Assembly: GCA_041649135.1 (NCBI GenBank)
Contig: JBAZNQ010000002.1
Location: 143,702-207,701, forward strand
DNA: 64,000 bases
Source: Patescibacteria group bacterium
GTDB taxonomy: Bacteria > Patescibacteriota > Kazan-3B-28
Reading direction: 5' to 3'
The translations under genes and the position numbers were made by a program. The notes under the pieces were generated by a model, which saw only the letters and a list, made by a program, of their open reading frames with translations, did not search any database and had not been told where the DNA came from. Below, in pieces: positions 1 through 64,000 of the stretch. Numbering within the stretch: the first letter of the stretch is position 1; the number at the start of each line of letters is the position of its first letter.

Positions 1-950
1 GGCTCTGTTACCTTCACGATTTGCGATAAAGTCGCTGTTTGACCATCAGGATTTGTTACTACCAAATCCCATCTCCCCGTCTCCGCACCATCCAAGCTAA
101 ATTGACCGTTGTCAATTAAAGTCGGATCAGCCACGCGAACATTGTCAGCGGAAATTTTAATATCGCCCAATCGGATTTGCACTATCGGTATTGGGTTAAG
201 GCTAAAATTATCTCCACAAATACTTTCTATTTCCAGAATTCCGCCCACTTCTCCCTCCGCCGGTGTGATGCTGGTGAGTATTGGCGGTTCAACAATAATC
301 GAATTACTCGCCATCGGAGTGCCAAGATCTGCCACGCCGCTGTCAAAATTAATTGATGCTAGAGCGCTATGCCAACTGGTTTCTTGTTGCCCATCCGCAA
401 TCACGGCATTGCGCTCCATTGAAGCCTTGATATCGGAATCGCCAGCAAATGGAGCTTTGCCAAGCGCTCCGGCCACGTCAACCAAATTTTCATCCAAACG
501 GTAGTCTCCGCTGTATAAACCAATTCGTAGCTTAGTATTGGACAGCGAGAATAGTCCGTTATCTTCCGGCACGTCCCTTTTCACTACAACATTCGGTTCG
601 GTGTTGAGCATAGAGGTATCAATATCAAAACGGGATATCAGAAAATAACCTTTAGCCTCGATTATGCTGTTGGCGGGCAGCGTCAACATTCTTGTTTCGT
701 TCTCGTCGCTAGTGCCGGTATTTTTGGTAAGTTGCCAATTAGTTAAATCAACTGACTGGTTGGCCAGGTTACGTAACTCAATCCATTCATCATCCGAGAC
801 TTTTGTCTCATCAGGTTTCGTACTTCCCGCCCATGCCACTTCATTAATAATTACACTCGGCGCTGGATCGTCTTCTGCCCATACCCAAATCGCTGGCATG
901 GTCGCAATGCCCAAAATTATCACCGCTATTAATTTGGTTTTCCCCCACAT
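1..950 (-). CDS. Secreted lamin-tail-domain (LTD) protein, N-terminal portion; the gene runs off the window start so its C-terminus is not in the window
   Basis: My own minus-strand translation from the ATG at 948-950: MWGKTKLIAVIILGIATMPAIWVWA (signal peptide), then VIINEVAWAGS...DDEWIELRNLANQSVDLTNWQL (classic LTD motif), then Ig/IPT-like sequence. There is no stop before position 1. The + strand ORFs 109..504 and 664..1041 in the track are antisense artefacts of this gene. Confidence 0.6.
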   Translation of the reverse strand, partial: MWGKTKLIAVIILGIATMPAIWVWAEDDPAPSVIINEVAWAGSTKPDETKVSDDEWIELRNLANQSVDLTNWQLTKNTGTSDENETRMLTLPANSIIEAKGYFLISRFDIDTSMLNTEPNVVVKRDVPEDNGLFSLSNTKLRIGLYSGDYRLDENLVDVAGALGKAPFAGDSDIKASMERNAVIADGQQETSWHSALASINFDSGVADLGTPMASNSIIVEPPILTSITPAEGEVGGILEIESICGDNFSLNPIPIVQIRLGDIKISADNVRVADPTLIDNGQFSLDGAETGRWDLVVTNPDGQTATLSQIVKVTE

Positions 951-1286
951 GGTTTGTTGTAAATCCAGCCTTGTTCTAGTGTATCCAAGTCATTTGACCT
1001 TTGCCAAGTTTTGGGGTATAGTCGGGTTAGGACAAGCCTGATTTTTATGCTCCTGTCCTGTATATCACTTTAAAACAACACTTAGGATAATGAGCCTCTT
1101 ACTTCCCTTATTGGGACTCCAAATTGTCACTTTCGCACCAACCCTCAAGCCTTTTTTGGAAGTTGCTGGTTGGACATTTTTCTTTTAACTTTTTGCGAGA
1201 GCCAACCGGGAGCAGTCTGCCTGTGGCGGATTAATGTGCTCACTTTTGGGTAGAGACTCACGACCTAGTGTAACCGGAGGTTCACT

Positions 1287-2831
1287 ATGCCGTCACTGTT
1301 CATCTGGATTATCGCCGGACTTGTCGGGGCGCTGGTTGGTTATTACATTCGCATTCTGATCACCAGCCAAAAGGTCGCTAAGGCCGAACAAGATGCCGAC
1401 AAAATTTTAGGTAAAGCCAAAGACAAGTTGTCCAACGCCGAAACCGAGGCGAAAGAAATTGTCTTGCAGGCCAAAGAAGAAGCTTCCAAGCTTCGTGAAA
1501 AATCGGAAAAAGAAGAAAAGGAGCGTCGCTCCGAAATGTTGGATTTGGAGCGTCGGGTTATCGCTAAAGACGAACAACTCGATCGCAAAACAGAAGACCT
1601 TGAGCATCAGAAGGAAGCCATTCTCAACAAAGACAAAGAGGTTCAGGAAGTCAAAGAAGAGATTTTAAAAATTCGTGATAACCAACTGGCGAAGTTGGAA
1701 AGCGTTGCCAAATTGACTAAGGACGAAGCTCGGGATCAACTTCTGGCTCGGGTGGAAAAAGAATACAAAGATGACGTTTTGCGCGTCATCCGGACTGTCG
1801 AACAGGAAGCCAACGATCAAGCCGAAGACAAAGCTCGCGATATTATCGCCGCCGCGATTCAACGCTACGCCGCCGATACTGCGACTGAAAGCACGGTCTT
1901 CGCCGTTCAAATTCCTAGTGATGAACTTAAGGGTCGGATCATCGGTAAAGAAGGTCGCAATATTCATGCCTTTGAAAAGGCTACTGGCGTTGATCTGATC
2001 ATTGACGATACACCAGACACAGTTATCATTTCTGGCTTCGACCCGATCCGCCGCCACATCGCCAAGCGGGCGCTTGAGCGGCTGGTAAAGGACGGTCGGA
2101 TCCAACCATCTCGCATTGAAGAGATGGTCGAAAAAGCCGACAAAGAAATTAACGCCGAAATGAAAAAAGCGGGTGAAGATGCGGTGCTCGAACTTGGGCT
2201 GACTGGTCTCCACCCTGACCTAATCAAAATTATTGGTCGCCTGCAGTTTCGTACTAGCTACGGTCAAAACATTTTACGCCACTCCATCGAAGCTGCTCAT
2301 TTAGCTGCCATGATGGCCGCCCAACTTGGGATGGACGTTCAGCTGACCAAGCTTGCTACTTTGATGCACGACATCGGTAAAGCGCTCGACCACGAATATG
2401 AAGGTAGCCACATCGAACTTTCCCGCGACATTGCGGTAAAGTACGGCATGCCAAAAGAAGTTATTCAAGCGCTCGAAGTTTCCCACGAAGGTTTTGGTGG
2501 TCCCAAAACAGCCATCGACTTTTTGGTCATGGCGGCTGATGCTATTTCTGCCAGTCGTCCGGGTGCCCGCCGCGAATCAGCCGAAAACTTTGTCAAACGG
2601 TTAGAAGATTTGGAACGCATTGCCACCAGTTACGAAGGTGTGGGCAAAGCCTACGCTATTCAAGCCGGTCGCGAAGTGCGCATTATGGTTCAGCCGGATA
2701 AGCTCGACGATCTTGCTTCCGCTAAGCTGGCACATAATGTGGCACGTCAAATTGAAAAGGAAATGACCTACCCCGGCCAAGTCAAAGTCATGGTCATTCG
2801 GGAAACTCGGTCCGAAGACATCGCTAAATAA
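1287..2831 (+). CDS. rny: Ribonuclease Y
   Basis: N-terminal TM helix, a long K/E-rich coiled coil, a KH domain (IIGKEGRNIHAFEKATGVDLIIDD) and an HD domain (LRHSIEAAHLAAMMA...MHDIGKA). Length is 514 aa, typical for Rny. Confidence 0.9.
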   Translation: MPSLFIWIIAGLVGALVGYYIRILITSQKVAKAEQDADKILGKAKDKLSNAETEAKEIVLQAKEEASKLREKSEKEEKERRSEMLDLERRVIAKDEQLDRKTEDLEHQKEAILNKDKEVQEVKEEILKIRDNQLAKLESVAKLTKDEARDQLLARVEKEYKDDVLRVIRTVEQEANDQAEDKARDIIAAAIQRYAADTATESTVFAVQIPSDELKGRIIGKEGRNIHAFEKATGVDLIIDDTPDTVIISGFDPIRRHIAKRALERLVKDGRIQPSRIEEMVEKADKEINAEMKKAGEDAVLELGLTGLHPDLIKIIGRLQFRTSYGQNILRHSIEAAHLAAMMAAQLGMDVQLTKLATLMHDIGKALDHEYEGSHIELSRDIAVKYGMPKEVIQALEVSHEGFGGPKTAIDFLVMAADAISASRPGARRESAENFVKRLEDLERIATSYEGVGKAYAIQAGREVRIMVQPDKLDDLASAKLAHNVARQIEKEMTYPGQVKVMVIRETRSEDIAK

Positions 2832-2860
2832 TTGACCACAACTTCCAACTTTGTTATGAG

Positions 2861-2888
2861 TTAAGTGCCATCTTACGATGGCACTTAA
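2861..2888 (+). terminator. Perfect hairpin (TTAAGTGCCATC-TTAC-GATGGCACTTAA) downstream of rny; weak T-tract
   Basis: 12-bp perfect inverted repeat seen directly in the sequence. The following run is tcttgtac, so a rho-independent terminator is only moderately supported. Confidence 0.35.
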
Positions 2889-2911
2889 TCTTGTACCCAA
2901 AGGGGAAGACC

Positions 2912-3097
2912 ATGCCACAACCAAGGGTGTCGAGATGTGGTATGAGCAGGGAACAACTTAGGAAAAGGCTTAAGCTACTCCCTGACGAATACTATGAGCG
3001 AGTTCAGAACACAGCAGCAGTTGACCACGGTTCAGAGTCCGAGGAGCCGAACCCATCGTCCAATCCGACCCCCCGGACCGATAAAGGAGATGGCTGA
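2912..3097 (+). CDS. Small hypothetical protein (61 aa)
   Basis: ATG at 2912 preceded by aaagggga, in frame with track ORF 2891..3097. Product MPQPRVSRCGMSREQLRKRLKLLPDEYYERVQN...; this stretch is locally GC-richer than its flanks. Confidence 0.3.
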   Translation: MPQPRVSRCGMSREQLRKRLKLLPDEYYERVQNTAAVDHGSESEEPNPSSNPTPRTDKGDG

Positions 3098-3204
3098 TGC
3101 ACCCACTAATAAGCCCCGGTGTCGCGGTGGCGATTCTCGTTCCCTTTAGTATCGTATTCTTCGGAGCCATCTTCTGGCTCTGTATGCGTCCGCAGTCGCG
3201 ATAA
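3097..3204 (+). CDS. Small hydrophobic peptide (35 aa), translationally coupled to the upstream small ORF by a TGATG overlap
   Basis: AAGGAG sits 8 nt upstream of the ATG at 3097. Product MHPLISPGVAVAILVPFSIVFFGAIFWLCMRPQSR, stop TAA at 3202-3204. It is followed by the perfect palindrome ATGAGAGGGAAATTTCCCTCTCAT at about 3262-3285. Not in the ORF track because it is under 60 aa. Confidence 0.3.
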   Translation: MHPLISPGVAVAILVPFSIVFFGAIFWLCMRPQSR

Positions 3205-3346
3205 CCTAACCCAGCGTAGCTATGACGAAAAGAGATCGTAGCTTCCTGCCGTCGCACCATCAATGAGAGGGAAATTTCCCTCTCATTACTTTTTACTGCT
3301 AACATAGAAACTGGCTAAGGTTTATATCAACCTCGATTTTTTACCC

Positions 3347-4618
3347 ATGATCGACATCAAAAAAACTACTCTATCTAATAAGCTTCGCGTCTTGGTCATG
3401 CCGATGCGCTCGACTGAAGCTGTTACCGTGATGATCCTGGTTCGCGCCGGCTCCCGCTATGAGACCAAATCCATTAACGGTATCGCCCATTTCCTTGAAC
3501 ACATGTTTTTCAAGGGTGGTGAACGCTACCCCACTCCCCGCTCGGTGGCCGAGGCCATCGATGCCATCGGGGGAATTTTTAATGCTTTTACTAGCGACGA
3601 ATATGTCGGCTATTTTGTAAAAGTCGAAAAAGATAAAATCGAGATCGCCTTTGATGTTCTCTCCGATATGCTACTCAATGCCAAATTTGACGCCGAGGGG
3701 TTAGAACGTGAACGGGGTGTGATCACAGAGGAATACAACATGTACATCGATACCCCCCAGTTCAAAATCTGGGATATTTTTGAGAGACTGTTTTTTGGTG
3801 ACCACCCACTAGGTTGGTCGACTATTGGCTTGCCGGAAGTTATCCAAAAAGTAAAACGGCAGGATTTTATCAACTACCGGGGCCGGCTGTATACTCCTAC
3901 CAATATCGTTGTCTCGGTCGCTGGTAACACCACCACTGCCAAAGTGGCAAGTTTGGTCAAGAAATACCTGCCCTACCCCAAAACCGGCAAAAAAAACCAA
4001 CCACTCCCCTATCACGCCGCTGATCCTAAGAAAAAATTTCAAGTTGTTTACAAAAAAACCGAACAAGCTCACTTGGTCATCGGTGTCCCAACTTTTGGTG
4101 CTAATCATCCCGACAAATACGTCGGCAAAGTTCTGGCTTCAGTTTTGGGCGGCGGCATGAGTTCACGACTTTTCACTTCCGTGCGTGAGCGTCATGGCTT
4201 AGCTTATTATGTTAGCGCCAACTCTGCCAATTATATTGACGCTGGCTACCTTGTCGCTAGTGCTGGAGTAGACGTTAAACGCATTGATTTGGCCGTTAAG
4301 ACCATTCTGGACGAGTTTAGGGAGATTACCCTTGCTCCCATTCCTGCGAAAGAACTAGCGAAGGCTAAAGAGTACCTGACTGGTGGTCTGGTTTTAGCAA
4401 TGGAGGACTCTGATGAAGTTGCCTGTTCCTTCGGAATTCAGGAGCTACTTCATGATAAAACCGAAACCATCGATTCTGTTCGTAAAAAGATCCGCCGAGT
4501 TACCGCCGCTCAAGTTCAGAAGCTGGCTAAACAGATTTTCAAGGACGACCGGCTCTGTTTGACGGTGATCGGCCCCTATCGCACTACTGATAAAATTAAA
4601 AAAGCATTTAAGCTATAA
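3347..4618 (+). CDS. M16 family zinc metallopeptidase (insulinase/pitrilysin-like)
   Basis: Inverted zinc-binding motif HFLEHMFFKGG (HxxEH) near the N-terminus; the two-domain size of 423 aa is typical. Confidence 0.85.
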   Translation: MIDIKKTTLSNKLRVLVMPMRSTEAVTVMILVRAGSRYETKSINGIAHFLEHMFFKGGERYPTPRSVAEAIDAIGGIFNAFTSDEYVGYFVKVEKDKIEIAFDVLSDMLLNAKFDAEGLERERGVITEEYNMYIDTPQFKIWDIFERLFFGDHPLGWSTIGLPEVIQKVKRQDFINYRGRLYTPTNIVVSVAGNTTTAKVASLVKKYLPYPKTGKKNQPLPYHAADPKKKFQVVYKKTEQAHLVIGVPTFGANHPDKYVGKVLASVLGGGMSSRLFTSVRERHGLAYYVSANSANYIDAGYLVASAGVDVKRIDLAVKTILDEFREITLAPIPAKELAKAKEYLTGGLVLAMEDSDEVACSFGIQELLHDKTETIDSVRKKIRRVTAAQVQKLAKQIFKDDRLCLTVIGPYRTTDKIKKAFKL

Positions 4619-4624
4619 ACCCCT

Positions 4625-4780
4625 GTCATTCCCGCCCCCGAGCGGGAATCCAGAAAAGAATAAAAACATTTTTCTGTTTCTATCTGGATTCTCTGGTTCC
4701 GTCCTTCCCTCGTTGAGCTTCCTCCGTCGCTAAGGCTATGGAGGACTCTGACGGAGGACTAACGCAAGCCAGAGAATGAC
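4625..4780. repeat. MITE/REP-like palindromic element copy (GTCATTCCCGC..GCGGGAATCCAGA hairpin, internal ATCCAGAAAAGAA..TTCTATCTGGAT palindrome, right TIR AGAGAATGAC)
   Basis: Terminal inverted repeats GTCATTC / GAATGAC and internal hairpins seen directly; member of a family with at least 17 copies in this window. Confidence 0.6.
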
Positions 4781-4802
4781 AATAAAATATCAAGAAGGAT
4801 TT

Positions 4803-5267
4803 ATGGAAAAGACGTTAGTTGCACTAAAACCCGATGCTGTTCGCAAGGGTTTGCAGGATGAAATTAAAAATCGGTTGACTGCCACTGGGCTGAAAATCGT
4901 AGCTGAAAAAGAGATGCAGGTTGATGCCACTTTTGCAAGTGAACACTATTCCGATCTAGGTATTCGCAAAGGTGAAGATGTAAAACGCCGAATGGTCACC
5001 TTCTTGTCGTCTGGTCCAGTTATCACCATGATTATTGAAGGTGAAAATGCTATTGAGGAAGTCAGACGGATTGTTGGCAAAACCTTACCTGCCGATGCTG
5101 ATGTCGGCACAATCCGTGGCGATCTTGGTGACAGGGAAGAAAGTTACGCGAAAGCTGATGAAGCAGACAGAGCCGTTGAAAATCTAATTCACGCTTCCGA
5201 TGCTCCAGAAACGGCCGCCGCCGAAATCAAACTCTGGTTTCCAGAGCTGGATAGTCGCGAGTGGTGA
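4803..5267 (+). CDS. ndk: Nucleoside diphosphate kinase
   Basis: TLVALKPDAVRKGL, SSGPVITMIIEGENAIEEVRRIVGKT, GTIRGDLG and NLIHASD (catalytic His) match the Ndk family. AGGA sits 8 nt upstream of the ATG at 4803. The track start at 4776 lies inside the MITE right TIR (gaATGac) and is probably not the real start. Confidence 0.85.
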   Translation: MEKTLVALKPDAVRKGLQDEIKNRLTATGLKIVAEKEMQVDATFASEHYSDLGIRKGEDVKRRMVTFLSSGPVITMIIEGENAIEEVRRIVGKTLPADADVGTIRGDLGDREESYAKADEADRAVENLIHASDAPETAAAEIKLWFPELDSREW

Positions 5268-5470
5268 GTCACGAGTTGTAAGTAGCGAGTGGCAGCGAGT
5301 AGGACTCCTTTTACTTGCGAAGCCCCACATAACTCACAAGAGCGTAGAATGGTCATCCTGAACGGAGCGTTAGCGAAGTTGAAGGATCTAGGCGATAGCC
5401 GTTTTGCTAACCTTGTTCACCTACCGATGGACGGGTCAGTTCGTCCAGATGCATCCAAAATCTTCTCTCT

Positions 5471-5561
5471 CGTCATTCCCGACCTGATCGGGAATCCAGA
5501 AAAGAATAAAAACAGTTTTTTCTTTTTCTGTACAGATTCTCCAATCAAGTTGGAGAATGAC
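5471..5561. repeat. MITE/REP-like palindromic element copy
   Basis: cGTCATTCCCGACCTGATCGGGAATCCAGAAAAGAATAAAAAC...TTGGAGAATGACag; the TIRs and hairpin are visible directly. Confidence 0.6.
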
Positions 5562-5702
5562 AGACAAAAGTAACCCAAAATGACCAGTCACCACGTTGCG
5601 GCGGAGCGCAACAACGTTGTAACGCCGGTCTAATTTTCCACTTCCACAAAGAAAAATGCCACCGCAACGATTTTGCGGTGGCTTGTATTGACGAACCATA
5701 GA

Positions 5703-6131
5703 TCAGCCAGATAGTTGGGAACATTCATCTCTCTGAAATTGAATACACCGGTTGATCATCTCGTCCGTAGCTGCTCTCATTTCAGGATCATTCTCCCATA
5801 AACCTCCACCCGAGTTCAGATAGCGGTATAACAGAGTCAATTCCTCTGCGGTTACCATGTCAACTACGCAGGTGCTAACCCTCTTCAGAATAAGAGTTCG
5901 ATTCTCCTGCCAGTGTCTTCGGCAAACTCCCCTCAAAAACCACTGACAAAGTAGTGATTCTGCCAGAAAGTCTACCGCCACTAACAAAAACGAATAATCC
6001 TCTGATGGCCGTCGTGCAATGTATTTGTACACGAGAGGCATGTTGCAAACTACCTCACGGAGCAGCCACCCGCCAATGAGGCACAACACTACTAACGCTA
6101 GGAGTGTATCAAGGTTCATTGAATTTGCCAC
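5703..6131 (-). CDS. Hypothetical Cys-rich protein with an N-terminal hydrophobic segment (142 aa)
   Basis: Only the ORF plus an N-terminal TM-like stretch (LALVVLCLIGGWLL). It sits in a repeat-rich region and has no recognisable family. Confidence 0.25.
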   Translation of the reverse strand: MANSMNLDTLLALVVLCLIGGWLLREVVCNMPLVYKYIARRPSEDYSFLLVAVDFLAESLLCQWFLRGVCRRHWQENRTLILKRVSTCVVDMVTAEELTLLYRYLNSGGGLWENDPEMRAATDEMINRCIQFQRDECSQLSG

Positions 6132-6290
6132 CTCCCTTTTGATGGCTTCAATCTAACTGCTATATCTCCCCCAGTCAACCCCTGTGCCCCCGTTCCTTCC
6201 CCATTGCCGAATCCTCGTAGACCATTCATAGCCCATAGGGCGAAGTAGGGCCGAATTGCTGAATTGTCCACCGTTCCCCTCTTTTCTCTC

Positions 6291-6660
6291 GTCATTCTGG
6301 TAAGCGAAACGCATCCAGAATCGTATAATTGACGCAATTTACTCCATTGTGTCATTCTGGTATTCCCGTCATTCCCGTGCCCGCCTGCAACGATGCCCGC
6401 CAGAAACGCTGTATCTACTGCGGACTGGTAGCACTTCGGGCAGGAAAACGGGAATCCAAACCCCGTCCGTCATTCCCGCGTAGGCGGGAATCCAGACAGA
6501 AACAAGAACATTTTTCTTTTTATTTCTGGGTCCCCGATGTCGGATGGCTTTGCCTCCGGCTCGAGGATGACAACACGGGGAATATGGCATCATTTAATAA
6601 GATTCTGGGCACCTGCCCGAAATGCTACGCATAGCGTTGCAGGCGGGAGCCAGAATGACG
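6291..6660. repeat. Composite cluster of MITE/REP-like elements; 6366..6571 is about 97% identical to 26121..26327
   Basis: Multiple GTCATTCYGG / CCAGAATGAC units; the long internal unit is duplicated elsewhere in the window. Track ORFs 6329..6634 and 6369..6593 are artefacts of the repeat. Confidence 0.6.
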
Positions 6661-6894
6661 ATAGACAGGGTCATGTCTCCTGCTCCACCACTACTCAATT
6701 GCCTGTCCACCTTGGATTGGCTCAATTGTTGAATCGCCGAATTCCCCCTCCCAACCACTATTGGCTTGTGGCTGGCCTCCGGTGGCTAGTGACTGTGGAT
6801 AACTCCCTATCCCCTATCTTATTTTTTACAAATATACGTTTTTGTGGTGTAATTTAATTACGAGCAACCTTTTACGAGAGTAATTCTCGTAAAT

Positions 6895-7245
6895 AGTCCG
6901 TCCTGTGCTCCTTGATAACAAACGATCTCTTAGTACCTTGCTAAGGGAGAGTCAAATGGCCACAGGACCAAAGCTGACTCTTCCAAGTGCTGGAAGGGTT
7001 TTATGTACTTTAACCGGTCGCGCACCGGCACATCAATAGGTTTCCCATCCCAGCACCGCCTTATGGACAGGCGAGTTCCTCGCCTGTCCCCTTTCTTGAA
7101 TATCACTTTCCACAACATTCCTCCGGTATCCTGCCGGAGGACTTTTAAATTCCCAACAAAGAACCTCACACACAACATCAGCAGCAGAACACTGGAAGAA
7201 GGTCATTTGTTGTCCCTCAATGTCATTACATTGAGGTTTTTTTAT
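6895..7245 (+). ncRNA. Candidate structured non-coding RNA (several strong hairpins) ending in a rho-independent terminator
   Basis: Hairpins GTCCTGTG..CACAGGAC, GGACAGGCGAG-ttcc-CTCGCCTGTCC and CCTCCGG-tatcctg-CCGGAGG, then the terminal CCTCAATGTCATTACATTGAGG followed by TTTTTTTATTT. No convincing ORF, and no match to RNase P, SRP or 6S motifs that I could see. Confidence 0.2.
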
Positions 7246-7261
7246 TTACAACATAAAAAAT

Positions 7262-7850
7262 AAAATTTTCAAGATGTTACAACGTTGTTGCGCTCACCGC
7301 AACAACGTTGTTGCGGTCAAATAATACAGTCCTAGAGCCAATCTCATTTTTTAATATACCAAAAAACCATTATTACACCATTTTTACCACCGCCATGTCA
7401 AAACGCTCCGCCGCAACATGACGGTTGCGGACGACCGCAACACCGTTGCGGTCGTCACTACCTACCGCAACAACGTTGTTGCGGAACATACTATAAAAAA
7501 GTAGGCTACCATATTATATATTTATATATAGGCATTTTGTGATGATCAAAACACGAACATAAAAAACAAGGGGGTTGCAACGTTGTTGCGGTACCTGTTA
7601 CAATGTTGTTGTAACACACCTACAACGTTGTTGCGCTCCGCCGCAACGTTGCGGCGGGGGACTACAATATGCTTACAGTTGCTACAATTATTGCTATTAT
7701 CGTTTTCTTTTACGGCAGTCGCTAGACGCCGACCGCAACAACGTTGCGCTCGACCTTTTCGCTACAGTAGCGAAAAAAGGCGGGGGACCTACAACGTCGT
7801 TGCGGAGCGCAACAACGTTGTTGCGCTCGCCAAAATGTACTAAAATCAAA
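7262..7850. repeat. Dense array (at least 12 units) of CGCAAC(N)GTTGCG palindromes, consensus GCAACAACGTTGTTGC, upstream of a MerR-like regulator; a possible multi-operator region
   Basis: Examples: acaacgttgttgcgctcaccgcaacaacgttgttgcgg, ccgcaacatgacggttgcgg, accgcaacaccgttgcggt, cgcaacaacgttgttgcgctcgcc. Two more units lie at 5590-5690. Spacing is irregular with no unique spacers, so it is not CRISPR-like. Confidence 0.6.
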
Positions 7851-7853
7851 TTA

Positions 7854-8405
7854 ATGGAAACCGAAACCATCCAAGCAGAATCAACTACTACCTCGGCGCC
7901 TCAAGCCGAAGTTACTAGCCCGACCAAAGGCTCTGCTTATTCGTTAACTGAAGTCGCCAAATTTCTCAATGTCAATGAAAGTACTCTTCGCAACTGGGAG
8001 AAACGCTTTGGCGAATACCTCTCCAATTACCGTAATCAGTACAACCACCGGCTATTTACCGATAGTGATATTGCCATGCTGGAACGGGTTAAATACCTGT
8101 TGGAATCGAATCTCTTTACCGTTGCTGGCGTCAAACACATGCTCTCCAATAAAGGAGAGATTTCAGGAGCAGGGGAGAGTGTTCAAACTCAAGCCATCAT
8201 GACCCAACAGGAGAAAGAAGCAGAGGAAGAATACCGTCAGAAACTATTGTTCGCTCTCAACTCTCTTGGCTCTGAAATCCATTCTCTTCGCCGCGAAGTC
8301 AGGGAAGACCTCCGCGGGAGCCTAAAGGCTGAATTAGATCACCTAAAACTCTTACTTTTCCCACCCGAACAACCCAAGAAGAACCCTTGGTATAAGTGGT
8401 GGTAG
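7854..8405 (+). CDS. MerR-family HTH transcriptional regulator with a C-terminal coiled coil
   Basis: YSLTEVAKFLNVNESTLRNWEKRFG...LFTDSDIAMLERVKYLL matches the MerR-type HTH plus dimerisation helix. The track ORF extends upstream through the palindrome array to 7575; the ATG at 7854 (METETIQ) is the more plausible start. Confidence 0.6.
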   Translation: METETIQAESTTTSAPQAEVTSPTKGSAYSLTEVAKFLNVNESTLRNWEKRFGEYLSNYRNQYNHRLFTDSDIAMLERVKYLLESNLFTVAGVKHMLSNKGEISGAGESVQTQAIMTQQEKEAEEEYRQKLLFALNSLGSEIHSLRREVREDLRGSLKAELDHLKLLLFPPEQPKKNPWYKWW

Positions 8406-8530
8406 GATTTTCGGTATCAGATCACAAACCGGAATGGGGGATAACTCCGTTTTTGAAATTTGATACCGGTAATACTACAAAACCGGCTAGGATTATTGTT
8501 CTTTTATATCTGATATCGGGAGAGGGCAAG

Positions 8531-8776
8531 ATGGGCAGAAATGTCATTAGCCAACTGGATGGGCTGCACCAGTACGGCGAAGCATTACGCCGTCTAGTCC
8601 GAGAATGTGGACGCACCAAAGCAGAGGCCATACAAATGCTCTGGTATGACCGAGATGCACTATTATCAGCTGGGGTTACTTCGATGCAACTGCTGGAGCT
8701 TGAAACGGCCATCGACATAGAAGAACAGGAAGGCAGACTGAAACCGCAACAATGCCAATTTGGCAGTAGTGAATAG
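8531..8776 (+). CDS. Small hypothetical protein (81 aa)
   Basis: ATG at 8531 preceded by GGGAGAGGG. Product MGRNVISQLDGLHQYGEALRRLVRECGRTKAEAIQMLWYDRDALL... Confidence 0.35.
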   Translation: MGRNVISQLDGLHQYGEALRRLVRECGRTKAEAIQMLWYDRDALLSAGVTSMQLLELETAIDIEEQEGRLKPQQCQFGSSE

Positions 8777-8795
8777 ACCTAAGGAGGTTTTCCAG

Positions 8796-9074
8796 ATGAT
8801 ACCAAATGGACAACCCTGCCAAATGGCAGATGGGAGGGTTGGTATTTGTCCACTTTGTGGGCACATTGAAGAGTTGCATCCCGTACGGATCCAACTCTTT
8901 GAAAGGGGTCTGGATTTGCGACCGGTACCATGTGGAGATGCAAAACAAGCAGTTTGTATTTGCCCTAAGTGCGGTGCTCGTAGCTCAACTCTGGGGGTTC
9001 TGATCAACGAAGATATCTTCATTATCGACAAGAACTCCCATGCGCCCCGTGGTCCGATCGTCAGACAGCCATAG
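8796..9074 (+). CDS. Small Cys-rich (zinc-ribbon-like) protein (92 aa)
   Basis: Strong RBS (TAAGGAGG) 8 nt upstream of the ATG at 8796; CPLCGH...CGDAKQAVCICPKCG gives two CxxC pairs; followed by a clear terminator. Confidence 0.45.
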   Translation: MIPNGQPCQMADGRVGICPLCGHIEELHPVRIQLFERGLDLRPVPCGDAKQAVCICPKCGARSSTLGVLINEDIFIIDKNSHAPRGPIVRQP

Positions 9075-9113
9075 GCGGTTCTGCTACACCAGCAGTCCGC
9101 CTATTTTATTTTT
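9071..9113 (+). terminator. Rho-independent terminator
   Basis: ATAGGCGG..loop..CCGCCTAT followed by TTTATTTTTCC. Confidence 0.5.
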
Positions 9114-9219
9114 CCTTACGTCATGTCATCCTTGAGGTCGCCGTGGCTACCCAAGGATCTATAATAACCTCATGAACCAATCGTGAAGTTTGTCATGAAT
9201 TTAGCCGCACAGATTTAAA

Positions 9220-10644
9220 ATGACCAAACAGAAAACTATTCGGTCTGGAAGCGCAAAACCAACTGTTTTTGTCGCGATGAGTGGGGGAGTCGACTCCTCT
9301 GTCGCCGCCGCCCTGTTACAACAACAGGGTTTTAACGTAGTCGGCGTGTTTATGAAGAACTGGTCGGACGCTTCAGATGTCGGAGGTGGCCTTACTTATT
9401 GCACCGCCGAACAAGACTTTTTGGATATGCGAGCAGTCTGTCAGCACTTGGATATTCCTTACTACACTTTCAATTTTGAAACAGAATACAAAAAACGAGT
9501 GCTAGATTACTTTTTTGCCGAATATAAAGCCGGTCGGACTCCCAATCCGGATGTCATGTGTAATAAAGAAGTCAAATTCGACCTCTTTCTCAAAAAATGT
9601 TTGGCTCTGGGAGCAGATTTTATTGCTACTGGGCATTACGCCCAGCGAGTCGCGAGTCGCGAGTCGCGAGTAATGAGTGACAACCCAATCGTCATTCCGG
9701 CCTCCGAGCCGGAATCCAGACAAAAAAATCCCTCTCTAGCCTCTCGCGACTCGTCACTCGCGACTCATCACTTACTCCTGAAAGGAGCAGACCCCATCAA
9801 AGATCAAACTTATTTTCTCTACAACTTAACCCAAGACCAGCTAGCGAAAACGCTTTTTCCGGTCGGTCAGTACCCCAAAAGCCAAGTTCGCGCCCTCGCT
9901 CGCAAATTTAAACTGCCAACTGCTACCAAAAAAGACAGTCAGGGAATTTGTTTTATCGGTCCCGTAGACGTTAAAGAATTTTTAAAAACTGTGATTAAAA
10001 CCAAAACTGGTAAAATTGTCAATCAAGAGGGGAAAATGCTTGGTACTCACGAAGGGGCTTGGTTTTACACCATTGGTCAGCGTCGGGTGGAAGGTCTAGC
10101 CGGTCAACCCGAGCCTTTGTATGTCATTGATACGGATATTAAGAAAAATCTGGTAATTGTTGGCCCAGATTCCGCCACCTATGGCAAAGGGGTAATTTTA
10201 GAAAATCTGCATTGGGTAGAACCAAGCTATCAAAATTGTCATCCCCGACCTGATCGGGGATCCAGACAGAAAAAGAAAATAGATTCCCGCCTTCGCGGGA
10301 ATGACGGAGAAGAGAACGGGAATGACGCATGGGATTTACAAGCTAAACCCAGATATGGCCCAGAGGTCTATGGGGGGAAATTGGTATTAGAACAAGTCGC
10401 GAGTAACGGGTCGCGAGGGACTAGTAGCAAAGCAGTCGTCATTCCGGCCCCGCCTGCCCGCCTTTGGGGGGAGCCGGAATCCAGACAAAAAAAGAGCCCT
10501 CGTCTCCCGTCTCTCGTCTCTCACGATTCCTACTCCTTCATCTTCGACCACCCCCAGCGCGCTCTTACTCGCGGTCAATCACTGGTCATCTACGACGAAG
10601 ACATCTGTCTCGGCGGGGGTGTTATTGAAAAAGTCATCAAATAA
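9220..10644 (+). CDS. mnmA: tRNA-specific 2-thiouridylase MnmA, carrying three in-frame palindromic-element insertions
   Basis: VFVAMSGGVDSSVAAALL (PP-loop), YKAGRTPNPDVMCNKEVKF, IATGHY, KDQTYFLY, QGICFIG and a CLGGGVIE C-terminus all align with MnmA. The protein is 474 aa against about 365 for typical MnmA; the extra segments coincide with repeat-element copies. Confidence 0.85.
   Translation: MTKQKTIRSGSAKPTVFVAMSGGVDSSVAAALLQQQGFNVVGVFMKNWSDASDVGGGLTYCTAEQDFLDMRAVCQHLDIPYYTFNFETEYKKRVLDYFFAEYKAGRTPNPDVMCNKEVKFDLFLKKCLALGADFIATGHYAQRVASRESRVMSDNPIVIPASEPESRQKNPSLASRDSSLATHHLLLKGADPIKDQTYFLYNLTQDQLAKTLFPVGQYPKSQVRALARKFKLPTATKKDSQGICFIGPVDVKEFLKTVIKTKTGKIVNQEGKMLGTHEGAWFYTIGQRRVEGLAGQPEPLYVIDTDIKKNLVIVGPDSATYGKGVILENLHWVEPSYQNCHPRPDRGSRQKKKIDSRLRGNDGEENGNDAWDLQAKPRYGPEVYGGKLVLEQVASNGSRGTSSKAVVIPAPPARLWGEPESRQKKSPRLPSLVSHDSYSFIFDHPQRALTRGQSLVIYDEDICLGGGVIEKVIK
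9691..9720. repeat. MITE/REP-like hairpin core inserted in-frame in mnmA (insertion 1, encoding ..NPIVIPASEPESRQKNP..)
   Basis: GTCATTCCGGCCTCCGAGCCGGAATCCAGA, flanked by GTCGCGA heptamer repeats (9649-9672 and an inverted copy at 9738-9770). Confidence 0.6.
10238..10295. repeat. MITE/REP-like element inserted in-frame in mnmA (insertion 2, encoding ..CHPRPDRGSRQKKK..)
   Basis: GTCATCCCCGACCTGATCGGGGATCCAGACAGAAAAAG...CGCGGGAATGACGG. Confidence 0.6.
10438..10492. repeat. MITE/REP-like element inserted in-frame in mnmA (insertion 3, encoding ..VVIPAPPARLWGEPESRQKK..)
   Basis: GTCATTCCGGCCCCGCCTGCCCGCCTTTGGGGGGAGCCGGAATCCAGACAAAAAAAG. Confidence 0.6.
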
Positions 10645-10732
10645 TCTTGATTATCCATTTTCAGAGCCAACTTCTTGCTAATATTCAGTTTTTGTGTAAA
10701 ACTGCAATCAAGCTTCCGCAAGGAGGATGCAC

Positions 10733-11233
10733 ATGGAACCCTGTGGCAATAGGTGTACAGTTGCTGGACCTGCTGGGTTGATGCCAGTCCCGTCGTCAAT
10801 TGACGTTCAGGGCGAAAGGACTGTGTTGGCCATCGAGGACGGAAACGGCTTTGAAAAGGCGGTGTGCCCTAGCGCCTTTTGCCGGACATTATCGGGCGAG
10901 GTGGTGGCGGTTCTGGTCAGAGGCGACACGTTCTACATTGCTGATGGCAATACCGATATCACCAACATAGATTCTCCCCGCCAAAGGATGGTTTATGTGA
11001 TAGATAGGGGCCTGTTGAGTGAAACAAAAGGTATCGTCGAGATCTTTGCTCGATCATGCTCTGTCGTGGATGTCGACGGGGACATAACTCTCGCAAAGGG
11101 TCTGCCTCAACCGCTTTTCCTAATTGGAGCTTATCCCCCCAACCATCCGAGGTATCTACCGTGGCGGTCTACGGCAGGACGTGACAAAAGCCATCGTTCC
11201 TCGGGACCACTCCCATACCCCAGCACAGCCTAA
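10733..11233 (+). CDS. Hypothetical protein (166 aa), locally GC-rich
   Basis: AAGGAGG RBS 6 nt upstream of the ATG at 10733 (the track start at 10727 is too close to the RBS); followed by a clean terminator at 11251-11284. Confidence 0.4.
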   Translation: MEPCGNRCTVAGPAGLMPVPSSIDVQGERTVLAIEDGNGFEKAVCPSAFCRTLSGEVVAVLVRGDTFYIADGNTDITNIDSPRQRMVYVIDRGLLSETKGIVEIFARSCSVVDVDGDITLAKGLPQPLFLIGAYPPNHPRYLPWRSTAGRDKSHRSSGPLPYPSTA

Positions 11234-11250
11234 CTTACACCACTAACATA

Positions 11251-11284
11251 AGACCCCAGTTCAACCTGGGGTCTGTCTTTTGTT
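11251..11284 (+). terminator. Rho-independent terminator
   Basis: AGACCCCAG-ttcaac-CTGGGGTCT followed by GTCTTTTGTT. Confidence 0.55.
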
Positions 11285-11322
11285 AGGAAAATTTGTAGGG
11301 GATAACCCCTATTCCCCCCACC

Positions 11323-11393
11323 GTCATTCTAGCAAACCCCTCCTTCCGTCATTCTGGAGTCTTTTGCCATACGGCAGAATTCCCAGAATGACG
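11323..11393. repeat. MITE/REP-like palindromic element copy
   Basis: GTCATTCTAGC...GTCATTCTGGAG...CCCAGAATGACG. Confidence 0.5.
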
Positions 11394-11758
11394 AAGGCGG
11401 ACGGATCCCTAGCCCTCGCAGACCCTTCGGAGTTCTGCTGGACAGCAGAACGAAGTAGAAGAGCTGACCCCTCCCTGATCCCTCTCCCCCAACTATTCAC
11501 TATTCACCATTCACTTTTCACTTTCCCCCTAGTAGCTATCGGCTTCTCCCCTAACCATTCACCATTCACTTTTCACTTTCCCCAAGGCCTCTTGCTTTTT
11601 TTGGGGTTTTCTGGGTATAATCTTCAGGTAAAAAAGGACTTAATTGACCGTGAATTACCCTCACAAGTCAACTATCAATTCTGCGCTCCCAGAGCGGTTT
11701 TTTGGCAGTTTGTGTCACAAGAAATCGATATATTACGTTATAACTTATGTAAGGCAAA

Positions 11759-12361
11759 ATGCCTGAACTGCAGTTTGACTCACATTCTGATGCTTCCGAC
11801 CAAGGGTTTTCGACCCCGATCGAGGCTAGCAACCGACCGAACGATGATCGGCTGATTACTCAAGCCCAAGCTGGCGATGAACAAGCTTTTGGTGAGCTCT
11901 ATGATATTTGGGCCGCCAAGGTTTATCGCTTCGTTTACGTCAAAGTCAAAGACGTTGCTGTGGCTGAAGACATCACTTCCGATATCTTCCTGAAAGCTTG
12001 GCAGAAATTGCATCAGTATAAACGACAAGCCGGAGTCAGCTTCTCTAGTTGGCTCTACGCTGTCGCGCGTAACGCCGTTATCGATTATTATCGTCTGACC
12101 AAACATTCAGAATTGTCTTTCGAAGATTTGCCAGAATTGGCCGACCTCGAAGGGCCAGAGCTCTATCGTGAAGTCAGCGAAATCGAAACCGCACTCAAGA
12201 ATTTGCCAGAAGATTACGAAAAAGTTCTTCGTCTTCGCTTCGTCGAGCAGATGCCAATCGCTCGAGTCGCTCAAGTGATGAAGAAAAAAGAAGACAACAT
12301 CCGGGCCCTCACCTCACGCGCGCTTAAGAAGATGAGAGACAACTTGAATCATGAATCATGA
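11759..12361 (+). CDS. ECF-type sigma-70 family RNA polymerase sigma factor
   Basis: Region 2 (FGELYDIWAAKVYRFVYVKVKD...DITSDIFLKAWQKL...SFSSWLYAVARNAVIDYYR) and region 4 (LKNLPEDYEKVLRLRFVEQMPIARVAQVM...RALTSRALKKMR) motifs. Confidence 0.8.
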   Translation: MPELQFDSHSDASDQGFSTPIEASNRPNDDRLITQAQAGDEQAFGELYDIWAAKVYRFVYVKVKDVAVAEDITSDIFLKAWQKLHQYKRQAGVSFSSWLYAVARNAVIDYYRLTKHSELSFEDLPELADLEGPELYREVSEIETALKNLPEDYEKVLRLRFVEQMPIARVAQVMKKKEDNIRALTSRALKKMRDNLNHES

Positions 12362-12391
12362 ATCAAGGATGGCAAATAGGGCACACCTATT

Positions 12392-12583
12392 CGTCATCCC
12401 GTGTTCTGCACTGTCATCCCGAACACTCCGTATTGTCATCCTGAACCCTGGCTGCGTCCCGCACCCGCGGGCAAGCTTGATTCAGGATCCAGTCTCATTC
12501 CGTCCGTCATTCCTGCGGAGGCAGGAATCCAGTTTCTCCCTAACAAACAAATAAAATAGATTCCGGACTAAACCCGGAATGAC
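12392..12583. repeat. Cluster of MITE/REP-like palindromic units between the sigma-factor gene and the downstream membrane-protein gene
   Basis: cGTCATCCCGTG, TGTCATCCCGAAC, TGTCATCCTGAACC..GATTCAGGATCC, CGTCATTCCTGCGGAGGCAGGAATCCAG, CCGGAATGACAAC. Confidence 0.55.
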
Positions 12584-12757
12584 AACGGGGGAAGCTCGGA
12601 ACAACAAAAAATCAGTCGGTAGTCCTTAAGGGTTCTGAAAGAACTTTTGGGGAAATGGGGATACAACCTATTTCTTTAGAAGTACTCGCAGAACCTTTTT
12701 ATAATTTTATTCTTTCACTCCCAACCACTATTCACCGTTCATTATTCACTTTCCTCA

Positions 12758-13771
12758 ATGCCTATCATCAATCACGACAATTTAATCCAAGAAATCAGCA
12801 TTCTAGGTAAAGATGCGAAGTTGTCGTTGACTCAACGACAGGCGATTCGTGATCGCTTATTTAAAAAAATTGGCCAGACTACTTTGATTGACGCAGTTCA
12901 GACCCAAACCGAAGTTGAAGATTTGGTCATGCCCTTGCCGAGTCTCCGTCGGCTATTTACTCCTCGTCGAGTGGTTTTGAGCATCCCAGCTACTGCTGGC
13001 ATGGTAGCGGCCGTATTTGTCGCCACCTTTGCTACTGGTGCCATGGCGCAAACTGCCCAACCGGGCGACCCATTATTTGGTGTCAAAAAAGTTTTTGAAA
13101 CTGTTCAGGTGGCTCTTGCTACCAATCCTTCAGCTCGCGCCGCTGTGAAGCTGGCCATTGTTAACGATCGCTTGCGAGCATTAGAAAATGCTGACACCAC
13201 TCAAGTGGCAGTGATTTTGGCTGAATCGCAGAAAGCTCTCACCAGCGCCCAGACAACTTTATCTACACTTCCTGCAGACAAAGATTTGAATACAAAATTA
13301 AAGACTCTTATCGAATCCCAAAAAACCGTTCTCGCCACTTTGGCGAAGGGCGATGTCAGCACCGATGACACTAAAAAGACTCTGCTCGCTATGCGCGATC
13401 AGTTAGATAAAATCATCGCTCCCGTTGGCACAGTCACACCAATCACAGATACTGAAAAGCCAGCCGTTGTCGACACTACACCAACCCAAGGCTTTGTCAC
13501 TTTGTATGGTTCTATTGGTAGCTACTCTGCCAAACCAACCTTAATGGTTGGTGACAAGCGCTACTACTTAGTTGGTGCAACTATCAATCTCATTTCTTAT
13601 ATGGGCTTCGAGCGAGCCGCCGTATCGGGTGTTTTGAATGGTGATACTATCACGCTTTCCAAGCTGACCATCAACGGTCAGACGATTTGGGAAGCCCCTT
13701 CTCTTAACAACAATCCCGTTGATAACAATTTACCTCGGGTCGAAGGCGACCAAAATTCATCGCCTAGGTAG
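12758..13771 (+). CDS. Single-pass membrane protein with a DUF5667-like extracytoplasmic helical domain; possible anti-sigma factor partner of the upstream ECF sigma
   Basis: Cytoplasmic N-terminus, one TM segment (VVLSIPATAGMVAAVFVATFATGAMA), then a coiled-coil helical domain (LFGVKKVFETVQVALATNP...). Its start codon is directly preceded by the shared ACTATTCAC..TTCACTTTCC motif. The anti-sigma role is inference. Confidence 0.5.
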   Translation: MPIINHDNLIQEISILGKDAKLSLTQRQAIRDRLFKKIGQTTLIDAVQTQTEVEDLVMPLPSLRRLFTPRRVVLSIPATAGMVAAVFVATFATGAMAQTAQPGDPLFGVKKVFETVQVALATNPSARAAVKLAIVNDRLRALENADTTQVAVILAESQKALTSAQTTLSTLPADKDLNTKLKTLIESQKTVLATLAKGDVSTDDTKKTLLAMRDQLDKIIAPVGTVTPITDTEKPAVVDTTPTQGFVTLYGSIGSYSAKPTLMVGDKRYYLVGATINLISYMGFERAAVSGVLNGDTITLSKLTINGQTIWEAPSLNNNPVDNNLPRVEGDQNSSPR

Positions 13772-13827
13772 ATTCCAGATTACACTCAAACAAATAAGTA
13801 TAGAAATAATCTACACATAAATTACTA

Positions 13828-16800
13828 ATGAATAGTTTACTCATGAAAAAGGCGTCCCAGCTCGTAGCTTGGACAATGACCGCTTCCACAGCTTTGTGGA
13901 TGGCCATTCCTAGCGCCGCCGCTGCGACTCCTGTTTACGCATTCAAATGGATTAGTCAGACTCCAGCCACTGTTACCGCCGATGGCGTAGCTCACTATGT
14001 GACTGCCAACCAAGGTGACACAGTAACTTTGTCTGTTACTCTCCAAAACACTGCTGGCAGAGTTATCAAAGGTAAGTCTTCCTTACCAGCAGCCCCAGCC
14101 GGCTATCAAGTTCCAATCGGTTCATACGGTATCGGCGTTCGCGGCGATGCCCAGACCCCTTGGATTGATGCTTCAAGCTTTGTCTTGAACGGTAACCGGT
14201 TTGTTTACTACGATGGTCCAGATGTGGCCATTGGTGGTAACATCACAATGACTTTCACAGTAAAAGTTGCAGCGACTGCCGCTAACGGCACCTACAATCT
14301 TTACTACAAGCCAGTCTTCGATTACGAAGCTTGGACTCGTCAGACAGCTTGGAACGGAAAGATTTTGGACAAAGATAAGTCCGATATCTTCACCCGTTTC
14401 TACGTTGGTACGACTCCAACCGTCAACGGTAACTTGAATGTTGGCATTGCCAGCACCACCCCAGCAGCTACTTCAATTGCCGCTGGTGCGTCTGATGTTC
14501 CAATGGCGAACTTTACGTTCACTGCTGGTGCATCCGATAACGCATTGGTTTCAAGTATTGCCCTTACACGGACTGGACTGTCAGTCGATACCGATGTTAC
14601 TGGTGTCAAACTCTATGATGGGAGCACCCAATTGGGCTCCGAGCAAAGTTTTAACACCACTACACACAAAGCTACCTTTACTGGTTTGGCTTGGTTAATC
14701 CCAGCCGGCACTAGCAAAACTCTGACCGCTTGGGTCTCTACTGCTAGTACAAATGTTGGTGCTGTTATCCAGATTTCTATCGCCGACGCCGCCAGCGTTA
14801 CACTCACTGGTAGTGGTACTATTGGCGGGACTTTCCCTGCCACTGGTAATGGGTTTACGCTAGCCAATGTCTCTGTCGGCACAATGGATGTTATCAAGAC
14901 AGCCGCTCCGGCTATTGGTAACATTCTCTCTGGCAGTACTGATCAACCAATCGCTTCGTTTAAATTCACTTCAGCTACTGAAGGATTTAACATTAATAGC
15001 GTTACCTTCACCGAAACTGGTACATCAGTTGATTCTGATGTCTCCAATCTTCGCTTGAAGCTTAATGGTGTTCAGATTGGTAGTGTTATGCCAGCATTAA
15101 GCGGCGGTATGGTTACCTTTACTGGTAGCCCACTGTTGTCAGTTCCTGCTGGTCAGAATAAGACCATCTACATTGATGCTGACATCGCTTCTGGTGTCAC
15201 TTCACAACGCACAGTCGTCTTCCAAATCTACCAAGCTAGTGATGTTGTGGCCGTTGGTCAGAACTCCCATGCTAACGTAGTGATTCTTGCTAGCGGATCT
15301 GCATTCACTGCTCAAACTGGTCAAGCCCAAACCATCATCCAAGGTACTCTTGGCGTGACCCGGGCCGCCACCAACTTGAGTGCCCAATCATATGTGGTTG
15401 GTACCGCACAAGCTGAAGTAGCCAAGTGGAAGTTTAGTGCTGGTTCTAATGAAGGTATTAAGGTAACTAAGCTTACTTTCACCAACGGTGGTACTTCACC
15501 AACCGCTGCTGATCTTCAGAATGCTCGGCTTTACATCAATGGTTCAGCCGTCGCAACTGATGACAGTGGCACTGTCTCGGCTACTACTATTAGGTTCACC
15601 AATGGCAACGGTCTCTTTACCGTTCCAGTCAGTGGTAACACTGAAGTGACCCTAAAAGTTGATGTCTCTTCATCGGCTACTGCGTCTCACACGCTGAAGT
15701 ATTACTTGTCAGCTGTAACCGATCTTGAGATTTACGGTCTTAGCTCTAATGCTAAAATCGACAGCACTACTGCTAACATCACGCCAATTACTGACGTGGC
15801 TGTTGGTGTAGCTTCCGATCACACCTTAGCTGCTAACGGCACATTAATCGTCGCTGCTGGATCAAATACTCCACCTGCTGCCAACTTCTCGTTGGGTACC
15901 AGCAACTTCGAGTTTATGCAATTCACCATGCAGGCAATTAGCGATGCCGCTCAAGTCACCGCTATTACGCTTCATCTCTTCGATGACACATCTGTTCTTA
16001 CAAATGGTACCGGAGCAGATATTGGCACAGGTGATGTAACTAATGCTAAGCTATACTGGTGGGATGGTACAAGCTGGACCCAATTGGGCAGTACAATCAA
16101 CACGCCATCTACTGGTACAGCCACGTTCAGTTTTAGCCACACGATTCCTGTCAATACTACCGAAACCTACAAGTTAGTTGGGGATATTCCAACTGGCGCT
16201 TCCTTGACCAACTTGTTCGCAGGTATCGGTACGGATGATGACAGCGTCCACATCTATGATGAGGTCACTGCTTCCGGTGTAGCGTCTGGTCTTGCTTACA
16301 CCAGCGGTACTTACATCTCAGCTGCTGATTACGCGTATGGCTCACTGTTCACTAAAGTGACTCCAACTATCACTGCTACTATGTCCACAGTGCCAATCGC
16401 ACGTACTGTAGTTAAAAATAGCAACAATGTTGTTTTGGGCCGTCTGTTGTTAGCCGCTAGCGCCGGTGAGGATATCAACATCTCCACCCTGAGAATTAGC
16501 GCTGATGATACAGATATCTCTGGTAACGGTAGTGATTCTCTCGCCAGCACCAACTTCTCCAACATTCACTTGGGGGCTGACACAAATGGTGATGGTACTT
16601 ATGAATTGACTACTATCAATAAACCATTTACTGATGGTGGTGGTTCAGCGATTGACTATGTCACCTACAGTGGTTCAGATTTCAACAACCCAACTAGCTG
16701 GAAGATTCCTTCCGCTGGTACATTGGTAGTTGATATCTTGGGCAATGTATTGGGCAGTTCCGGTAGCTGGTCGTTTGGTATGGTTGATAACGCCCCAGTT

Positions 16801-18477
16801 ACCAGCATTGTTGGTTCTGGTGCTTCTTCTACCACCGCTGCCACCATTGCCGGTTTGGGCTCTGCCATTACTTCGGCGGTTCTCGGCCTGACTACTGGTG
16901 GTTCGTTGGCGATTACGCTTGATTCGACCTCACCAACTGTCCAACAGGTCACCGCATCATTCTCAAGTAATGTTTCCGCTCCAGTTGCTCGCTTCAAATT
17001 TGCGGCTACAACTGAAGATGTTCGCCTTGAAATGATTCGTGTCACTGACCTTGCCGATGGTAATGATGTTGACTTCAAGTCAGCTGGTATCCACCTTTAT
17101 GAAGGTGGAACAATTGCCAAGGCATCTGATGGCACTTACAGCTTGTCAGGCGGTACCTTAATTGGTACTGGTACTTTGACTGGCACAGGTGCTGAAGCGG
17201 TAGATATTACTTTGAGCCCGGTGGTGATCGTTCCGGTCAACACCTCGAAGTACATCACTATCGTTGCTGACATCAACTCCATCGCTGGTGGTGCTGTATC
17301 CAAGCACATTCCAGCTCTTGGTATTGACCAAGACATTGCTACTGGTAACTGGACCGGTACTGATCCTGATTTCTCTGGCAACTTGCTTAACGTAAAGGCA
17401 AGAGGCGTGTCTTCAGGTGTCGGTATTGGTACTGCTGCCGCAGGTAGCGTCGACTTGATGGGTAATTCCGTCTATGTCGTTAAGACTAAGCTTGGTTTGG
17501 CAGTAAACAGCGCTTCTCCATCTGGTACACAGGTGAGGGTTCCTAACTTCACCATGTATAAGTTGAATGCTACAAACACTTCAACTGATACAGACGCCAG
17601 ATTACGTGCTGGTCTTTCAAAGGACACCGATTCCAACGCAGGTTGGTCAAACCAAGGCACTTTGGCGGCCTACACCACAGACACGACCAAGTATGTAGTT
17701 GGGGCTGGTAGCGTCAACTTTAACAAAGTTGACTTCACTGGCGACAGCACAGAGGGTATTAGTCAAGATGGTGGAGCAACAAGTTTTGCCACTAGCTATA
17801 CCCGTGTGAGCTACTGGGTTCGTTCAACGGCTGCCATTGCGGCTGGCGACCTGACCTTTGTCATGGCTACTGATGCGGCCTTAACTGCTGGCACAGTTAC
17901 CTCTGCTGTAACTGCCTGTGCCATCAACCAATGGTGTCGGATTGACGCGGCCATCACTCCAGGTGCCACTCGGTACTTTGGTGTCGTGGTCTCGCATGCC
18001 AGCAACCAAGATAACAAGACTATTAACGTAGATGGTATTACCTTCTACAACGATAGCCTTAAGCTGACCCTGACTGGTTCGACCACGATGATGTTCGCAA
18101 CAACTGCCAATACTCTTGCAAGTGGCGCGGTTGTTCTGAAGAACGGTAGTCAGACCCTTGCTACTGGTTACTACAACGGTGGCGGTACCGCTGGTCTTTC
18201 GACCACCTATGGTACAGTCACCTTCATCCCAGGGCAGAATAGTGGTGAAACAGAAATCACGATTCCTGCTGGTGGTATGACATTAGACTTTATTGCCGAC
18301 CTTACAACTCTTTGTACGGGTGCTGGTACATTGTCTATCCAGTTGCCGTTAGGTTCTGCAACCTATCTTGGTTCAGTCACTAATGGCCAGGTGTTATGGA
18401 ACGACAACAGTTCCACAACCACCATCGGTTGGGTTGACAGTCCAAACTCTCCGCTCTCTAGAGGTATGACCTTCTAG
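13828..18477 (+). CDS. Giant secreted cell-surface protein (1549 aa) built from repeated Ig-like / beta-sandwich modules of about 90 aa
   Basis: Signal peptide; recurring modules of the form ..(T/S)FT..G.SVD(S/T)DV(T/S).(V/L).L..G...G...; Thr/Ser/Gly/Ala-rich; no enzymatic motif recognised. Confidence 0.8.
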   Translation: MNSLLMKKASQLVAWTMTASTALWMAIPSAAAATPVYAFKWISQTPATVTADGVAHYVTANQGDTVTLSVTLQNTAGRVIKGKSSLPAAPAGYQVPIGSYGIGVRGDAQTPWIDASSFVLNGNRFVYYDGPDVAIGGNITMTFTVKVAATAANGTYNLYYKPVFDYEAWTRQTAWNGKILDKDKSDIFTRFYVGTTPTVNGNLNVGIASTTPAATSIAAGASDVPMANFTFTAGASDNALVSSIALTRTGLSVDTDVTGVKLYDGSTQLGSEQSFNTTTHKATFTGLAWLIPAGTSKTLTAWVSTASTNVGAVIQISIADAASVTLTGSGTIGGTFPATGNGFTLANVSVGTMDVIKTAAPAIGNILSGSTDQPIASFKFTSATEGFNINSVTFTETGTSVDSDVSNLRLKLNGVQIGSVMPALSGGMVTFTGSPLLSVPAGQNKTIYIDADIASGVTSQRTVVFQIYQASDVVAVGQNSHANVVILASGSAFTAQTGQAQTIIQGTLGVTRAATNLSAQSYVVGTAQAEVAKWKFSAGSNEGIKVTKLTFTNGGTSPTAADLQNARLYINGSAVATDDSGTVSATTIRFTNGNGLFTVPVSGNTEVTLKVDVSSSATASHTLKYYLSAVTDLEIYGLSSNAKIDSTTANITPITDVAVGVASDHTLAANGTLIVAAGSNTPPAANFSLGTSNFEFMQFTMQAISDAAQVTAITLHLFDDTSVLTNGTGADIGTGDVTNAKLYWWDGTSWTQLGSTINTPSTGTATFSFSHTIPVNTTETYKLVGDIPTGASLTNLFAGIGTDDDSVHIYDEVTASGVASGLAYTSGTYISAADYAYGSLFTKVTPTITATMSTVPIARTVVKNSNNVVLGRLLLAASAGEDINISTLRISADDTDISGNGSDSLASTNFSNIHLGADTNGDGTYELTTINKPFTDGGGSAIDYVTYSGSDFNNPTSWKIPSAGTLVVDILGNVLGSSGSWSFGMVDNAPVTSIVGSGASSTTAATIAGLGSAITSAVLGLTTGGSLAITLDSTSPTVQQVTASFSSNVSAPVARFKFAATTEDVRLEMIRVTDLADGNDVDFKSAGIHLYEGGTIAKASDGTYSLSGGTLIGTGTLTGTGAEAVDITLSPVVIVPVNTSKYITIVADINSIAGGAVSKHIPALGIDQDIATGNWTGTDPDFSGNLLNVKARGVSSGVGIGTAAAGSVDLMGNSVYVVKTKLGLAVNSASPSGTQVRVPNFTMYKLNATNTSTDTDARLRAGLSKDTDSNAGWSNQGTLAAYTTDTTKYVVGAGSVNFNKVDFTGDSTEGISQDGGATSFATSYTRVSYWVRSTAAIAAGDLTFVMATDAALTAGTVTSAVTACAINQWCRIDAAITPGATRYFGVVVSHASNQDNKTINVDGITFYNDSLKLTLTGSTTMMFATTANTLASGAVVLKNGSQTLATGYYNGGGTAGLSTTYGTVTFIPGQNSGETEITIPAGGMTLDFIADLTTLCTGAGTLSIQLPLGSATYLGSVTNGQVLWNDNSSTTTIGWVDSPNSPLSRGMTF

Positions 18478-18527
18478 TTAGCTGATTGTTACTAGTTTAG
18501 TAGTGGCGCTCTAAAACTACTTACAAT

Positions 18528-18556
18528 AAGACCCCCGACTTGTCGGGGGTCTTATT
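18528..18556 (+). terminator. Hairpin terminator after the giant surface-protein gene
   Basis: AAGACCCCCGAC-ttgt-GTCGGGGGTCTT, followed by ATTGATG (weak U-tract). Confidence 0.4.
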
Positions 18557-18582
18557 GATGAACAAACAGCTCTCTTCTCTTC

Positions 18583-18669
18583 GTCATTCCGGCCTACGAG
18601 CCGGAATCCAGAAAAGAACAGAAATGTTGGTTGTCTCTTTGCTAGATCCTGAAATGAATTCAGGATGAC
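18583..18669. repeat. MITE/REP-like palindromic element copy
   Basis: cGTCATTCCGGCCTACGAGCCGGAATCCAGAAAAGAACAGAAATG...CCTGAAATGAATTCAGGATGACac. Confidence 0.6.
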
Positions 18670-18701
18670 ACAACCAGTCAGTCATTTGATAAACTGAGTC
18701 T

Positions 18702-20231
18702 ATGAAGATATGGTCTAGCACAATCAGTTTTGCTCGTCGGTTCTGGTTTGCCACCGATTTAATCGACAAAACCCTTTTCTTGGGTTTGATGGTTTTGGTG
18801 GGTCGCGTAGCAACCGATCCGGATTTTGGCTGGCAACTTCGCGGCGGCCTAGATTTAATCAAGTCTTTTCACATTCCAAGTTTTGATCCATATTCCCATA
18901 CCTTAACCAACTACTCTTGGGTCAATCATGAATGGTTGAGCGAAGGCATTCTTGCTTTCATCTACCAGTATCTTGGCATGGCAATGGTTGTGTTGCTATT
19001 TGCGCTACTTACTATTGGTGCATTTTGGTTGGCTCTTTCAACATTTAAAATTAATCGCAAATCCAAACTTATTACTTTGGCTTTGGTCTTTATGGCCGAT
19101 ATGGGGCGATGGGGGATTCGCATGCAAGTCATCACTTGGTTTGGCATGGCGTTCATCCTTTGGTCTTTTGCCCAATATCGCTCTGGACGATTCAAACATC
19201 TCTGGTGGTATATTCCAATCTTTTGTTTGTGGGCAAATCTACACGGTGGCTTCACGGCTGGCCTTGGTATCTTTGGTCTGTTGGTCGCCATTGAGGCAGT
19301 CCGCTGGCTGTGGTGTACCTATGTCATCGATACCCCCGCTCAATCGAATACAATTCCGCTGTTAACTGCCCGTCAATTTGGTCATCTTGTACTGGTGGGT
19401 ATATTGTCTGGCGCCGCTACCTTTATCAACCCCTACGGTTGGAAACTTTATCTAGATTTTTATCATCTCTTCACTTCATCATTTGCCTTACAAAATATCG
19501 GCGAATGGCGCCCATTGCTGGACGCCTTTAATTCCGGCTCAGGGCACTGGCTATTATTTTATTTTATCGTCTTCTTTCTTTCGGCCATTATGGTTGCTCG
19601 CAAAATTGATTTTGCGCGCTGGATAGTTGCTTTTGTATTTTTATTGCTAGCTTGGTCAGCGACCAGAAACATCTCGTTTTTCTTATTAGTAAGTGCGGGC
19701 TTTATTGCTCAAGCTTTTGATTATCTTATGGCGCCAATTGCGCAGTGGTTGTCACATCGCCACTGGATGTTGCATACAGTTATTGGTGTAGCTGGGCTTT
19801 TTGTAATCATTCCAAATCTTTGGCCGCTTTTCACTCATGCCAACGATATTTCTGTTATTGCCCAGCTCAAAAGTTATCCACTAGCAGCTATCGAGTGGGC
19901 AAGAAATAATCCCGGCCAAGTCGGTACAAAATTATACAATACCTACAATCTAGGAGGATTTTTGGATTGGCAACTGCCAGAGCACAAGGTTTTTGTAGAC
20001 GGCAGAATGGCATACTGGCACAGCGGTGAGAAATATCCTTTTCAGGACTCGCTTGATATTGACGCAGGCAAGCCAGATGCGATTGCCAAAATGCAATCGC
20101 TCTATGGTGTCGACTGGGTGATTACCGATCCGCTCTTTCCACTTGCCGTGACTCTCAAAAACTCCTCTGACTGGGTCCAAATTTTTGCCGACGATGTAGG
20201 GGTTATCTATCGCAAGCGAACCATTTTGTAA
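18702..20231 (+). CDS. Polytopic integral membrane protein (about 12 TM helices), possibly a GT-C-type glycosyltransferase
   Basis: Many hydrophobic helices along 509 aa with conserved-looking periplasmic loops. The family assignment is tentative. Confidence 0.6.
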   Translation: MKIWSSTISFARRFWFATDLIDKTLFLGLMVLVGRVATDPDFGWQLRGGLDLIKSFHIPSFDPYSHTLTNYSWVNHEWLSEGILAFIYQYLGMAMVVLLFALLTIGAFWLALSTFKINRKSKLITLALVFMADMGRWGIRMQVITWFGMAFILWSFAQYRSGRFKHLWWYIPIFCLWANLHGGFTAGLGIFGLLVAIEAVRWLWCTYVIDTPAQSNTIPLLTARQFGHLVLVGILSGAATFINPYGWKLYLDFYHLFTSSFALQNIGEWRPLLDAFNSGSGHWLLFYFIVFFLSAIMVARKIDFARWIVAFVFLLLAWSATRNISFFLLVSAGFIAQAFDYLMAPIAQWLSHRHWMLHTVIGVAGLFVIIPNLWPLFTHANDISVIAQLKSYPLAAIEWARNNPGQVGTKLYNTYNLGGFLDWQLPEHKVFVDGRMAYWHSGEKYPFQDSLDIDAGKPDAIAKMQSLYGVDWVITDPLFPLAVTLKNSSDWVQIFADDVGVIYRKRTIL

Positions 20232-20277
20232 TCTAATCAATGTCGACTAGTCTCAGCCGCTGTATAATAGAGTTATT

Positions 20278-21498
20278 ATGAAAAATACATTTTCTTTAAT
20301 AGTCATCGGTTTGTTAATCAGCGGTTGGCTTGGCCTACAGCCAGCTAGTGCCGCCGTTTCTGCCCCTCGGGCATTTCTTGCCGAGGGCGGCATCGACCCA
20401 TTTTCTCTGCATTTATTTTGGATCAATCCTAGTGACTCCAATCTAGATCATATCAATATATATTTCTCCACCCTTCCGCTCACTAACTTTAGCGTTGTTG
20501 GCATTGCGACTGGCACGCAAGCTCAGCCAAATCAAAGAGGGGAATACATGTTGTCTGGTCTTACTGATAATCGAGGGACCGAAAATTATCATTATGTTTA
20601 CCTCACGGCTGTCGACATGACCGGCGCCGAAAGTGCCCCTACTGTTACCTTAAAAAGGCTGACTGGAGTTTCACCAGACTTAACCAGTACCGATCCAGTT
20701 GCTAGTTTAACTACGACTACCATCAACTCAACTTCACTGCGATTGAATTGGGATAACCCTGTCCAAAGCGATCTCTACCGAATCGCAATTTATCGTTCAA
20801 CGAATCCCAATGTGTTGCTAAACGATACGAATTTTGTTACTCGTCAGGTGGTTCTACCCAGCACAGCAGGTACATTTACCGACACGGCGCTTTTGTCCAA
20901 TACAACTTACTACTATCGGTTGGTGACAGAAGATGTAAAAGAGAATATCAGCGAACCAGCTGCAACTTTCGGCACCACTTTAGCTGCCCCTGTCACACCG
21001 CCAGTCACCCCGCCTGTCACACCTCCAGTCATCACCCCACCCACTCCCACAACTCCACCAGTAGTTATTCGACCATGGGCATTTGATTACCGCGCCGAGT
21101 GGATTAGTCAAAGCGGCACTATCTCGGCCGACAAAACTGCTCACGAAGTTTCGGGTTTTGCTGGCTCAACTATTGATTTAGAATTAACTCTCAAAAACAT
21201 TGGCAAAGCATGGTGGTATCCCACTACTCCAGACAGTGCCCACATCATCAAATTGGGTACTTGGATGCCCCAAGACAACGCCTCCACTCTCAAGGACAAC
21301 ACTTGGCTTGCTTCAAACCGAATCGTTCAAATCAATTCAACCACCGGCACTGGCTCAAATTCTACTTTCAAATTTAAAGTTGCTATCCCAGCCGATGCCG
21401 CCTCGGGTACGGTTTACAAATTCTATGTCCGTCCCGTCGCCGAGTGGGTGAAGTGGTTTGGCCCAACTGGCATTTTCTGGAACATCGTTGTCGACTAG
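20278..21498 (+). CDS. Secreted protein with fibronectin-III-like domains and a Pro/Thr-rich linker
   Basis: Signal peptide MKNTFSLIVIGLLISGWLGLQPASA; LRLNWDNPVQSDLYRIAIYRS...TYYYRLVTEDV (FN3-like); the linker APVTPPVTPPVTPPVITPPTPTTPP is encoded by a 9-bp tandem repeat. Confidence 0.7.
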   Translation: MKNTFSLIVIGLLISGWLGLQPASAAVSAPRAFLAEGGIDPFSLHLFWINPSDSNLDHINIYFSTLPLTNFSVVGIATGTQAQPNQRGEYMLSGLTDNRGTENYHYVYLTAVDMTGAESAPTVTLKRLTGVSPDLTSTDPVASLTTTTINSTSLRLNWDNPVQSDLYRIAIYRSTNPNVLLNDTNFVTRQVVLPSTAGTFTDTALLSNTTYYYRLVTEDVKENISEPAATFGTTLAAPVTPPVTPPVTPPVITPPTPTTPPVVIRPWAFDYRAEWISQSGTISADKTAHEVSGFAGSTIDLELTLKNIGKAWWYPTTPDSAHIIKLGTWMPQDNASTLKDNTWLASNRIVQINSTTGTGSNSTFKFKVAIPADAASGTVYKFYVRPVAEWVKWFGPTGIFWNIVVD

Positions 21499-21611
21499 AA
21501 TCACGAATTCAGAATTATGAATCAAGAGGGGACGGGAAAATGGGGCAGAATTATGAATTTGGAATTATGAATCAAGGGAGGGTAAAAATCAGGAATCAGA
21601 AATCATGAATT

Positions 21612-21995
21612 ATGGGGGAACAGGGGAAGATTAAGAGTTTTACCGACCTGAACGCTTGGCAAGAGGGGCATAAATTGGTTATCATGATATATGTCCTGAC
21701 TAAGACTTTCCCTGATGGGGAGACTTACGGACTTGTTAGTCAGATGCAACGATGCGCAGTGTCTATTACTTCCAATCTGGCTGAAGGCTTTAGCCGACAA
21801 TCATACAGAGAGAAGGTTCAGTTTTACTCTATATCACAGGGCTCCGTAACTGAATTACAAAACCAACTCCTAGTTGCTCGTGATGTTGGGCATGTCTCCC
21901 AATCACAATTTGAGCAACTTGCCAGTCAAGTCATCACTGTACATAAATTGGTTAGTGGGCTGATAAAAAGCTCCAAGTCATTCGTCCGTCCATAA
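21612..21995 (+). CDS. Four-helix-bundle protein of the '23S rRNA intervening-sequence protein' family (TIGR02436-like)
   Basis: AWQEGHKLVIMIYVLTKTFPDGETYGLVSQMQRCAVSITSNLAEGFSRQSYREKVQFYSISQGSVTEL is the family signature. Flanked by inverted AATTATGAATCA repeats. Confidence 0.75.
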   Translation: MGEQGKIKSFTDLNAWQEGHKLVIMIYVLTKTFPDGETYGLVSQMQRCAVSITSNLAEGFSRQSYREKVQFYSISQGSVTELQNQLLVARDVGHVSQSQFEQLASQVITVHKLVSGLIKSSKSFVRP

Positions 21996-22029
21996 TTCTT
22001 AATTCATTATTCATAATTCACTTATTCCT

Positions 22030-22386
22030 ATGAAGAAATGGCATTTTGGGCTAATCGGGCTAGTTATTATTGTCGGTGGACTTGCCGCCGGCGGTTATTT
22101 CTGGTGGAGACCAAGGGTTGCCAGCCAGTCTATTGTCGAGGCCGCCGATGCCTTTTTGGCAGGCAGAGACAACAATGATATTCTCGAATACGACAAAGCT
22201 CTAGACTTGGTCGACAAGGCGATTGCTTGGGGTAAGTATGATTCCACTATCGGAATATTTCGCGGCCAAGTCCTTGCTGGCTTGAGCCGCTATGACGAAG
22301 CCAGAGCCCAGTATGAAAAAATCCTTGCTGCTGACCCATCTGCCAAAGAAGCAGTTGAAGATTTGTTGAATCAACTGCCACAATAA
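22030..22386 (+). CDS. Membrane-anchored small TPR-like protein
   Basis: N-terminal TM (FGLIGLVIIVGGLAAGGYFWW) followed by helical repeats. Confidence 0.55.
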   Translation: MKKWHFGLIGLVIIVGGLAAGGYFWWRPRVASQSIVEAADAFLAGRDNNDILEYDKALDLVDKAIAWGKYDSTIGIFRGQVLAGLSRYDEARAQYEKILAADPSAKEAVEDLLNQLPQ

Positions 22387-22400
22387 TCAAATATCCAAAC

Positions 22401-22428
22401 AACCTCGACTTGTCGAGAAGGTTTTTTT
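22401..22428 (+). terminator. Rho-independent terminator
   Basis: AACCTCGAC-tt-GTCGAGAAGGTT followed by TTTTT. Confidence 0.6.
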
Positions 22429-22463
22429 AACGCTAATTTAATTGTCGGGCATGCAAAATTTTA

Positions 22464-22557
22464 CAAAAAGAAAGCCGACCTATTTTGGTCGCTCTTTTTG
22501 AATATTTAGCGCCCTAGGTCGGCTTGGGGGTACAAATACCCAGAAACCATCTCGCCG
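22464..22557 (+). repeat. Left copy of a ~92-bp direct repeat (about 88% identity) flanking the MerR-GHKL/STAS cassette; it contains a terminator-like hairpin
   Basis: CAAAAAGAAAGCCGACC-TATTTTGGTCGC...GCGCCCTAGGTCGGCTTGGGG-TACAAATACCCAGAAACCATCTCGCCG aligns with 23805..23895. Confidence 0.6.
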
Positions 22558-22647
22558 CTGTAGTCCAAGAACGAATCAAGATGGACGGGGGACACTCTAT
22601 ACCGATACTGATGTCGTAGGGGAGGGTTGAGGCAAAATCAGGTATTT

Positions 22648-22741
22648 TGTATAGATTTTTAGTCAAATGTATAGATTTTGTATTCTCGTCATGCTATATT
22701 TGGAAAAGAACTGTATAGATTCAGATTAAATTGTATAGGTT
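22648..22741 (+). promoter_or_regulatory. Four direct repeats of TGTATAGATT (the last is TGTATAGGTT) immediately upstream of the MerR-GHKL gene; a likely operator array or promoter
   Basis: Copies at 22648, 22668, 22712 and 22732; the ATG lies at 22745. Confidence 0.5.
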
Positions 22742-22744
22742 TCT

Positions 22745-23485
22745 ATGGAGCGCGAACTACTGAACATTGGGGAGACGGCAAAGATTTTGGGAATCACTCA
22801 ACAAACTCTTCGTCGATGGGATAAGAAAGGCATTCTGACAGCCATCCACCCTAGTGGTAGTCAGCATCGTTATTATCGCCCAGAAGACATCCAGGTATTA
22901 TTATTATCTCGCGACGATATTGTGCAAGCATCTTGGCGATGGGCAACTGCCGAACCACCCGTAGAACCGGCTTCGATGTATTATTGCCAGACCCGCGATG
23001 TGTTCACCGCGCGTTGGGAGCGGCTCGTCGGAGAATTGGCGCGCATCGTCTTGCGGGATGACGGGCAATCTAATCTTATTGCTGGCATTGCTAGCGAGAT
23101 TGGAAATAACTCCTTCGATCACAATATTGGAAATTGGCCAGATATACCGGGTGTCTTTTTCGGATACGATCTTAAGCGACGAGAAATCGTGCTGGCCGAT
23201 CGTGGTCGCGGAATCTTAACTACACTGCGTCAGACACGCCCCGAGCTCAAGAATGATTTAGAGGCCGTGGAGATGGCCTTCACAAAAGCAATTTCAGGTC
23301 GTGCGCCGGAGACACGCGGTAACGGGCTAAAATTTGTTAAGGCGGCAGTGCGTTCGGGAACGAGCATTTCTCTAGTATTTCAATCCGGAGTCGCTCAAAT
23401 TAGTTTAATGCGACGCAATTCACATTTATCTGTGCGTGTGGCTCATCCAGCAATTCAAGGCTGTCTGGCGATTATTAACTTTTAA
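22745..23485 (+). CDS. Fusion protein: N-terminal MerR-type HTH DNA-binding domain plus C-terminal RsbW/SpoIIAB-like GHKL (HATPase_c) serine-kinase/anti-sigma-type domain
   Basis: HTH: IGETAKILGITQQTLRRWDKKGIL...HRYYRPEDI. GHKL boxes: N-box EIGNNSFDH, G1 DRGRGI, G2 GNGLKF. Confidence 0.7.
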   Translation: MERELLNIGETAKILGITQQTLRRWDKKGILTAIHPSGSQHRYYRPEDIQVLLLSRDDIVQASWRWATAEPPVEPASMYYCQTRDVFTARWERLVGELARIVLRDDGQSNLIAGIASEIGNNSFDHNIGNWPDIPGVFFGYDLKRREIVLADRGRGILTTLRQTRPELKNDLEAVEMAFTKAISGRAPETRGNGLKFVKAAVRSGTSISLVFQSGVAQISLMRRNSHLSVRVAHPAIQGCLAIINF

Positions 23486-23497
23486 TCTAAATAGAAT

Positions 23498-23788
23498 ATG
23501 CGTATAGAATTAAAAAGATTTGGTACTACACTAGTTTCCCGTCCAGCCGGTAAAGACTCTTATTTAGCACACCGTGCGGCAATGTCAAAACTTGCAGTAG
23601 ATGAAGAAATCATATTTGATTTTGCGGGTGTGGATGTTTTAACCCCTTCTTGGGCCGATGAGTTTATTACGCCATTTGTAAAACAGTACCCAAATCAAAT
23701 CAAGTTTGAACATACGGATAATTTGTCGATTCGAGTGACATTGGATATCCTTCGACAGGTCTGGAGCGGTGCAGAAGACCTGGAGTAG
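23498..23788 (+). CDS. STAS-like (DUF4325-type) small protein, putative antagonist partner of the upstream GHKL kinase
   Basis: 96 aa; RFGTTLVSRPAGKDSYL...IIFDFAGVDVLTPSWADEFITPFV matches the DUF4325/STAS-like pattern. The gap to the kinase gene is 13 nt. Confidence 0.6.
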   Translation: MRIELKRFGTTLVSRPAGKDSYLAHRAAMSKLAVDEEIIFDFAGVDVLTPSWADEFITPFVKQYPNQIKFEHTDNLSIRVTLDILRQVWSGAEDLE

Positions 23789-23804
23789 GGAGCTCTACTT
23801 TAAT

Positions 23805-23895
23805 CAAAAAGAAAGCCGACCATTTTGGTCGCTTATAGTAAATATGAAGCGCCCTGGTCGGCTTGGGGTACAAATACCCAGAAACCATCTCGCCG
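23805..23895 (+). repeat. Right copy of the ~92-bp direct repeat flanking the MerR-GHKL/STAS cassette
   Basis: Aligns with 22464..22557. Confidence 0.6.
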
Positions 23896-24257
23896 TCTTC
23901 CCCCGAAGGGGAGATAACGCAGGGGCTAAAAACATTTTTGTTTTGGTTTTGTACCTAGGATCTTGCGATCCTAAGTTTTTAATTGCCCCGCGCGAGGACA
24001 GTAACGGGAGATAGGGCATCATCCCAAGGGATGTTTGCTCTCTCTTCCGTTAGCTTCTGGTCTAGTTGTGAAGGAACCCACTACCAAATTACTTCAGTAT
24101 ACACAAAAAATACCCATTTGGCAATAGTACACGCCTGTTTATCGTATAATTATCGCTCTGGAAGCCAAAAGATTTTTTCTTATCCACATTGATTTTGGCT
24201 GGACAATTTATCTAAAGTCAGTTAATCTCTAGCCAATCCCAATTGGAGGTTTTGTAC

Positions 24258-24446
24258 ATGTCGAAGTCCAGTAAGTCCGGCCAACGGTCCGGCAAGGAGC
24301 CACTCAAACAATCTGGTGCCACTAGCCAGACAGCAAAAGCTAAGGACATGCGAACCAAGCATGCGAAGAGGGAGGCCGACAAACAGGCTGCGAAGGCCGC
24401 TCGCAAGCGGGCTCGTCGTGGTTCGCCGCCCCCTAGCAAGGAGTAA
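24258..24446 (+). CDS. Small lysine/alanine-rich basic protein (62 aa)
   Basis: GGAGG 8 nt upstream of the ATG at 24258 (the track start is a TTG at 24243). Product MSKSSKSGQRSGKEPLKQSGATSQTAKAKDMRTKHAKREADKQAAKAARKRARRGSPPPSKE. Confidence 0.4.
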   Translation: MSKSSKSGQRSGKEPLKQSGATSQTAKAKDMRTKHAKREADKQAAKAARKRARRGSPPPSKE

Positions 24447-24532
24447 GCCTGTCGCTGGGAAGGCTTTCTCCCAGAATCACACATCTGTACCATTTACCCC
24501 GGGCAAGTCCCGGGGGTTCTTTTTGTCTTTTC

Positions 24533-24607
24533 TGGTCGGGGTGACAGGAATTGAACCTGCTGCCTCGCCGACCCGAACGGCGCGCGCTACCGATGCGCCA
24601 CACCCCG
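24533..24607 (-). tRNA. tRNA-Pro (anticodon CGG)
   Basis: Manual fold: acceptor CGGGGTG/CACCCCG, anticodon stem CGCCG/CGGCG with loop TTCGGGT, T-arm AGGTTCAATTCCT, CCA encoded. Confidence 0.75.
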
Positions 24608-24738
24608 ATTGGCATTTTGCTGGGGACCCCCGAAATGGTCTAGCGAAGCGAACATTTTGGGGAAGAGGAGAAACAATTGAGCGATCATAGCCGAATGGGC
24701 TTTTGCCCGTTTGTGCGTCGAGCGAAATTGTTTCGACG

Positions 24739-24814
24739 TGGAGCCGGAGGCGGGATTCGAACCCGCGACTTGCTGTTTACGAAACAGCTACTCTACCAAC
24801 TGAGTTACCCCGGC
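24739..24814 (-). tRNA. tRNA-Thr (anticodon CGU)
   Basis: Manual fold: acceptor GCCGGGG/CTCCGGC, anticodon stem CTGTT/AACAG with loop TCGTAAA, T-arm GCGGGTTCGAATCCCGC, CCA encoded. Confidence 0.75.
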
Positions 24815-25058
24815 GCTCAATTTATGATTTTGTCTACCAGCCCCAACGGGGCCCCTTTGGGGCTGAGCTAAGGCGGCATATCACAACAGCCAGATTACCT
24901 TTTTAGTATAACTTAGTCAAAGCTCCTGTCCCATTAAACGAATTGCGTCTACTTACTTTCTTCCGCCATTGGAGCGAGATCGTGATAAATCCCAAAACCT
25001 GTACCAATATTATTTTGGTTAGATTGGAATAAATTGAACAAATTGGTTAGATTTTAAT

Positions 25059-25080
25059 ATAAACGCCAGCTGGCGTTTAT
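25059..25080. terminator. Bidirectional hairpin (ATAAACGCCAGCTGGCGTTTAT) between convergent transcription units
   Basis: Perfect palindrome with A/T-rich flanks on both sides. Confidence 0.4.
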
Positions 25081-25286
25081 ATTAAAAAGACACCACTAGT
25101 TTGTCTTGCGCAGAGTCTTGGTTCCGAGCAACCAAGTGGGTTCTCGCACCCCACCCCCACAGGGGCAAGAAATGTTGAGATCCCGTATCTAAAGTTTGTT
25201 GGCCAAAAAATGCGAAGACAAATCAATGGTGCTACCTTTATTTTACACCCGATTTTTGATCCCAAATTTTTCGCGGTGGATAAAAA

Positions 25287-25946
25287 TCAGAAGGGGAGAG
25301 TGCTAGAGCCAACAATCCATTGAATCACCGCAATTACCGGTTCCAGTAGCCAATAAATGATGTTAGTGCCGAGTATTCTATCGGCAAAAATCAGCACCAG
25401 AAGCGCAATTGGCCCCATCTGTTCCAACCGAGAAATTGTCTCTTGACGGACATTGAAACTATCCAAAATTAAATACAAAATCTTCGAACCATCTAGTGGT
25501 GGAATCGGTAGCAGATTGAAAGCCGCCAGAAAAATATTCAAAGTCACTATCACCGCCAAAAAAGTATACAGCTGACCTTCCGGCAGAGCTTGATATTGAA
25601 TTAAATAAATCCTTCCCGGTAGTGCCAGTAAAAATGCCAAGATGATATTGGCGATCGGCCCAGCAATCGCAATTAATAATTCGCCAAATCTTCCCCGAGC
25701 TACCCGTCGAGGGTCGTAGGGGACGGGTCGCCCCCAACCAAACCCAACCAACAAAATTAAAATACTCCCCATCGGGTCAAGGTGAGCCAGCGGATTCAGA
25801 GTCAGCCGACCCATCTGCTTCGCGGTTGGGTCGCCCAATTTGTAAGCCGCCCAAGCATGAGCCGCCTCATGGAAGGTGATTGCCACCACTAATGCCACCA
25901 CAAAGAAGACAAATGTATCCAGCTGTTGAAATACCCCTAATAACAT
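25287..25946 (-). CDS. Site-2 protease family (M50) intramembrane zinc metalloprotease
   Basis: HEAAHAWAA (HExxH) in TM1, NLLPIPPLDGSK (LDG motif), multiple TM helices. Confidence 0.8.
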   Translation of the reverse strand: MLLGVFQQLDTFVFFVVALVVAITFHEAAHAWAAYKLGDPTAKQMGRLTLNPLAHLDPMGSILILLVGFGWGRPVPYDPRRVARGRFGELLIAIAGPIANIILAFLLALPGRIYLIQYQALPEGQLYTFLAVIVTLNIFLAAFNLLPIPPLDGSKILYLILDSFNVRQETISRLEQMGPIALLVLIFADRILGTNIIYWLLEPVIAVIQWIVGSSTLPF

Positions 25947-26120
25947 AAAAACCTTGTTCTAAATTACCTTTTTTGCTACCCTGTGATAGACGAATGGTCT
26001 TATAGGCAAATAGACTTGTCGATTAGCCTATCCACCTATTAGTCTATCAGTCAATCAGCCTATCAGCCAATCTGCTTTCTCGTCCATCTCTCACCCTTTG
26101 TCATTACAACTCTCCTCTCC

Positions 26121-26327
26121 GTCATTCCCGCGCCCGCCTGCAACGATGCCCGCCAGAAACGCTGTATCTACTGCGGACTGGTAGCACTTCGGGCAGGAAA
26201 ACGGGAATCCAGACCCCGTCCGTCATTCCCGCGTAGGCGGGAATCCAGACAGAAACAAGAACATTTTTCTTTTTATTTCTGGATCCCCGACGTCGGATGG
26301 CTTTGCCTCCGGCTCGAGGATGACAAA
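26121..26327. repeat. Composite MITE/REP-like element, about 97% identical to 6366..6571
   Basis: GTCATTCCCGCGCCCGCCTGCAACGATGCCCGCCAGAAACGCTGTATCTACTGCGGACTGG...GGATCCCCGACGTCGGATGGCTTTGCCTCCGGCTCGAGGATGACAA. Track ORF 26122..26355 is an artefact of the repeat. Confidence 0.65.
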
Positions 26328-26380
26328 ATAGAAAATACACCGCAGTTACTTCCAAAATTATTCACTATTAACTAACTTCT

Positions 26381-26608
26381 ATGTCCAAAATTTGCTACAT
26401 CTGCAGTAAGACCAAATCGTTCGGTAACAATGTCAGTCATTCCAAACACAGCACCGGTCGGTCTTTTGGTGCCAATTTATTGTCGACCAAAATTACTGTT
26501 AATGGTACTCCAAAGCGAGTAGTCGTCTGTTCTCGTTGTTTAAAGACCATGACGAAAAAGGCCGTCCCTAGTCGGGCTAGCAAAAAGGCCGCCAAGCAGA
26601 CTGCTTAA
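26381..26608 (+). CDS. rpmB: 50S ribosomal protein L28
   Basis: MSKICYICSKTKSFGNNVSHSKHSTGRSFGANL...VVVCSRCLK matches the L28 pattern (C..C..GNN.SH...T.R.F.PNL). Confidence 0.8.
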   Translation: MSKICYICSKTKSFGNNVSHSKHSTGRSFGANLLSTKITVNGTPKRVVVCSRCLKTMTKKAVPSRASKKAAKQTA

Positions 26609-26639
26609 TTTGGCAAGTCACATGGTACGATACCCATTT

Positions 26640-26723
26640 GTCATTCCGGACTTGTTCCGGAATCTAGACATAAAAAGAAACATTTTTGTTCTTGTCTGGA
26701 TTCTGAAATAAATTCAGAATGAC
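26640..26723. repeat. MITE/REP-like palindromic element copy
   Basis: tGTCATTCCGGACTTGTTCCGGAATCTAGACATAAAAAGAAACATTTTTG...TGAAATAAATTCAGAATGACg. Confidence 0.6.
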
Positions 26724-26859
26724 GATAGTAGGCGAGTGTGGTTCCCTAGCCGCCAAGATCGCGGCACATGGGCAGGCAATGGCACCCGCCCGAACATATC
26801 CCCCGCCAGAATGAAAAGCATTCTTTCGGGCTGGCGTTCGGTACGGGCGGGGAACGCAA

Positions 26860-26933
26860 GCGGGATTAGTACAATGGTAGTACACGTCCTTCCCAAGGAT
26901 GAGACGCCGGTCCGATTCCGGTATCCCGCTCCA
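26860..26933 (+). tRNA. tRNA-Gly (anticodon CCC)
   Basis: Manual fold: acceptor GCGGGAT/ATCCCGC, D-arm GTAC-AATGGTA-GTAC, anticodon stem CGTCC/GGATG with loop TTCCCAA, T-arm GCCGGTCCGATTCCGGT, CCA encoded; followed by a 10-bp perfect hairpin. Confidence 0.7.
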
Positions 26934-27001
26934 GCAATTTTTTCATATGATAATGAACAGTGCCACTCACCAATAGGCGAGTGGCACTATATCGTTACTG
27001 A

Positions 27002-27379
27002 CTAGGCCGGTCGTCGACAAAGAGATAAGCTGTTCCTTAGGCACAGAAAGACTCTCTCCGTTCTAGAATCTTCTGGTTGAAAATGATCCAATCGCCACCG
27101 GATGTACTCTCGAGCATCCGCCATGGTTGTCGACCGATCCAAATCCTTGAGGATATCCTGTTCTAGCCGGTGTAGTTGACTCCATACGGAGGGATCAAAT
27201 GATCCACGCACCTCATTCAGGATGCTTCCGATTTGTGCGCGATATCTTTCCAGCCGTTTTACTGCTTGCTCCTCTTCTCGATACCGTGAGATATCGAATC
27301 TGCGAAGAAGGGCGAGTCGTAAAACTCTTAATTTCTGACCGACCCAGTCTCTGATTCTGATTAGGTGCAGTAGCTTCAT
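27002..27379 (-). CDS. Hypothetical protein (125 aa)
   Basis: ORF only; Arg-rich helical sequence; no family recognised. Confidence 0.3.
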   Translation of the reverse strand: MKLLHLIRIRDWVGQKLRVLRLALLRRFDISRYREEEQAVKRLERYRAQIGSILNEVRGSFDPSVWSQLHRLEQDILKDLDRSTTMADAREYIRWRLDHFQPEDSRTERVFLCLRNSLSLCRRPA

Positions 27380-27511
27380 ACATTACCTCCTAGCGTCTGG
27401 GATAGGATAGCACGTTGGTTGAAGCAACCTCCGGCAGTCTACCAGCCCGTATCAGATCGGTCAACCCTCCTTATACCAAAGCAACCAACCCAATCTCTTG
27501 GATTGTCTCTC

Positions 27512-27586
27512 TGGTCGGGGTGACAGGAATTGAACCTGCGACCTCACGGCCCCCAGCCGTGCGCGCTACCCCTGCGCCACACCCCG
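27512..27586 (-). tRNA. tRNA-Pro (anticodon GGG)
   Basis: Shares its acceptor, D-stem and T-arm sequence with the tRNA-Pro(CGG) at 24533..24607; anticodon stem CACGG/CCGTG with loop CTGGGGG; CCA encoded. Confidence 0.7.
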
Positions 27587-27610
27587 ATTTCCGGAGAACG
27601 TTTAACGTTT

Positions 27611-27686
27611 TGGTGCTCTCGGGAGGAATCGAACCTCCACCAACCCCTTAGGACGGGGCTACTCTAATCCGTTGAGCTACGAGAGC
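27611..27686 (-). tRNA. tRNA-Arg (anticodon CCU)
   Basis: Manual fold: acceptor GCTCTCG/CGAGAGC, anticodon stem GCCCC/GGGGT with loop GTCCTAA, T-arm GGAGGTTCGATTCCTCC, CCA encoded. Confidence 0.65.
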
Positions 27687-27826
27687 ATATTTAATAGAAT
27701 GCGCTGATTGTATAGGGTAGAATAAGACTAAGACCGAGAATAATCAACATTACCATCCAGATTAGCCTTTCCGCCTTGTGTGATTTTTTCGCCATACGCT
27801 TATCATTATAGAAAGCCCGCTCCAAA

Positions 27827-28414
27827 ATGCCTAACACCGAAGAATTTATTCCCGAGTTTACGGGTCAGCGCGAGACTGAACAAGTCGAGCTGATGTTGTT
27901 CCAACATTGGTTTATGCTAGCCTTGCCACTGACCAAGGCATTTGTCGTGATTATCATTTCCTTGGCTGTGCCGATTTGGTTACATTGGACCAGCTTTATT
28001 TTTAGTTATGGTCTGACGACCGCAGTTTATTACCTCTGGCTGGTGTTTTGGATCTGCTATATGGTTTATGCTTATTCCAATTGGTATCGTGATCGGTTCA
28101 TCATCACTAGCGAACGAGTGATTGACATAAATCAACGGGGTTTGTTTAGCCGCAAGGTTTCCGAAGTGGAGTTGAACCGAATCCAGAATATCACTTACTC
28201 GGTTGATGGGATTTTTGCTACGATGTTTAATTTTGGCACTATCGTGATTCAATCGGCTGGCGCGAATGATTTGACCCTTAAGCGAATCGCGGATCCAGCC
28301 GGTATTCAAGAAGAGATTACTCGTTTGGTTAAAGCTAAAGCCAAAGACCAGCCCGTCACTGCCGAGGAGTTGGTTGACTTCATCAAATCCACTCGGCACG
28401 ATCCGAAGTCTTGA
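27827..28414 (+). CDS. Membrane protein with a bacterial PH (bPH_2 / YdbS-YdbT-like) domain
   Basis: Two TM helices followed by DRFIITSERVIDINQRGLFSRKVSEVELNRIQNITYSVDGIFATMFNFGTIVIQSAG. Confidence 0.6.
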   Translation: MPNTEEFIPEFTGQRETEQVELMLFQHWFMLALPLTKAFVVIIISLAVPIWLHWTSFIFSYGLTTAVYYLWLVFWICYMVYAYSNWYRDRFIITSERVIDINQRGLFSRKVSEVELNRIQNITYSVDGIFATMFNFGTIVIQSAGANDLTLKRIADPAGIQEEITRLVKAKAKDQPVTAEELVDFIKSTRHDPKS

Positions 28415-28460
28415 GACTAGCATTATCGGGTAGGATATACTAAAATAGCTTCGTTCTTGT

Positions 28461-28537
28461 GGGGGTGTAGCTCAGTTGGTTAGAGCGCCTCCCTGTCACG
28501 GAGGAGGTCGCGGGTTCGAGCCCCGTCACTCCCGCCA
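28461..28537 (+). tRNA. tRNA-Asp (anticodon GUC)
   Basis: GGGGGTGTAGCTCAGTTGGTTAGAGCGCCTCCCTGTCACGGAGGAGGTCGCGGGTTCGAGCCCCGTCACTCCCGCCA; anticodon loop CTGTCAC. Confidence 0.8.
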
Positions 28538-28581
28538 GCAACGCTTTGTGTAGCAAGGCGGACTGGCCCGCCACAAAAACA

Positions 28582-29004
28582 ATGGCTAAGACTTATTCTC
28601 TCTATACTGATGGGGGGGCTCGGGGCAACCCCGGCCCAGCCGCAATTGGCGGTGTGATTTTTGACGCCTCCAACCAAGTCGTCAAAGAGTTTTCCCGCTA
28701 CATCGGTGAGACCACGAATAATCAAGCCGAGTATCGGGCATTGGTTTTTGGATTAACTCAAATCACCAAACTTGTCGGTACAAAAACTAGCCAAACCAAA
28801 ATCACTGCCTTTCTTGACAGCGAGTTAGTCGTCAAACAATTAAAAGGGGAGTATCGGGTTCGCGATGCCGATCTTCAGCCGCTTTATGCTCAAGTCGTCA
28901 AATTAGCCCAACCATTTCAGCAGATTTCTTTCACTCACATTCGACGTGAAAAAAACCAGCACGCTGATCGGCTGGTCAATCAAGCTCTGGATAGGCGGGG
29001 CTAG
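28582..29004 (+). CDS. rnhA: Ribonuclease HI
   Basis: YTDGGARGNPGPAAIGGVIFD...NNQAEYRALVFGL...LDSELVVKQL...NQHADRLVNQAL gives the conserved RNase H catalytic residues. The ATG at 28582 is in frame with the track ORF that begins at 28546. Confidence 0.8.
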   Translation: MAKTYSLYTDGGARGNPGPAAIGGVIFDASNQVVKEFSRYIGETTNNQAEYRALVFGLTQITKLVGTKTSQTKITAFLDSELVVKQLKGEYRVRDADLQPLYAQVVKLAQPFQQISFTHIRREKNQHADRLVNQALDRRG

Positions 29005-29052
29005 TCACTAGTATTTCTCTTCACTATCATCCTCCGGCTACTTTACCCTGCT

Positions 29053-29194
29053 GTCATCCTCTGGCTTGCGTTAGTCCTCCGTAGCTCAACGAGCGAAGGA
29101 CGGAACCAGGGGATCCAGAAAAGAAAAGGAAAATGTTTTTGTTTCTGGCTAGATCCCCGATGTCGGATGGCTTCGCCTCCGGCTCGAGGATGAC
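29053..29194. repeat. MITE/REP-like palindromic element copy with the CCTCCGTAGCTCAACGAGCGAAGGACGG module
   Basis: GTCATCCTCTGG...GGATCCAGAAAAGAAAAGGAAAATG...GATCCCCGATGTCGGATGGCTTCGCCTCCGGCTCGAGGATGACAA. Its right end is nearly identical to the right end of the 6291..6660 and 26121..26327 copies. Confidence 0.6.
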
Positions 29195-29243
29195 AAAAAA
29201 AGAGTCCAGATGGACTCAACTTACATCCCACAACTCACAGCCC

Positions 29244-29753
29244 TTACTCATATTTCACTACAAAGCTTTTATCCAGACTCTGGTACTTCGCATCGTTCAC
29301 CGCTTCTGGATTAGCGGTGTAGATTTTGTATTCCAAACTTCCCACCATATCCGACATTAATGGGAAACTGACTTTGCCATTATCATTAGTCAGAAAGAAA
29401 GCTCGTTCCGACTCCGGACTATACCAATCAAAATAAGTCAGCCGATTAGTTCGCAAAGTCGGATCAGCGATTTGTAGCCCAACCCAAATTCCCGTTGCCG
29501 GTAGGCTAGTCGTCTTATCAGTAACTGTCAAAACCACCTCACCCTGTTGCTTACCATCAGCATACAGTTCGTATGGGGGAAGTTTGATATTGGTAACTGC
29601 TAGCGTCGTAGCCGAAGCTACTGGCTGTCCCGACAACAACCAACCGCCCGCTGATACTGCGATAGTCAGAATGAATAAAGCGCTAAACACTCCCCAGCGC
29701 TCATGGCTGTTGTAAGTTCGATTGCGGCGGAAATGGTGGAGGAGATGAGGCAT
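29244..29753 (-). CDS. Membrane-anchored or secreted hypothetical protein with a beta-sandwich (carboxypeptidase-regulatory-like) domain
   Basis: N-terminal hydrophobic segment (VFSALFILTIAVSAGGWLL); beta-rich sequence. Confidence 0.5.
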   Translation of the reverse strand: MPHLLHHFRRNRTYNSHERWGVFSALFILTIAVSAGGWLLSGQPVASATTLAVTNIKLPPYELYADGKQQGEVVLTVTDKTTSLPATGIWVGLQIADPTLRTNRLTYFDWYSPESERAFFLTNDNGKVSFPLMSDMVGSLEYKIYTANPEAVNDAKYQSLDKSFVVKYE

Positions 29754-29861
29754 AGATCTAGAGATTAGAGACGAGAGTTAAGATTTTTGCGATAATCTTA
29801 TTTTTGATAGCAAGCTTGTGATGGTTGCGGAAATCATTTTACTAATTTCTATGAATATTCC

Positions 29862-30155
29862 CTAAATTGTTTGAAACTGCGCGCCCGTAATATAGCCAAG
29901 GTTTTTGGCAATGATTAGTTGCGTCTCTGCTTCAGCCAAAGATCCGCGAGCGATACACAAAAATCTAACAAAGTCTTTGGTTGAATTTCGCGCCCAGCCT
30001 TCGGCAATATTTGATGGCACGGATACTACGCTACGATTAACCTGGACAGTCAGCGCATATTGCTCTGATACTGGAAAAGTTCGAGTAAGGGCATAGGTTT
30101 GTTTGACGAGGTCAATAGCTTTCTGCCAAAGTTGTAAGTCTTGATAACTTGTCAT
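29862..30155 (-). CDS. Four-helix-bundle protein ('23S rRNA IVS protein' family); second paralogue in the window
   Basis: LWQKAIDLVKQTYALTRTFPVSEQYALTVQVNRSVVSVPSNIAEGWAR...FLCIARGSLAEAETQL. Confidence 0.7.
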   Translation of the reverse strand: MTSYQDLQLWQKAIDLVKQTYALTRTFPVSEQYALTVQVNRSVVSVPSNIAEGWARNSTKDFVRFLCIARGSLAEAETQLIIAKNLGYITGAQFQTI

Positions 30156-30209
30156 CCCCCTTCTATGCTCTGTTACCTATATCTTACCCTATTCTCTATA
30201 CTCTACTCT

Positions 30210-33200
30210 CTACCCCATGTTCTCTTTCGAAAAGTGGGTTTTATCATAATGCTCTACCCATGCCAGCGCGACGGCGGCCGCTAGAGTTAGGCCAAGCAGG
30301 ATGAGCTGGAGTCCGTTCATACCAGTCACCGGCAAACGTTTTGGTCCGTGATAGTTGACTACATCAGCAATTTTAACTATTGCCACCGTGTAGCCAATTT
30401 TACCGTTGTAAAGAGTCGCGACCAACACATCATCATAGTAAGTCCCCAAATTCTTTCCGGCCACAAAGGTACTGGTACTCGAATCACCATTTGTACCATT
30501 CAAGTCGATTGTACCGCTTTTTTCAATCAGCACATGCCATTTGAATTTCAATGTTTCGATTACTTTACCATCAGTATCATAACCAATCGCTTTAAATACT
30601 TGTTTACCATTGGGTAGGAGAGTGGTCTCGCTCGGCTTGATTTCTACTCGGTCAATAATCCGACCAGTATCATCCTCTACCTCTTCCAGCTCTTCCAATA
30701 ATTCCTCCTCGTCGAGAGCTTTATAGACACTCATTACTGCCGCCGCATTGGCCAGTCCAGTATCTGGCCACTGGGGGTAGTTATCGGCAATTGCAATTGA
30801 CACTAGACCAGTCACGGAATCTTTAAAGTAAACCGTTACTCCAGTTTGATCACCATCAGTAGTCAGGTATTGTGGCATACCATTTTCATCATTTTGAGCT
30901 ACCAGCAAGTATGGCAACTTATTTTGGTTGAGATCATAAAAGGCACCGGTAGTAGTCGAACTATAGAAGTACAATTTATCCGGCAGAGTCAAAGTACTAC
31001 CATCAACTGATTGAGCAGTAATATTGATTGGCGAGCTGAATCGTCCAACTTTAACACTCGTGCTACAATTACCCATTTTCAAAGAGTCCAATGGTCGTTC
31101 GCCGGCAATTACCTCAACTAATTTTGTACCAGCTGGCCAACCCTTGTTCGGATCTTCTAACGCCAAAATAGTCAAAAAGTTTGGTGTGGAAACCATCGTG
31201 TCTTGGTAATAAAAAGTGGCTGTACTGGAACCTTGGGCAATTGTGATGTGCGGGTTTTCGCCTAAAGCTTTTTTGCTCGAGTTCCAGAATGAACCAGTCT
31301 CGCGTTCTTGTACACCCAAGTGGGCTCTTAGTCCGATACTGATATTTTCCTCTGCCAAATAGTCTTCTTCAGACAAACTGTCGACTAATTTCACAATAAA
31401 CGGCACGCTCTCCTGCCCAACCACAACATACACCAGCGAAACAGCTGGGGAGACAATCCGGACAACCGGGTCAGCCGTAGTAAATTCCCATTCTTTCGGT
31501 GCATCTTTCAGGCCAGACTTGTCTTCAGCGTCAAAAGCCGATTTGATAATCACTTTATAAACCGCACCGGGCGTCAGTTCTCCATACCGCTGATTGGCTG
31601 GATCTAGTGGGGGGGTAAGAGTAAACAAAGCATTGCTGTGACCTTCCCGTTCACTCCAAGTTGGTTTCCAATCTTCCAACTCCGCAGGTGTAAATTCATA
31701 GCCGCTTTCTGCCAATGAATATGTAAATGGATGTTCTGTATCATCAAGCAATACCGAACGGTTAAAACCGATCTCGATGGGTTGCTTCAGCGGATTATTG
31801 TCGGGATGGTCAAGCGCTGGCTTATAGTAGACGATTTGTAGTGGTAGCGATGGGTCGCCCTCTTCCACATCGACCGTTACCTTCACCTCGGACTTTTCCG
31901 GCGGGCTTACCAATGCGTCCCATACATAAGCTGTGTTGGTAATGGTAGTCGGCACTTCTATTGTTCCTCTAGCTACCGCCTCAAAACTAAAAGTCAGGGG
32001 AGAGGAATTGGGTAATACTCCGCTAGCTTTTGCTCTCACCGTTTGAGTCGCTTCGTCATAGTACGGCGGGATAGTCCATCGGCTGTCTTCTTTGAAATTG
32101 ATCGGACCGGGACCAAAGAAGATCGGTGGTTGTCCGGACGAATTATCATACGCTGGCACAAAATCACTGAATTCAATATCACCCAGCGTAGTGCCGGTGT
32201 TGGCAAGCGATACTGAATAAGTTACTGTATCACCAGCCCGAACCGTAGTGGGGGAGACAGTCATCTGACTGGTGGTGACCACGGCGTCGTGAGCAATTTT
32301 AAAACTGTCCCAACAGGGTAGCGGCACATCCGGCTCTTCGGTATAGTTCTCATTGTCATAAATATTAGCCGTTAACTTACTGTTAAATGAATTGCCAAGA
32401 TATGGGATGTTAATTTTGACGGTAAATTTTACTACCACCGGAAACCCATACCTAATCGGTACACTAGAACTATTGCGCCATTCCAGTCTCACCACCCGAC
32501 CACCTTCAGAGATTGGTACCATCGTACCTCCGCCAGGATTGTCAGTTCGGACGTATGTTAGTTCATCTGGAATACTGATTTTTGCCGCTACATTAGTGGC
32601 GTCATCACCACTAAGATTTTCAAGCGTCAAGGTAAACTGTGCCTCATCTCCAGTGTTGTATGACCCATCACCATTTGGTCCGTTGGGCACTTCTAATCTT
32701 GGAAACAGGTTCGGACTTATCAATCGCTGGGTTTTAAAAGTGAATTTTTTGGGAGCTGGAAACTGTAAGTCTTTTATATGATCAGGACACAACATGACAC
32801 TAGTATCCCCCCCCCAGCGACAGATCTCTGGTTCTGGATGGTCACCAGCATCATTCTGTGGTGGCTGATAGCACAAGGCACCACATGGGTATGAACAGGA
32901 GTTGCTGTTCAGCTGGTTGCCAGCTTCATCAGTCGCATTAGTAATATCAAAAGTATACTCGGTCTCATAATCCATTCCGGAATGTGATACCACTATTTTC
33001 GTATCTCCCTCGCTCCAAACTACAGATAATCCTGCCACCGGAGTTTTTTGTGCGTCGGCACTTTTATAAAACTCATACCTGAATGTGTTTGTAACAATCG
33101 GTTCGGAAAAATAAATTCTTATCGGTTGAGCAATCACGACAGGCTCACCATAATTATGATAAATACCCTGACCGTCACGGGGATCAGTACCGCCATTAAA

Positions 33201-35126
33201 CGGAATCTGGGGTGCGAGCAGATCGATCGTAGTCATTGCATCCCAACTTGCTGGCGGGTCTTCCACATTATTGTTGTTGTCTGTAGCTACTGAATAGAAA
33301 GACCATGTTTCGCCATGTTTTACTGGTACGTTCCAGCTATACGGAGCAGAAGTATCCGGATTACTAGCGTCGCCCCATAATACATAGTTATCACCATCAA
33401 GACTAATATAAAGGGCAACGTCTCTTACACCGCTATTACCATCACTAGCCGTGGCAGTAACTGCTAATTTTGAGTCAAAACATCGGTCTTCAGTTGTACT
33501 ATAAGGGGAATCAGGCTTTACTACTTGTGATTCCGGCGCAGTCTTATCTTCCGATGGCGGAGTGCCACCCGTGGTGTAACCAACCGTCAGGTCATCTAAG
33601 ATTGGTGCAGTTCCGGTCGGATAAATTTTAAGATAAATAGTGTTGCCTCCTAATGGCCAACTACCCAGCACACCCGCTGGCAACAGATCACTCAATTTGG
33701 TGGCAAAGGCTGGAGCATCGGTGTCGGAAGTCTTCCAACTACCAGTAGCAGTATCGTAGTAATACCATGTAGTGCCTCCAGCAGTCAGACCAAACGCGAT
33801 TTTAATTTCGCCAGTATTTAATGCGTGATACGTTGCGGTTACGCTGGTAACAGATCCCACATGTGCTATTCCTGTCGCTGTGACCATTGAAGTATCACTT
33901 GCTACTGCAGTTGCTTTCCAAACATCCGCTGCCCCTCCAACTGTTTCGGCCGAACCAAATAGCAGTACTGTTCCAGTATCCACTAATGCGCCATTCCGGA
34001 TCGGCCCGTTAGTATCAGCAATTGCAGTATGGGAAAGCCAATGGGCGCCATTGTCTAACGTACTCACAATATTAGTAGGGTCACCAGCGGTCGCAACGGC
34101 CGCGAAGGGGATTGACTGGTAGCTTGCGAAATCCATTACTGCTGTGCCAGTACCCATTGCGGCAGAAATATCCGTCCAGTCAGCTGGGTCATTTAAAGTT
34201 CCACCTCCGCCCAAGTTAAGATTGGTAGCATAAATTGAACCGCCCATGCCGCCTACACCTCCGCCCACATACAGCCAGCCCCCGATATACGCCGCAGTTC
34301 GCAAATACTTTGGCGTTCCCGGCAGAGTTGCTTCCGACCAACCCGCTCCGCCGTTGGTGGTATAAGCTAGGTGTCCAGCATTGGCCGCCGCCGCATCGTA
34401 TCCGACCATGATAATCGTATTAGAGCTGGTGCAGATGATATCGGTCGGAGTTGGAACTATCGCAGTCATGACTGCGGTTACTCCCCAGCTCTGTCCTTTA
34501 TCAGACGAAACATAGGTGTGGCCCACATCATCTACGGCATAAGCCTTGGAGTTAGTAGTATCCCAAGTTACCGATACCCAGCCAGTAGCGCCAGCGGCCA
34601 ACGCGATCCCACTCACATTCCAGTTTGCTCCGCTATCGTCTGAATAATATGATGCTGGATTACCGGCCCCATCATCTCCTACGGCGATGAGGTCTGTGTC
34701 AGTAGTCTCGATGATCTGAAGATTATTAGTGACACCCGTAGCGACCGATGACCACGTTGCTCCACCGTCGGTAGATTTATATGCGTCTCCACCATTAGCT
34801 TCCATGGTTGCCCACAGCGTCCCGTCAGACGCATACTCTATGTTTCTAACTGCCAAAGCGGCCGGTAGGCCAGTCCCATATCCAGTTGAAGTCCAAGTGT
34901 CATAGAAATGAGCCACCCCATCGCCGGTTCCGTCGTAGTCAAAAATACTGATGTTCGTGTCTAATAGATAGTCACCAGCGGCATTAAAATCCCATGTTTG
35001 AGTTTCCGCACCCGCACGCGCTACATTTGTTCCCATCCAGCTGATCGGCAGGATACTTTGGATCACTAAAATCACAGCTGTTAAAACTGCCAGTCGCTTG
35101 CGTTGTTCAACTAAAGCTTTGAACAT
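30210..35126 (-). CDS. Giant cell-wall-anchored surface protein (1638 aa) with BNR/Asp-box (S-x-D-x-G-x-T-W) beta-propeller repeats and a C-terminal LPXTG sortase signal
   Basis: Signal peptide; Asp-boxes STDGGATWSS, SDDSGANWNV, SSDKGQSWGV, TTNGGAGWSE and LDNGAHWLS; C-terminus KRLPVTGMNGLQLILLGLTLAAAVALAWV plus a charged tail, which is a canonical LPXTG sorting signal. Confidence 0.8.
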   Translation of the reverse strand: MFKALVEQRKRLAVLTAVILVIQSILPISWMGTNVARAGAETQTWDFNAAGDYLLDTNISIFDYDGTGDGVAHFYDTWTSTGYGTGLPAALAVRNIEYASDGTLWATMEANGGDAYKSTDGGATWSSVATGVTNNLQIIETTDTDLIAVGDDGAGNPASYYSDDSGANWNVSGIALAAGATGWVSVTWDTTNSKAYAVDDVGHTYVSSDKGQSWGVTAVMTAIVPTPTDIICTSSNTIIMVGYDAAAANAGHLAYTTNGGAGWSEATLPGTPKYLRTAAYIGGWLYVGGGVGGMGGSIYATNLNLGGGGTLNDPADWTDISAAMGTGTAVMDFASYQSIPFAAVATAGDPTNIVSTLDNGAHWLSHTAIADTNGPIRNGALVDTGTVLLFGSAETVGGAADVWKATAVASDTSMVTATGIAHVGSVTSVTATYHALNTGEIKIAFGLTAGGTTWYYYDTATGSWKTSDTDAPAFATKLSDLLPAGVLGSWPLGGNTIYLKIYPTGTAPILDDLTVGYTTGGTPPSEDKTAPESQVVKPDSPYSTTEDRCFDSKLAVTATASDGNSGVRDVALYISLDGDNYVLWGDASNPDTSAPYSWNVPVKHGETWSFYSVATDNNNNVEDPPASWDAMTTIDLLAPQIPFNGGTDPRDGQGIYHNYGEPVVIAQPIRIYFSEPIVTNTFRYEFYKSADAQKTPVAGLSVVWSEGDTKIVVSHSGMDYETEYTFDITNATDEAGNQLNSNSCSYPCGALCYQPPQNDAGDHPEPEICRWGGDTSVMLCPDHIKDLQFPAPKKFTFKTQRLISPNLFPRLEVPNGPNGDGSYNTGDEAQFTLTLENLSGDDATNVAAKISIPDELTYVRTDNPGGGTMVPISEGGRVVRLEWRNSSSVPIRYGFPVVVKFTVKINIPYLGNSFNSKLTANIYDNENYTEEPDVPLPCWDSFKIAHDAVVTTSQMTVSPTTVRAGDTVTYSVSLANTGTTLGDIEFSDFVPAYDNSSGQPPIFFGPGPINFKEDSRWTIPPYYDEATQTVRAKASGVLPNSSPLTFSFEAVARGTIEVPTTITNTAYVWDALVSPPEKSEVKVTVDVEEGDPSLPLQIVYYKPALDHPDNNPLKQPIEIGFNRSVLLDDTEHPFTYSLAESGYEFTPAELEDWKPTWSEREGHSNALFTLTPPLDPANQRYGELTPGAVYKVIIKSAFDAEDKSGLKDAPKEWEFTTADPVVRIVSPAVSLVYVVVGQESVPFIVKLVDSLSEEDYLAEENISIGLRAHLGVQERETGSFWNSSKKALGENPHITIAQGSSTATFYYQDTMVSTPNFLTILALEDPNKGWPAGTKLVEVIAGERPLDSLKMGNCSTSVKVGRFSSPINITAQSVDGSTLTLPDKLYFYSSTTTGAFYDLNQNKLPYLLVAQNDENGMPQYLTTDGDQTGVTVYFKDSVTGLVSIAIADNYPQWPDTGLANAAAVMSVYKALDEEELLEELEEVEDDTGRIIDRVEIKPSETTLLPNGKQVFKAIGYDTDGKVIETLKFKWHVLIEKSGTIDLNGTNGDSSTSTFVAGKNLGTYYDDVLVATLYNGKIGYTVAIVKIADVVNYHGPKRLPVTGMNGLQLILLGLTLAAAVALAWVEHYDKTHFSKENMG

Positions 35127-35325
35127 AGGTTTGGTGTTTGGTTTTTAATTTTTGGTTTTCCAGCTATGACAACTGGGGGAAGAACGAAAACTTATTAAGT
35201 TATTGTACTACAAAATTGCTAAAATGTCAATGGTAGCACTAGTGCCACTCTTTTATTGGAGTTGGGCTGGTTAAAGCTGCCACCTAACAGTAAAATAAAA
35301 ACAGCTACTATCTTTTTATATTGTC

Positions 35326-38300
35326 TTGTCTGGGGTGAAAAAAATTACTCAATCTGTTAAAACTACTAAACCGGTGTCGTTACTGCCGAATGTTTTGCTG
35401 TTGCCAGCGCCACATCACCGGAAATGGGGCTGGCTGATCTGGACGATCATCTTGCTCGGGCTTTTACTAGGCTCGATTTGGCTACTGCGTGGGTGTAAAA
35501 CCACTGTCGTTTCTGCCGTGCAGGCCGAAGCTTTGCAGGCACATTATGGTAAATTTGATTTGCTTGACGGCGGGCCCAGTTTGACTGGTGGTCCATATAA
35601 TCTCTTGGCCCAAGGGTTACATTATTACCATGAGGTCATGCCAGATGGTCGAATTTTATTTGTTTCCGACCTGACCAACCGGCTTGATACCAGCCAAACC
35701 GATTCTGCTGCTGATCCGGCAGAGATCGCTCAACAAGTATTTATCTTCGACCCGGCTGTAAATAAATTTCAAGATTCTCCAGTATCGCTGAATGACAAAT
35801 ATGATCTCGATACCAATTTACTGATCAAATCCGGTCAGCTGGCCGTGTTCGATCTCGACCCAACTGAACTGCGCAATGCTAGTGGCAATCTTTTTAATAC
35901 CGGACCGGGGGGCGTAAATCCAAAACTGGCACTTTACGATTCACTAACCGGCGAAAAGACTGATATCAAGCCAGAGGGCGAAGACCTCGCCTCTACTCAT
36001 TTCGGTCAGCACCCCTATATTTTTGAACTTTCAGACGGTATTCTCATCGGTGCTGTCGAATATTCCCAAATCGGTAACTATGCCGCCAAGCAAACTACGG
36101 CCGTTACTTTCTTCTACGACTATCACACCCAAAAACTCACCAAGCAAGTCGGTTCGATCGGCTTACCTGACACAGATTATTACACTAGTCAACCAGTAGT
36201 GAAATTGACCGACGATCAAAGTCTAATTTTAAGCGGTGCTGATCTTTATTTGTTAGATCACAAAACCAAAACGGCTGTTTTTAAACGTCGGTTAACTGCT
36301 TATCAAAGCAACGAAATCATTTCGGCTCAAATCATCCCCAATACAACTCTGGTTTGGATCATCGCCTCTAATTCTCAAACCATCACGGCTGATTCAATTA
36401 TTTATTTATATAATTTTGAAACTAATAATTTATATTCTCACCGCTTGGGCAACCTGCCGTTAAAACAGGGGACTGTGGCGAGCGAGTACATCCCCGGCCA
36501 AAGTAGCGGCATCCCTCGTGAATCAGACGAACCAGCCGACTCCAACCAACCGGCTACCATTAATGAAGCTGAAACCAATCTTTATCACCTTCAGCCATTG
36601 CGTGATGGGACAGTTCTTATCACCGGCAGCCGTTATTATGATTTGCCATGGAGTTTTGGTCTGACTACATTATTGAAAAATCAATGGCTCGACCGAGCTG
36701 ACCAAGCAACCACCGCCGACATTGATCCCGCCAATAACTACGCTGCCCAACTTGCTGCCAATTTAGCAGACAGCAGCTCGGCCTACAATTGTACGATCCA
36801 AGATTCGATCTTATTGTCAGACGGTCGGGTACTGTTTGCCGGTTGTCGGTGGTTCACCTACACTCCCGCCGCTTCTAAAACATCCACTCAAACTAATAAC
36901 GCCAATACTTTTGCCAGCCAATTAGGTCAAGTTGGTCATTGGACTGACGGCGGGAAATTGCTAGTGGGCGATGCCGAAAAAACAACTAATGATGAGGAAT
37001 ATAGTTTAGTTACTGATGCCAATCCCAAGTTCGGTATCCCATATGCTCTTCCAAATGGCAAAGTCCTGTTTGTTAATCCGGTTTTGGAGAAGCAACAAAA
37101 CGAGTGGGTTAATACTGATGTATTTGGCCAAGTCTACGATCCGGCTACCAGTCGCAGCCAATGGGTAACATCGTCAAACATCATCGGCAAAAAAGTCCCT
37201 TACACTAATGGCGTTACTGACAGCAAAGGCAACGTCCATTTCTTTGACACTCTCAAAGATGAGGAACTCATTTATTACGCCAACAGCGATCAGTTAGTTT
37301 TGCGTTCTCTCGTTGGCCAAGACTATGGTGACGGTGTGTATAAACCTGATTCTGCGACTGCCTTTGCTGGCCTGCCGGTAGCAGTCGATGACAAGATCTT
37401 TTTCTTTGATGGTCAAACTGTCGTGGTGTTCAATATCAAAAACGGACAATACTCCGACATCGAGAAACAGCGCGAAGCCGCTTGGTTGGAGAAACATCCC
37501 AAAGATAATGTTTCACAAGAGGTGATGGACGAACTTAATTCTGGACTCCCGATCTTTGATGCTACCTGTACTGTCAGCGATCCAACTGCTCGGTCGAAAA
37601 ATCTTTTTGGTGGTGTGTCATCGGGTAGCAAAGAGGTTTTATGCGGGGTGGAAAGCGCTCTTTATTTGGGCAACCACCGCATTCTACTTGCCGGCGGTAA
37701 TCAATTAAAAATTTATAATTATCAATCCACCAAAACCGAAGCTTTGCCAGACTTGGAGAACATACTTAATATTCGTCAGCTGTTCCGAATGTCCGATGGA
37801 CGGGTGGCGCTGGTTGGTCAAGCCACTCTTCCTAACGGCGAAACTCTGCGTTCCGGCCAACCCGATACCGTTAAAACTCAAGTCATTGAAATTCTAAACA
37901 TCAACACCCAAACTGTTAGTGATCCGATCACTAACCCTCATTTCCCGATGGGTGGAACTATGGACATTAGCTACGACGTTTGGAGTTTGCCCAACGATCG
38001 GCTCTTGTTTGCTGCCCAACTCGGCACTCGCTTATCACTATATGATCTACAACGACATTGTTGGCTAAATCCGCCGGAAGCCTTGGTTAATCTTGGCTAC
38101 GCTAACAATGATTTAATTACGCAATTATCTGACCGCCCGACCATTATTAAAATTGCTACCAAACTAAGCTACGTCGACTATACCAAAGAAACTTTGGCCA
38201 CAGACACCACTAGCCAAAGTGATGTTACAGTTTTACCAGCCGACGCCGTCGAGCTGTTCATCCCCGAAACTGGCCCGTGGGGGTATTACGACTCAACGGT

Positions 38301-38415
38301 TTTTCGCATGAGTTGGTGGCTCTGGTTTTTGACTCTCCAACTGGTCCAAGCTTTTGCCGGCGGTGCTGTAATTATTGCTAAAAAACTTCGTCGCCGTTTT
38401 ATCATCCCGCTCTAG
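35326..38415 (+). CDS. Large (1029 aa) membrane protein with N- and C-terminal TM anchors and a beta-rich extracytoplasmic region; hypothetical
   Basis: TTG or GTG start (no ATG near the 5' end); TM segments at WGWLIWTIILLGLLLGSIWLL and WWLWFLTLQLVQAFAGGAVIIA. Confidence 0.65.
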   Translation: MSGVKKITQSVKTTKPVSLLPNVLLLPAPHHRKWGWLIWTIILLGLLLGSIWLLRGCKTTVVSAVQAEALQAHYGKFDLLDGGPSLTGGPYNLLAQGLHYYHEVMPDGRILFVSDLTNRLDTSQTDSAADPAEIAQQVFIFDPAVNKFQDSPVSLNDKYDLDTNLLIKSGQLAVFDLDPTELRNASGNLFNTGPGGVNPKLALYDSLTGEKTDIKPEGEDLASTHFGQHPYIFELSDGILIGAVEYSQIGNYAAKQTTAVTFFYDYHTQKLTKQVGSIGLPDTDYYTSQPVVKLTDDQSLILSGADLYLLDHKTKTAVFKRRLTAYQSNEIISAQIIPNTTLVWIIASNSQTITADSIIYLYNFETNNLYSHRLGNLPLKQGTVASEYIPGQSSGIPRESDEPADSNQPATINEAETNLYHLQPLRDGTVLITGSRYYDLPWSFGLTTLLKNQWLDRADQATTADIDPANNYAAQLAANLADSSSAYNCTIQDSILLSDGRVLFAGCRWFTYTPAASKTSTQTNNANTFASQLGQVGHWTDGGKLLVGDAEKTTNDEEYSLVTDANPKFGIPYALPNGKVLFVNPVLEKQQNEWVNTDVFGQVYDPATSRSQWVTSSNIIGKKVPYTNGVTDSKGNVHFFDTLKDEELIYYANSDQLVLRSLVGQDYGDGVYKPDSATAFAGLPVAVDDKIFFFDGQTVVVFNIKNGQYSDIEKQREAAWLEKHPKDNVSQEVMDELNSGLPIFDATCTVSDPTARSKNLFGGVSSGSKEVLCGVESALYLGNHRILLAGGNQLKIYNYQSTKTEALPDLENILNIRQLFRMSDGRVALVGQATLPNGETLRSGQPDTVKTQVIEILNINTQTVSDPITNPHFPMGGTMDISYDVWSLPNDRLLFAAQLGTRLSLYDLQRHCWLNPPEALVNLGYANNDLITQLSDRPTIIKIATKLSYVDYTKETLATDTTSQSDVTVLPADAVELFIPETGPWGYYDSTVFRMSWWLWFLTLQLVQAFAGGAVIIAKKLRRRFIIPL

Positions 38416-38600
38416 GACTTGATTTTTCCCTCTTGGACAGGTAGAATTGCCCCGTTATCCTCAACTGGGGTCCCCGCGAGAATCTAATCCCGACGAATGG
38501 AGGGATGAGGCTCGTGGGGAGAGGAGAAACTCTATCGAATCAAAAGCGCCGATTCCAATTTATTTGGGAGCCAGCGTAAAATGAGATGAGTTTCGACGAA

Positions 38601-38970
38601 GGGGCTGTCTAGCTTCGACGGGGAACCTTGATTTCTAGATATTGCATGTCGTTTGCGCTCGAGAAACGTAAAATAACGAGCAAACTTACAAATGCCAACG
38701 CATTTGGCGGTCGTCTTCAGACCGCAACCGCAGTAGCCTAATTGTTACTGCCATCGTCATCTGACTCGCTTAACGGCCGGAACCGACGGTGTAACTTTAG
38801 TTAAGCTGCTGCAATTACGGTCGCTGTAATTGTTTAAGACTAAAGCGGCTTGCCTTGCTGTTGCTTTGTTGGCTTGAGGATAGCAGGGGACACCAATCAA
38901 ACCAACTACACATGTAGTAATGTCTAGACGTCGTTTCTCGGACGGGGGTGCGAATCCCCCCAGCTCCACC
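38601..38970 (+). ncRNA. ssrA: tmRNA (transfer-messenger RNA, SsrA)
   Basis: 5' end GGGGCTGTCTAGCTTCGACGGGG matches the E. coli GGGGCUGAUUCUGGAUUCGACGGG. 3' end GGACGGGGGTGCGAATCCCCCAGCTCCACCA matches the E. coli GGACGCGGGUUCAACUCCCGCCAGCUCCACCA. An internal tag reading frame ends ..AFGGRLQTATAVA followed by TAA. smpB is located 1 kb downstream. Confidence 0.8.
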
Positions 38971-38989
38971 AACCTTCGCCTCCTTAATT

Positions 38990-39180
38990 TGGAGTTTTAT
39001 ATAAAATAAAAAGCGAAGGTTGCCCTCCGTAGCTCGTCAGAGCGAAGGACGGGCAGGCTACGGTTGGCTGCGCCGCTTAAGGTGTGCTGATGGCACAGAT
39101 TTTAAATACAGAAAAACAGCGAAGGTTGCCCTTCGAAGCTCTCGACCTTCGTAGCTTTAGCGAAGTAGGTTTGAGCGTAG
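38990..39180. repeat. Repeats of the AGCGAAGGTTGCCCTYCGWAGCTC / CCTCCGTAGCTCGTCAGAGCGAAGGACGG module immediately 3' of the tmRNA
   Basis: Two direct copies of agcgaaggttgccctNcgNagctc plus cgaccttcgtagctttagcgaagtagg; related modules occur at 4700-4770 and 29065-29105. Confidence 0.4.
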
Positions 39181-39198
39181 TAGGGCTATAATCAAATT

Positions 39199-39441
39199 AT
39201 GTATTATGTCTATCTATTGCGTAGTCATAAAGACAAGCGACAAAATTACATTGGCAGTACGGCAGATTTGAGAACTCGACTCGTGGCACATAATGCAGGT
39301 CAATCTCCACACACCAGCAAATTCAAACCCTGGGGCGTCATTTGCTACATCGCCTTCAAGACTAAAGTTCAAGCTGAGAAATTCGAGACCTATCTTAAGG
39401 CCGGTTCCGGCAAAGCATTCGCCAACAAGCATTTGTTCTAA
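39199..39441 (+). CDS. Stand-alone GIY-YIG nuclease-domain protein (80 aa)
   Basis: MYYVYLLRSHKDKRQNYIGSTADLRTRLVAHNAG gives the GIY-YIG signature (YVYLL...YIGST.DL..RL..HN). Confidence 0.7.
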   Translation: MYYVYLLRSHKDKRQNYIGSTADLRTRLVAHNAGQSPHTSKFKPWGVICYIAFKTKVQAEKFETYLKAGSGKAFANKHLF

Positions 39442-39545
39442 ATCTCCTTTGTGGGACTGGTTTTTTATTTGACAGCAAGGTGCAGTTGGAATATAATGTG
39501 CCCATCACGGGGGCTCTGATGCCCCTTACTTTGGAGGTGGTGCAA

Positions 39546-39968
39546 ATGATGAGTCGTATCACTGCCGCCGAGATTTTTACCCACCCAGAAGACCTTTGTC
39601 TCATCGTCTTTCAGCCGAAGGGACAACAAAAATGGGGGGTACAAATAGCACGCGGCAAGGGACACAATTACAAGATGATGCTGGATAACGGCATCGATCA
39701 GCCACCCCACTGGGACAGTCGTCAGGCTGCCGTGGATGGCATCTGTGAAATACTTTCCTTCGCCGTTGAGGCAGCGACAAAGGAAATGCAGGAACCCTCT
39801 TCTCTTTTGGCAGCGGTGTCTAATCCCAAAGGCCTGAAAGAGGAAGAGATGTGGAACTGCCTCAAAGCCGAGGACATCCAAGAAATTAAGGAGCGGTTTA
39901 CCAAAGCGGATGCAGTAGATACCTCCAAGGTTCCACTCACACGCCTTGCAACGGCAACCACTTCCTAA
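39546..39968 (+). CDS. Hypothetical protein (140 aa), GC-rich
   Basis: GGAGGTGG RBS upstream of the ATG at 39546; no family recognised. The overlapping minus-strand ORF 39465..39881 is the alternative reading. Confidence 0.35.
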   Translation: MMSRITAAEIFTHPEDLCLIVFQPKGQQKWGVQIARGKGHNYKMMLDNGIDQPPHWDSRQAAVDGICEILSFAVEAATKEMQEPSSLLAAVSNPKGLKEEEMWNCLKAEDIQEIKERFTKADAVDTSKVPLTRLATATTS

Positions 39969-40041
39969 TCCCTTATGTCGCCGTCATTCAAGCAGGCTCT
40001 GGAGTCCAACTCCATCCTGTTTTTTCTTTATCCAAATTCTG

Positions 40042-40518
40042 CTACCGCTTCACTCTCATCTTCCGAGCAATTTCTCGCTCGGTTTCTTTGCGTTTTAGAC
40101 TTTCTCGTTTATCAAACTTTTTCTTTCCCTTAGCCAGCGCCAGCTCTACTTTGATGTGATTACGGGTGCTGTAAATTTTGGTCGGGATTAAACTCAAACC
40201 CTGTTCTTGAAGTTTGCTAGTTAACTGAATCAGTTCTTTTTTATGTAATAAAAGTTTGCGTGGTCGAGTCGGTTCGTAACTTTGTTGTTTCGTTGACCAA
40301 CCCGCAGAGCTACGCCCAGTACTGCTGGCGGGGGAGTAGGGAGCAATATGCAGTTTATGTAGCCACGCCTCGCCACCGACAATTTTGACATAACTATCGG
40401 CCAAGTTGGCTTGTCCAGCTCTAACTGACTTTACTTCGCCACCGCTCAATACCAACCCCGCCTCAAAAGTTTCGAGGAGGTGATAGTTAAAATACGCTTG
40501 CCGGTTTAAAATTGTCAT
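40042..40518 (-). CDS. smpB: SsrA-binding protein SmpB
   Basis: FEAGLVLSGGEVKSVRAGQANLADSYV, PTRPRKLLLHKKEL and KVELALAKGKKKFDKRE align with SmpB. There is a roughly 10-aa Ser/Gly-rich insertion (SPASSTGRSSAGWSTKQQ) relative to E. coli SmpB. Confidence 0.85.
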   Translation of the reverse strand: MTILNRQAYFNYHLLETFEAGLVLSGGEVKSVRAGQANLADSYVKIVGGEAWLHKLHIAPYSPASSTGRSSAGWSTKQQSYEPTRPRKLLLHKKELIQLTSKLQEQGLSLIPTKIYSTRNHIKVELALAKGKKKFDKRESLKRKETEREIARKMRVKR

Positions 40519-40777
40519 TTCTATGATTATCTCCTATCTTGGTCATTGGAGCGAGGTCATCTTCTTTCACACCTTCGCCATTGGAGTCCGAACGTCCTGT
40601 CGCAATAAAATTAGCGCTGGCGAAGCTGTTGTTTGAGGTCGCCATAGGCGACCGAGTTCAGCGAGAGCGAAGAAAGCTAATTTTATTAGCGACAGAGTAA
40701 GGACGACTGGCGGGCGACTTTGGTTACTTTCCTCAAGCGGAAAGTAACAATTGCTGAAGCGCAATTTGACGCTTCAA

Positions 40778-40833
40778 AACAAAAAAGAAACACTTTCTGT
40801 TTCTATCTGGATTCCCGCCTGCGCGGGAATGAC
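40778..40833. repeat. Partial MITE/REP-like element (internal palindrome plus right hairpin)
   Basis: AAAAAAGAAACACTTTCTGTTTCTATCTGGATTCCCGCCTGCGCGGGAATGACG. Confidence 0.5.
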
Positions 40834-40867
40834 GAAAAATAAAAAGAAAAAATGCTACCCGCAGGGA

Positions 40868-43192
40868 TTACTTCATCGGCAGTCTGTACACCGCAGTTCC
40901 CGAAGTCAGATAAATAAATCCTCCCACCTCATCAACAAACAGATTGCTTGGGTTGCTGATGTTGCCATAGATGTATTGAGCCAAATAACCGCCCTCTTTG
41001 TCGTAAACCAATACGCGGCTGTTGGTTGAGTCTACCAGATACAGCTTACTGTCCGCGTTGGTGTAAATCTTGGTAATGTTACCAAATCCCGGATACGGTG
41101 ACGGTACTGCTTCTAGCTGGAATTGGGTTTCACTTCCGCCAGTATATTTCTTGACCATGTTATTCGGGAACAGCATGTACACACTGCCGTCAATCGCAAA
41201 CTCGGTTGCGCCAGCCAAACTGACTGCGCTACCTTCAAAATACGGGGCAACTTTGGTGTAGCCTTCTGGCACCGTTTGATACTTCCAAATCTGATTATTA
41301 GCTACGTCTAGGAAATACAATTTGTTGGTATACGCGATCAACTGGTCAGCATTACTCCAGTCGCCTGCGTCTAGTGCCTTGCCAGTTAAACTATTATTAT
41401 CCAAATTCAGGCTGTAGAGATTCGGTGGGGTAGTGTAGAAAATAATTTCTTTGTCCGACACCTGACCCACCAACTTCAATTTTTTATTGTCGCTCACTAG
41501 CGAATTTACAATCGCCACATCACTACTGGTAGACTTCAGTTTGTAAACCTTGTTGTTATCCGGATCAATCGCGTAAACGTTACCGCCCAAGACGGTAATC
41601 GGTCCAACCTTCACTTGATTAGTCGTCTCGCTCCCAGTATTTAATTGGGAGGTCAAAACATTAAAATCGGCCAATGGCTGAATATCGTTGAACCGTTTTA
41701 CATGGTTAACGGTATCGAGTTGTCCTTCCAATTCCGCCACCAACGCAGTTGCTTGGTCTTTGGTTTTGCGGTTAGACGTTGCCGATTGGGCTAACAAGTA
41801 AGCTTCTGCCAGCAAGTTTCTGGCCTTAGCGCTATCTTCATAAATCAATGCTGCTTGAGCTTCATCTCGTTTTTGTTGAGCTTCTGCCAAGGCGACAGTG
41901 GCTGTTTTGCCACCGACTTTGCCGATTGCTCCACGCGACAATCCGATAGTTGAAAACACTACTATCAACACTAATCCAGCCACAATTCCGATCAAAATCT
42001 GGTTGCCTTTCGGATGACGCTTAATTACTTTCACTCCTTTAGTAACGGTTCTCACTACCCAATCGATTGCTACTAGTCCAGCGGCACCAGCTACTCGCAA
42101 CATCTGCCAAGCCACTTTGCCGGCTCGATTAACCTGTTTGGAATCAATTTTTAATTTGTCCCGATAATCTCCGAAATTCACTCCGTTCTTCAAACCTTCA
42201 AGCGAGGGACGGGAAATCTTCAATTGGGGCAAGCGTACCTTATATGATCCTCCGTCTTCGGTTTCTTCGGCTTCGTCAATCACTAATTCTTCTCTGTCCG
42301 ATGCTGATTCCTTGGTCTCTTGGACCATCGGTATCTCCGGCTCTTCTTCCTTGGTGTCAATGGCTTGCTCAACGGTTTTTTCTTTATCAATTGCCGGCGC
42401 TCCACCCAAAAAGCCTGACCGCCGATGGGTCTGGACTTCTGACGGTGTGCCAATCCAATTTTCGCTTGGTTCAGTTTCTTCTTCGGCTTGAGCTAATAAT
42501 TCCGGCAAAGAAAACTCGGCCACCAGCACGCTGGTGTGATTGATCTCTGATTCTTGTTCCAGCAAAGTCGCCAATTTTTTAGCCGCTTGGGCTGGGGTAT
42601 GATTATCCATCAGCCGTTTTAGCTTTTCAATTGAAACATAGTAAAACAGCTCCGAGGTGCTCACCACCAGCTTATCACTGACTTCAATTTCACCTTCGAC
42701 TAAATTCATCAAGGTTTCTTCTGGGCGGTAGGTCTCGCCGGGGGTATACATCCCCTTAGATAAATTAGTCAGCGCTCCGCTTCGCAGTAAGTGTATTTCT
42801 GCTGTACCACGTTGAACGATATGAACTTCTTTTCCACTTACCGCGGCAATTACTGCGTTAAATTTGCCAATCCAATCTTTCTCGCCCTGCTTGGCAATTG
42901 CCATTAGCTCATCGTTGGCTGCCTTTAACGCATTTTCAAAACTCTCGCCAGCCGAGAGCTCCAAGTCGCTGTAATATTCTTCCTTAATAATATCGATTAA
43001 ATTGTAGGCGATATCTGCCGTCAGGGGACTAGGACTGCCGATGTCGATAATAAAATACAGACTACCGTGCTGTTTCTCGTTAGCGTCGTCTGGCTCATAT
43101 GCCAACGCCGTCGAAAAACCGCCGCGAGCTTTCTGATGCGACAAAACTTTACCAATTCTGGTTTCCAATCGTTGTTGAGTAGAGACGGTCAT
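40868..43192 (-). CDS. Large membrane protein: N-terminal cytoplasmic PPM/SpoIIE-like domain (tentative), a TM segment, and a C-terminal beta-propeller (NHL/YVTN-like) domain
   Basis: I place the start at the ATG at 43192 (MTVSTQQ), preceded by a TATAAT-like box; the track start at 43249 is less likely. TM at ILIGIVAGLVLIVVFSTIGL. The C-terminal repeats are propeller-like. Confidence 0.6.
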   Translation of the reverse strand: MTVSTQQRLETRIGKVLSHQKARGGFSTALAYEPDDANEKQHGSLYFIIDIGSPSPLTADIAYNLIDIIKEEYYSDLELSAGESFENALKAANDELMAIAKQGEKDWIGKFNAVIAAVSGKEVHIVQRGTAEIHLLRSGALTNLSKGMYTPGETYRPEETLMNLVEGEIEVSDKLVVSTSELFYYVSIEKLKRLMDNHTPAQAAKKLATLLEQESEINHTSVLVAEFSLPELLAQAEEETEPSENWIGTPSEVQTHRRSGFLGGAPAIDKEKTVEQAIDTKEEEPEIPMVQETKESASDREELVIDEAEETEDGGSYKVRLPQLKISRPSLEGLKNGVNFGDYRDKLKIDSKQVNRAGKVAWQMLRVAGAAGLVAIDWVVRTVTKGVKVIKRHPKGNQILIGIVAGLVLIVVFSTIGLSRGAIGKVGGKTATVALAEAQQKRDEAQAALIYEDSAKARNLLAEAYLLAQSATSNRKTKDQATALVAELEGQLDTVNHVKRFNDIQPLADFNVLTSQLNTGSETTNQVKVGPITVLGGNVYAIDPDNNKVYKLKSTSSDVAIVNSLVSDNKKLKLVGQVSDKEIIFYTTPPNLYSLNLDNNSLTGKALDAGDWSNADQLIAYTNKLYFLDVANNQIWKYQTVPEGYTKVAPYFEGSAVSLAGATEFAIDGSVYMLFPNNMVKKYTGGSETQFQLEAVPSPYPGFGNITKIYTNADSKLYLVDSTNSRVLVYDKEGGYLAQYIYGNISNPSNLFVDEVGGFIYLTSGTAVYRLPMK

Positions 43193-43306
43193 AGCTTTGA
43201 TTCCAACAAACCTATTATAACGACAGGGAAACTTACTTGCCAATCGCATTTTTGGCGACGTTCCCCCTGACGCTCTATGATAAGATGACTACAGGAGGAA
43301 GGCAAT

Positions 43307-44167
43307 ATGAGGGGGCAACTCTGGTGGATAAAACTAGCTTTGGGAGCGATTTTTATTGGGCTCATCGGTTGGTGGGTTGCGCCCTACTTTTCTGGTCGCA
43401 GTTTAATCAACCCAGTCTGGCTAACTGTCGGCTCAATTCAGCTTTACTGGTATGGTCTACTGATGACTATCGGTATTTTTAGCGGTTTTGGTCTGGTATT
43501 TTGGCTCAACCGTCAATTATTTCAATTAAACAGCGATCATTTGTTCTACTCTCTCGTTAGCGCAGTTATCGGTGGTTTCATCGGTGCCCGACTGGTATTT
43601 GTTATCCTCGCTTGGCCAATCTATGTCAACAATCTCGATCAAATTTGGCAAATCCATAGTGGCGGCATGAGTATTCATGGCGGAATCCTCGGCGGTTTGT
43701 TGGGACTTTGGGCGGGGAGCCGAATGTTAAAAATTGACTTTAGCCGTCTGGTTGATCTCTGCGCAATTGCTCTCCCGCTGGGACAAGCGATTGGCCGATG
43801 GGGAAATTTCTTTAATCAAGAAGCCTTTGGTGGTCCGACCGACCTTTCTTGGAAAATGTTTGTGGCACCAGAATTTCGTCCGGTTGGATTAACCGACCAA
43901 GCCTTTTACCATCCGACTTTTTTATACGAAGCTACTGGTAGCTTAATTATTTTTTGGCTACTCTGGCGTCTTATCTTTCGCCGCCCCCAGAGCGGCACAG
44001 TCGCACTCTGGTATCTGATACTATATAGTAGCTGGCGGTTTATCATGGAGTATTTTCGGATTGACAGTCAGCAATGGAACATTCTGACTATCGCCCAGTG
44101 GGCAAGTCTGGCTATTGTTGTTGTCGCTGTCATATTACTTAATCGACGCAGAAATTATGGGAATTGA
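43307..44167 (+). CDS. lgt: Prolipoprotein diacylglyceryl transferase
   Basis: YWYGLLMTIGIFSGF, HGGILGGLLGLWAG and the Lgt signature GQAIGRWGNFFNQEAFGGPTDLSWKMFV. Confidence 0.85.
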   Translation: MRGQLWWIKLALGAIFIGLIGWWVAPYFSGRSLINPVWLTVGSIQLYWYGLLMTIGIFSGFGLVFWLNRQLFQLNSDHLFYSLVSAVIGGFIGARLVFVILAWPIYVNNLDQIWQIHSGGMSIHGGILGGLLGLWAGSRMLKIDFSRLVDLCAIALPLGQAIGRWGNFFNQEAFGGPTDLSWKMFVAPEFRPVGLTDQAFYHPTFLYEATGSLIIFWLLWRLIFRRPQSGTVALWYLILYSSWRFIMEYFRIDSQQWNILTIAQWASLAIVVVAVILLNRRRNYGN

Positions 44168-45143
44168 ACTTATCATCATTGGGGGATTAGCTGTTGCGCT
44201 AGTATTTGCGCTGGTGGTGATTTGGCAACGATCAAAACCAATTACCGACCAAGGCCTAAGCCACAATCTCGAAATCATTGCCCAATCCATGCAGAGGGTT
44301 CAATCCGAACAACGTGCCAGTCAGGAAGTCCAGCGTACTCTCAAAGATGAATTGCGCCACACCGCTGACCATCTCAAAAATCTAACCGTTGCTTCCGAAG
44401 AACGCGAACAGCGCGATCAAACTTATTTTAAAAATCTCTTAGAGGCTTCCAAGAATATCGAGAGCGTGATGCGGGGGAGCAAGACCAAAGGCATGGCCGG
44501 CGAAAACATTGTTCGGGAGATTTTGAAAATCTTTCCCCAAGGCACTATGGTCTATGACTTCAAAATCGGCAGTAAGGTGGTTGAGTTTGGTCTCAAATTG
44601 CCGGACGGTCGGATTTTGCCAATCGACTCCAAGATTATGGCTTCCGACGAATTACAGGAACTCGCTACTTCTGACAACGAAGATGCCAAATTAAAAATCA
44701 TTCAAAAGCTGGAGCTAGCGGTTTTACGCAAAGCTCGTGAAGTTGGCGAATACATTTCACCACCAGTCACTTACGAGCGGGCGATTATGGCGGTACCAGA
44801 TTCGCTTCATTATTTGTTGAAAGAATCCATCATCAAAGCTCATCGCGACTACGGTGTGTTGATTATTTCTTATAGCATGACCATCCCTTATATCCTGTCG
44901 TTTATGGATCTTCAGCGTAAACACAGCACTCACCTTGATGAAGAACGGGTAAAAACTTTTCTCGAAAGTTTGAATTTGTCACTTTCTAAGATGGATGACA
45001 TTCTCGACAACAAGGTCGCCAAAGGTAACGTCATGATTAGCAATGCGTATGGTGAATATAAGCAGATTGTTAGTAAAATAAGAGGAGACGCATTAGGTTT
45101 GCGTGCGGTCGAAGAAGCCGCCAAGTTAGAACAACCCAAATGA
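44157..45143 (+). CDS. rmuC: DNA recombination protein RmuC family
   Basis: N-terminal TM and coiled coil; GMAGENIVREILKIFPQGTMVYDFKIGSKVVEFGLKLPDGRILPIDSKI matches the RmuC core. Overlaps the lgt stop by 11 nt. Confidence 0.6.
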   Translation: MGIELIIIGGLAVALVFALVVIWQRSKPITDQGLSHNLEIIAQSMQRVQSEQRASQEVQRTLKDELRHTADHLKNLTVASEEREQRDQTYFKNLLEASKNIESVMRGSKTKGMAGENIVREILKIFPQGTMVYDFKIGSKVVEFGLKLPDGRILPIDSKIMASDELQELATSDNEDAKLKIIQKLELAVLRKAREVGEYISPPVTYERAIMAVPDSLHYLLKESIIKAHRDYGVLIISYSMTIPYILSFMDLQRKHSTHLDEERVKTFLESLNLSLSKMDDILDNKVAKGNVMISNAYGEYKQIVSKIRGDALGLRAVEEAAKLEQPK

Positions 45144-45505
45144 AAATTTTTAAAAGAATTTTAGTTATCGGTGGCAATACATTATTGCTGATTTTGCTGT
45201 CCGGCAACCTCTGGCAGTTGTATCAGTCCTATCTCACTGCCCAAGATTTGTTAAATCAACAGCTTCTCACTAGCGACCCAGACGCTCTCATTCGCAATAT
45301 CAATCAAGCTGGCGGTTCACTCTGGCTCTGGGGGGCTAACATTCTGGCTGTATTAATCGGGTTGTTTTTATTAATCGGCTGGTTTACTCCAGTCCGGTAT
45401 AAGAAATGGTTCTGGACTTTCAATTGGATCTGGCTGTTGGCGTGGCTGGTCTATTTACTTGCCAGCGCAGTATTACTAATAGTTTTGGTTAATCAACTTG
45501 CTTAA
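45140..45505 (+). CDS. Small integral membrane protein (about 4 TM), hypothetical
   Basis: Hydrophobic helices only. Confidence 0.45.
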   Translation: MKIFKRILVIGGNTLLLILLSGNLWQLYQSYLTAQDLLNQQLLTSDPDALIRNINQAGGSLWLWGANILAVLIGLFLLIGWFTPVRYKKWFWTFNWIWLLAWLVYLLASAVLLIVLVNQLA

Positions 45506-45508
45506 CTT

Positions 45509-46531
45509 ATGGGGGAAAAGGAACCCAATAAAAAACCCAACCTCGGTAGCCTGCTATTTTTAATTCTGGCACTGGTAGCGATTGGGGTAATTGGTTATAT
45601 GACCATCGAAGGCTGGAGTTTTCTTGATGCCCTCTACATGGTGGTCATTACTCTTGCTACCGTTGGTTTCAAGGAAGTCCATGCCATGTCACCCGCCGGC
45701 ACTATCTTTACCATTCTGTTAATTATCTTCGGACTGATTACGCTTTATTACGTTGTCAGATTATTGAGCGAATATATACTGGAAAATAAGCTGGAAGAGA
45801 CTTTAAAATATAAGAAGATGGAAAAAACTTTACGCAATCTGTCCGGTCACTACATTATTTGTGGCTTTGGTCGGGTCGGTCATCAAGTTGTTCATGAACT
45901 TAGTCATGATAGTGCGGAGTTTGTGGTTATCGAACGCAATCCCAAAGCCATTGAAGCTTGCGAACGGCTGGGATATCCCTGTATCAACGGAGATGCTACC
46001 GATGAAGACGCCCTGAAACAGGCTGGGATTCTCAATGCCAAAGGTTTGATTCTCTGTTTGGGGGAAGACAGCGATACAGTGCTGACTGTCGTTACTGCTC
46101 GGTCGATGAGCAAGGATATTTTTATTGTTGCTCGTGCCAGTGGTGAAAATACTGCCGGCAAACTGCTAAAAATCGGCGCCAATCGAGTAGTTTCGCCTCA
46201 CCAGATCGGGGGATTTCGGATGGCCAACTTTGCTATTAATCCGGAAGTAGCCGATTTTATTGACGATATCCAAGACCTGTCCAATACTGAAGTTCAGATT
46301 GACGATGTAGTTGTGCCATTAGATTCTCCCGCCGCTGGTCATACCATCGCTGAACGGCTGTCCAACCGCACCTACGGAGTGACTATCCTAGCCATCCATA
46401 AGCAAGACGGCGAAGCGATTATCAATCCCACGGGTGACGTCGGGGTTGAAGGTGGTGACCGCCTGATTTTACTTGGCACCAAAGGCAAACTCGACGCTAT
46501 GGTAAAATTACTGGGTACCCATACTCGCTGA
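45509..46531 (+). CDS. RCK-domain (TrkA-N/TrkA-C) potassium-channel family protein with an atypical pore sequence
   Basis: Two TM segments and a pore helix with filter-like TLATVGFKEV (canonical is TVGYGD); Rossmann motif ICGFGRVGHQVV (RCK/TrkA-N); a TrkA-C-like C-terminus. Confidence 0.7.
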   Translation: MGEKEPNKKPNLGSLLFLILALVAIGVIGYMTIEGWSFLDALYMVVITLATVGFKEVHAMSPAGTIFTILLIIFGLITLYYVVRLLSEYILENKLEETLKYKKMEKTLRNLSGHYIICGFGRVGHQVVHELSHDSAEFVVIERNPKAIEACERLGYPCINGDATDEDALKQAGILNAKGLILCLGEDSDTVLTVVTARSMSKDIFIVARASGENTAGKLLKIGANRVVSPHQIGGFRMANFAINPEVADFIDDIQDLSNTEVQIDDVVVPLDSPAAGHTIAERLSNRTYGVTILAIHKQDGEAIINPTGDVGVEGGDRLILLGTKGKLDAMVKLLGTHTR

Positions 46532-46547
46532 TTATAGGAGACACATC

Positions 46548-46916
46548 ATGGATTCACATTATTCCACAGAATTCTTAAATGCGCGCAAAGCTGATCTCGA
46601 GCGCCAAAAGGGGGAGCTGGAAAATCAATTACACCAGATTGCTCGCTACGATAATGCTTCTGGTAGTTGGGTGACACTCCAACCAGAGTTTGATTCCGGT
46701 ACTACTGAAGATGTTGGTGACCGTAGCGACGAAGCTCAAACTCTAGAAGAGAATCAAGCCCAAGTCGCCGAATTAGAAAAGTCATTGGTTGAAACCGATT
46801 ACGCTTTGGCTAAATTCGCCGACGGTAGTTATGGTAAGTGTGAAACCACCGGTGACTGGCTGGACGAAGCTCGACTGGTTGCTTATCCTGCCGCTCGAAT
46901 CTGTACTGACGACTAA
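46548..46916 (+). CDS. DksA/TraR-family protein
   Basis: N-terminal coiled coil; C-terminal YGKCETTGDWLDEARLVAYPAARIC (TraR/DksA zinc-finger region, with two Cys retained). Confidence 0.5.
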   Translation: MDSHYSTEFLNARKADLERQKGELENQLHQIARYDNASGSWVTLQPEFDSGTTEDVGDRSDEAQTLEENQAQVAELEKSLVETDYALAKFADGSYGKCETTGDWLDEARLVAYPAARICTDD

Positions 46917-46920
46917 TATT

Positions 46921-47334
46921 ATGAAACAGTTCGGTTTATCTCCGGTCGCACTTTTCTGGCTGGCGGTAGTATTTATGGTCATCGCTGGTCAGCTCATCCG
47001 TTTGAGCCAATTAAATCGAGTGATTTTTAATTACGCGTTGGCTTTCAGTATTGATGCCCCACTATTATTAATCTATATTATCTCTGTCCTTTTTTTGGGT
47101 GTGGTTATTTGGCTATTTTACAGTCGAGCTGTCACCACCTTACTTGGAATTATCGGTCTGGGACTGATTTTTGGCGGCGGTGCTTCCAATTTGATTGATC
47201 GGATACTGTTTGATGGCGGCGTCGCAGATTACTGGCACTTAATGGACATCAGCACAATTAATTTTGCAGATATTGCTATTACCGCCGGTATTATGCTTGT
47301 TCTATACCAATTTTTATTTCATCATGAATCCTGA
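46921..47334 (+). CDS. lspA: Lipoprotein signal peptidase (signal peptidase II)
   Basis: GGGASNLIDRILFDGGVADYW and NFADIAITAGIMLVL match the LspA conserved blocks; the ATG at 46921 is in frame with the track ORF that begins at 46789. Confidence 0.8.
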   Translation: MKQFGLSPVALFWLAVVFMVIAGQLIRLSQLNRVIFNYALAFSIDAPLLLIYIISVLFLGVVIWLFYSRAVTTLLGIIGLGLIFGGGASNLIDRILFDGGVADYWHLMDISTINFADIAITAGIMLVLYQFLFHHES

Positions 47335-47983
47335 AATTATTTTTGAAGATTCCGATTTATTAGTATTGGACAAACCAGCCGGTTTGATAGTCCATGAAGG
47401 TCATGGGCAGACTGACGCAACTTTGGTTGATTGGCTGAAAACTCGCTATCCTAAGTCGCCATTGAGCGAGGAGCGGTATGGTTTGTTACACCGGCTCGAC
47501 AAAGATACTTCGGGGCTGATTTTAGTTGCCAAGACTTTGGCGGCATTCAAGTATTACAAAAAATTATTCAAACAGCGCGCCATTACCAAACAGTATCTGG
47601 CGCTAGTCCACGGTCGGCTAACCCCAACTCGGGGGCTGATCCAAATTCCACTAGCTCGGGGATTGGTTAATCGGACTCGGTTTGAACCAGCTACCAGTGG
47701 CCGCTCGGCCGAAACCGAATACAATGTTGAAACGTATTATCCCCAGTTTACTTATCTGTCAGTCTGGCCAAAAACTGGGCGCACTCATCAGATTCGGGTA
47801 CATTTTGCCAGCCTTGGGCATCCGATTGTCGGCGATAAAGTTTATGGCAAACCCGATGCGTTTACCCGTCAGTTTCTCCATGCCCATCGGCTGGATTTTA
47901 TTGATCAGAAAGGCAAAAATTGTAAATTTATCTCACCGCTTCCGGCAGATCTAGATCAGTTTTTAAGGAACTTGTCCCGTTAG
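47324..47983 (+). CDS. rluD: RluA-family 23S rRNA pseudouridine synthase (RluD-like)
   Basis: LVLDKPAGLIVH, HRLDKDTSGLILVAKT (catalytic Asp) and THQIRVHFASLGHPIVGDKVYG; lspA-rluD is a conserved gene pair. Confidence 0.85.
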   Translation: MNPEIIFEDSDLLVLDKPAGLIVHEGHGQTDATLVDWLKTRYPKSPLSEERYGLLHRLDKDTSGLILVAKTLAAFKYYKKLFKQRAITKQYLALVHGRLTPTRGLIQIPLARGLVNRTRFEPATSGRSAETEYNVETYYPQFTYLSVWPKTGRTHQIRVHFASLGHPIVGDKVYGKPDAFTRQFLHAHRLDFIDQKGKNCKFISPLPADLDQFLRNLSR

Positions 47984-48107
47984 AAGTTTGTCATTATCTC
48001 ATCGGGGCTTATCCTAAAGATTATAATTATGATTTCTATTGGTGTATCAATAACTGCGCGTAAAAATAATTCCAGAGAATTATTTTTCGCCGAGGACTTC
48101 TAACGGG

Positions 48108-48671
48108 ATGAAATCAAATAAAATTTTTATTATGGCCGGTCCGTCAGCGGTTGGTAAGAATGCGATTATCGCTGGCTTATTAAAATCCGATTTGCCATTA
48201 CAACGGATGATTACCACTACTTCCCGCCCGCCGCGCTCCGGTGATTCTCCCAACGATTATCACTTCGTCAGCCGAGAACAATTTATGGCTTGGGTAGCCG
48301 AAGATAAAATGATCGAATGGGTAGAATATAATCAAAATCTCTATGGTACTCGCAAACAAGATTTGGAAGATATTTTTACCGCCGGTAAGTTCCCGATCAT
48401 GGATATTGATGTCCGCGGTGTCGCATCGTTCAAGCAACTTTTCCCCAATGTCGTAGCTATTTTTATTTTACCCAGTAGCTTATCAATTCTGCGCCAGCGA
48501 CTGGAAGCTCGCGGTACTGCCGAACATGACATTCGGGAACGATTAAAAACCGCCCAATCCGAAATTGAGTTGGCGCCTAGTTTTGATTATCGGATTACTA
48601 ATTACAACGGCAAGTTAGCCAATGTCGTCAAAGATGCAGCCACGATTGTCCAGCACGAATTAGCCGGCTAA
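48108..48671 (+). CDS. gmk: Guanylate kinase
   Basis: P-loop MAGPSAVGKNAI, TTTSRPPRSGDSPNDYHFVSREQF and EWVEYNQNLYGT. Confidence 0.85.
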   Translation: MKSNKIFIMAGPSAVGKNAIIAGLLKSDLPLQRMITTTSRPPRSGDSPNDYHFVSREQFMAWVAEDKMIEWVEYNQNLYGTRKQDLEDIFTAGKFPIMDIDVRGVASFKQLFPNVVAIFILPSSLSILRQRLEARGTAEHDIRERLKTAQSEIELAPSFDYRITNYNGKLANVVKDAATIVQHELAG

Positions 48672-49487
48672 AATCTGTAGCCCACAGATTGTACCGTCGA
48701 TATCCTTGACGGAGTCAATTTTGGCTCGGGGAAATTTGTTAGCCAACCACTCTATCATCGGTTGGTACTGATTGGCCCCTAATTCAATTACCGCGGCAGT
48801 AAAATTAGTTTGGTTGAATAATTCTTTGTACAATGCCAATCCATTGTCATCCGCATACAACGCCAATTTTGGCTCAAACATCAATTCTTGTCTTGGTTCT
48901 AGGCTAGTTGGCAGATACGGCAAATTAGCCACTATCAGACTGGGTTGTTTAATGTGCTGACCCAGATGACTTCGTATCGTTTTTATCTGATTAGTCAATT
49001 TATAATGTCTGATATTCCAGCGGGCAACCGCTAGTGCCGGGTTGGACACATCACTCACAACTATCTTTATTTCTGGCAATTGTTTTGCGAGCGCGATAGC
49101 CACCGCTCCGCTCCCAGTTCCAATTTCGTAAATTGTTTTCGCTTGAGTGCCTAGTGCCAATTGGATCGCTACGGTTACGATCGCTTCAGTCGTCGGGCGG
49201 GGGATTAAGACCGCTGGAGTGATTTTTACTTCTAAGCCATAGAATTCTTTTACGCCAGTTAAGTAAGCGATCGGCCAGCCTTCCTGTCGTTTTTTGATCA
49301 AATTTACAAATCGCCGACTCTGGGCGTCGGTCAGTTTTTGATCAGCATCCTGTAACAATTGTTGTTGAGACCGGCGCGTTACCATCGCCAGCAATATCCG
49401 CGCATCCAAATCCGGAGTCGTACTATAACTTAATTTCTGCCGACCCCATTTTAACATTGCCCCAACCGTTGTTGGTTTAATCGGCAT
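48660..49487 (-). CDS. prmC: Release-factor glutamine N5-methyltransferase PrmC/HemK
   Basis: Class I SAM-binding motif [16 protein letters not shown]; substrate motif reads IVANLPYLP (canonical NPPY); lies immediately downstream of prfA. Confidence 0.75.
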
Positions 49488-50538
49488 TTCCCATGATTCG
49501 TTTAATTTCTTCTGCCTTGAGTGCTTCTGTAATGGGCTCTAAATTACCAGCCATAATGCTAGCAATATTATGCCAGCTCTCGCCGATGCGATGATCGGTA
49601 ATTCGATCTTGGGGGAAATTATAAGTTCGGATTTTTTCACTTCGATCACCAGTTCCGATCTGTTGGCGACGTTCTGCTCCACGCTCTTGCTGTTGTTTGG
49701 TTCTCTCCAAATCCAACAATCTGGCTCGCAATACCCCCATGGCTTTGAGTTTATTTTTAGTCTGCGATTTCTCATCCTGACAGGTAGCAGTCAGTCCAGT
49801 CGGCAAGTGAGTAATTCGAACAGCCGAGTCAGTGGTATTGACACTTTGACCGCCATGCCCACCTGACCGAAAGACATCAATTCGTAAATCTTCAGGCCGA
49901 ATTTCCAGTTCTGTTTCCTCCACTACTGGCAACACCGCCACCGTGGCGGTTGACGTGTGTACTCGTCCCTTAGCCTCTGTTACCGGTACGCGCTGGACTC
50001 GATGTACACCGCTTTCCCATTTCAACTGACCATAAATACCCTGACCACTGATCTGAAAAACAATTTCTTTTAACCCATCGCCTTCGCCACTTTCGCTACT
50101 ATTCAAAATTTCTGTTTTCCAGCCCTGACTTTCCGCATAACGGGTATACATGCGAAATAGATCGCCGGCAAAGATCGCCGCTTCATCGCCTCCCGCCCCA
50201 GCTCGGATTTCCACGATCGCATCATTGTTATCAACTGGATCTTTGGGCACAGTTAGTTGTTGCAGTTTGCTTTCCAATTGTTGTTTTTTATCTTCTAATC
50301 TGGGTAATTCTTCGCGAGCTAATTCTGCCAATTCTACATCCTGACCGCTGATCGCCTCCTTATGGCTAGCAATTTCTTGAGTTAATTTTTTCAATGTGCC
50401 CGCCAGTTCCAAGATCTCTTTTACTTCACCTTGCCGTTTGAACATCCGTCCTTGTTCCGCCGGAGTTAGACTACTCAAATCAGCCAACTTTTGCTGAAGT
50501 TGGTCGTATTCTGCTTGAAATGGGGCAATATTAATCAT
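49477..50538 (-). CDS. prfA: Peptide chain release factor 1
   Basis: GGQ motif ([25 protein letters not shown]), PVT tripeptide, RF-1 domain architecture. Confidence 0.9.
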
Positions 50539-50605
50539 TAGTCTCCTTTATTGTGGCACAAAAAACGACCCAAGTGATAGGTCGTTTCTGATTTGTTGAC
50601 ATATG

Positions 50606-50854
50606 TTAGGCCGCTGGTTTGGTCTTCTTCGAGCTTGGCTTCTTACCGCTAGTTGCCTTGGCAACTTTTTCTCTAAAGCGCTCAACTCGGCCACCTTTTT
50701 CTACCTGCTTTTGCTTGCCGGTATAGAAAGGATGGCAGGCGGAACAGCTGTCCACCCGAGTATTTTCAGTCGTTGAACCCACCTCCATCACATTGCCACA
50801 AGAGCAAGTAACCTTGGCCTTCGGATAATAGGTTGGGTGAATATCTTTTTTCAT
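50606..50854 (-). CDS. rpmE: 50S ribosomal protein L31
   Basis: [29 protein letters not shown]...[13 protein letters not shown]. The start is taken at MKKDIHP (residue 37 of the track ORF). Confidence 0.8.
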
Positions 50855-50967
50855 ACCAGCAAACTTTACCATATGCCGTCTTGTTTCGTCAATGATGTAT
50901 TGACAAAAGCCCGAAAACCAGATATAATGAACTAATCCGTTTGCTCCTAAAATCAAAAACAAAAATC

Positions 50968-51162
50968 ATGTTAGAGCAGTTGTCTGAACAACTCCGCCAC
51001 CAAGAGGAAGAAACTATCCGCCCCAATCCATTTTATGGGCAGGTCGCTTTGGTATTAGCCCTAGGCCTGATTTTAACCGGCTGGATGGTGTACGGAAAAG
51101 TCTCTGCCCAGATTGACCAGCTGATCCAAAAGCCAGTTTTGGCAATGGAAATCACCAATTAA
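50968..51162 (+). CDS. Small hypothetical membrane protein (64 aa)
   Basis: ORF with one TM segment (VALVLALGLILTGWMVY); no RBS. Confidence 0.25.
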   Translation: MLEQLSEQLRHQEEETIRPNPFYGQVALVLALGLILTGWMVYGKVSAQIDQLIQKPVLAMEITN

Positions 51163-51177
51163 TTACAAAACCACATC

Positions 51178-51210
51178 GTCATTCTGGTAATTCTGCTGTA
51201 CAGCAGAAGC
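51178..51210. repeat. MITE/REP-like hairpin core
   Basis: GTCATTCTGGTAATTCTGCTGTACAGCAGAAGCATCCAGAATC. Confidence 0.5.
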
Positions 51211-51272
51211 ATCCAGAATCTTATAAAGAAATATCTAGTTTTTCTCACCTGCCAATCTACTAACCATCTCTT

Positions 51273-51683
51273 ATGAACAATCACGACTTCAATCAATTAC
51301 CAATTCTACCAGATCCGTTGGAAAATCAGGCAACTCCTTTGCCAATTTCCACCGAACCACAAGTCGTCAACCAACGATCACTTCTCGCGACTCGCGACTC
51401 TTCACTCGCGACTCTCCATCCTCGTCGCAATTACCTTCGAGCGGGTCTAATTTTTGGTGGCGCGATCGCTATCCTGACGTTGGTTTTATTCGGTTCCCGT
51501 TTGATCGATCTACTGAATTTGCGCGGAACCAAAGCCGGCCAGTCAGTAATTTTAAATAGTGATAACTTTGTTGATGGAAATTGGTTTGAAAAAGATAGCG
51601 ACGGCAATCTTCATGAGGGGGACAGTCGCGTTCTATTTGAAGTCGTTGACGGTAAATTAGTACTGAATAACCCCGGTCAGTAA
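51273..51683 (+). CDS. Membrane-anchored small hypothetical protein whose N-terminal region is partly encoded by the GTCGCGA-type repeat
   Basis: SLLATRDSSLATLHP (same peptide module as in the mnmA insertion), then a TM segment (GLIFGGAIAILTLVLFG), then a small extracytoplasmic domain. Confidence 0.45.
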   Translation: MNNHDFNQLPILPDPLENQATPLPISTEPQVVNQRSLLATRDSSLATLHPRRNYLRAGLIFGGAIAILTLVLFGSRLIDLLNLRGTKAGQSVILNSDNFVDGNWFEKDSDGNLHEGDSRVLFEVVDGKLVLNNPGQ

Positions 51684-51697
51684 TTTTTGGTTCACAC

Positions 51698-54574
51698 ATG
51701 TCAACAATAAAACAAAAATTTAATTCTCTGATCCACCGCTATCCATGGGCGCTTCAGGTTAGTTTAGCTTTAGTAATCGCGCTTACTGCCATTGGTTCAT
51801 CCACCAACTTTGCCCATGCCGGATCCGGTCGGGTAGAAGTGATTGCCCCAACTGAAAAAGTCTGGTTTACCGGAATGTCGCCTGCTAGCACTATGCCGAT
51901 CTTATGGACTTTTGAAAGCGACACGATCGTTTCTTCTTCCACTACTGCCGACATCTGGCTTCAGGCTCAAACTACCAACGGTAACTGGTATAACAAATTG
52001 CCAATTGCCAGTAGCGTCCTCATGAATTCTAATCCTACCACCTATACTTGGGGGCTGGATGACGTGGCATTTGCTGGCGAAAGACAACGGATCGCCGTGA
52101 TCGTTTCTGAAACCAGTAACGGACAAACTTCCAAGTACACTGACTACAGCAACTTGCTTTACATTCGACAAGTTGGTGTTCATTTCATCACTCCATCTGC
52201 CGGCAGTCGGCTAGGCATGCATGAACTTTATCAAGTTAAATTTTACTGGTCTGATTTTGTGTCTCCCGTTACCCCATTTGCGGTCTTGGAGTACAAGGCA
52301 TCGGATGGTAGCTGGCAAGAAATTACCAAAAAGACTTATACCGCTTTTCTTGAAGATGCCATTGAATTGCGTTATTTCAACTGGGATACCCCGATATCCT
52401 CGGAAGAGTTTACCAGCCGGTTACGTCTGTCACTTTATACTCTGGACAACGACGGCGCCTACACGGTGTTATATGACCGAGCTGAAAGCGACGCGTTTAT
52501 CATTGCCCCCGGTATCGATTTTAGCGCTACTGGCATTGAACTAGTCCCGCAATCCAACCCTGCTGTAACAGACAGTTTGACTGATGTTGCAGTCGGTCTG
52601 CATTTTATCAATCGGAATCTTGGCATTACCGGTTTGGTAAAACTGTACGTTAGCATTCAGTTTTATGCCAACAATACTAGCAACGAAACAATTAATCCTC
52701 CCGTCGGCGATCTCATCACTCGTACTGTAACTATTAATACCGATAGCTTCGATAGTCAGGGGGATCTAACGGCTGTGGTCGAAGATGTGCCGATCCTAGC
52801 CCGCTACGCTTACATCAGAAGCCATATTGATCACGACAATTCCTATTTAGAATCTGACGAGAACAACAACTGGTACCCAAGCGACCAACCATCATTCTTC
52901 GAGGTCCCAAATTATTCTAGCGGAATTCCCATTGTCGGCGATCCATTATCCGCCACTTATTATTCTCAAAAACTGACGGAAGGATTAGTCGTTAATGGTA
53001 TCGGCCCGATCCGATTCGATAATTTTCAGGCCAATTTTAGTCAAACAGCCACCGATTCCGATGTTGACTTTGCGATTGGTTTCTTTAACGCTAGCGACCA
53101 ACCGGTTTATAACCAGACAGCAGACGGTTCAAGTTTTGATAGTGAAGGTTATTACTTAATTCCCGAAGCCGATGAATATCAATTGGCTGACGGATTTAAT
53201 CTGCCGACTACTTTCTTCGGGCAAACTAGCAAAGCCAACTTGGTGCGGTCGATCCGATTCCGCATCTTTATGGCTAGCGCAGATATTACTGCCACCGATC
53301 AGCCTTGGGTCCAAAGTGTTACGTTGCAATACACTGCCGCGGATACCACCACGATCGGTGTCATCAATTTTGTTGATCCTGCTGGTACTGATGGCAATGT
53401 TACCAAATCTATCCCTCGCGGTGGTACTGGCAGTTTTGATATCAAGATTACCCCCATGAACGATTTTGTCGGACAGGCAGTCATCAGAATTAGCGCCATT
53501 ACCCAAGTGGGTGGCAACGGCGATGATGTTACCGGCCAGATTCTGGCCATCGACATTCCTCAAACCGTTACTATCCCAACGGGTATCACTGAAGTTACCA
53601 CTACTGTTCACTTTACGGTTGCCAACGATCCAACTCTTTCGGGTGTCTATCAGTTTGAATTGAGCGGCTATGACACCCAGAATTCAAATGCCATCTTAAC
53701 TCCAACTGCTTTGGGCCGAATTAATATTAGCGGTGAAACCGGACCATTCAGTTTAGAAATTACTCCAACTACTACCGAAGTCATTCGTGGACAAAGCACC
53801 ACTTACGATATCACTCTGACTCGTGCCGACGATTTTACTGGTACTGTTACGCTCTCTCACAACCTCGCCACCATCTTCGGAACTGGTGTAACCGGCACCT
53901 TCTTTGATGACAATACTTTGAGTGGTAGCGACACTAGCGCCACTTTGACTGTTACCACCACTAATTCCGCCGCTTTAACTGATGCCCAATTATTTACCGT
54001 TACTGGTGCTGCTACGAACCAATCAGATCAAATCGCCACCGCTCAACTTGCTATTATCAGCTCGGATGATGCTCTGACATTGACCCTGACAATTCCAGTT
54101 GAGGGCGGCTTACCAACTGATTTGACCAAGCCACATCCTCGCTTTACTGTCCGGATTTATGATGGTCTGATCAACAAACTCGAACGAGTTGGCTTAAGCG
54201 CTAATGCTCAAGGGAAAGTTGTTTTAACTACGACTCGCACTACCTTGCCGGATAAAACTTACACGATCTACGCGCGCACCACTCGTCACCTATGGGGCAA
54301 ATCTACTACTCCCGCTACTTTAATTATCGATAGTGCCCATGATAGTTACACCGTTACTTTTCCAACATTGCAGGCTGGTGATCTAGACACCAATAACAAA
54401 GTCAACATGCAAGATATTAGTATCGACCAAACTTGGGCCAAGTACGGTCAAACTTTACTCGACGCTTTGGGCGACTTTAATAACGACGGCAAGATCAACA
54501 TCAATGACATCAGTTTTATCACTAACTTCAATTACGGCAAGTGGGGCGACCAGTTGCCAGATGAAACCCGTTAA
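51698..54574 (+). CDS. Large secreted protein (958 aa) with a C-terminal type-I dockerin domain
   Basis: Signal peptide; C-terminus GDLDTNNKVNMQDISIDQTWAKYG...GDFNNDGKININDISFITNF gives two canonical Ca-binding dockerin repeats (DxDxNxKVNxxD, DxNxDGxINxxD). Confidence 0.75.
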   Translation: MSTIKQKFNSLIHRYPWALQVSLALVIALTAIGSSTNFAHAGSGRVEVIAPTEKVWFTGMSPASTMPILWTFESDTIVSSSTTADIWLQAQTTNGNWYNKLPIASSVLMNSNPTTYTWGLDDVAFAGERQRIAVIVSETSNGQTSKYTDYSNLLYIRQVGVHFITPSAGSRLGMHELYQVKFYWSDFVSPVTPFAVLEYKASDGSWQEITKKTYTAFLEDAIELRYFNWDTPISSEEFTSRLRLSLYTLDNDGAYTVLYDRAESDAFIIAPGIDFSATGIELVPQSNPAVTDSLTDVAVGLHFINRNLGITGLVKLYVSIQFYANNTSNETINPPVGDLITRTVTINTDSFDSQGDLTAVVEDVPILARYAYIRSHIDHDNSYLESDENNNWYPSDQPSFFEVPNYSSGIPIVGDPLSATYYSQKLTEGLVVNGIGPIRFDNFQANFSQTATDSDVDFAIGFFNASDQPVYNQTADGSSFDSEGYYLIPEADEYQLADGFNLPTTFFGQTSKANLVRSIRFRIFMASADITATDQPWVQSVTLQYTAADTTTIGVINFVDPAGTDGNVTKSIPRGGTGSFDIKITPMNDFVGQAVIRISAITQVGGNGDDVTGQILAIDIPQTVTIPTGITEVTTTVHFTVANDPTLSGVYQFELSGYDTQNSNAILTPTALGRINISGETGPFSLEITPTTTEVIRGQSTTYDITLTRADDFTGTVTLSHNLATIFGTGVTGTFFDDNTLSGSDTSATLTVTTTNSAALTDAQLFTVTGAATNQSDQIATAQLAIISSDDALTLTLTIPVEGGLPTDLTKPHPRFTVRIYDGLINKLERVGLSANAQGKVVLTTTRTTLPDKTYTIYARTTRHLWGKSTTPATLIIDSAHDSYTVTFPTLQAGDLDTNNKVNMQDISIDQTWAKYGQTLLDALGDFNNDGKININDISFITNFNYGKWGDQLPDETR

Positions 54575-54662
54575 AGCCACTAGCCACTAGCCACTAGACT
54601 GTCTATTACCACCCATAATTAATCTTCCGCAACTATTCACTTTTAACTTTTCACTATCTTCC

Positions 54663-55853
54663 ATGGACCAACTCTTAAACCAACTACCATCACCCAATCT
54701 TCGCCACATTAATTGGCGGGGGATGGGATTGGCTCTTGTCGGCTTGATCGTGGCTGGTGGACTCTTAGTTTATTCTGGTGGGCTAGATCAGCTTTCTCAT
54801 ATCTTTGGTTCCAAGGCTGGGACTGACCAAACTCGGGTTTTGGCTGGTGTTGCTAATTTAACTGGTAGTGTTGGTGCTGAAAGCTGGGTGATCGGCACTT
54901 TGCCGGCCAGTTTCGACAATACTGCCGCTTTTGCCAACTCTGCCGATGTGCCGGGCTTCATGATACCGGAATCAAGTGCTACCGGATTTATTATGCCAGT
55001 CGTTCCTGACGCCGATGCTGATGCTGATGCTGATGCTGATGCTGATGCTGATGCTGATGCTGATGTCGCATTAATCTCTCCCAGCTATCGCTACCTCTCT
55101 CCAGCGCTTGATTTAGGTGACGGTCAACTCGAACTTTCCCAAATCGACATCTATGCTTATCTGCCAACCTCTACTGCGGTTGAGCTTGGTTATCGAGCTA
55201 GTGATGACTTGATGACACTTACCACCGCGACTATTCAATCATTCTCGGAAATTAATTTTGTCCCAGTTGCTGATGTAACTGATGTCCAAGTCGCTACTAT
55301 CTTAATGAGCCAATCAACGGGACGGTATTCCCAAGTCTCTGCTAATTTCTCCGCTTCTGGTGCTGAAAATCAGCCAGCAATTTATGGCTGGAAAATTCAA
55401 TATAGCGCTACGAGCACTACCGATGCAGACACGATCACCGACCTAACTGCCAATATTGATTCCACTACCGACAATACTATTACCATCGCTTATAGTGGCG
55501 GACCGGCTATTCCGACTGATGCCAAAATCGAGTTACTCGGTAGCGACATTGCTCTCAACCCGATGTATGGTCAAGACCAGCTTGACCTGACTTCTCACGA
55601 TGGTCAGTACACCTTTACTTTGTCTCTACCGACTGGCGCCTATACGATCATGGCTACTAGCGCCACTACCAAACCGATCATTGTTCCATTTATGCTGATC
55701 GCTGGTAAAGCCGCTAATATCGCTATTGGTGCCTTCGAATTGGCTCAAACTAGCTTCAATGACAGTCTGACTACCAATCCAGCCGACCTAAACCATGATG
55801 GGGTAGTTAACACTCTGGATGTCCAATTACTCTTTGAACAGTATGGTAAGTAA
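54663..55853 (+). CDS. Secreted or membrane-anchored protein with a (DA)n low-complexity tract and a C-terminal dockerin-like repeat
   Basis: N-terminal TM/signal; DADADADADADADADADADV encoded by (GATGCT)9; C-terminal ADLNHDGVVNTLDVQLLFEQYGK (dockerin-type Ca-binding segment). Confidence 0.65.
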   Translation: MDQLLNQLPSPNLRHINWRGMGLALVGLIVAGGLLVYSGGLDQLSHIFGSKAGTDQTRVLAGVANLTGSVGAESWVIGTLPASFDNTAAFANSADVPGFMIPESSATGFIMPVVPDADADADADADADADADADVALISPSYRYLSPALDLGDGQLELSQIDIYAYLPTSTAVELGYRASDDLMTLTTATIQSFSEINFVPVADVTDVQVATILMSQSTGRYSQVSANFSASGAENQPAIYGWKIQYSATSTTDADTITDLTANIDSTTDNTITIAYSGGPAIPTDAKIELLGSDIALNPMYGQDQLDLTSHDGQYTFTLSLPTGAYTIMATSATTKPIIVPFMLIAGKAANIAIGAFELAQTSFNDSLTTNPADLNHDGVVNTLDVQLLFEQYGK

Positions 55854-55919
55854 ACCTTGACAGAAAGAGGAAAGTGTAGTATAATAAAATAATCATTTGG
55901 CACCGAAACCAAAATAAAA

Positions 55920-56918
55920 ATGAAAAACTTGCTCAAGTCCAACCTGATGATAATGTATCTGGTAGCCGCTCTACCAGTTTTGGCTTACGCCACTATCGCC
56001 AATGCCGCCACTACTGCCGAAATGTTATTCGTGCCTGCTAGCGGTACTGTTGCGATCAATGGCAGCGATCAATTTACCGTCGATATTCAGGTCAAGATCG
56101 GTACTGGCAATGAATCGGCTGGAGCTGACGCAGTTGTTCAATTTGATACGGCTGATTTAGAATTTATTAGTGCTGAAAAAACCACCACCGGTAATCCAAC
56201 GGGATTCTACGGTAGCAATGGCTTATTTACTAGCACTCCTGCTGCCACCGCTAATTCTACTGGTGTGGTAGAGATTGGTCGGACTGCTGACCCGGGTAGC
56301 TATGCTACCGGTACCGGCATTATGGCCACTTTGACATTCAAATCAAAAGTTGCGGTCGGTAGTCAAATTAATTTAGATTTCGACTTTACCGCCGGTGTTA
56401 CTACCGACAGTAATGTCGCCGGTAGTGAAGGTGGTGTCGATCTGCTTAATAGCGTTACCGATGCCGTGCTGACTATTGCCGAAGGCTCCACTACTACCCC
56501 AGCTATCACTGCTATCAGCCCGACTCACGGAGATAAATCTCTGGCTCAATCAATTGTTATTACTGGTACTAATTTCGGGACGCAAGGTACCAATTCGAAA
56601 GTTTATATCGGTACCAAATTAGCTACCGTGTCAGCGTGGAGCGATACTCAAATTACTATTCAGGTGCCATCTGAACCAGATCTAACCGCCAGTAGCACTC
56701 GTCAGATCAAAGTCCATCGTGATGATGCTCAAGAAGCTACTTACACCGGCTACACTTACGATCTACCGCTACCAGAGAACGGTCCGGAAGTCTTTATCTA
56801 TTTCGGTCTTGCCATGTCCGCCTTCGGTCTGGCTGGTGTGTCGTATCAAAAGTTATTCGGTGGCAAACCAAAGGCCGATGAAATGTTAAATTCAGAATTA
56901 AACGATAGTAACTTATAA
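55920..56918 (+). CDS. Membrane-anchored scaffold-like protein: signal peptide, cohesin-like domain, IPT/TIG-like domain, C-terminal TM anchor
   Basis: FTVDIQVKIGTGNESAGADAVVQFDTADLEFISAEKTTTGNPTG...IMATLTFKSKVAVGSQINLDFDF is cohesin-like; AITAISPTHGDKSLAQSIVITGTNFGTQ...ITIQVPS is IPT/TIG-like; C-terminal VFIYFGLAMSAFGLAGV plus KK. Confidence 0.6.
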   Translation: MKNLLKSNLMIMYLVAALPVLAYATIANAATTAEMLFVPASGTVAINGSDQFTVDIQVKIGTGNESAGADAVVQFDTADLEFISAEKTTTGNPTGFYGSNGLFTSTPAATANSTGVVEIGRTADPGSYATGTGIMATLTFKSKVAVGSQINLDFDFTAGVTTDSNVAGSEGGVDLLNSVTDAVLTIAEGSTTTPAITAISPTHGDKSLAQSIVITGTNFGTQGTNSKVYIGTKLATVSAWSDTQITIQVPSEPDLTASSTRQIKVHRDDAQEATYTGYTYDLPLPENGPEVFIYFGLAMSAFGLAGVSYQKLFGGKPKADEMLNSELNDSNL

Positions 56919-56927
56919 ATTACAATT

Positions 56928-57383
56928 ATGGCAATCGAATCCGGATATCCGTCGGAATACCCACGTCAAGAACAACCAAAGTCTGAACGAGAAAGACTAG
57001 ATATGGCCGTAGCAGAGACAGAGGGTAAAATACGACACATGCTAGATGTTGTTCCAGACAGCGCCCTTCTTGGTGTCGGGTCTTATGAGCTAGCAGTTTC
57101 CTATAATAAGAGAGTAATTGATAGGCTGCGAGCTGAACTCGAAGACCGAAAGCGACGCAGAGATGAACTCGATGGCCAGACTCGACAGGAATCAGAAGTT
57201 GAACAAACTACCGCTTCAAGCACCAAAGAACAGACAAGTGGTGAGGCTGGGGGAGAAGTGACAACTCAAGCTGGCGACGCTGTAGAGGTACAATCGTCTT
57301 CAGAAGCAGCGGAAATCAAAGCGGCAGAACAAACCCTAGAAAATCTTTATAACGATTCCGAAGCTGGCGGCCCGGCTAGCTAA
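56928..57383 (+). CDS. Acidic coiled-coil hypothetical protein
   Basis: ORF only; Glu/Ala-rich. Confidence 0.4.
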   Translation: MAIESGYPSEYPRQEQPKSERERLDMAVAETEGKIRHMLDVVPDSALLGVGSYELAVSYNKRVIDRLRAELEDRKRRRDELDGQTRQESEVEQTTASSTKEQTSGEAGGEVTTQAGDAVEVQSSSEAAEIKAAEQTLENLYNDSEAGGPAS

Positions 57384-57433
57384 CCTTTCGCAAGCACATT
57401 ATAATCAACGTATAAAGTTCTAAATTAACTACT

Positions 57434-58030
57434 ATGGATTTCGAACAAGGACAATTGGGCTCGGAAGATGACAATGAATTTCGGCCGGACGGAAGTGCTA
57501 AAGAAGGTTACACTTCGCATGACGAACAACATGACTTACCAACCGAAAAACAACCAGGATCTTCAGAGGATGAGCAGAAGAGAGAAGCTGAAGAAGCTGA
57601 AAGAGCTCGGGTTAGAGATTTGTCCGAGGTGGAGCTGATTCGAGAGATGAGTGTTTGTACTGATCAACTAGCAGAGCTCGGTCAACTCGATGAATCATAT
57701 GCTGATGTTGTTGCCAATCCTGGGCGTGAAGGTGATTTTCAGATCCTTGTAGATGAGGATAGACGCAGAACCCAAGAACTCGGCGAGAAATTTATTGCTG
57801 AAGCCCGTGACAAACAACAAGGAAGAGGCTATTTTGATAGCAGGATTGCAGTTGTGGAAGTCACACTTGTCGCACGAGAAGCTCGGGCTGAATTTTCATC
57901 AATCTCCGACAAGGTAATCAGAGCAGCGACGACACGTGAGGTCAGGAGCAGGAACGAGCGTCTTCGTGCCGAAGCCCGTCGTAAGTATCTTGGTGCTGTT
58001 GCAGCTTATCAGTCGCTGTCCAGAGCGTAG
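57434..58030 (+). CDS. Acidic hypothetical protein
   Basis: ORF only; a highly charged N-terminus followed by Arg-rich helices. Confidence 0.4.
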   Translation: MDFEQGQLGSEDDNEFRPDGSAKEGYTSHDEQHDLPTEKQPGSSEDEQKREAEEAERARVRDLSEVELIREMSVCTDQLAELGQLDESYADVVANPGREGDFQILVDEDRRRTQELGEKFIAEARDKQQGRGYFDSRIAVVEVTLVAREARAEFSSISDKVIRAATTREVRSRNERLRAEARRKYLGAVAAYQSLSRA

Positions 58031-58246
58031 GCCTGACAAGAGCGCAGAATTACCTTTCGGACAGAGTTGCATTGATGTTATCGTGCTCTGTTCATCCCAC
58101 CCCCTTGAGGATAACTCCCAAGGGATTTTGGGTTGATGCCACATTCTAATCCGTCTATGACCTTATCAGAATGACGGAATGAATTCAGCATGATAAAAAT
58201 GTACTACCCCCTAGATACTAGATACTAGATACTAGATACTAAAGGT

Positions 58247-59527
58247 ATGCGTAATTTTGCCGACGAAACTAAATTCGAGGTCAAGGCTGGGGATGGCGGT
58301 AATGGCGCCATCTCTCTTCGGCATGAGAAATATGTGAACAAGGGCGGTCCTGATGGCGGTGACGGTGGTGACGGCGGCAATGTGGTGTTGATGGCTGACC
58401 ATAATCTCAATACGCTGGTTGATCTGACTCGTCGGAAAGTTTATCAGGCCGATTCCGGCAAAGCTGGTGCCAAACAAAAATCTGCCGGCAAGTCTGGTGA
58501 AGATTTAATCTTGAAAGTTCCGATCGGCACTCAAGTTTTTGAAATTAATGAGACGGGTGATAAGGTTCAAGAATTTTTAATCGCTGATTTAACTCGTGAT
58601 GGCGAGAAGTTTATTTTGGCCAAAGGTGGGGAAGGGGGCTACGGCAATGCCCATTTTGCGAGGGCTAGTTTCCAAACCCCGCGCTTTGCCGAGCTCGGCA
58701 CGCCGGGTGAAGAACGAGAAGTCGTGCTGAAATTAAAAATCGTTGCCGATGTTGGTTTAATCGGTTTGCCCAACGTTGGTAAATCTACTTTGCTATCAGT
58801 TATTTCCAATGCTCGCCCGAAAATTGCCGATTACGAATTTACCACGCTAGTCCCTAATCTCGGTATCGCAAGATACAAAGACAAGAGCATCGTGATCGCC
58901 GACATCCCCGGCCTTATCGAAGGCGCTTCCGAAGGCAAAGGATTGGGGATTAAATTTCTTCGCCATATTGAACGTACAAAAATGCTGGTTCACTTGTTAG
59001 ATGCGACCAAACCGAATCCCAAACAGGCTTTTACTGCTATCAATAAAGAACTTAAAGCTTATAGTCCGGAGCTCGCCAAACGGCCACAGATCGTAGTCTT
59101 CAACAAAATCGACGCCATCGATGCGACCAAGCTAGCTCAACTCAAAAAACTGAAATTTAACGTCGCAGCGACGATCTTTATTTCCGCTGTTGCCCACACT
59201 TATGTAGAAGACCTGTTGCGGGCGATACTGAAATATCTTCCAAAGATTACCCGACTCGATCGGGAAGCACCGTTAAAGATCTTTACCGTTAACGACTTGT
59301 CTCGGCTTCGGTTTGAAGTAGTCAAACACGGAAACTACTATCTGGTGAAAGGACCAGCGCAGGAAAAGTTGGCGATAAAAACCGACTTTACAAATGAGCA
59401 GGCAGCCGGTAGATTCTGGAAGGTGCTGAAAAGGATGGGCGTCTGGGGCACTCTCAAAAAGGCCGGTGCCACACGAGGTGATATAATCAAGCTCGGCTCA
59501 ATTTCCACCGAATTTGAAGACATCTAA
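58247..59527 (+). CDS. obg: GTPase Obg/CgtA
   Basis: Obg fold Gly-rich N-domain (FADETKFEVKAGDGGNGAISLRHEKYVNKGGPDGGDGGDGGNVV); G-domain (GLIGLPNVGKSTLL, DIPGLIEGA, NKID); C-terminal OCT/TGS-like domain. Confidence 0.9.
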   Translation: MRNFADETKFEVKAGDGGNGAISLRHEKYVNKGGPDGGDGGDGGNVVLMADHNLNTLVDLTRRKVYQADSGKAGAKQKSAGKSGEDLILKVPIGTQVFEINETGDKVQEFLIADLTRDGEKFILAKGGEGGYGNAHFARASFQTPRFAELGTPGEEREVVLKLKIVADVGLIGLPNVGKSTLLSVISNARPKIADYEFTTLVPNLGIARYKDKSIVIADIPGLIEGASEGKGLGIKFLRHIERTKMLVHLLDATKPNPKQAFTAINKELKAYSPELAKRPQIVVFNKIDAIDATKLAQLKKLKFNVAATIFISAVAHTYVEDLLRAILKYLPKITRLDREAPLKIFTVNDLSRLRFEVVKHGNYYLVKGPAQEKLAIKTDFTNEQAAGRFWKVLKRMGVWGTLKKAGATRGDIIKLGSISTEFEDI

Positions 59528-59621
59528 AACAGCAAAGCTGTAATATCCAATTTCCAATAACCAATAACAAGTTAAATAACAAATCACAAACAAGCACCAA
59601 ATGACAATTACCAAAATAGCT

Positions 59622-59650
59622 GTCATCCCCGCGTAGACGGGGATCCAGAA
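59622..59650. repeat. MITE/REP-like hairpin core
   Basis: GTCATCCCCGCGTAGACGGGGATCCAGAAAATAAAAC. Confidence 0.5.
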
Positions 59651-59711
59651 AATAAAACAAACAAGGATTGCCCTTATTGGGTATTGAAAACTAACCACGA
59701 AGTAGTTTTAA

Positions 59712-59787
59712 GGGCGATTAGCTCAGTTGGTAGAGCGCTACATTCGCATTGTAGAGGCCACCGGTTCGAATCCGGTATCGTCCACCA
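59712..59787 (+). tRNA. tRNA-Ala (anticodon CGC) with a G3:U70 identity pair
   Basis: GGGCGATTAGCTCAGTTGGTAGAGCGCTACATTCGCATTGTAGAGGCCACCGGTTCGAATCCGGTATCGTCCACCA. Confidence 0.8.
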
Positions 59788-59811
59788 CAAAAAACCGCTT
59801 TCGTTGAGACC

Positions 59812-60921
59812 GTGCGGGAAGCCATGATGAAAGCTGGCTATGGGCAATATACCGGCGAGTTCCATCGGTGGCTTACGTCGTACGACACGGAAGACCCGGC
59901 CGCGATGTTACAGTTGCGTCGGAGCGCTAAACTCATCCTGGACAACCTGTGCGAGTTTCGTGCTACCCTCTATGCCAAGGCAGTTGAGCACAAGGACACC
60001 TTAATGATTGCCCGGACTCACGGGCAGCTGGCTGAACCTGACAGTTTTGGCCGGCTCTTACTCGATTTCGTCGAAGCCTGCGACCAGGCTATTAGACGTC
60101 TCGAGTACATCATCGACAGCGAATTGAGCTTCGCCAAATTGTCTGGCGCTATCGGCAGCTACGCTGGTCTGGACCCAGAGCTGGAACGCGAGACTCTGCG
60201 AATACTCGACTTGGAACCCGTGCGGGTATCCACCCAAATCATGGCGCGCGATCGTCACTCTACCTACATGGATGAGCTGGCGACTATCGGCGGGACTCTT
60301 CAGAGGTTGGCTGAAACTCTGTGGGTGATGTCGCATGGACTGATTGCCGAAGTTCGGGAACCGCGTAAGGCCAAGCAGAAGGGCAGCTCGGCCATGCCAC
60401 AAAAGCGGAACCCGATTTGGCTGGAGCGGACTCGTGGTCTAGCTCGGCTTCTGCGTGGCTACGCGTCCAGCATGAAGGAGTCAATCGCCACACCAGAGTG
60501 TCGCGATATTTCCCAGTCGTGCGTCGAGCGAGTCGTCTTCCCAGATGCTACCAGCTTGGTCTACTATTTGCTGGAGAAATGGACCAAGGTTATCGAGGGG
60601 CTAGAAGTCTTCCCAGACACTATGGAAGAAAATCTCGCGAGAGCCTACGACACTTGGGCCGCCCAGCGAGTTAAGGTTGCCTTGACTGATGCCGGTGTCA
60701 ATCCGGAGCAGGTCTACGACCTCGTCCAAGACGCTTCGTTCAAGGCTATCGAGACTCGCCAGTCGCTGGCCGTGATTCTGCGAGACAGACCAATCGATCT
60801 TGGCAGGGTCTCTCCGAGCGTTGCTGAAGTCATCGGTCCAGAGAAGTTCAGCAAGCTGTTTGATCCTAAGGATTACATCAAGAACGGCATTGACGTAATC
60901 TACGAACGTTTCGCGGTGTAA
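59812..60921 (+). pseudogene. purB: Adenylosuccinate lyase (PurB / fumarate-lyase family) remnant lacking roughly the first 65-70 aa; GC-rich relative to its surroundings
   Basis: Family signature GSSAMPQKRNP at residue 195 of 369, plus ARTHGQLAEP. A full-length PurB has this signature at about residue 262-290, so the N-terminal domain is missing. The ORF begins 25 nt after tRNA-Ala. Confidence 0.5.
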
Positions 60922-60948
60922 GTACCACCAGAGCCGTAACCTCCAAAA

Positions 60949-60977
60949 GAACCCCCGCTATCCGGCGGGGGTTTTTT
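60949..60977 (+). terminator. Rho-independent terminator
   Basis: AACCCCCGC-tatccg-GCGGGGGTT followed by TTTTT. Confidence 0.6.
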
Positions 60978-61029
60978 AATTCGACTCCAAATAGCTAATT
61001 TTTATAGTCCCAGACTATATTTTGGCTAT

Positions 61030-61599
61030 TTGACTAACAGCGGCCATTGTGCTACTTTAGCTAGGCATCTGCTATCGGGGGTAACAGAGGCGATAGGAGG
61101 TGAAATGGACAACTTACTGGGGGCAATCTTTGCCCTCGTTTCTTCGTTTGCGACCCCCAATTTTATGGTTACTCAACCGGCACCCGACCCGATAGTTTTA
61201 GAGCTACGAGAGTTTTTGGCAGAAAAAAAGAGCCCAATGCCAGCCGAGGTTTTGGTGAAATATCCCAACTGGCAGATGATCGTGGCGGTTTCCGCTGCTG
61301 AAAGTGGTTATGGTCGTAATATGGCAGGCGACTTCAACGCTTGGGGGCTGAAGGACTTTCGTTCTGGCAGCAAACATTATCGTGGCTATCGAGATTTTGC
61401 TTCATGGGAAGAATCCATCGCTTACACTTCCGAACTGCTCTTCAAATACGACGAAGAAGATGGCTCGCCTGAACCAAAAGCCATGGTTGCGAAATGGAAA
61501 TACCTTCGCCCATTTGGTGGCTGGTTAGGCAATGTCCACTACTCTCTAAATGACATTCAGAAAAATGTGATTGCGGCAGCTAATAGTACTGCAAGTTAA
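61030..61599 (+). CDS. Glucosaminidase (FlgJ/Acm-like, PF01832-type) peptidoglycan hydrolase-domain protein
   Basis: VAVSAAESGYGRNMAGDFNAWGLKDF matches the mannosyl-glycoprotein endo-beta-N-acetylglucosaminidase family core. Moderate confidence. Confidence 0.5.
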   Translation: MTNSGHCATLARHLLSGVTEAIGGEMDNLLGAIFALVSSFATPNFMVTQPAPDPIVLELREFLAEKKSPMPAEVLVKYPNWQMIVAVSAAESGYGRNMAGDFNAWGLKDFRSGSKHYRGYRDFASWEESIAYTSELLFKYDEEDGSPEPKAMVAKWKYLRPFGGWLGNVHYSLNDIQKNVIAAANSTAS

Positions 61600-61627
61600 T
61601 CTTAATTTGTTTATCTGAAACCCCCAC

Positions 61628-61656
61628 CAAGCTTGGTGGGGGTTTTGTTGTATCAA
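61628..61656. terminator. Bidirectional rho-independent terminator between convergent genes
   Basis: AAACCCCCACCAAGCTTGGTGGGGGTTTT. Confidence 0.6.
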
Positions 61657-61679
61657 GCGTGTTAGTAGAGAGAATCGTT

Positions 61680-62840
61680 CTAACGCGTATTGCTATTCAG
61701 GATAACATCTTGGCTCCCAGACCCTGTTCCCCCCGAGCTGGGCAACACGATATCATTTTTTAGTGACCCTACAAACTTGTTGCTGGAAATATTAACCTTA
61801 CTGCCAGGCCACCATAGTGTGATGCCTTGGGCGTTGGTGTTCGTTTTGTCGGCTGTGAAGGTATTATTAAACACATTGATGCCCCCGTTTCCTAGGCTGA
61901 TGACTTCTAGCCCTTCACATTTTTCAAGGGTATTCTTGAAGACAAAACTATTACTGTAAACAGACAAAGCTCCCGCGTCTTTTATTCCAGAGAGACCGAA
62001 GGTGCCTGAATGAGAGACGGATGCTCCAATGGTTCCTCCCCATGCGACGTTGAAGATGTTACCGTAGATCTTTCCTACTGTCCGACCTGCGGCAACGATC
62101 TTCGCACTTGTGCCAGGTCTGTGTAGTGCCGCATAGTCAAAAACATTTTTGGTGATCACTAAAGTCCCGCCACCAGGGGAGGACAGCCCTTGGAAACTAT
62201 CCGCTGCGCTTACGTTCAATCCCACTGTAGAGAAATTCAGATTCTGGATTGACCATGTTTTGCCCGGAGCGATAGAACCATTAATGGAGAGCATCACCTC
62301 GGTGTTTCGAATGGTCGTATTAGCGCTTTTCATCAATACTGTCCGACTAGGCGAACCAGCTATGATTATATTCATGTTATTGGGTATGGTGACAGTGTCG
62401 TTAGTAGTAAAGGTATAGGAACCACCATAAAACAACACTTGTGCTGTGGTCGAGCCTTTTGCCAGCGCTATTGCTTTGCCAAGAGTTCGAACTGCGTTAG
62501 TCGAGCTAGTTCCTGAATTAGTATCTTTCCCAGATGTAGCGACATAGATCGTTTTTGCTGTCGTTGCCGCTTCTACTCCCTTCGTGTCATCCTTTGAAAA
62601 TATTGTCCCGATCGTAGCTAAGATTACGATCACCAAAACCGCGATCAGCGCTGGTCGCACCAGCCCACGCACAGACTCTCTCTGGTGGTGATTGACCCTG
62701 CTGTGTGAAATTTTCCGTTTTTTCATCATAAGAACGAATCGTTGTCTAATATAGTAGCACCCACAGCGTAGCACAAAATTTTCTGGCTGGCACTTCATGG
62801 AGGACAACCGCTCCCGACTGGTTATCAGAATAAAAATCAA
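61680..62840 (-). CDS. Secreted right-handed parallel beta-helix (pectate-lyase-fold / DUF1565-like) protein
   Basis: TM/signal (LIAVLVIVILATIGTIF); beta-helix repeat pattern TIYVATSGKDTNSGTSSTNAVRTLGKAIALA...; Asn/Gly/Thr-rich coils. Confidence 0.6.
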   Translation of the reverse strand: MIFILITSRERLSSMKCQPENFVLRCGCYYIRQRFVLMMKKRKISHSRVNHHQRESVRGLVRPALIAVLVIVILATIGTIFSKDDTKGVEAATTAKTIYVATSGKDTNSGTSSTNAVRTLGKAIALAKGSTTAQVLFYGGSYTFTTNDTVTIPNNMNIIIAGSPSRTVLMKSANTTIRNTEVMLSINGSIAPGKTWSIQNLNFSTVGLNVSAADSFQGLSSPGGGTLVITKNVFDYAALHRPGTSAKIVAAGRTVGKIYGNIFNVAWGGTIGASVSHSGTFGLSGIKDAGALSVYSNSFVFKNTLEKCEGLEVISLGNGGINVFNNTFTADKTNTNAQGITLWWPGSKVNISSNKFVGSLKNDIVLPSSGGTGSGSQDVILNSNTR

Positions 62841-62913
62841 AGATTCATACTGTCAAACGACACTCATCATAAGTTAGAGTAGGCTCTCTCTGGTAATTTG
62901 ATACAATATACTC

Positions 62914-63171
62914 ATGAAACTTCAACGTACTGATCAAGCTCTAAGTGATTTTGCCAGAGCGCTTGACCGTTATTATTCCAGTTGGGGTACGCTGATATCC
63001 CGTTCATTTGTTAGCGGGCTGTTTACTGCGCTGGGTGCTACAGTCGGATTAGCGTTAGTATTAGGATTGGGTGGTTTAATCTTGGAACAACTCGGCGTTC
63101 TGCCAGTGGTTGGAGGATTTTTTGGCCGCATCAATGATGTGTTAAATCACACTCTTTCCATCAATAAATAA
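62914..63171 (+). CDS. Small hypothetical membrane protein
   Basis: ORF with a TM segment (LFTALGATVGLALVLGLGGLIL). Confidence 0.4.
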   Translation: MKLQRTDQALSDFARALDRYYSSWGTLISRSFVSGLFTALGATVGLALVLGLGGLILEQLGVLPVVGGFFGRINDVLNHTLSINK

Positions 63172-63620
63172 TGTTGATCACACCACACTTTTTGACTGGT
63201 GTTGCTATCGCTGGAGGAGTGCCAGAAATTGCCCCCGCCGCCATTGCGGCGGTTGGTTCGCATTTCGTATTGGATGCCATTCCCCATCGAGACACGCTAG
63301 GCGGACATCATTTGAATTTTGCCAACGTAGCGCTATCCATTTTGGACGGCTGGTTGGCCATTGAGCTTTGGTGGTGGTTAACCCCCGAACCCATCCGTTG
63401 GTACGCATTTACTGTCGGTATGTTTGCTTGTTTGCCAGACTTTATTGAACTCCCCGGTGTCTTTTGGCCAAAATGGAACGAATTGCCGCTTCAAAAACAA
63501 TTCCATAATTGGCACACCGCCATCCTACAATATTCCCGCGAGCCGAAAAGCTGGGTAATTGGTCTGCTGCCACAAGTCGTCCTCACTAGTATTCTGATTT
63601 ATCTTCTTTTGTCATCCTGA
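63171..63620 (+). CDS. Hypothetical integral membrane protein; its stop codon lies inside a MITE terminal repeat
   Basis: Several TM helices; the stop TGA at 63618-63620 is part of GTCATCCTGA. Confidence 0.45.
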   Translation: MLITPHFLTGVAIAGGVPEIAPAAIAAVGSHFVLDAIPHRDTLGGHHLNFANVALSILDGWLAIELWWWLTPEPIRWYAFTVGMFACLPDFIELPGVFWPKWNELPLQKQFHNWHTAILQYSREPKSWVIGLLPQVVLTSILIYLLLSS

Positions 63621-63699
63621 ACTCGTTTCAGGATCCCTGTCCGACTGAATGATTTGGTCGTTCGGGTGGGTAGATGCTGAAATAAATTCAGCATGACGG
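63611..63699. repeat. MITE/REP-like palindromic element copy
   Basis: GTCATCCTGAACTCGTTTCAGGATCC...GATGCTGAAATAAATTCAGCATGACgg. Confidence 0.55.
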
Positions 63700-63795
63700 C
63701 AAGAACTCTCAATAAAATCCCCGCATTAAGCGGGGATTTTATTAGGATCCTATAAGAACTGGATAAATCCTATCCCAGTACCAGTTGGTACAGGA

Positions 63796-63939
63796 TTATT
63801 TGCGGGGCATAAAGATCTCGTAAAGACCAAAAATCACGTAGATGATACCGAGTATCACCGCTAACGTGAAACCCCAGTCACGGTTAATGAAGACCAAAAT
63901 CAGGTCTACAATACCGATCAAGAGATAGAGATATGCCAT
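63796..63939 (-). CDS. Small membrane protein (47 aa)
   Basis: Minus-strand ATG at 63937-63939 preceded by GAGGGAGG. Product MAYLYLLIGIVDLILVFINRDWGFTLAVILGIIYVIFGLYEIFMPRK. Not in the ORF track because it is under 60 aa. Confidence 0.35.
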   Translation of the reverse strand: MAYLYLLIGIVDLILVFINRDWGFTLAVILGIIYVIFGLYEIFMPRK

Positions 63940-64000
63940 TTGGGCCTCCCTCTCTTACTTAATATGACTTGTATAGTGTACGAATAAGACCAAATTCATT

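Follow-up and report, generated by a model that had tools for sequence, protein, structure and literature searches.

Dense CGTC-tagged palindromic repeats in a Patescibacteria genome, possible targets of an Ssn-type nuclease

The 64-kb stretch of Patescibacteria DNA analyzed here (the window) is scattered with short palindromes, which raises the question of whether these form a single family and what might act on them. An initial annotation had listed 18 intervals and proposed one related, non-autonomous family of palindromic, REP/MITE-like elements. All 18 intervals hold at least one unit of the form described below, so that the copies are real; their number had been set too low, as we found ∼34 hairpin units at 19 loci, which together cover ∼2.1 kb (∼3.3%) of the window. 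The motif GTCATYC was observed 53 times, compared to 15.7 ± 3.9 times in dinucleotide shuffles, and a GTC directly followed by a perfect hairpin (stem ≥7 bp, loop ≤12 nt) 20 times, with 1.09 ± 1.0 expected and a shuffle maximum of 4. The published SRM pattern gave 6 matches in the window versus 0.19 expected; only 6 of the ∼34 units conform to it. The repeats are real, and they are one related family of palindromic REP/MITE-like elements. This agrees with the initial annotation, as do the stem covariation and the absence of a transposase from the window, where Pfam scans and strain-contig gene calls returned housekeeping genes only. The likeness also extends beyond the terminal GTCATYC and GRATGAC motifs to a conserved stem base, tail and spacer.

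Each unit is laid out as Y-GTC, a stem of 8-9 bp starting with ATYC, a loop, and GRAT-C(C/T)AG with an A-rich tail. The tag and the tail that flank the stem are unpaired, and the tail usually reads CCAGA before becoming A-rich. GTC is preceded by a pyrimidine in all 34 units, and the tail opens with C in 30/33 units and with CCA in 18/33. The loop measures 4-7 nt or consists of an inserted module of 12-74 nt. The stem base is fixed (A-T, T-A, Y-R, C-G), and the upper four positions need only pair. Pairs 1, 2 and 4 are invariant, bar one unpaired pair-1 cell in a near-duplicate copy, and pairs 3 and 5-8 co-vary. Among 33 aligned units, 97% of the stem cells were paired and 5 of the 8 pairs varied on both sides. 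Double-change cells numbered 64, compared to 19 ± 5 in shuffles (0/500 shuffles reached 64), and sliding the partner by 1-3 columns reduced pairing to 20-58%. Because this alignment had been selected partly by pairing, we repeated the analysis on 18 sites picked by their flanks alone (GTCATYC...GRATC). Here 67/72 inner stem positions were Watson-Crick paired versus 25% expected, confirming the compensatory variation described initially. These sites contained 9 different inner tetramers, one of them from a chance match at 35796 with 1/4 inner positions paired. In total, ∼20 different 8-nt stem types occur in this one genome (17 in one tally). Stems also contain some G-T pairs (pair 5, 4 cases; pair 6, 1; pair 8, 2). 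Since the stems co-vary, it is the structure and not the sequence that is conserved in the upper stem.

Most units form inverted pairs with the tags pointing outward around a conserved A/T-rich palindromic spacer, ordered as CCAGA, an A-rich part, CATTTTT, a T-rich part, and TCTGG; this shared spacer and the GRATGAC far end had both been noted before. With 35-40 nt of spacer, such pairs build mosaic elements of 85-210 bp that adopt a three-hairpin fold as single-stranded DNA (z = -3.6 to -6.4). In the dimer E1 (4625-4780), the left unit reads GTC-ATTCCCGC-loop-GCGGGAAT-CCAGA with a 6-nt loop (covariance model 4619-4661, 35 bits) and is followed by the A/T-rich palindromic spacer, and the right unit, on the minus strand with its tag at 4780, combines the stem ATTCTCTG(G) with a loop of 74 nt. 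The heterodimer E2 (5471-5561; stems ATTCCCGA / ATTCTCCAA) has the canonical spacer and folds into three hairpins with z = -6.4, and E8 (26640-26723; ATTCCGGA / ATTCTGAA, canonical spacer) is minimal at 84 bp, with z = -4.75. Further inverted pairs are the heterodimer E6 (18583-18669; ATTCCGGC / ATCCTGAA), the dimer E10 (63611-63699; ATCCTGAA / ATGCTGAA), which has a non-canonical structured spacer, and E9 (29053-29194), in which two long-loop units, ATCCTCTGG and ATCCTCGA, accompany the spacer. Modules are exchanged between composites, and those of E9 recur in E1 and in the 208-bp composite discussed below.

The remaining loci are solo units, clusters and remnants, and degenerate, truncated or nested copies are common. 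Plus-strand solo units lie at 59622-59650 (ATCCCCG, loop, CGGGGAT, CCAGA; 41.2 bits), 60 nt upstream of tRNA-Ala, and at 9125-9158, upstream of mnmA (22.1 bits, E = 6.5e-4), where one stem assignment gives ATCCTTG with a 17-nt loop; the latter locus was absent from the initial list. The cluster at 12392-12583 comprises head remnants at 12393 and 12413, a long-loop unit (12435-12488) and an inverted dimer (12506-12583), and at 11323-11393 (15.8 bits) a head remnant adjoins a double-tagged hairpin (11348-11392), GTC-ATTCTGG...CCAGAAT-GAC, which is readable as a unit on both strands. The weakest of the listed intervals were 5352-5390, 51178-51210 and 58167-58194. The first is a degenerate plus-strand solo unit with a bulged stem (GTC-ATCCTGAA...TTGAAGGAT-CTAG) and no covariance-model match at E ≤ 1. 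The second is a plus-strand solo unit (stem ATTCTGG, loop of ∼25 nt, weak match of 15 bits) whose hairpin actually ends at 51219. The third belongs to a weak or degenerate minus-strand unit at 58143-58194, ATTCTGAT...ATTAGAAT, next to a ATGCTGAA-type remnant (model 58131-58181, 21.9 bits). Nearly all copies, in both orientations, occupy short intergenic regions directly after or between genes, and one coding sequence contains copies as well.

That coding sequence is mnmA (9220-10644, plus strand), a host gene for tRNA 2-thiouridine synthase that lies outside the repeat family. Its Pfam and NCBIfam match is split into three stretches, and PDB alignment to 2HMA together with an alignment to 10 CPR homologues located three in-frame element insertions, which lengthen the protein to 474 aa. 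The gene carries five units at these three sites, where the inserted DNA adds up to ∼350 nt. Insertion 1 (9648-9775, plus strand, ∼35 aa) contains the unit 9691-9715 with stem ATTCCGGC and a CCAGA-A-rich tail, lying between inverted arms made up of AGTCGCG heptad repeats. Insertion 2 (10238-10326, ∼28 aa) pairs ATCCCCGA and ATTCCCGC in an inverted dimer whose spacer is shortened, and has an extra half unit. Insertion 3 (10395-10530, plus strand, ∼43 aa; outer limits approximate) holds the unit 10438-10480, again with stem ATTCCGGC, a 24-nt loop and flanking arms. The in-frame location of these units had gone unrecognized in the initial annotation. L127, an unrelated CPR contig, has an independent CGTC unit at the same loop of mnmA.

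The 208-bp composite occurs twice, at 6366-6573 and 26121-26327, with 98% identity and unrelated flanks. The former copy is nested, being inserted between the outer units of a mosaic at 6291-6660 (6291-6321 on the plus strand, a truncated head at 6351, and 6602-6659 on the minus strand); in the latter, the spacer separates a long-loop unit and the canonical unit 26222-26244 from an inverted long-loop unit whose tag is at 26324. The duplicated composite, the shuffled modules, the three separate mnmA insertions and the unit in the same mnmA loop of the unrelated contig suggest that the elements are, or were, mobile, which we consider likely. At this sole pair of copies that arose by recent duplication, no target-site duplications, proposed initially as a check, were visible. 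The strain contigs that were available did not differ at any element site and showed no presence/absence polymorphism. Intergenic DNA is where copies accumulate; inside genes they persist only where they are in-frame and stop-free, as in mnmA.

With high confidence, we assign the elements to the CGTC-tagged REP/SRM family, the superfamily of Neisseria dRS3/NTS, Rickettsia RPE-4/-6 and Ssn-related motifs. This family is not new and has been described across phyla: CGTC REPs have a CGTC or TGTC tag, stems of 8-9 bp starting with AT and a CCA tail, and they form inverted dimers and heterodimers with structured spacers of 20-100 bp that have complementary ends, with intragenic copies that are in-frame for RPE-4/-6; dRS3 corresponds to CGTC-1, and RPE-6 and RPE-4 to CGTC-1 and CGTC-4 (Di Nocera 2013, PMC3733652). 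Their loops are typically 4-5 nt, whereas 16/34 units in the window have loops of 12-74 nt. New in comparison are the phylum (Patescibacteria/CPR), the unusually high density, the abundance of units with long loops and how widely the stem types vary. The best covariance-model match (48.5 bits) is a minus-strand solo unit with spacer at 40778-40834, of which 40807-40834 exactly matches the 28-nt Neisseria NTS consensus, CGTCATTCCCGCGMAVGCGGGAATCYRG (Chenal 2025, PMC11893778). When IMG/VR was scanned with the NTS pattern (290 loci in all in the collection afterwards), viral-contig loci were retrieved with GIY-YIG genes between inverted NTS units (e.g. L207, 7785-8165), a form that looks autonomous, as well as gene-less inverted NTS pairs with varied spacers. 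The inverted dimers in the window are formally gene-less versions of the NTS-ssnA-NTS arrangement.

Small GIY-YIG nucleases (Ssn) specific for single-stranded DNA bind NTS/SRM hairpins and cut beside them. For SsnA, binding depends most on the C that follows the palindrome and cleavage most on the three nucleotides before it; the identity of the loop is dispensable, and the loop can be extended (PMC11893778). Altogether, we consider the best explanation, with a probability of about 60%, to be that CGTC-tagged REPs have expanded in a CPR genome, where they may be targets of an Ssn-type nuclease. By analogy, the hairpins would extrude when replication, repair or DNA uptake, for instance, leaves the DNA single-stranded, and a small, single-strand-specific GIY-YIG endonuclease of the Ssn type would bind them there. 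Its recognition would rest on the tag, the base of the stem and the C that follows the stem, and it may cut a few nucleotides upstream, here in a pyrimidine-rich flank. That it acts on the hairpins in this very organism is a slightly less than even proposition: neither the 64-kb window nor ∼9 kb of additional flanking sequence yielded an Ssn-clade gene. Moreover, Neisseria SsnA loses activity if the palindrome is changed, even when the hairpin is kept (PMC11893778), so a single enzyme of this type would not obviously serve the ∼20 stem types in the window.

Enzymes of the IS200/IS605 TnpA and RAYT type recognize subterminal single-strand DNA hairpins and are linked to REP/BIME expansions. A tyrosine (HUH/Y1) transposase of this kind, encoded elsewhere and moving the elements as miniature transposons, would also fit the apparent mobility of the duplicated and nested copies. 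We nevertheless regard this as very improbable, since RAYTs pair with GTAG-tagged REPs, CGTC-tagged REPs had no associated transposase in the 2013 survey (PMC3733652), and the tag is Y-GTC in 34/34 units and GTAG in none. No Y1 transposase gene was present in the window or the fetched flanks, and NTS-type units elsewhere bracket GIY-YIG genes; the TnpA-type partner suggested by the initial annotation is thus not the known partner of this family, which is Ssn. Alternatively, the elements could act mainly as RNA, with covariation reflecting hairpins that stabilize or terminate mRNAs or serve as RNase targets. The near-exclusive location after or between genes, the few G-T pairs and the apparent co-orientation of most solo units with neighboring genes would suit this, and many REPs have been argued to be transcribed and act post-transcriptionally (PMC3733652). 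However, copies occur in both orientations and in coding sequence, the tail is A-rich instead of U-rich, Rfam gave no family match, and between 4 and 20 kb only 2 of ∼20 units showed a hairpin-plus-T-run terminator pattern, both antisense to genes; better terminator-like hairpins are present separately. The conserved, unpaired GTC tag and C tail mirror the determinants of SsnA, which binds single-stranded DNA and no RNA (PMC11893778), and we consider a mainly RNA-level role unlikely. Inert relics, or passive recombination or integration targets (for example of IS110-type recombinases or filamentous phages, like dRS3 in Neisseria) with no dedicated enzyme now in this organism, are quite improbable. 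The degenerate, truncated and nested copies and the lack of a cognate enzyme in window and flank are consistent with this, and 19% of genomes with >200 SRMs have no SsnA homologue, with dRS3 being a phage-recombinase target (PMC11893778). Against it, two composites are 98% identical, and stems are 93-97% paired over many sequence types with tag, stem base and tail strongly conserved, which points to continuing or recent selection, or to templated copying.

A single nuclease-like gene was detected in the window, a plus-strand ORF for an 80-aa single-domain GIY-YIG protein (39200-39442), directly 3' of tmRNA (38601-38971). Could it recognize the hairpins, as a member of a second, SLX1-like family of small GIY-YIG proteins working like Ssn? 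Its size is right, its catalytic-type residues Y5, Y17 and E63 are spaced closely to Y6/Y17/E64 of SsnA, it shows profile-level homology to the NTS-flanked GIY-YIG proteins (hhalign probability of 96% with 26% identity across 70 columns), and its family, like that of SsnA, is kept at 55-65% identity across many phyla. Against the profile of the NTS-flanked proteins, however, it scored 18 bits, compared to 156-183 bits for the profile's own members; it lacks their common C-terminal KKWxRxWKxxLIE..NPxW.DL segment, and its best PDB match is SLX1. No unit in the window brackets the gene, and the closest lies at a distance of 1.4 kb. Among 80 homologous loci from many phyla (5-kb flanks), only 7 had an SRM-pattern match, versus the 71% reported in the Ssn paper (PMC11893778), and the unit model gave 8 matches in 692 kb, none adjoining the GIY-YIG gene; these loci suggest that the abundance of units does not follow the presence of this gene. 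A 10-kb Kazan locus (L003) has two paralogues and one weak unit only. Membership of the Ssn clade was rejected on profile score, C-terminal motif and flank association, and a hairpin-recognizing role seems improbable; the protein is a candidate partner at best. This ORF had been overlooked in the initial annotation.

The structure-aware scan and manual curation yielded ~34 hairpin units at 19 loci across the window, which together occupy ~2.1 kb (3.3% of the window) at a local density of ~0.5 units per kb. Read from 5′ to 3′, a unit opens with a pyrimidine and GTC; a stem starting with ATYC leads into the loop and back through the complementary arm, which ends in GRAT, and C(C/T)AG with a run rich in A closes the unit. 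All 18 intervals listed as copies in the initial annotation hold at least one unit, although that list had overlooked the locus at 9125-9158. The unit at 5352-5390 is degenerate, and those at 51178 and 58167 were weak in a scan with the unit model (a covariance model of the window's unit). The motif GTCATYC was observed 53 times versus 15.7 expected in shuffles, GTC with a perfect hairpin (≥7 bp) directly behind it was observed 20 times versus 1.09 (maximum 4), and the published pattern for the 'Ssn-related motif' (SRM, named after the small GIY-YIG ssDNA nuclease Ssn) was observed 6 times versus 0.19. Chance similarity of the copies was ruled out by these shuffles together with a pairing test on units selected by their flanks only.

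In an alignment of 33 units, 97% of the stem cells were paired over 8 pairs, and some stems reach 9 bp. Pairs 1, 2, and 4 (A-T, T-A, and C-G) are invariant but for one unpaired cell at pair 1 (A-T in 32/33 units, with T-A at pair 2 in 33/33), pair 3 is either T-A or C-G, and pairs 5-8 show 3-5 pair types each. Double-sided stem changes were found in 64 cells versus 19 in shuffles (0/500 shuffles reached 64), and sliding the partner column by 1-3 positions destroyed the pairing. Since this alignment had been chosen partly by pairing, we re-selected 18 sites by their flanks only; here the inner four positions were paired in 67/72 cases and formed 9 different tetramers, one of which stems from a chance match (35796) that this set takes in. 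The compensatory stem variation originally noticed by eye was thus upheld by both sets. About 20 stem types occur in this genome, including ATTCCCGC, ATTCCGGC, ATCCTGAA, ATTCTGG, and the long-loop ATCCTCGA.

The GTC present in 34/34 catalogued units was the search anchor. The base before it was not used for selection and is a pyrimidine (C or T) in 34/34 units, as is the base at -2 in 32/34. Over the 12 nt 5′ of the tag the pyrimidine content is 74% versus 50% in the background, frequently in the form of a CT-rich run such as CTCTTCTCTTC. This flank could belong to the element or reflect a preferred target, and it corresponds to the region where SsnA of Neisseria reportedly cuts (PMC11893778). 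Downstream of the stem, the first base is C in 30/33 units, and the tail reads CCA in 18/33 and CTA in 7/33. Loops are 4-7 nt long in 18/34 units and 12-74 nt long in 16/34, and the long loops are recurring modules themselves. These modules lie at 6571, 26324, and 29194 (-), at 4780 (-) and 29053 (+), and at 6368 and 26121 (+), 6659 (-), and 10438 (+); examples are gccggaggcRaagccatccgacR and cccgcctgcaacg...ttcgggcagg. Hairpin loops may be insertion sites. A motif akin to the third loop type (CCTCCGTAGCTC..GAGCGAAGGACGG) is present at 39025-39060, upstream of a GIY-YIG gene.

At ~10 loci the units form inverted dimers with their tags outward (composites), all of which are heterodimers. The spacer of these dimers is conserved and palindromic, and runs through CCAGA, an A-rich part, CATTTTT, a T-rich part, and TCTGG. 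Because the stems of a dimer's two units always differ, pairing is confined to within each arm and does not join the two. Composites folded as ssDNA form three hairpins (z -3.6 to -6.4). Modules are reassorted between composites, as seen for the long-loop ATCCTCGA unit that recurs at 6571, 26324, and 29194. A 208-bp composite is present twice (6366-6573 and 26119-26326) with 98% identity and unrelated flanks, and one of these copies sits nested within another element. With regard to the MITE-like character that had been proposed, the element ends are inverted (GTCATYC...GRATGAC), with arms that self-pair and stems that differ, and the suggested check for target-site duplications revealed none at either copy of the 208-bp composite. 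We also found no insertion polymorphism among same-strain contigs, which either are 99.99-100% identical over all sites of elements or span a stretch in which the one copy present is shared. Several same-strain short-read contigs (L165/L166, L164, L287) end within elements, at ~5499, 11366, 12464, and 63890, as expected for repeats. A further inverted dimer lies just outside the window, ~1.1-1.3 kb upstream of its start (contig L289, 7455-7605). Two contigs from JGI sample 3300037067 (L163, L001) are 99.99% identical to the window over one region and 97.1% over another (1758-22360 versus 38963-47938), which points to co-existing strains or recombination as the probable source of the difference; the intergenic stretch 47938-48108 is replaced in a contig from the same metagenome.

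Element copies are located in frame at three sites within mnmA (9220-10644, +), the gene for the tRNA 2-thiouridine synthase, which has an intact ORF of 474 aa versus ~370 aa in homologues. Alignment to solved MnmA structures and ten CPR homologues revealed three insertions of ~35, 28, and 43 aa, the boundaries and target sites of which are not exactly definable since the nearest mnmA relative free of them is only 54% identical. The units at 9691, 10238-10326, and 10438 fall on these insertions, and the reading frame is open across all three. An unrelated CPR contig (L127, 4741-4782) carries an independent CGTC unit in the same mnmA loop, with the peptide VIPGLTRNPE. Such in-frame copies match the behavior described for Rickettsia palindromic elements (RPEs) and intragenic CGTC REPs (PMC3733652). 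The copies of the window form one family of conserved structure that has been duplicated, nested, and tolerated in frame. As a separate observation, mnmA genes on other CPR contigs (L152, L119, L095) have unrelated in-frame repeats at the same two surface positions, for example the peptides FPAFALGxKRTGDRHGSLN in L152 and TNYELRI in L095, each of which occurs twice. In addition, a tandem heptad repeat, AGTCGCG(AG), has 23 matches in the window versus 9.3 expected, at 5253-5289, 9648-9670, 9743-9765 (-), 10395-10417, and 51384-51413 (-). In mnmA insertion 1 it flanks the CGTC unit as inverted arms, and its encoded peptide LA(S/T)RDSSLAT is common to MnmA and the hypothetical ORF 51273-51683.

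The family fits every feature of the CGTC-tagged REP superfamily save its many long loops. As defined by Di Nocera, De Gregorio & Rocco in 2013, these REPs have a CGTC or TGTC tag, an 8-9 bp stem starting with AT, a loop of 4-5 nt (with exceptions noted), and a mostly CCA unpaired tail; their stems are heterogeneous inside single genomes, they form inverted dimers (often heterodimers) around 20-100 bp spacers with complementary ends, and they have intragenic copies and no associated transposase (PMC3733652). The superfamily includes dRS3 as CGTC-1 and the Rickettsia RPE-6 and RPE-4 as CGTC-1 and CGTC-4 (PMC3733652). The window shares the tag, the 8-9 bp stems with A-T and T-A pairs, the CCA tail, the heterogeneous stems, the heterodimers, the intragenic copies, and the absence of a transposase nearby. 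It differs in its host, as Patescibacteria are outside the phyla listed in that study (Proteobacteria, Chlorobi, Bacteroidetes, Spirochaetes, and Thermotogae; PMC3733652), in the 12-74 nt loop inserts of nearly half of its units, which are repeated modules themselves, in having more stem types in this genome than the four described families suggest, and in its very high local density.

The second body of work to which the family relates is that of Chenal et al. (2025), in which the Neisseria hairpin consensus NTS (CGTCATTCCCGCGMAVGCGGGAATCYRG) encloses dRS3 (ATTCCC-N8-GGGAAT) and NTS-like SRMs are spread across phyla. Small GIY-YIG nucleases (SsnA, 94 aa, cd10448) bind and cut these motifs exclusively in the form of ssDNA (PMC11893778). 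The ssn genes are typically bracketed by SRMs, and 71% of SsnA homologues have an SRM within 5 kb (PMC11893778). Cleavage by SsnA occurs a few nucleotides upstream of the tag. The GTC that precedes the palindrome is reported as critical for cleavage and the C that follows it for binding, and the loop identity of the NTS is reportedly dispensable; Patescibacteria are not mentioned in the main text of that paper (PMC11893778). The window has an exact 28-nt NTS match at 40807-40834, several copies with one mismatch, and four dRS3 sites, although the published SRM pattern fits only 6 of the ~34 units, the others being off by stem or loop variants. Like the NTS and SRMs, the units conserve the GTC before and the C after the palindrome, tolerate different loops, and cluster around genes, and the composites represent a gene-less form of the NTS-ssnA-NTS layout. 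In contrast, the window is without an Ssn-clade (cd10448-like) gene, and its upper stems vary freely whereas SsnA of Neisseria is reportedly intolerant of an altered palindrome (PMC11893778). The kind of element, including heterodimers, structured spacers, and intragenic copies, is known since 2013 and 2025, and these repeats reveal no new kind of system; new here are the phylum of the host, the density, how often loops carry inserts, and the breadth of stem types.

Neisseria intergenic mosaic elements (NIMEs) are repeat segments between inverted dRS3-type hairpins, with diverse RS segments of 50-150 bp. The window resembles them in the mosaic that results from reassortment of modules between hairpin-bracketed copies, but its spacer is one conserved short A/T-rich palindrome instead of diverse RS segments. 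In other taxa, the sequences between paired NTS copies show no relationship. The three insertions in mnmA resemble the RPE-4 and RPE-6 of Ogata et al. in being palindromic and in frame, in genes whose reading frame persists and whose function is presumably retained; the likeness is one of description, the host lineage is another, and one gene of the window is affected.

Mobilization by a RAYT or an IS200/IS605-type transposase, the latter named as an example in the initial annotation, would be in line with what the window shares with GTAG REPs, BIMEs, REPINs, and IS200/IS605 elements, namely short extragenic tagged hairpins, inverted dimers, and likely ssDNA recognition. However, those systems combine a GTAG tag with a Y1 HUH transposase as partner, while the tag in the window is Y-GTC and the known partner of CGTC elements is a GIY-YIG nuclease. 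No Y1 transposase gene, and indeed no transposase of any kind, is encoded in the window, which agrees with the earlier reading; its genes are housekeeping genes instead, and include those for RNase Y, an M16 peptidase, Ndk, MnmA, a sigma factor, RF1, PrmC, L31, Gmk, RNase H, SmpB, the tmRNA, and 7 tRNAs. The possibility that the elements are terminators or known RNAs is not supported either. A terminator pattern fits only 2 units in 16 kb, both antisense to genes, the tail after the unit hairpin is A-rich, and only the tmRNA and the 7 tRNAs, none of them on the elements, pass the gathering thresholds of Rfam. The elements may have a role at the RNA level, for instance in transcript stability, and this would be compatible with a role at the DNA level.

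What had escaped the initial annotation is an 80-aa GIY-YIG ORF at 39200-39442, which emerged from a six-frame motif scan and is located directly 3′ of the tmRNA (38601-38971), with smpB at 40042-40518. Its product has a single domain (PF01541, E = 1.2e-14 over residues 1-71) and is below the 150-aa limit for Ssn proteins. An identical protein in NCBI belongs to a MAG annotated as 'Patescibacteria group bacterium', and among species representatives the closest relative comes from a genome of candidate division Kazan. The family of this ORF retains 55-65% identity over many phyla (hosts include Alphaproteobacteria, Verrucomicrobiota, Planctomycetota, Acidobacteriota, Dependentiae, and CPR), a pattern suggestive of horizontal spread. 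The ORF was considered as an SsnA orthologue and rejected on the basis of its family's flanks, a profile score, and a profile-profile alignment. In 80 loci of the family, only 7 had an SRM-pattern match in the 5-kb flanks, versus the 71% reported for SsnA homologues; the unit model gave 8 matches in the 692 kb of these loci, none adjoining the gene, and the flanks shared no hairpin motif beyond a loose CTTCG/CGAAG tendency. Bona fide NTS-adjacent GIY-YIG genes were recovered from viral contigs fetched with the NTS pattern, including a complete NTS-gene-NTS unit (L207, 7785-8165), so that an autonomous-looking NTS-GIY-YIG-NTS form does occur in other taxa. A profile built from four of the viral NTS-adjacent proteins scored 156-183 bits for these members and two further NTS-adjacent proteins, versus 18.1 bits (E = 0.004) for the ORF of the window. 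Alignment of the ORF to the NTS-flanked proteins with hhalign showed homology of the GIY-YIG core only (26% identity); the ORF is without the C-terminal KKWxRxWKxxLIE..NPxWxDL segment, and its best match among solved structures is SLX1. Of note, a CTTCG...CGAAG hairpin precedes several homologues at a distance of 70-120 nt, and a Kazan-group genome (L003) also has a GIY-YIG gene 3′ of its tmRNA (5001-5240), with a second paralogue 1.5 kb away (~6700-6969). A local search found no Ssn-clade GIY-YIG gene in the window and ~9 kb of extra flank (~73 kb), and no other GIY-YIG gene was present in the window, this extra flank, or 79 CPR mnmA loci. When a database was queried with the NTS-flanked profile, the best 120 matches were all sphingomonad-type proteins, a result that does not bear on CPR.

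By analogy with the Neisseria work, an Ssn-type GIY-YIG nuclease would recognize the hairpins of the window as ssDNA and cut upstream of the tag; the conserved tag and the conserved C behind the stem lend this indirect support. This analogy is in tension with the lack of a local Ssn-clade gene, and with the strictness of SsnA towards its palindrome given the about 20 stem types found here. A speculative reading, to which we assign a probability of roughly one in eight, is that the hairpins of this CPR lineage escaped a Neisseria-like sequence strictness. The nuclease would then recognize no more than the tag, the four base pairs at the foot of the stem, and the tail, so that any upper stem would do as long as it pairs, and loops could carry long cargo. 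If true, this nuclease could be the SLX1-like 80-aa GIY-YIG protein encoded next to the tmRNA or an enzyme as yet unseen. Hairpin loops would serve as insertion sites for other modules, and essential proteins, MnmA among them, would gain new surface loops from the elements.

The scan of related contigs recommended at the outset gave 18 unit-model matches across 596 kb from contigs of other CPR; some of these matches have stem variants that also occur in the window (e.g. ATCCTGAA-tttat-TTCAGGAT). At the same threshold the window has ~24 matches in 64 kb, which arise by construction, and the comparison indicates a family that other CPR contain at a low level and that is strongly expanded here. 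These data extend the CGTC-REP/Ssn-motif family to Patescibacteria and provide a precise annotation name for a repeat that litters CPR assemblies, fragments them when built from short reads, spawns spurious ORFs (with VIPA..GIQ, SFPRRRES, and RLRGND peptides), and lengthens real proteins. Patescibacteria are thought to rely on DNA uptake, which we infer to be the setting in which the NTS/SsnA pair of Neisseria acts. Moreover, about 20 stem types and various loop inserts combined with one tag and tail constitute a natural panel of substrates for Ssn-type nucleases, which bears on the proposed use of these enzymes as programmable ssDNA tools. Finally, the product of the ORF at 21612-21995 has 23S_rRNA_IVP and bAvd-like Pfam matches according to the gene calls of the strain contig; proteins of this type are frequent companions of diversity-generating retroelements or rRNA intervening sequences.

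Follow-up and report, generated by a model that had tools for sequence, protein, structure and literature searches.

What is repeated, palindromic DNA doing inside the reading frame of a conserved tRNA-modification enzyme? The question is raised by mnmA in a 64-kb stretch of Patescibacteria DNA, referred to here as the window. A sequence-only reading had described the gene as intact, with three extra segments each encoded by one copy of a palindromic element. The open reading frame, Pfam and PDB matches and alignment agree on the gene and on the places of the segments, and the peptides quoted for them are correct. Our preferred explanation, to which we give a probability of about 0.78, is that palindromic repeats have lodged in a functional mnmA at codons for surface-loop tips, where they are translated as extra loops and represent tolerated selfish or structural DNA, not designed domains.

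The reading frame contains no stop and no frameshift over 474 codons (Table 1). Its product, which is identical to P0001 (NCBI name MnmA, Patescibacteria group bacterium MAG), is matched by Pfam families PF03054, PF20259 and PF20258, which identifies it as MnmA, and by PDB entries 2hma and 2der with E about 1e-89 in three stretches (q9-147, q182-316 and q433-471). Invariant alignment columns hold the PP-loop SGGVDS (S21-S26), D111, C114 and C244; the catalytic Asp and the two Cys of E. coli MnmA are D99, C102 and C199 (PMC5372745). The protein has the PP-loop SGGxDS, the catalytic Asp, both Cys and the three-domain fold of an MnmA, and its AlphaFold2 model, with core pLDDT >90, aligns by Foldseek to 2hma, 2det and 2deu with TM 0.88-0.91.

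The variable segments comprise aa 142-185 (after TGHYA), aa 334-374 (after LHW) and aa 389-439 (before FIFDHP). Relative to insert-free orthologues, whose loops at sites 1, 2 and 3 have base-state lengths of 10, 11 and 8 aa, the net in-frame gains are 34, 30 and 43 aa; subtracting these 107 aa from 474 aa leaves 367 aa. Every insert has a length that is a multiple of three and is a DNA palindrome. In the AlphaFold2 model each lies, at low confidence, at a β-hairpin tip or loop between β-strands: pLDDT values below 50-60 are confined to residues 149-176, 342-362 and 402-433 (below 50 throughout all three), each flanked by two strands, although low pLDDT could reflect missing co-variation and not real disorder. 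Site 1, between strands E141-147 and E182-188, belongs to the catalytic domain; site 2 is where the C-terminal barrel begins; and site 3, between E384-391 and E437-447, lies within that barrel. The inserts are probably disordered, hydrophilic extra loops.

Table 1. Coordinates of mnmA, its inserts and related repeats in the window.
Feature	Position	Strand	Description
mnmA ORF	9220..10644	+	474 aa, intact; tRNA 2-thiouridine(34) synthase; host of all three insertions
Site 1 composite palindrome	9645..9772	+	aa 142-185, net +34 aa; fold -62.1 kcal/mol, z = -8.9
Site 1 left arm	9645..9681	+	(GCGAGTC)x3.9 tandem heptamers, then degenerate units; codes ASRESRV
Site 1 CGTC-type REP	9690..9728	+	CGTC tag, stem ATTCCGGC, loop, stem GCCGGAAT, CCA tail, A-run; codes VIPASEPESRQK
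Site 1 right arm	9736..9772	+	(CTCGCGA / CTCGTCA) heptamers, complement of left arm; codes SRDSSLATH
Site 2 insertion	10237..10326	+	exactly 90 nt (30 aa); inverted REP pair plus partial extra copy; z = -3.2
Site 2 REP a	10237..10275	+	TGTC tag, stem ATCCCCGA, loop CCTGA, stem, CCA tail, A-rich run; codes CHPRPDRGSRQKK
Site 2 REP b	10282..10306	-	CGTC ATTCCCGC GAAG GCGGGAAT; sense-strand reading DSRLRGND
Partial duplicate of REP b stem and tag (CGGGAATGACG)	10317..10327	-	direct repeat D13, 11/11 nt, spacing 21
Site 3 composite palindrome	10395..10525	+	aa 389-439, net +43 aa; fold -59.5 kcal/mol, z = -4.5
Site 3 left arm	10395..10424	+	decayed (GAGTCGC) heptamers; codes ASNGSRG
Site 3 CGTC-type REP	10437..10493	+	stem and tail as site 1; loop 18 nt larger; codes VIPAPPARLWGEPESRQK
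Site 3 right arm	10497..10525	+	decayed (CTCGTCT) heptamers; tandem repeat finder period 7 at 10499-10522; folding supports pairing
REP-type hairpin, enlarged loop	9126..9158	+	intergenic, 60 nt upstream of mnmA start codon
Full intergenic element, example	26221..26325	.	REP, CCAGACAGAAAC, A/T-rich spacer, inverted REP
Further inverted REP pairs	5473-5560, 12507-12582, 18584-18668, 26641-26722, 29054-29193		

A REP hairpin is present in every segment, as had been proposed, but one element copy per segment does not account for them: mnmA holds four such hairpins over its three sites, and most of sites 1 and 3 is something else. At these two sites the REP hairpin and its tail make up 39 of 102 nt and 57 of 129 nt, respectively, and the remainder is an outer hairpin, with left stem (GAGTCGC)n and right stem (ACTCGYC)n, at the apex of which the REP is found. 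In the left arm of site 1 tandem repeat finder detects period 7 with 100% matches, and inverted repeats I2 and I3 pair this arm with 9736-9766. The left halves of sites 1 and 3 are 78% identical over 55 nt (D1), and orthologues P0004 and P0006 have perfect (GAGTCGC)n at the position of the left arm of site 3. The site 1 REP differs at only 1 of 39 nt from the site 3 REP of P0004 and P0003, and because sites 1 and 3 share homologous arms it may have been copied from site 3. Site 2 is a REP dimer with tags pointing outward and tails inward, framed by EPSYQN (6 aa) and AWDLQ (5 aa), which together form the 11-aa base-state loop. The proposal that the copies share orientation and frame likewise holds in part: the frame is common over the tail (TCC AGA CAR AAA, giving SRQK), but the 5′ stem is read GTC ATT CCG (VIP) at sites 1 and 3 and TGT CAT CCC (CHP) at site 2, and REP b lies on the minus strand.

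The same modules also occur between genes of the window, where the motif GGRATCCAGACARAAA has 16 matches at up to two mismatches (0.18 expected). [C/T]GTCATYC hairpins number 28 in the 64 kb, 24 of them in non-coding DNA, which makes up 28% of the window (P = 2e-10), and mnmA is the only gene with intragenic copies. The inserts are concentrated in mnmA, which counts against the preferred explanation; length-invariant neighbors such as the RNase Y and M16 peptidase genes have none. The hairpin has a [C/T]GTC tag, a stem of 8-9 bp with AT at its start, a short loop and, at the end, a CCA tail, which in this lineage is followed by an A-rich run; copies are single or form inverted pairs, and five of the six reading frames are open. 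Since several REP loops elsewhere are enlarged and enclose additional palindromes, new palindromes appear to enter at hairpin tips. Neither the Pfam-scanned ORFs of the window (~6% of the genome) nor the called genes of ~110 kb of related loci (L001-L009) include a transposase or RAYT-like gene. A protein-database search with the 41-aa site 2 peptide returned no REP-bearing candidate protein.

The element had been taken to be unrelated to those of Rickettsia, which its anatomy contradicts. Di Nocera 2013 equates CGTC-1 REPs with Neisseria dRS3 and R. conorii RPE-6, and defines them by an unpaired CGTC (or TGTC/CCTC) tag, an 8-9 bp stem whose first and second residues are complementary A and T, a 4-5 nt loop, for which exceptions are permitted, and a CCA tail; no dedicated transposase was found for CGTC REPs (PMC3733652). 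In mnmA the tags are CGTC at 9690 and 10437, TGTC at 10237 and, on the minus strand, CGTC at 10306, and most intergenic copies start with CGTC or TGTC. The stems (ATTCCGGC/GCCGGAAT, ATCCCCGA/TCGGGGAT and ATTCCCGC/GCGGGAAT) have 8-10 bp with at most one mismatch. Loops of 4-5 nt are seen in 10282-10306 (GAAG), 10237-10275 (CCTGA) and many intergenic copies (GTAG, GCAG); the loop measures 6 nt at site 1, and 20-45 nt, with palindromes, at site 3 and in about nine intergenic copies. GGAAT-CCA-GAC, with the CCA tail, is found in most intergenic copies as well as at sites 1, 2a and 3, copy 2b having CTA, and the window contains at least six inverted pairs.

The encoded peptides point the same way. 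Intragenic CGTC-1 copies of R. conorii encode VIPAKAGI, CHSRESGNP and DSRFRGND (supplement of Di Nocera 2013, PMC3733652), and the window peptides VIPA..., CHPRPDRGS and DSRLRGND resemble this set, the comparison being with published peptides and not with Rickettsia DNA. The exact pattern CGTCATTCCCGCNNNNGCGGGAATCCAG, a 28-mer, occurs in contigs of N. lactamica and N. dentiae and in many other phyla; the REP b hairpin, with its 8-bp stem free of mismatches, is likewise found in many phyla. On sequence grounds, the window hairpin fits the CGTC-1 REP family by anatomy, shared exact hairpin and peptide types. Like the window REPs, CGTC-1 REPs are mostly intergenic, often in inverted pairs, occasionally in frame and without a linked transposase; in other phyla, 71 of 150 hairpin copies have an inverted partner within 120 nt. 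In contrast to the 2013 survey, the host belongs to the Patescibacteria (CPR), outside the five phyla covered there; the window copies differ in a lineage-specific tail and spacer (CCAGACAGAAA...), in several loops enlarged by nested palindromes, and in the presence of four hairpins at three sites of one gene, two of them nested in another type of palindrome. In-frame insertion, which had been regarded as mainly a Rickettsia matter, is documented for REPs well outside that genus, for example in O. terrae, Thauera, Xanthomonas and S. maltophilia tRNA pseudouridine synthases. The idea that the pan-bacterial CGTC-1 REP is commonly intragenic was rejected: 34 of 150 copies fall in long stop-free spans, and among the ten longest of these, which include no confirmed internal insertion, five have a Pfam match, with every domain downstream of the REP, and five have none. 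Most such spans are probably long spurious ORFs of GC-rich genomes.

Other known systems resemble the window repeats in part. RPE-1 type elements (Ogata et al. 2000; Claverie & Ogata 2003) are reportedly inserted in frame and translated in housekeeping genes, including truB, at fold-compatible sites. They are 100-150 bp long, restricted to Rickettsia and have a consensus of their own, presumably unrelated in sequence to the window modules, such that the likeness is one of behavior only (in frame, at loops); to our knowledge, recurrent insertion at the same loops of one enzyme across lineages has not been described for RPE-1. Coxiella QMITEs, Neisseria Correia elements and enterobacterial intragenic small mobile sequences are MITE-like palindromes that enter ORFs and add peptide segments, but their sequences are different, they end in defined inverted repeats, often with target duplications, and they are not known to have the nested architecture. 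Inverted ends are present here as in a classical MITE, but sequence inspection revealed no target-site duplication flanking the cleanly bounded 90-nt insert at site 2, and the window lacks an IS. REPINs, which RAYT transposases mobilize (Bertels & Rainey 2011; Nunvar 2010; Ton-Hoang 2012), fall together with these enzymes in the GTAG superfamily. The intergenic unit of the window is comparable to a REPIN in that it is an inverted REP doublet, foldable into one long hairpin, and a hairpin-specific enzyme working on single-stranded DNA would suit entry at hairpin tips, but a cognate RAYT gene (Y1 HUH, PF01797-like) was not found in the window or the related loci, and CGTC REPs have no known RAYT (Di Nocera 2013, PMC3733652). 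A literature search on REPs or in-frame palindromes in Patescibacteria returned nothing relevant.

Tandem heptamers, (GAGTCGC)n opposite (ACTCGYC)n, form the stems of the outer module, a long and imperfect hairpin. Arrays of (GAGTCGC) give 13 matches in the window against 0.03 expected. Three heptamer units equal seven codons, and (GAGTCGC)n therefore has no stop in any of the six frames, one cyclic peptide being encoded whatever the frame (ASRESRV; LATRDSR from the other strand), while the gain or loss of one unit shifts the frame by one. Six-frame openness was rejected as a special signature of GAGTCGC, as 50% of all heptamers are open; it is a necessary condition only. Hairpins of (GAGTCGC)n were found in at least 120 metagenome stretches with a median GC content of 64.5%, and in frame inside uvrA, dnaE, leuS and other genes of unrelated GC-rich bacteria; in UvrA, DnaE, LeuRS and other proteins the corresponding segment aligns to gaps against solved structures. 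Scattered, abundant tandem heptamers, some as inverted partners, are also known as cyanobacterial STRR and from Beggiatoaceae, with MITEs such as Nezha built on them, mostly as intergenic arrays. A literature search yielded no bacterial paper containing a GAGTCGC repeat and no description of heptamer-array stems as hairpins in frame in conserved enzymes, and heptamer-stem hairpins are apparently an undescribed kind of palindrome.

Comparison with relatives revealed both filled and empty sites. The orthologues P0012, P0013 and P0014, in which synteny around mnmA is conserved (mnmA, sigma-70, DUF5667), lack all three inserts, and sites 2 and 3 are also empty in P0005. With palindromic inserts and empty close orthologues, the segments do not have the appearance of ancient, conserved MnmA domains free of a repeat signature. 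The same three sites hold different palindromes in many Patescibacteria MnmA, and GAGTCGC hairpins occupy all three in several genomes. At sites 1 and 2 of P0003 the heptamer arms enclose no REP, and the arms of site 3 surround three different REP fillings in different orthologues. In most inserts the alternative frames contain stops. Genomes that share only 72-78% identity in their mnmA DNA show 97% conservation of the 39-nt REP, which is not predicted for pure junk unless gene conversion homogenizes the copies or arrival was recent. As to whether site 3 was gained once or repeatedly, an NJ tree and segment-wise DNA identities contradict the shared junction residues; recombination or poor resolution of the tree may underlie this conflict.

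Copy number and patchy distribution suggest that the modules are mobile. A mechanism is proposed that involves two module types, in which the REP would come to lie at the apex of the heptamer hairpin (sites 1 and 3) by entry of new palindromes at the tips of existing hairpins. Copying could be carried out by a hypothetical hairpin-specific enzyme on single-stranded DNA or could occur by gene conversion between copies. The inserts would persist because the modules are intrinsically compatible with ORFs, and the survivors would be only those copies that have a length divisible by three and sit at structurally permissive turns, where we infer that they are translated and neutral. A more ambitious version, which we regard as tentative and rather doubtful, is that the outer module represents an undescribed, cross-phylum class of ORF-compatible palindromes. 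Such hairpins would enter any gene in any frame, with unit gain or loss soon restoring the frame, and would settle at β-hairpin tips of nucleic-acid enzymes (MnmA, UvrA, DnaE and LeuRS); REPs inserting at hairpin apices would then use these hairpins as landing pads.

The strongest alternative to tolerated insertion, in our view unlikely but a serious contender, is that the inserts grew in place and are not mobile elements: slippage of a heptamer seed would be followed by fold-back or template-switch copying to make the complementary arm, with REPs added later by gene conversion. This would account for the use of different heptamers at one site by different orthologues, namely (AGTATCA)n, (GAATCAA)n and (CAGCAGGT)n, for the abundance in the window of heptamer arrays of many sequences (tandem repeat finder), and for the lack of any transposase or target duplication seen. 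It is difficult to reconcile with arms of 71% GC in a genome of 46-47% GC, and the recurrence of identical GAGTCGC hairpins at the three mnmA sites of several genomes, in the metagenome stretches and in other genes looks more like one spreading family than local growth.

It is less probable that the inserts have been exapted, with protein-level selection keeping basic hydrophilic loops (SRQKNP, SRQKKKIDSRLRGND and SRQKKSPR) that aid binding of tRNA or a partner. MnmA is an RNA-binding enzyme (PMC5372745), the site 3 insert is kept in frame in five orthologues despite flanking DNA identity of only about 65-72%, all three inserts are oriented so as to encode Lys/Arg/Gln-rich and not Phe/Leu-rich peptides, and site 2 does not have the T-rich spacer half present in intergenic copies. 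However, the close orthologues work without any insert, the inserts are modeled at low confidence, and what is conserved is the DNA palindrome and not the peptide, which at one site differs completely between orthologues.

A role at the mRNA level, with the palindromes serving as processing sites, stabilizers or translational pauses between MnmA folding units, is more improbable still. The hairpins are strong by folding and lie within or between structural units of the protein, and an RNA function has been argued for many REPs (Di Nocera 2013, PMC3733652), but insert-free orthologues exist and the inserted sequence varies by lineage. Sense and antisense folding of 20 inserts gave no support for selection on mRNA structure: there is no strand bias, the antisense folding at least as stably in 14 of 20 inserts, with summed energies of -940 versus -853 kcal/mol. 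A decaying pseudogene or an assembly artefact is hardly credible even for a metagenome-assembled genome, where assemblies are often broken or mis-joined at repeats and contig ends hold many of the heptamer matches, given 474 open codons with all invariant residues and three inserts that are all multiples of three, the recording of the same protein on two contigs (31 kb and 218 kb), and eight syntenic orthologues from independent metagenomes in which every insert is palindromic and at the same sites. Splicing, bypass and inteins were discarded on reading the sequence, as the inserts are stop-free multiples of three with no look of an intein or of take-off and landing sites.

The REP hairpin family was already known from Neisseria and Rickettsia; what is apparently new is the nesting of REPs in a second kind of palindrome, and recurrent insertion at the same three surface loops across related bacteria is a new point. 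The assignment of the window hairpin extends the CGTC-1 REP, a poorly understood repeat with no known transposase, to another deep bacterial lineage, the candidate phyla radiation, with an exact hairpin common to many phyla. It also provides a natural experiment on the tolerance and acquisition of loops, in which three permissive β-turns are empty, filled by heptamers, or filled by heptamers with a nested REP. Nesting of REPs in heptamer hairpins and of palindromes in REP loops suggests hairpin tips as the point of entry and constrains how CGTC REPs insert. The presence of (GAGTCGC)n in frame in uvrA, dnaE and leuS suggests that coding-compatible palindromes form a wider class, apparently not yet described. 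In annotations of metagenome-assembled genomes, inserts of this kind inflate the lengths of proteins and give rise to spurious 'domains'. If REPs do use heptamer hairpins as landing pads, selfish palindromes would have a general, stepwise means of enlarging the loops of proteins.

Solved MnmA structures matched the MnmA encoded in the window (E about 1e-89) in three separate stretches, residues 9–147, 182–316 and 433–471, and alignment of 119 homologues revealed that the protein has 474 rather than about 367 aa because of three insertions of +34, +30 and +43 aa (102, 90 and 129 nt). These lie after TGHYA (site 1), after LHW (site 2) and before FIFDHP (site 3), where base-state lengths of 10, 11 and 8 aa compare with 44, 41 and 51 aa in the window protein. 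The sequence-only reading, which reported three in-frame insertions in an intact ORF, is thus confirmed on this point. mnmA looks functional from its alignments, as the PP-loop, D111, C114 and C244 (D99, C102 and C199 in E. coli; PMC5372745) are invariant among 22 and 119 homologues. It is unlikely that mnmA is a pseudogene or the inserts an artefact, because the ORF is intact, an identical protein is recorded on two contigs (31 and 218 kb) of a 'Patescibacteria group bacterium' MAG, and eight independent orthologues exist. Removal of the inserts before translation is also improbable, since every insert is stop-free and a multiple of three in length.

The window is bacterial (GC ~46–47%) and contains tRNAs, a tmRNA and housekeeping genes; the tmRNA (tag ANAFGGRLQTATAVA) lies near smpB on the opposite strand (38601–38971 and 40042–40518). 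An adenylosuccinate-lyase-like ORF (GTG start 59812; with the tRNA gene, 59712–60921) begins 25 nt past tRNA-Ala (59712–59787), and its match to Lyase_1 starts at profile position 103, so either its N-terminus is missing or its start is mis-set. The stretches flanking mnmA (5268–7574, 8406–9219 and 10645–11758) are unusually long, have no Pfam-supported gene and are crowded with REPs, heptamer arrays and, on both strands, ORFs that overlap one another. A MerR-type ORF (7575–8405) encodes 276 aa versus 184–199 aa in relatives, and its start is therefore probably mis-set. The NDK gene (4776–5267) is overlapped at its 3' end by an (AGTCGCG/AGTGGTG) heptamer array (5253–5292); its product has 163 aa, and those of related genomes 152 aa (two) and 176 aa (a third).

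Orthologous mnmA DNA was retrieved from eight independent metagenomes and is syntenic, with sigma-70 and DUF5667 genes following and RNase Y, M16 peptidase and NDK genes upstream. Presence and absence of inserts, a comparison proposed from the sequence alone, was observed directly: the orthologue P0012 has no insert at any site, P0005 has none at sites 2 and 3, and the remaining orthologues are filled at the same three places with inserts of varying length and sequence. MnmA spans 357 to 499 aa across nine sequenced orthologues; its neighbours RNase Y and M16 peptidase keep constant lengths of 514 and 423 aa, respectively, in four genomes. An AlphaFold2 model built from the 119-sequence alignment has a core pLDDT >90 and low confidence only at residues 149–176, 342–362 and 402–433, each of which separates two beta-strands (E141–147/E182–188, E321–332/E370–376 and E384–391/E437–447), which agrees with the expectation that the inserts map to loops. 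The model superposes on 2hma, 2det and 2deu with target-normalised TM values of 0.88–0.91. No site coincides with the E. coli 'variable segment' 187–215, which closes over U34 (PMC5372745).

The hairpin motif first noticed has 16 matches in the window (0.18 expected), and 28 hairpins of the form [C/T]GTC-AT(T/C)C... occur in 64 kb, which bears out its repetitive nature. CGTC REPs are defined by an unpaired CGTC/TGTC tag, an 8–9 bp stem starting AT, a 4–5 nt loop and a CCA tail (Di Nocera et al. 2013, PMC3733652), and the window copies fit this definition except for some enlarged loops. Dimers are frequent, intragenic units exist and an associated transposase is absent (PMC3733652); no transposase candidate was seen in the window. 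CGTC-1 is Neisseria dRS3 and R. conorii RPE-6 (PMC3733652), and intragenic R. conorii copies encode VIPAKAGI, CHSRESGNP, DSRFRGND and a dimer SFLRKQES...LDSRFRGND (PMC3733652 supplement), to which the window peptides VIPA... and CHPRPDRGS...DSRLRGND can be likened. Given the fit to the definition and the peptide match, the claim that the family is unrelated to Rickettsia elements is wrong. Several further species have documented in-frame REPs, and the genes that carry them include those for tRNA pseudouridine synthases.

A scan for CGTC-1 (pattern CGTCATTCCCGCNNNNGCGGGAATCCAG, one genome per species) returned at least 120 stretches, and the matches listed include Proteobacteria (Neisseria lactamica and N. 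dentiae among them), Planctomycetes, Dehalococcoidia, Nitrospirae, Gemmatimonadetes, Brocadiia, Peribacteria and others, a very wide distribution for a repeat without a known transposase. Among the matches listed, loops are GAAG, GAAA, GCAG and similar; an inverted partner lies ≤120 nt away for 71 of 150 copies. In these stretches (L010–L129) the exact hairpin has a CCAG tail, and Sphingomonas and many more taxa share it as well.

Each extra segment had been read as one element copy, all in the same orientation and frame. A hairpin does occur at each site but forms only part of each insert (see table); the three plus-strand hairpins share orientation and an SRQK tail, whereas the 5' stem of site 2 is translated in another frame, as CHP instead of VIP.

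Coordinates of mnmA, its inserts and related in-frame hairpins
Feature	Location	Strand	Description
mnmA ORF	9220–10644	+	474 aa; three MnmA Pfam domains
Site 1 composite hairpin	9645–9772		left stem (GCGAGTC)x3.9; right stem the complementary heptamer array
Site 1 REP + tail	9690–9728		39 nt; at apex of heptamer hairpin
Site 2 insert	10237–10326		exactly 90 nt; plus-strand and minus-strand hairpins, tails facing, + 11-nt partial duplicate
Site 3 composite hairpin	10395–10525		site 1 design, arms decayed; REP loop 18 nt longer
(GAGTCGC)n/(GCGACTC)n hairpins in frame	L172 (uvrA), L200 and L168 (dnaE), L155 (leuS), L189, L160, L199		GC-rich metagenome contigs

Sites 1 and 3 share 78% identity over 55 nt in their left halves, and the site 2 insert is a shortened form of a ~100-nt inverted pair that is intergenic six times in the window (for example 26221–26325). 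Folding energies lie far outside those of shuffled controls, at z = −8.9, −3.2 and −4.5 for sites 1, 2 and 3. The inserts could act at the mRNA level, but the sense strand has no folding advantage. In many REP hairpins, enlarged loops of 20–45 nt (window 6602–6658, 12436–12488, 26283–26323, 29054–29114, 29153–29193 and 51179–51219; 9926–9981 and 13774–13829 in the related locus L004) are themselves palindromic (for example CGTAGC...GCGAAGG types), and this nesting of palindromes suggests insertion at hairpin tips. A single REP (40811–40832) lies directly downstream of a 793-aa ORF.

(GAGTCGC)n arrays have 13 matches in the window (0.03 expected) and provide the outer stems of all three sites in orthologues, other orthologues carrying other heptamers or octamers there. 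The arms occur without any REP at sites 1 and 2 of the orthologue P0003 and surround three different REP fillings at site 3 in different genomes, thus indicating that the heptamer hairpin is older and that its apex was entered afterwards by REPs, in independent events. A metagenome scan with (GAGTCGC)x3.4 returned at least 120 stretches; among the matches listed, median GC is 64.5%, so most are not Patescibacteria, and many have a complementary right arm. Seven of ten long ORFs tested are real genes with an in-frame internal hairpin, encoding UvrA, DnaE (twice), the LeuRS editing domain, a GlpD-like oxidoreductase, NIF3 and a DinB-like polymerase. The hairpin-encoded peptides are VASRESRV or LATRDSRLA, and in UvrA and LeuRS they fall in gaps against solved structures. 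As 3 x 7 = 21, each frame of an array yields the same cyclic heptapeptide. GAGTCGC is stop-free on both strands, but so are half of all heptamers, which makes this property a requirement rather than a signature; the stop-containing arrays of the window are intergenic. A literature search found no paper describing the (GAGTCGC)n element.

Elsewhere in the window, (GAATTAT)n and (AATCAGG)n arrays (21548–21610) are inverted partners of (CATAATT)n (21991–22027) and enclose an ORF (21612–21995) for a PF05635 '23S rRNA intervening sequence protein' (E 2e-34), which thus sits like cargo within a long heptamer-stem hairpin; the related locus L008 has a PF05635 gene at the syntenic position. A 396-aa ORF without Pfam match (54663–55853) contains (CTGATG)x10 (55006–55065), encoding a perfect (Asp-Ala)10 run.

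Because five of the six frames of a REP are open, in-frame insertion mainly requires a length that is a multiple of three. REPs are strongly kept out of genes in general: non-coding DNA, which is 28% of the window, holds 24 of 28 (P = 2e-10), and the four intragenic copies are all in mnmA. Related loci (~110 kb) repeat this pattern, the few other 'intragenic' copies lying at called gene ends. At sites 1 and 2, REP-type peptides (for example RHPELVSGS, IPKQVRNDG, CHPERSVAKSKDL and DSRLRGND) recur in MnmA of many Patescibacteria that are more distantly related; Firmicutes-like homologues have none there. Alleles filled at site 3 have junction residues in common and are without the KNRxW turn that is conserved in empty alleles; elsewhere in mnmA, however, filled and empty alleles intermingle, owing either to recombination across lineages or to poor resolution of the tree.

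MnmA may have exapted the inserts, as their orientation is kept, giving Lys/Arg/Gln-rich loops on an RNA-binding enzyme, and genomes with only 72–78% identity in their mnmA DNA have 39-nt REPs that are the same but for one base. However, insert peptides are unconserved between lineages, orthologues without inserts exist, and concerted evolution with genomic copies explains the data equally well. The simplest reading combines a selection filter, in which three permissive beta-turns would tolerate inserts, with a landing-pad effect, in which palindromes already in place would receive further ones.

The original interpretation was therefore partly right: the hairpin is of a known kind (CGTC-1 REP, dRS3, RPE-6) and behaves like its Rickettsia relatives, while the host lineage and gene are new. 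What goes beyond the known picture is the nested architecture of palindromes, the recurrent use of the same three loops of MnmA throughout a phylum, the clustering of inserts in this single gene, and the heptamer-stem hairpin, which unrelated bacteria also carry in frame in genes for repair, replication and translation.

Follow-up and report, generated by a model that had tools for sequence, protein, structure and literature searches.

Described kinase-substrate systems

The closest described systems to the locus considered here are CapK/CapS and VapKSC, in which a GHKL kinase is paired with a DUF4325-STAS protein (Chambers et al., EMBO J 2026, PMC13373217). CapKS was reported from Enterobacter roggenkampii and Vibrio cholerae and precedes an immune operon in 348/443 cases; mutation of CapK N218 strongly lowers CapS phosphorylation, and deletion of the CapK HTH produces no phenotype (PMC13373217). 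CapK is a protein of 368 aa with the domain order HTH-STAS-GHKL, and CapS is a repressor with a DNA-binding wHTH that acts at palindromic sites. VapKSC is a three-gene operon that includes a VapC-like PIN toxin; its kinase, VapK, contains a STAS domain but lacks an HTH, and its substrate, VapS, is a STAS-only DUF4325 protein. Two further precedents are SpoIIAB/SpoIIAA and RsbW/RsbV, with small GHKL serine-kinase folds carrying N, G1, and G2 boxes, and SiaB/SiaC of Pseudomonas aeruginosa, in which SiaC is a DUF1987 protein that acts on a diguanylate cyclase. For DNA binding, the relevant example is BldC, a stand-alone protein of 68 residues with a MerR-like wHTH and no coiled coil, whose cooperative multimers assemble head-to-tail on direct repeats (PMC5859096).

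The cassette described here occupies part of a 64-kb stretch of patescibacterial DNA, called the window below. It consists of two plus-strand genes, the first encoding an HTH-GHKL protein and the second a STAS protein. The first-pass annotation took this arrangement to be an uncharacterised kind of system, a view that no longer holds because CapK/CapS and VapKSC, now described (PMC13373217), are homologous pairs. As in CapK/CapS, a GHKL kinase gene is followed at once by the gene of a STAS-domain substrate, the kinase carries an N-terminal HTH and a kinase domain that is homologous in sequence with the catalytic Asn aligned, an absolutely conserved Ser of the substrate falls at the aligned position, and the operon is predicted to regulate its own promoter. 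As in VapKSC, a STAS-only DUF4325 substrate is paired with a CapK-like kinase.

There are also differences. The HTH of gene 1 is MerR/BldC-like, unlike that of CapK, and gene 1 has an HTH and no STAS domain where VapK has the reverse; the DNA-binding wHTH of CapS has no equivalent in gene 2, and phased direct repeats take the place of the CapS palindromes, so that the DNA-binding role has shifted from substrate to kinase. Neither a VapC/PIN gene nor a conserved third gene accompanies the cassette, and the C-terminal inhibitory helix region of VapS appeared in a cursory comparison to be absent from gene 2. The architecture is thus a novel variant within the CapK/CapS-VapKSC class, defined by an HTH on the kinase, a STAS-only substrate, direct-repeat operators, and the lack of an adjoining immune operon, and no paper found in the literature joins an HTH-GHKL protein and a STAS-only partner with CPR bacteria. 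With moderate confidence, the cassette is read here as a self-contained, self-regulated kinase-substrate switch of the CapK/CapS type with an architecture specific to the Patescibacteria (CPR). These bacteria have tiny genomes with very few recognisable regulators, and their sensing and responses are experimentally almost uncharted. The link to CapK/CapS supplies a testable mechanism, with N122 as catalytic residue, S51 as acceptor, and a defined operator, and it extends the class well past anti-phage regulation in Proteobacteria.

Gene 1: a winged HTH joined to a divergent GHKL domain

Gene 1 (22745-23485, plus strand) encodes a CapK-like kinase of 246 aa with an N-terminal MerR/BldC/Xis-like winged HTH at aa 5-54 (22757-22906), the segment matched by Pfam MerR_1, MerR, and HTH_17. 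This domain lacks the coiled-coil dimerisation helix of MerR proteins, and residues T21, R23, and R24 lie within its recognition helix. BldC is a structural match of the HTH, which differs from it in forming the N-terminal part of a kinase. The NCBIfam HTH_BldC model scores 23.7 bits, below its cut-off of 77.

The C-terminal part of the protein (aa 84-246; 22994-23482) is a divergent GHKL (Bergerat-fold) domain, as its fold, its invariant motifs, and its homology to CapK indicate. An N box (E118-H126, including N122; 23096-23122) with the motif EIGNNSFDH, a G1 box (D152-G156; 23198-23212) within DRGRGI, and a G2 box (R191-K196; 23315-23332) reading RGNGLK are all present, and E118, N121, N122, H126, D152, R153, G154, G156, and R191-K196 are invariant among 36 homologues. 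The first-pass annotation had described a MerR-type HTH joined to a HATPase_c domain; the HTH, the motifs, and a small GHKL fold with its three boxes were borne out, but detection of HATPase_c by HMM search was not. HMMER gave no Pfam HATPase_c match, whether the single protein (E <= 1) or 24 members of the family (E <= 10) were searched, HATPase_c_2 was likewise unmatched, and the domain had no match in NCBIfam or in PDB sequences, the latter searched with both the single protein and a 24-sequence profile. Because Pfam misses the GHKL domain, thousands of proteins could be better annotated with a new family model.

The relation to CapK emerges from direct comparison, for which the E. roggenkampii sequence was taken from the supplement of PMC13373217. 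Alignment of profiles with hhalign gave Prob 76% and E 2.3e-5 over 104 columns, confined to the GHKL part, and BLASTP (E 4e-5) placed N122 opposite CapK N218. Residues 57-107 of gene 1 are helices throughout, which leaves no room for a STAS domain; gene 1 accordingly has no internal ssDNA-sensing STAS domain of the CapK kind and no counterpart of the ssDNA-binding STAS/GHKL interface around W68. PADLOC matched only the HTH of the cassette, as mad1; weak matches to DrmA and PDC-M02B were taken as noise.

The best structural matches of the kinase domain are SpoIIAB, RsbW, and UsfX, which bears on a reading of the cassette as a classical anti-sigma switch, with the GHKL domain holding a sigma factor such as a nearby ECF sigma, gene 2 acting as the antagonist, and the HTH serving as a DNA tether. 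An ECF sigma/DUF5667 pair does lie in the window at 11759-13771, and the cassette of the closest relative (L001) stands between two such pairs. The DUF5667 proteins are presumably the likelier partners of these sigma factors, however, which weighs against the anti-sigma reading, as does the lack of neighbouring sigma genes at the other surveyed loci, L001 being the only one where they adjoin the cassette. Homology, moreover, points to CapK, whose target is a repressor rather than a sigma factor. Sequence similarity to SpoIIAB/RsbW in hhalign was not significant with the approximate sequences used for these two proteins, although the regions from N box to G1 aligned. The cassette also departs from SpoIIAB/RsbW in having its kinase fused to a DNA-binding domain and in showing no evident sigma-factor target or PP2C phosphatase; its lack of a PP2C gene and its use of a DNA-binding domain equally set it apart from SiaB/SiaC, an operon that includes the PP2C phosphatase SiaA and involves no such domain. 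An anti-sigma switch is considered very unlikely.

Gene 2: a STAS-only DUF4325 protein

Gene 2 (23498-23788, plus strand) encodes a protein of 96 aa that consists of a STAS domain only. Its first-pass description as a STAS-like DUF4325 protein was confirmed by a Pfam DUF4325 match (E 4.5e-9) and by a STAS fold; Pfam STAS (PF01740) did not match. The best structural matches are SpoIIAA and RsbV, the partners of the best matches of gene 1, and with them it shares a Ser that opens the helix after the third strand. This residue, Ser51 (codon 23648-23650), is invariant in 81/81 homologues and aligns with the phospho-serines CapS S54 and VapS S48. Sequence matches to CapS (E 0.0026) and VapS (E 0.18) are weak; VapS is nevertheless the sole meaningful PDB sequence match of the gene 2 family profile, and Pfam DUF4325 matches the VapS fragment with E 3.9e-16. 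A plasmid search with the VapS fragment for the VapK gene returned only a truncated DUF4325 ORF.

In the proposed mechanism, the GHKL domain of gene 1 would bind the co-translated STAS protein and phosphorylate Ser51 with ATP, in the manner of SpoIIAB-SpoIIAA and CapK-CapS. Phosphorylation at this position is predicted from the fold, from homology, and because the catalytic Asn and the acceptor Ser both align.

Predicted operator repeats and cassette promoter

Four short direct repeats lie 5' of gene 1 on the plus strand, as first described; three are exact copies of TGTATAGATT and one reads TGTATAGGTT. Repeats 1 and 2 (22648..22677) are TGTATAGATT at 22648-22657 and 22668-22677, and repeats 3 and 4 (22712..22741) are TGTATAGATT at 22712-22721 and TGTATAGGTT at 22732-22741, giving start-to-start spacings of 20, 44, and 20 nt. 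A putative extended -10 element, TGcTATATT (22692-22700, plus strand), can be read between the two pairs; repeat 2 overlaps the corresponding -35 position, and repeats 3 and 4 fall between the -10 and the gene 1 ATG. A consensus promoter scan did not report this -10 because the -35 is weak. Promoters of homologues read TGnTAnnnT, or else TTGACA-17-TATAAT, whose spacer then holds a repeat, and repeats are often situated within or beside promoters of the TTGACA-17-TATAAT or extended -10 kinds.

Upstream of homologues, the core [CT]ATAG[AGT]TT has a density of 11.8 per kb, about 100-fold above the background of 0.114 per kb. Phased repeat pairs are found in 67/84 loci, with spacings that peak at 10, 20, and 21 bp. 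The third base of the operator covaries with residue 24 in the recognition helix of the HTH (G with R, 52; G with another residue, 0; A with R, 4; A with another residue, 7), a pattern that could stem from a single evolutionary event or a small number of them. Conservation, helical phasing, and protein-DNA covariation across about 80 loci thus uphold the initial operator-like reading and strongly support identification of the TGTATAGATT repeats as a predicted operator. BldC sites likewise contain variable numbers of direct repeats with a periodicity of roughly one turn, although the BldC repeat is of the AATT type and the cassette core is YATAGNTT.

Comparative genomics shows the operator and ties it to the HTH, and on this basis gene 1 would bind the phased repeats around its own -10 head-to-tail through its BldC-like wHTH, with repression of the two-gene operon as the predicted sign of the effect. 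Oligomerisation of the HTH-kinase on the repeats might then depend on the bound or released state of the STAS protein, and altered oligomerisation is proposed to lead in turn to altered expression of the operon. That DNA binding by gene 1 is gated by partner switching, as the first-pass annotation supposed, is something that we only infer.

Several considerations count against a self-regulated switch. Across 84 loci, each about 10 kb long, and the window, which holds no further exact TGTATAGATT copy, phased operator pairs were found at the promoter of the cassette and nowhere else, and a transcription factor with its own promoter as the sole target found is unusual. By analogy, the dispensability of the CapK HTH would also weigh against this reading. 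The HTH-less pairs outside CPR, the failure of HMMER to detect HATPase_c, the weak sequence matches of gene 2 to CapS and VapS, and the lack of a PP2C-type phosphatase that might reset the switch in the neighbourhoods surveyed point the same way.

Flanking repeats and possible mobility

The cassette is bracketed by two direct repeats of about 92 bp, copy 1 at 22464-22557 (94 nt) and copy 2 at 23805-23895 (91 nt), neither assigned to a strand. They enclose the promoter region and the two ORFs and nothing else, in line with the two bracketed genes of the first-pass annotation. In the alignment (blastn E 2e-28), which has 3 gaps, the copies agree at 84/94 positions (89%), with an exact block of 31 nt in common. 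Each holds a minus-strand hairpin with a T-run (22491-22476 in copy 1, 23831-23817 in copy 2); copy 1 has a terminator-like site on each strand (fold z about -2.5), and copy 2, which begins 17 nt past the gene 2 stop codon, turns its hairpin and T-run toward convergent tRNA-Thr and tRNA-Pro genes. Rfam gave no match to the flanking repeats or the intergenic regions. Of the suggested recurrence of the repeat as an att-like site there was no sign: no third copy was found in the window or in 86 homologous loci. The one metagenome match (L087) was due to chance and lies inside the ispD gene of an unrelated bacterium. Integron attC sites were also considered and rejected, since the repeats lack a core of the GTTRRRY type, number only two, and have no integrase with them.

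Bracketing repeats were found in 11/76 other loci and in 9/226 controls (p = 0.003). Several of these are copies of the end of an adjacent gene, set tight against the cassette boundaries; the brackets are unrelated in sequence between genomes, with lengths of 22-150 bp. The recurring brackets and the poor synteny around homologous cassettes lend some support to the earlier proposal that the unit was acquired or is mobile; the brackets hint at mobility. Such recurrent duplications may indicate an undescribed route of cassette insertion. The 92-bp repeats would most simply be target sequence that was duplicated when the cassette went in, together with a minus-strand terminator for the convergent tRNA genes.

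It is possible, though it falls short of an even chance, that these particular repeats are instead an incidental local duplication of an intergenic terminator or small-RNA element, unconnected with the arrival of the cassette. The repeat exists in just two copies, 11% diverged, in both of which the minus-strand hairpin and T-run are kept; the cassette shows no compositional anomaly; and the 92-bp repeat is missing from L001, a syntenic relative that does carry the cassette. The excess of analogous brackets over controls and the tight placement of copied gene ends at cassette boundaries argue the other way.

In another reading, the cassette is a small mobile element, in which the HTH would be an excisionase-like directionality factor and the 92-bp repeats attL/attR. 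Flanking repeats are indeed enriched at cassettes, and one cassette (L088) directly follows a large serine recombinase. Against this, no recombinase or transposase was found among the scanned ORFs of the window or beside the cassette in the surveyed loci, and the variability of the flanking repeats in sequence and length makes them a poor fit to site-specific recombination; on both grounds, nothing marks the 92-bp repeat as an att site. The short repeats behave like an operator in overlapping the promoter and covarying with the HTH, and only one relative, at a prophage edge, was found among the 2.9 million viral contigs of IMG/VR. A mobile element of this kind is regarded as very improbable.

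A composite reading is also unlikely. It holds that the cassette is the chief signal-responsive transcription switch of Patescibacteria, or one among very few, with the CapK-like kinase as a DNA-binding, STAS-gated repressor that answers to a cue such as energy charge or DNA damage, and at the same time a minimal selfish unit that moves between genomes with no recombinase of its own. If this were true, recombinase-free spread with long, variable target duplications would be an undescribed mode of cassette mobility.

Pairing, distribution, and gene neighbourhood

The two genes are consistently found together. They are separated by 12 nt, not the 13 nt first given, and the gap in homologous pairs has a median of 8 nt, with a 4-nt overlap in 16/80. 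The expected co-occurrence was found in 83/83 informative loci: of 86 loci fetched, the partner ORF is intact in 82 and frameshifted in one (L033), and three, ended by contig edges, were excluded. Homologues of gene 1 form 4,515 clusters at 90% identity, and a genome scan gave at least 538 relatives. The pair is spread over hundreds of species of Patescibacteria, and the HTH-bearing family, unlike CapKS with its reports from Enterobacter roggenkampii and Vibrio cholerae, is almost entirely confined to that group. Versions of the pair without an HTH occur outside CPR, which implies that the core function is independent of DNA binding. Within Microgenomates, identity roughly follows taxonomy (78% within Roizmanbacteria, 64% between Microgenomates phyla, and 51% to others).

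The window is not a defence island, a context that the first-pass annotation had proposed to look for. Neighbours in the window are housekeeping genes (L28, RNase H, an M50 protease, tRNAs, and tmRNA), with convergent tRNA genes downstream of the cassette and no adjoining immune operon. CapKS, as noted, lies upstream of immune operons, whereas the genes 3' of homologues in 72 loci are heterogeneous, mostly housekeeping, and in few cases defence-related. That survey revealed no conserved third gene, VapC/PIN genes were neither adjacent in the window nor among the commonest downstream families in the same loci, and PP2C-type phosphatases were not seen in the neighbourhoods surveyed.

These data also bear on whether the cassette is a stress, toxin-antitoxin-like, or defence module of the VapKSC kind, in which the HTH would provide tight autoregulation only, and the STAS protein would sequester an effector encoded elsewhere, or restrain a harmful activity of the kinase itself, until Ser51 phosphorylation released the activity. 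Gene 2 is STAS-only, as is VapS, the VapC antitoxin; DUF4325 genes are transcriptionally coupled to a VapC-like PIN family (PMC5499597); and one DUF4325 gene lies within a prophage accessory region. Confinement of the operator to the cassette's own promoter would suit such a module, as would the HTH-less pairs, one of which adjoins a Gp49/HI1420 toxin-antitoxin pair, the variable genomic context with its recurring brackets, the presence of two cassette copies in one MAG, and the AbiE, RT, MTase, or Cas1 genes that adjoin some homologues. The lack of a conserved third gene, the housekeeping context in the window, and the restriction of PADLOC matches to the HTH speak against it, and a pair that is very widespread and well conserved, with identity that tracks taxonomy, looks more like a core regulator. 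A module of this kind is judged rather unlikely.

In current annotation, the two proteins appear merely as a 'MerR family regulator' and a 'STAS-like' or 'DUF4325' protein.

Organization of the cassette

The cassette consists of a gene for an HTH-GHKL protein (gene 1, 22745-23485, 246 aa) and a gene for a STAS-only protein of Pfam family DUF4325 (gene 2, 23498-23788, 96 aa), separated by 12 nt. The arrangement described in the first-pass annotation, in which flanking repeats, two genes and short operator-like repeats occur together, was borne out in the window. The two 92-bp direct repeats (22464-22557 and 23805-23895) share 84 identities over 94 aligned positions with three single-base gaps (blastn E 2e-28) and bracket only a non-coding leader followed by two ORFs in the same orientation; a search of the 64-kb window revealed no other copies. 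The short repeat TGTATAGATT is exact at 22648, 22668 and 22712, with a one-mismatch copy at 22732, and no further exact copy lies within the 64-kb window.

The kinase-like protein and its STAS partner

Residues 5-54 of gene 1 match Pfam MerR_1, MerR and HTH_17, and its AlphaFold2 model (pLDDT 89) contains a winged HTH that lacks the long coiled-coil helix typical of classical MerR proteins. The C-terminal 175 residues had no HMMER match in Pfam or among PDB sequences, even with a 24-sequence profile, an outcome that the first-pass annotation had itself named as formally refuting its HATPase_c proposal. The N, G1 and G2 boxes are invariant in 36 homologues of ~50% identity (E118, N121, N122 and H126; D152-R-G-x-G156; R191-G-N-G-L-K196). 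Two further residues, C81 (YC motif, 80-81) and C240 (GC motif, 239-240), are nearly invariant and could form a redox or metal site. In gene 2, residues P50, S51, W52 and D54 are invariant in 81 homologues, and S51, the predicted phospho-acceptor, is located where the helix after the third strand begins.

Relationship to CapK/CapS and VapKSC

The closest precedents are the CapK/CapS and VapKSC systems (Chambers et al., EMBO J 2026; PMC13373217). CapK is an HTH-STAS-GHKL kinase that is activated by ssDNA and phosphorylates the conserved serine S54 of CapS, a STAS-wHTH repressor of its own promoter and of the adjacent immune operon. In VapKSC, VapS (S48) consists of STAS alone, acts as antitoxin to the VapC nuclease and is released upon phosphorylation (PMC13373217). 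In a comparison with the CapK and CapS sequences, taken from the supplementary GenBank file of that paper, the CapK kinase domain matched the family profile of gene 1 over 104 columns (Prob 76%, E 2.3e-5; BLASTP, E 4e-5), and N122, the predicted catalytic Asn, fell on CapK catalytic N218. The gene 2 profile matched CapS (E 0.0026), with S51 aligned to S54, and its sole meaningful match among all PDB sequences was VapS (E 0.18), where S51 falls on chain residue 66, equivalent to S48 assuming an 18-residue tag. The aligned VapS fragment itself matches DUF4325 (E 3.9e-16), which accounts for the earlier reported coupling of DUF4325 genes to a VapC-like PIN family (PMC5499597).

Judged from these alignments, the cassette belongs to a broad class of CapK-like kinases paired with DUF4325-STAS proteins. 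It departs from CapK in that gene 1 lacks an internal STAS domain and carries an HTH of a different, MerR/BldC-like type, and from CapS in that gene 2 has no wHTH and the sites are direct repeats rather than palindromes. In contrast to VapKSC, no VapC is present, and unlike CapK/CapS, the cassette adjoins no immune operon. Its neighbors in the window are housekeeping genes, and a survey of 72 loci revealed heterogeneous downstream genes, among them NUDIX, HrcA, RpoB, ligase and TatC; few are of defence type (AbiE, RT, MTase or Cas1). The interpretation in the first-pass annotation was right in part, namely in its domain identities, operator and hint of mobility, and was partly superseded by the 2026 characterization of a related system. 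The cassette represents a variant of the CapK/CapS class that is specific to CPR, widespread and uncharacterised, in which the DNA-binding function has been relocated.

Distribution and pairing

Gene 1 homologues form 4,515 clusters at 90% identity, nearly all full length, and a scan of one genome per species identified at least 538 relatives, essentially all in Patescibacteria MAGs. A C-terminal profile matched only 576 clusters among 1.84 billion cluster representatives, in two length classes (~240-260 aa with the HTH and ~188-204 aa without it), so that this domain is a compact, isolated GHKL clade. A gene 2 homologue lies directly downstream in 82 of the 86 fetched loci; one more is frameshifted and three are cut by contig ends. 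The intergenic gap has a median of 8 nt, with a 4-nt overlap in 16 of 80 pairs. HTH-less kinases (180-194 aa; 37-39% identity to the gene 1 C-terminal domain) paired with DUF4325 genes occur in Endomicrobium and Margulisbacteria (L089 1884-2694; L090 4407-5261).

Several individual loci deserve mention. The HTH-less pair of L089 adjoins a Gp49/HI1420 toxin–antitoxin pair. The frameshift, in an A-run, splits the gene 2 homologue of L033 (5755-6026), reflecting an assembly error or a pseudogene. One Peribacteria MAG carries cassettes on different contigs (L016 and L049) whose gene 1 proteins are 84% identical, representing paralogues or mixed strains. The otherwise CPR-restricted cassette also occurs in several 'binchicken' MAGs titled 'uncultured Gammaproteobacteria' (L008, L027, L042, L047, L051, L053 and others), titles that are probably wrong because these proteins group with Microgenomates. 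The sole relative from a viral collection (IMG/VR contig L088, 3209-5732) lies directly 3' of a large serine recombinase gene and terminase genes, and hence at a prophage edge.

A predicted operator of phased direct repeats

The motif TTGCATAGATT or TGTATAGATT is found 5' of gene 1 homologues in very different CPR lineages, or is replaced there by lineage-specific variants that include GGGTAGATTT, TTACCTAGGTT and TGTATAACTTT, in two to seven direct copies. The core [CT]ATAG[AGT]TT occurs 11.8 times per kb in the upstream 150 nt, compared to 0.114 per kb per strand over the remainder of the loci; at least one core is present in 72 of 84 loci and a phased pair in 67 of 84. Start-to-start spacings peak sharply at 10 nt (50 cases), 20 nt (27) and 21 nt (28), which corresponds to one or two helical turns. 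Promoters of the form TTGACA-17-TATAAT or TGnTAnnnT commonly contain or adjoin the repeats. In the window, a putative extended -10 element, TGcTATATT (22692-22700), lies between the two repeat pairs; it was read by eye, the consensus scanner being silent. The short repeats are therefore best described as a conserved, predicted operator.

Repeat position 3 co-varies with R24, the second Arg in the TLRRW motif of the recognition helix (Fisher p = 6e-7). Where this position is G, residue 24 is Arg in 52 of 52 loci, while a non-Arg residue (K, Q, N, E or L) accompanies A in 7 of 11 loci and T in 3 of 4, counts that probably reflect few independent events given the likely interrelatedness of the non-Arg sequences. 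This covariation links the short repeats to the gene 1 HTH. Variable numbers of direct repeats, here with predicted recognition by the gene 1 HTH, resemble the sites of BldC, which forms head-to-tail cooperative multimers on such arrays (PMC5859096). No phased operator pair was found elsewhere in ~840 kb of flanking sequence and the 64-kb window; the cassette's own promoter is the only target demonstrable from sequence.

Flanking repeats and possible mobility

The 92-bp repeats had no Rfam match, fold moderately better than shuffled sequence (z about -2.5), and both end in a hairpin and T-run on the minus strand. Copy 2 faces the convergent genes for tRNA-Thr and tRNA-Pro and could serve as their transcription terminator. 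The repeat was absent from all 86 related loci, including the closest, syntenic relative L001, a metagenome pattern scan returned one chance match only, and the cassette exhibits no GC anomaly.

Comparison of the 600 nt upstream with the 600 nt downstream of the pair revealed direct similarity in 11 of 76 other loci, as compared with 9 of 226 pairs in the shifted control (Fisher p = 0.003). Several brackets lie tight against the cassette boundaries (L041, 45 bp; L020, 22 bp; L084, 24 bp; L053, in which the 3'-terminal 32 bp of the upstream ORF recur 9 nt after the gene 2 stop). Others enclose one extra gene, with a repeat of 103 bp beginning at a tRNA 3' end in L052 and 150 bp of the downstream gene's 5' end in L021. 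The bracket repeats are 22-150 bp long, mostly 77-92% identical and unrelated in sequence between genomes. Flanking genes are unshared even among Roizmanbacteria with 76-82% identical gene 1 proteins, and one MAG holds two copies. Recurrent brackets of unrelated sequence and unshared flanks suggest that the promoter and two-gene unit has been repeatedly inserted with long target duplication. Site-specific integration and DDE transposition do not fit the bracket pattern, and no recombinase accompanies the cassette. For this otherwise unexplained insertion signature, one conceivable route would be a circular intermediate, from a donor diverged by roughly 10%, that integrated by a single crossover.

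A proposed self-regulated kinase–STAS switch

The best supported reading, which we hold to be somewhat probable, is a self-regulated switch of three steps. The HTH-kinase would sit on the phased repeats around its own -10 element and repress the operon. Its GHKL domain would bind the co-translated STAS protein and phosphorylate S51. Binding or release of the STAS protein would then alter oligomerization of the HTH-kinase on DNA. The scheme draws on computed homology, fold, aligned catalytic and acceptor residues, obligatory pairing, a conserved phased operator and operator-HTH covariation; DNA binding by gene 1, the sign of regulation, S51 phosphorylation and the gating of DNA binding are the parts that we infer. 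No PP2C phosphatase was seen in the neighborhoods examined. The main alternative, which we consider unlikely, is that the pair is a stress or toxin–antitoxin-type module in the manner of VapKS, with an HTH that serves autoregulation only. It is favored by the single operator target, the occurrence of kinases lacking the HTH, a substrate made of STAS alone and the signs of mobility; the missing third gene and a broad distribution that partly follows taxonomy argue against it.

Other features of the window

The window and L001 share the gene order M16 peptidase, MerR, MnmA, ECF sigma, DUF5667. A second MerR_1-domain protein, encoded at 7575-8405 (276 aa, HTH at aa 122-192), has a long N-terminal extension, and the equivalent position in L001 also holds a MerR_1 gene. 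ECF sigma factor and DUF5667 pairs are encoded at 11759-13771 in the window and at 4383-5751 and 7257-8926 in L001. In L001, DUF5667 is followed directly by the cassette and then by the second pair; in the window, DUF5667 and the cassette are ~8.7 kb apart, separated by genes for surface or membrane proteins. AT-rich repeats of the GAATTATGAATCAAG type, both direct and inverted, flank a 23S-rRNA-intervening-sequence protein gene (21612-21995) at 21500-21619 and 21990-22019. Several hairpins and terminator-like sites lie in the ~640 nt at 23896-24532, a stretch without a convincing gene or an Rfam match; the small, very basic ORF that it contains (24243-24446, 67 aa) has no Pfam match. Giant ORFs occupy 13828-18477 (1549 aa) and 30210-35126 (1638 aa); the product of the former is repetitive and Thr/Ser/Ala-rich with an N-terminal signal-like segment, as is typical of CPR surface proteins.
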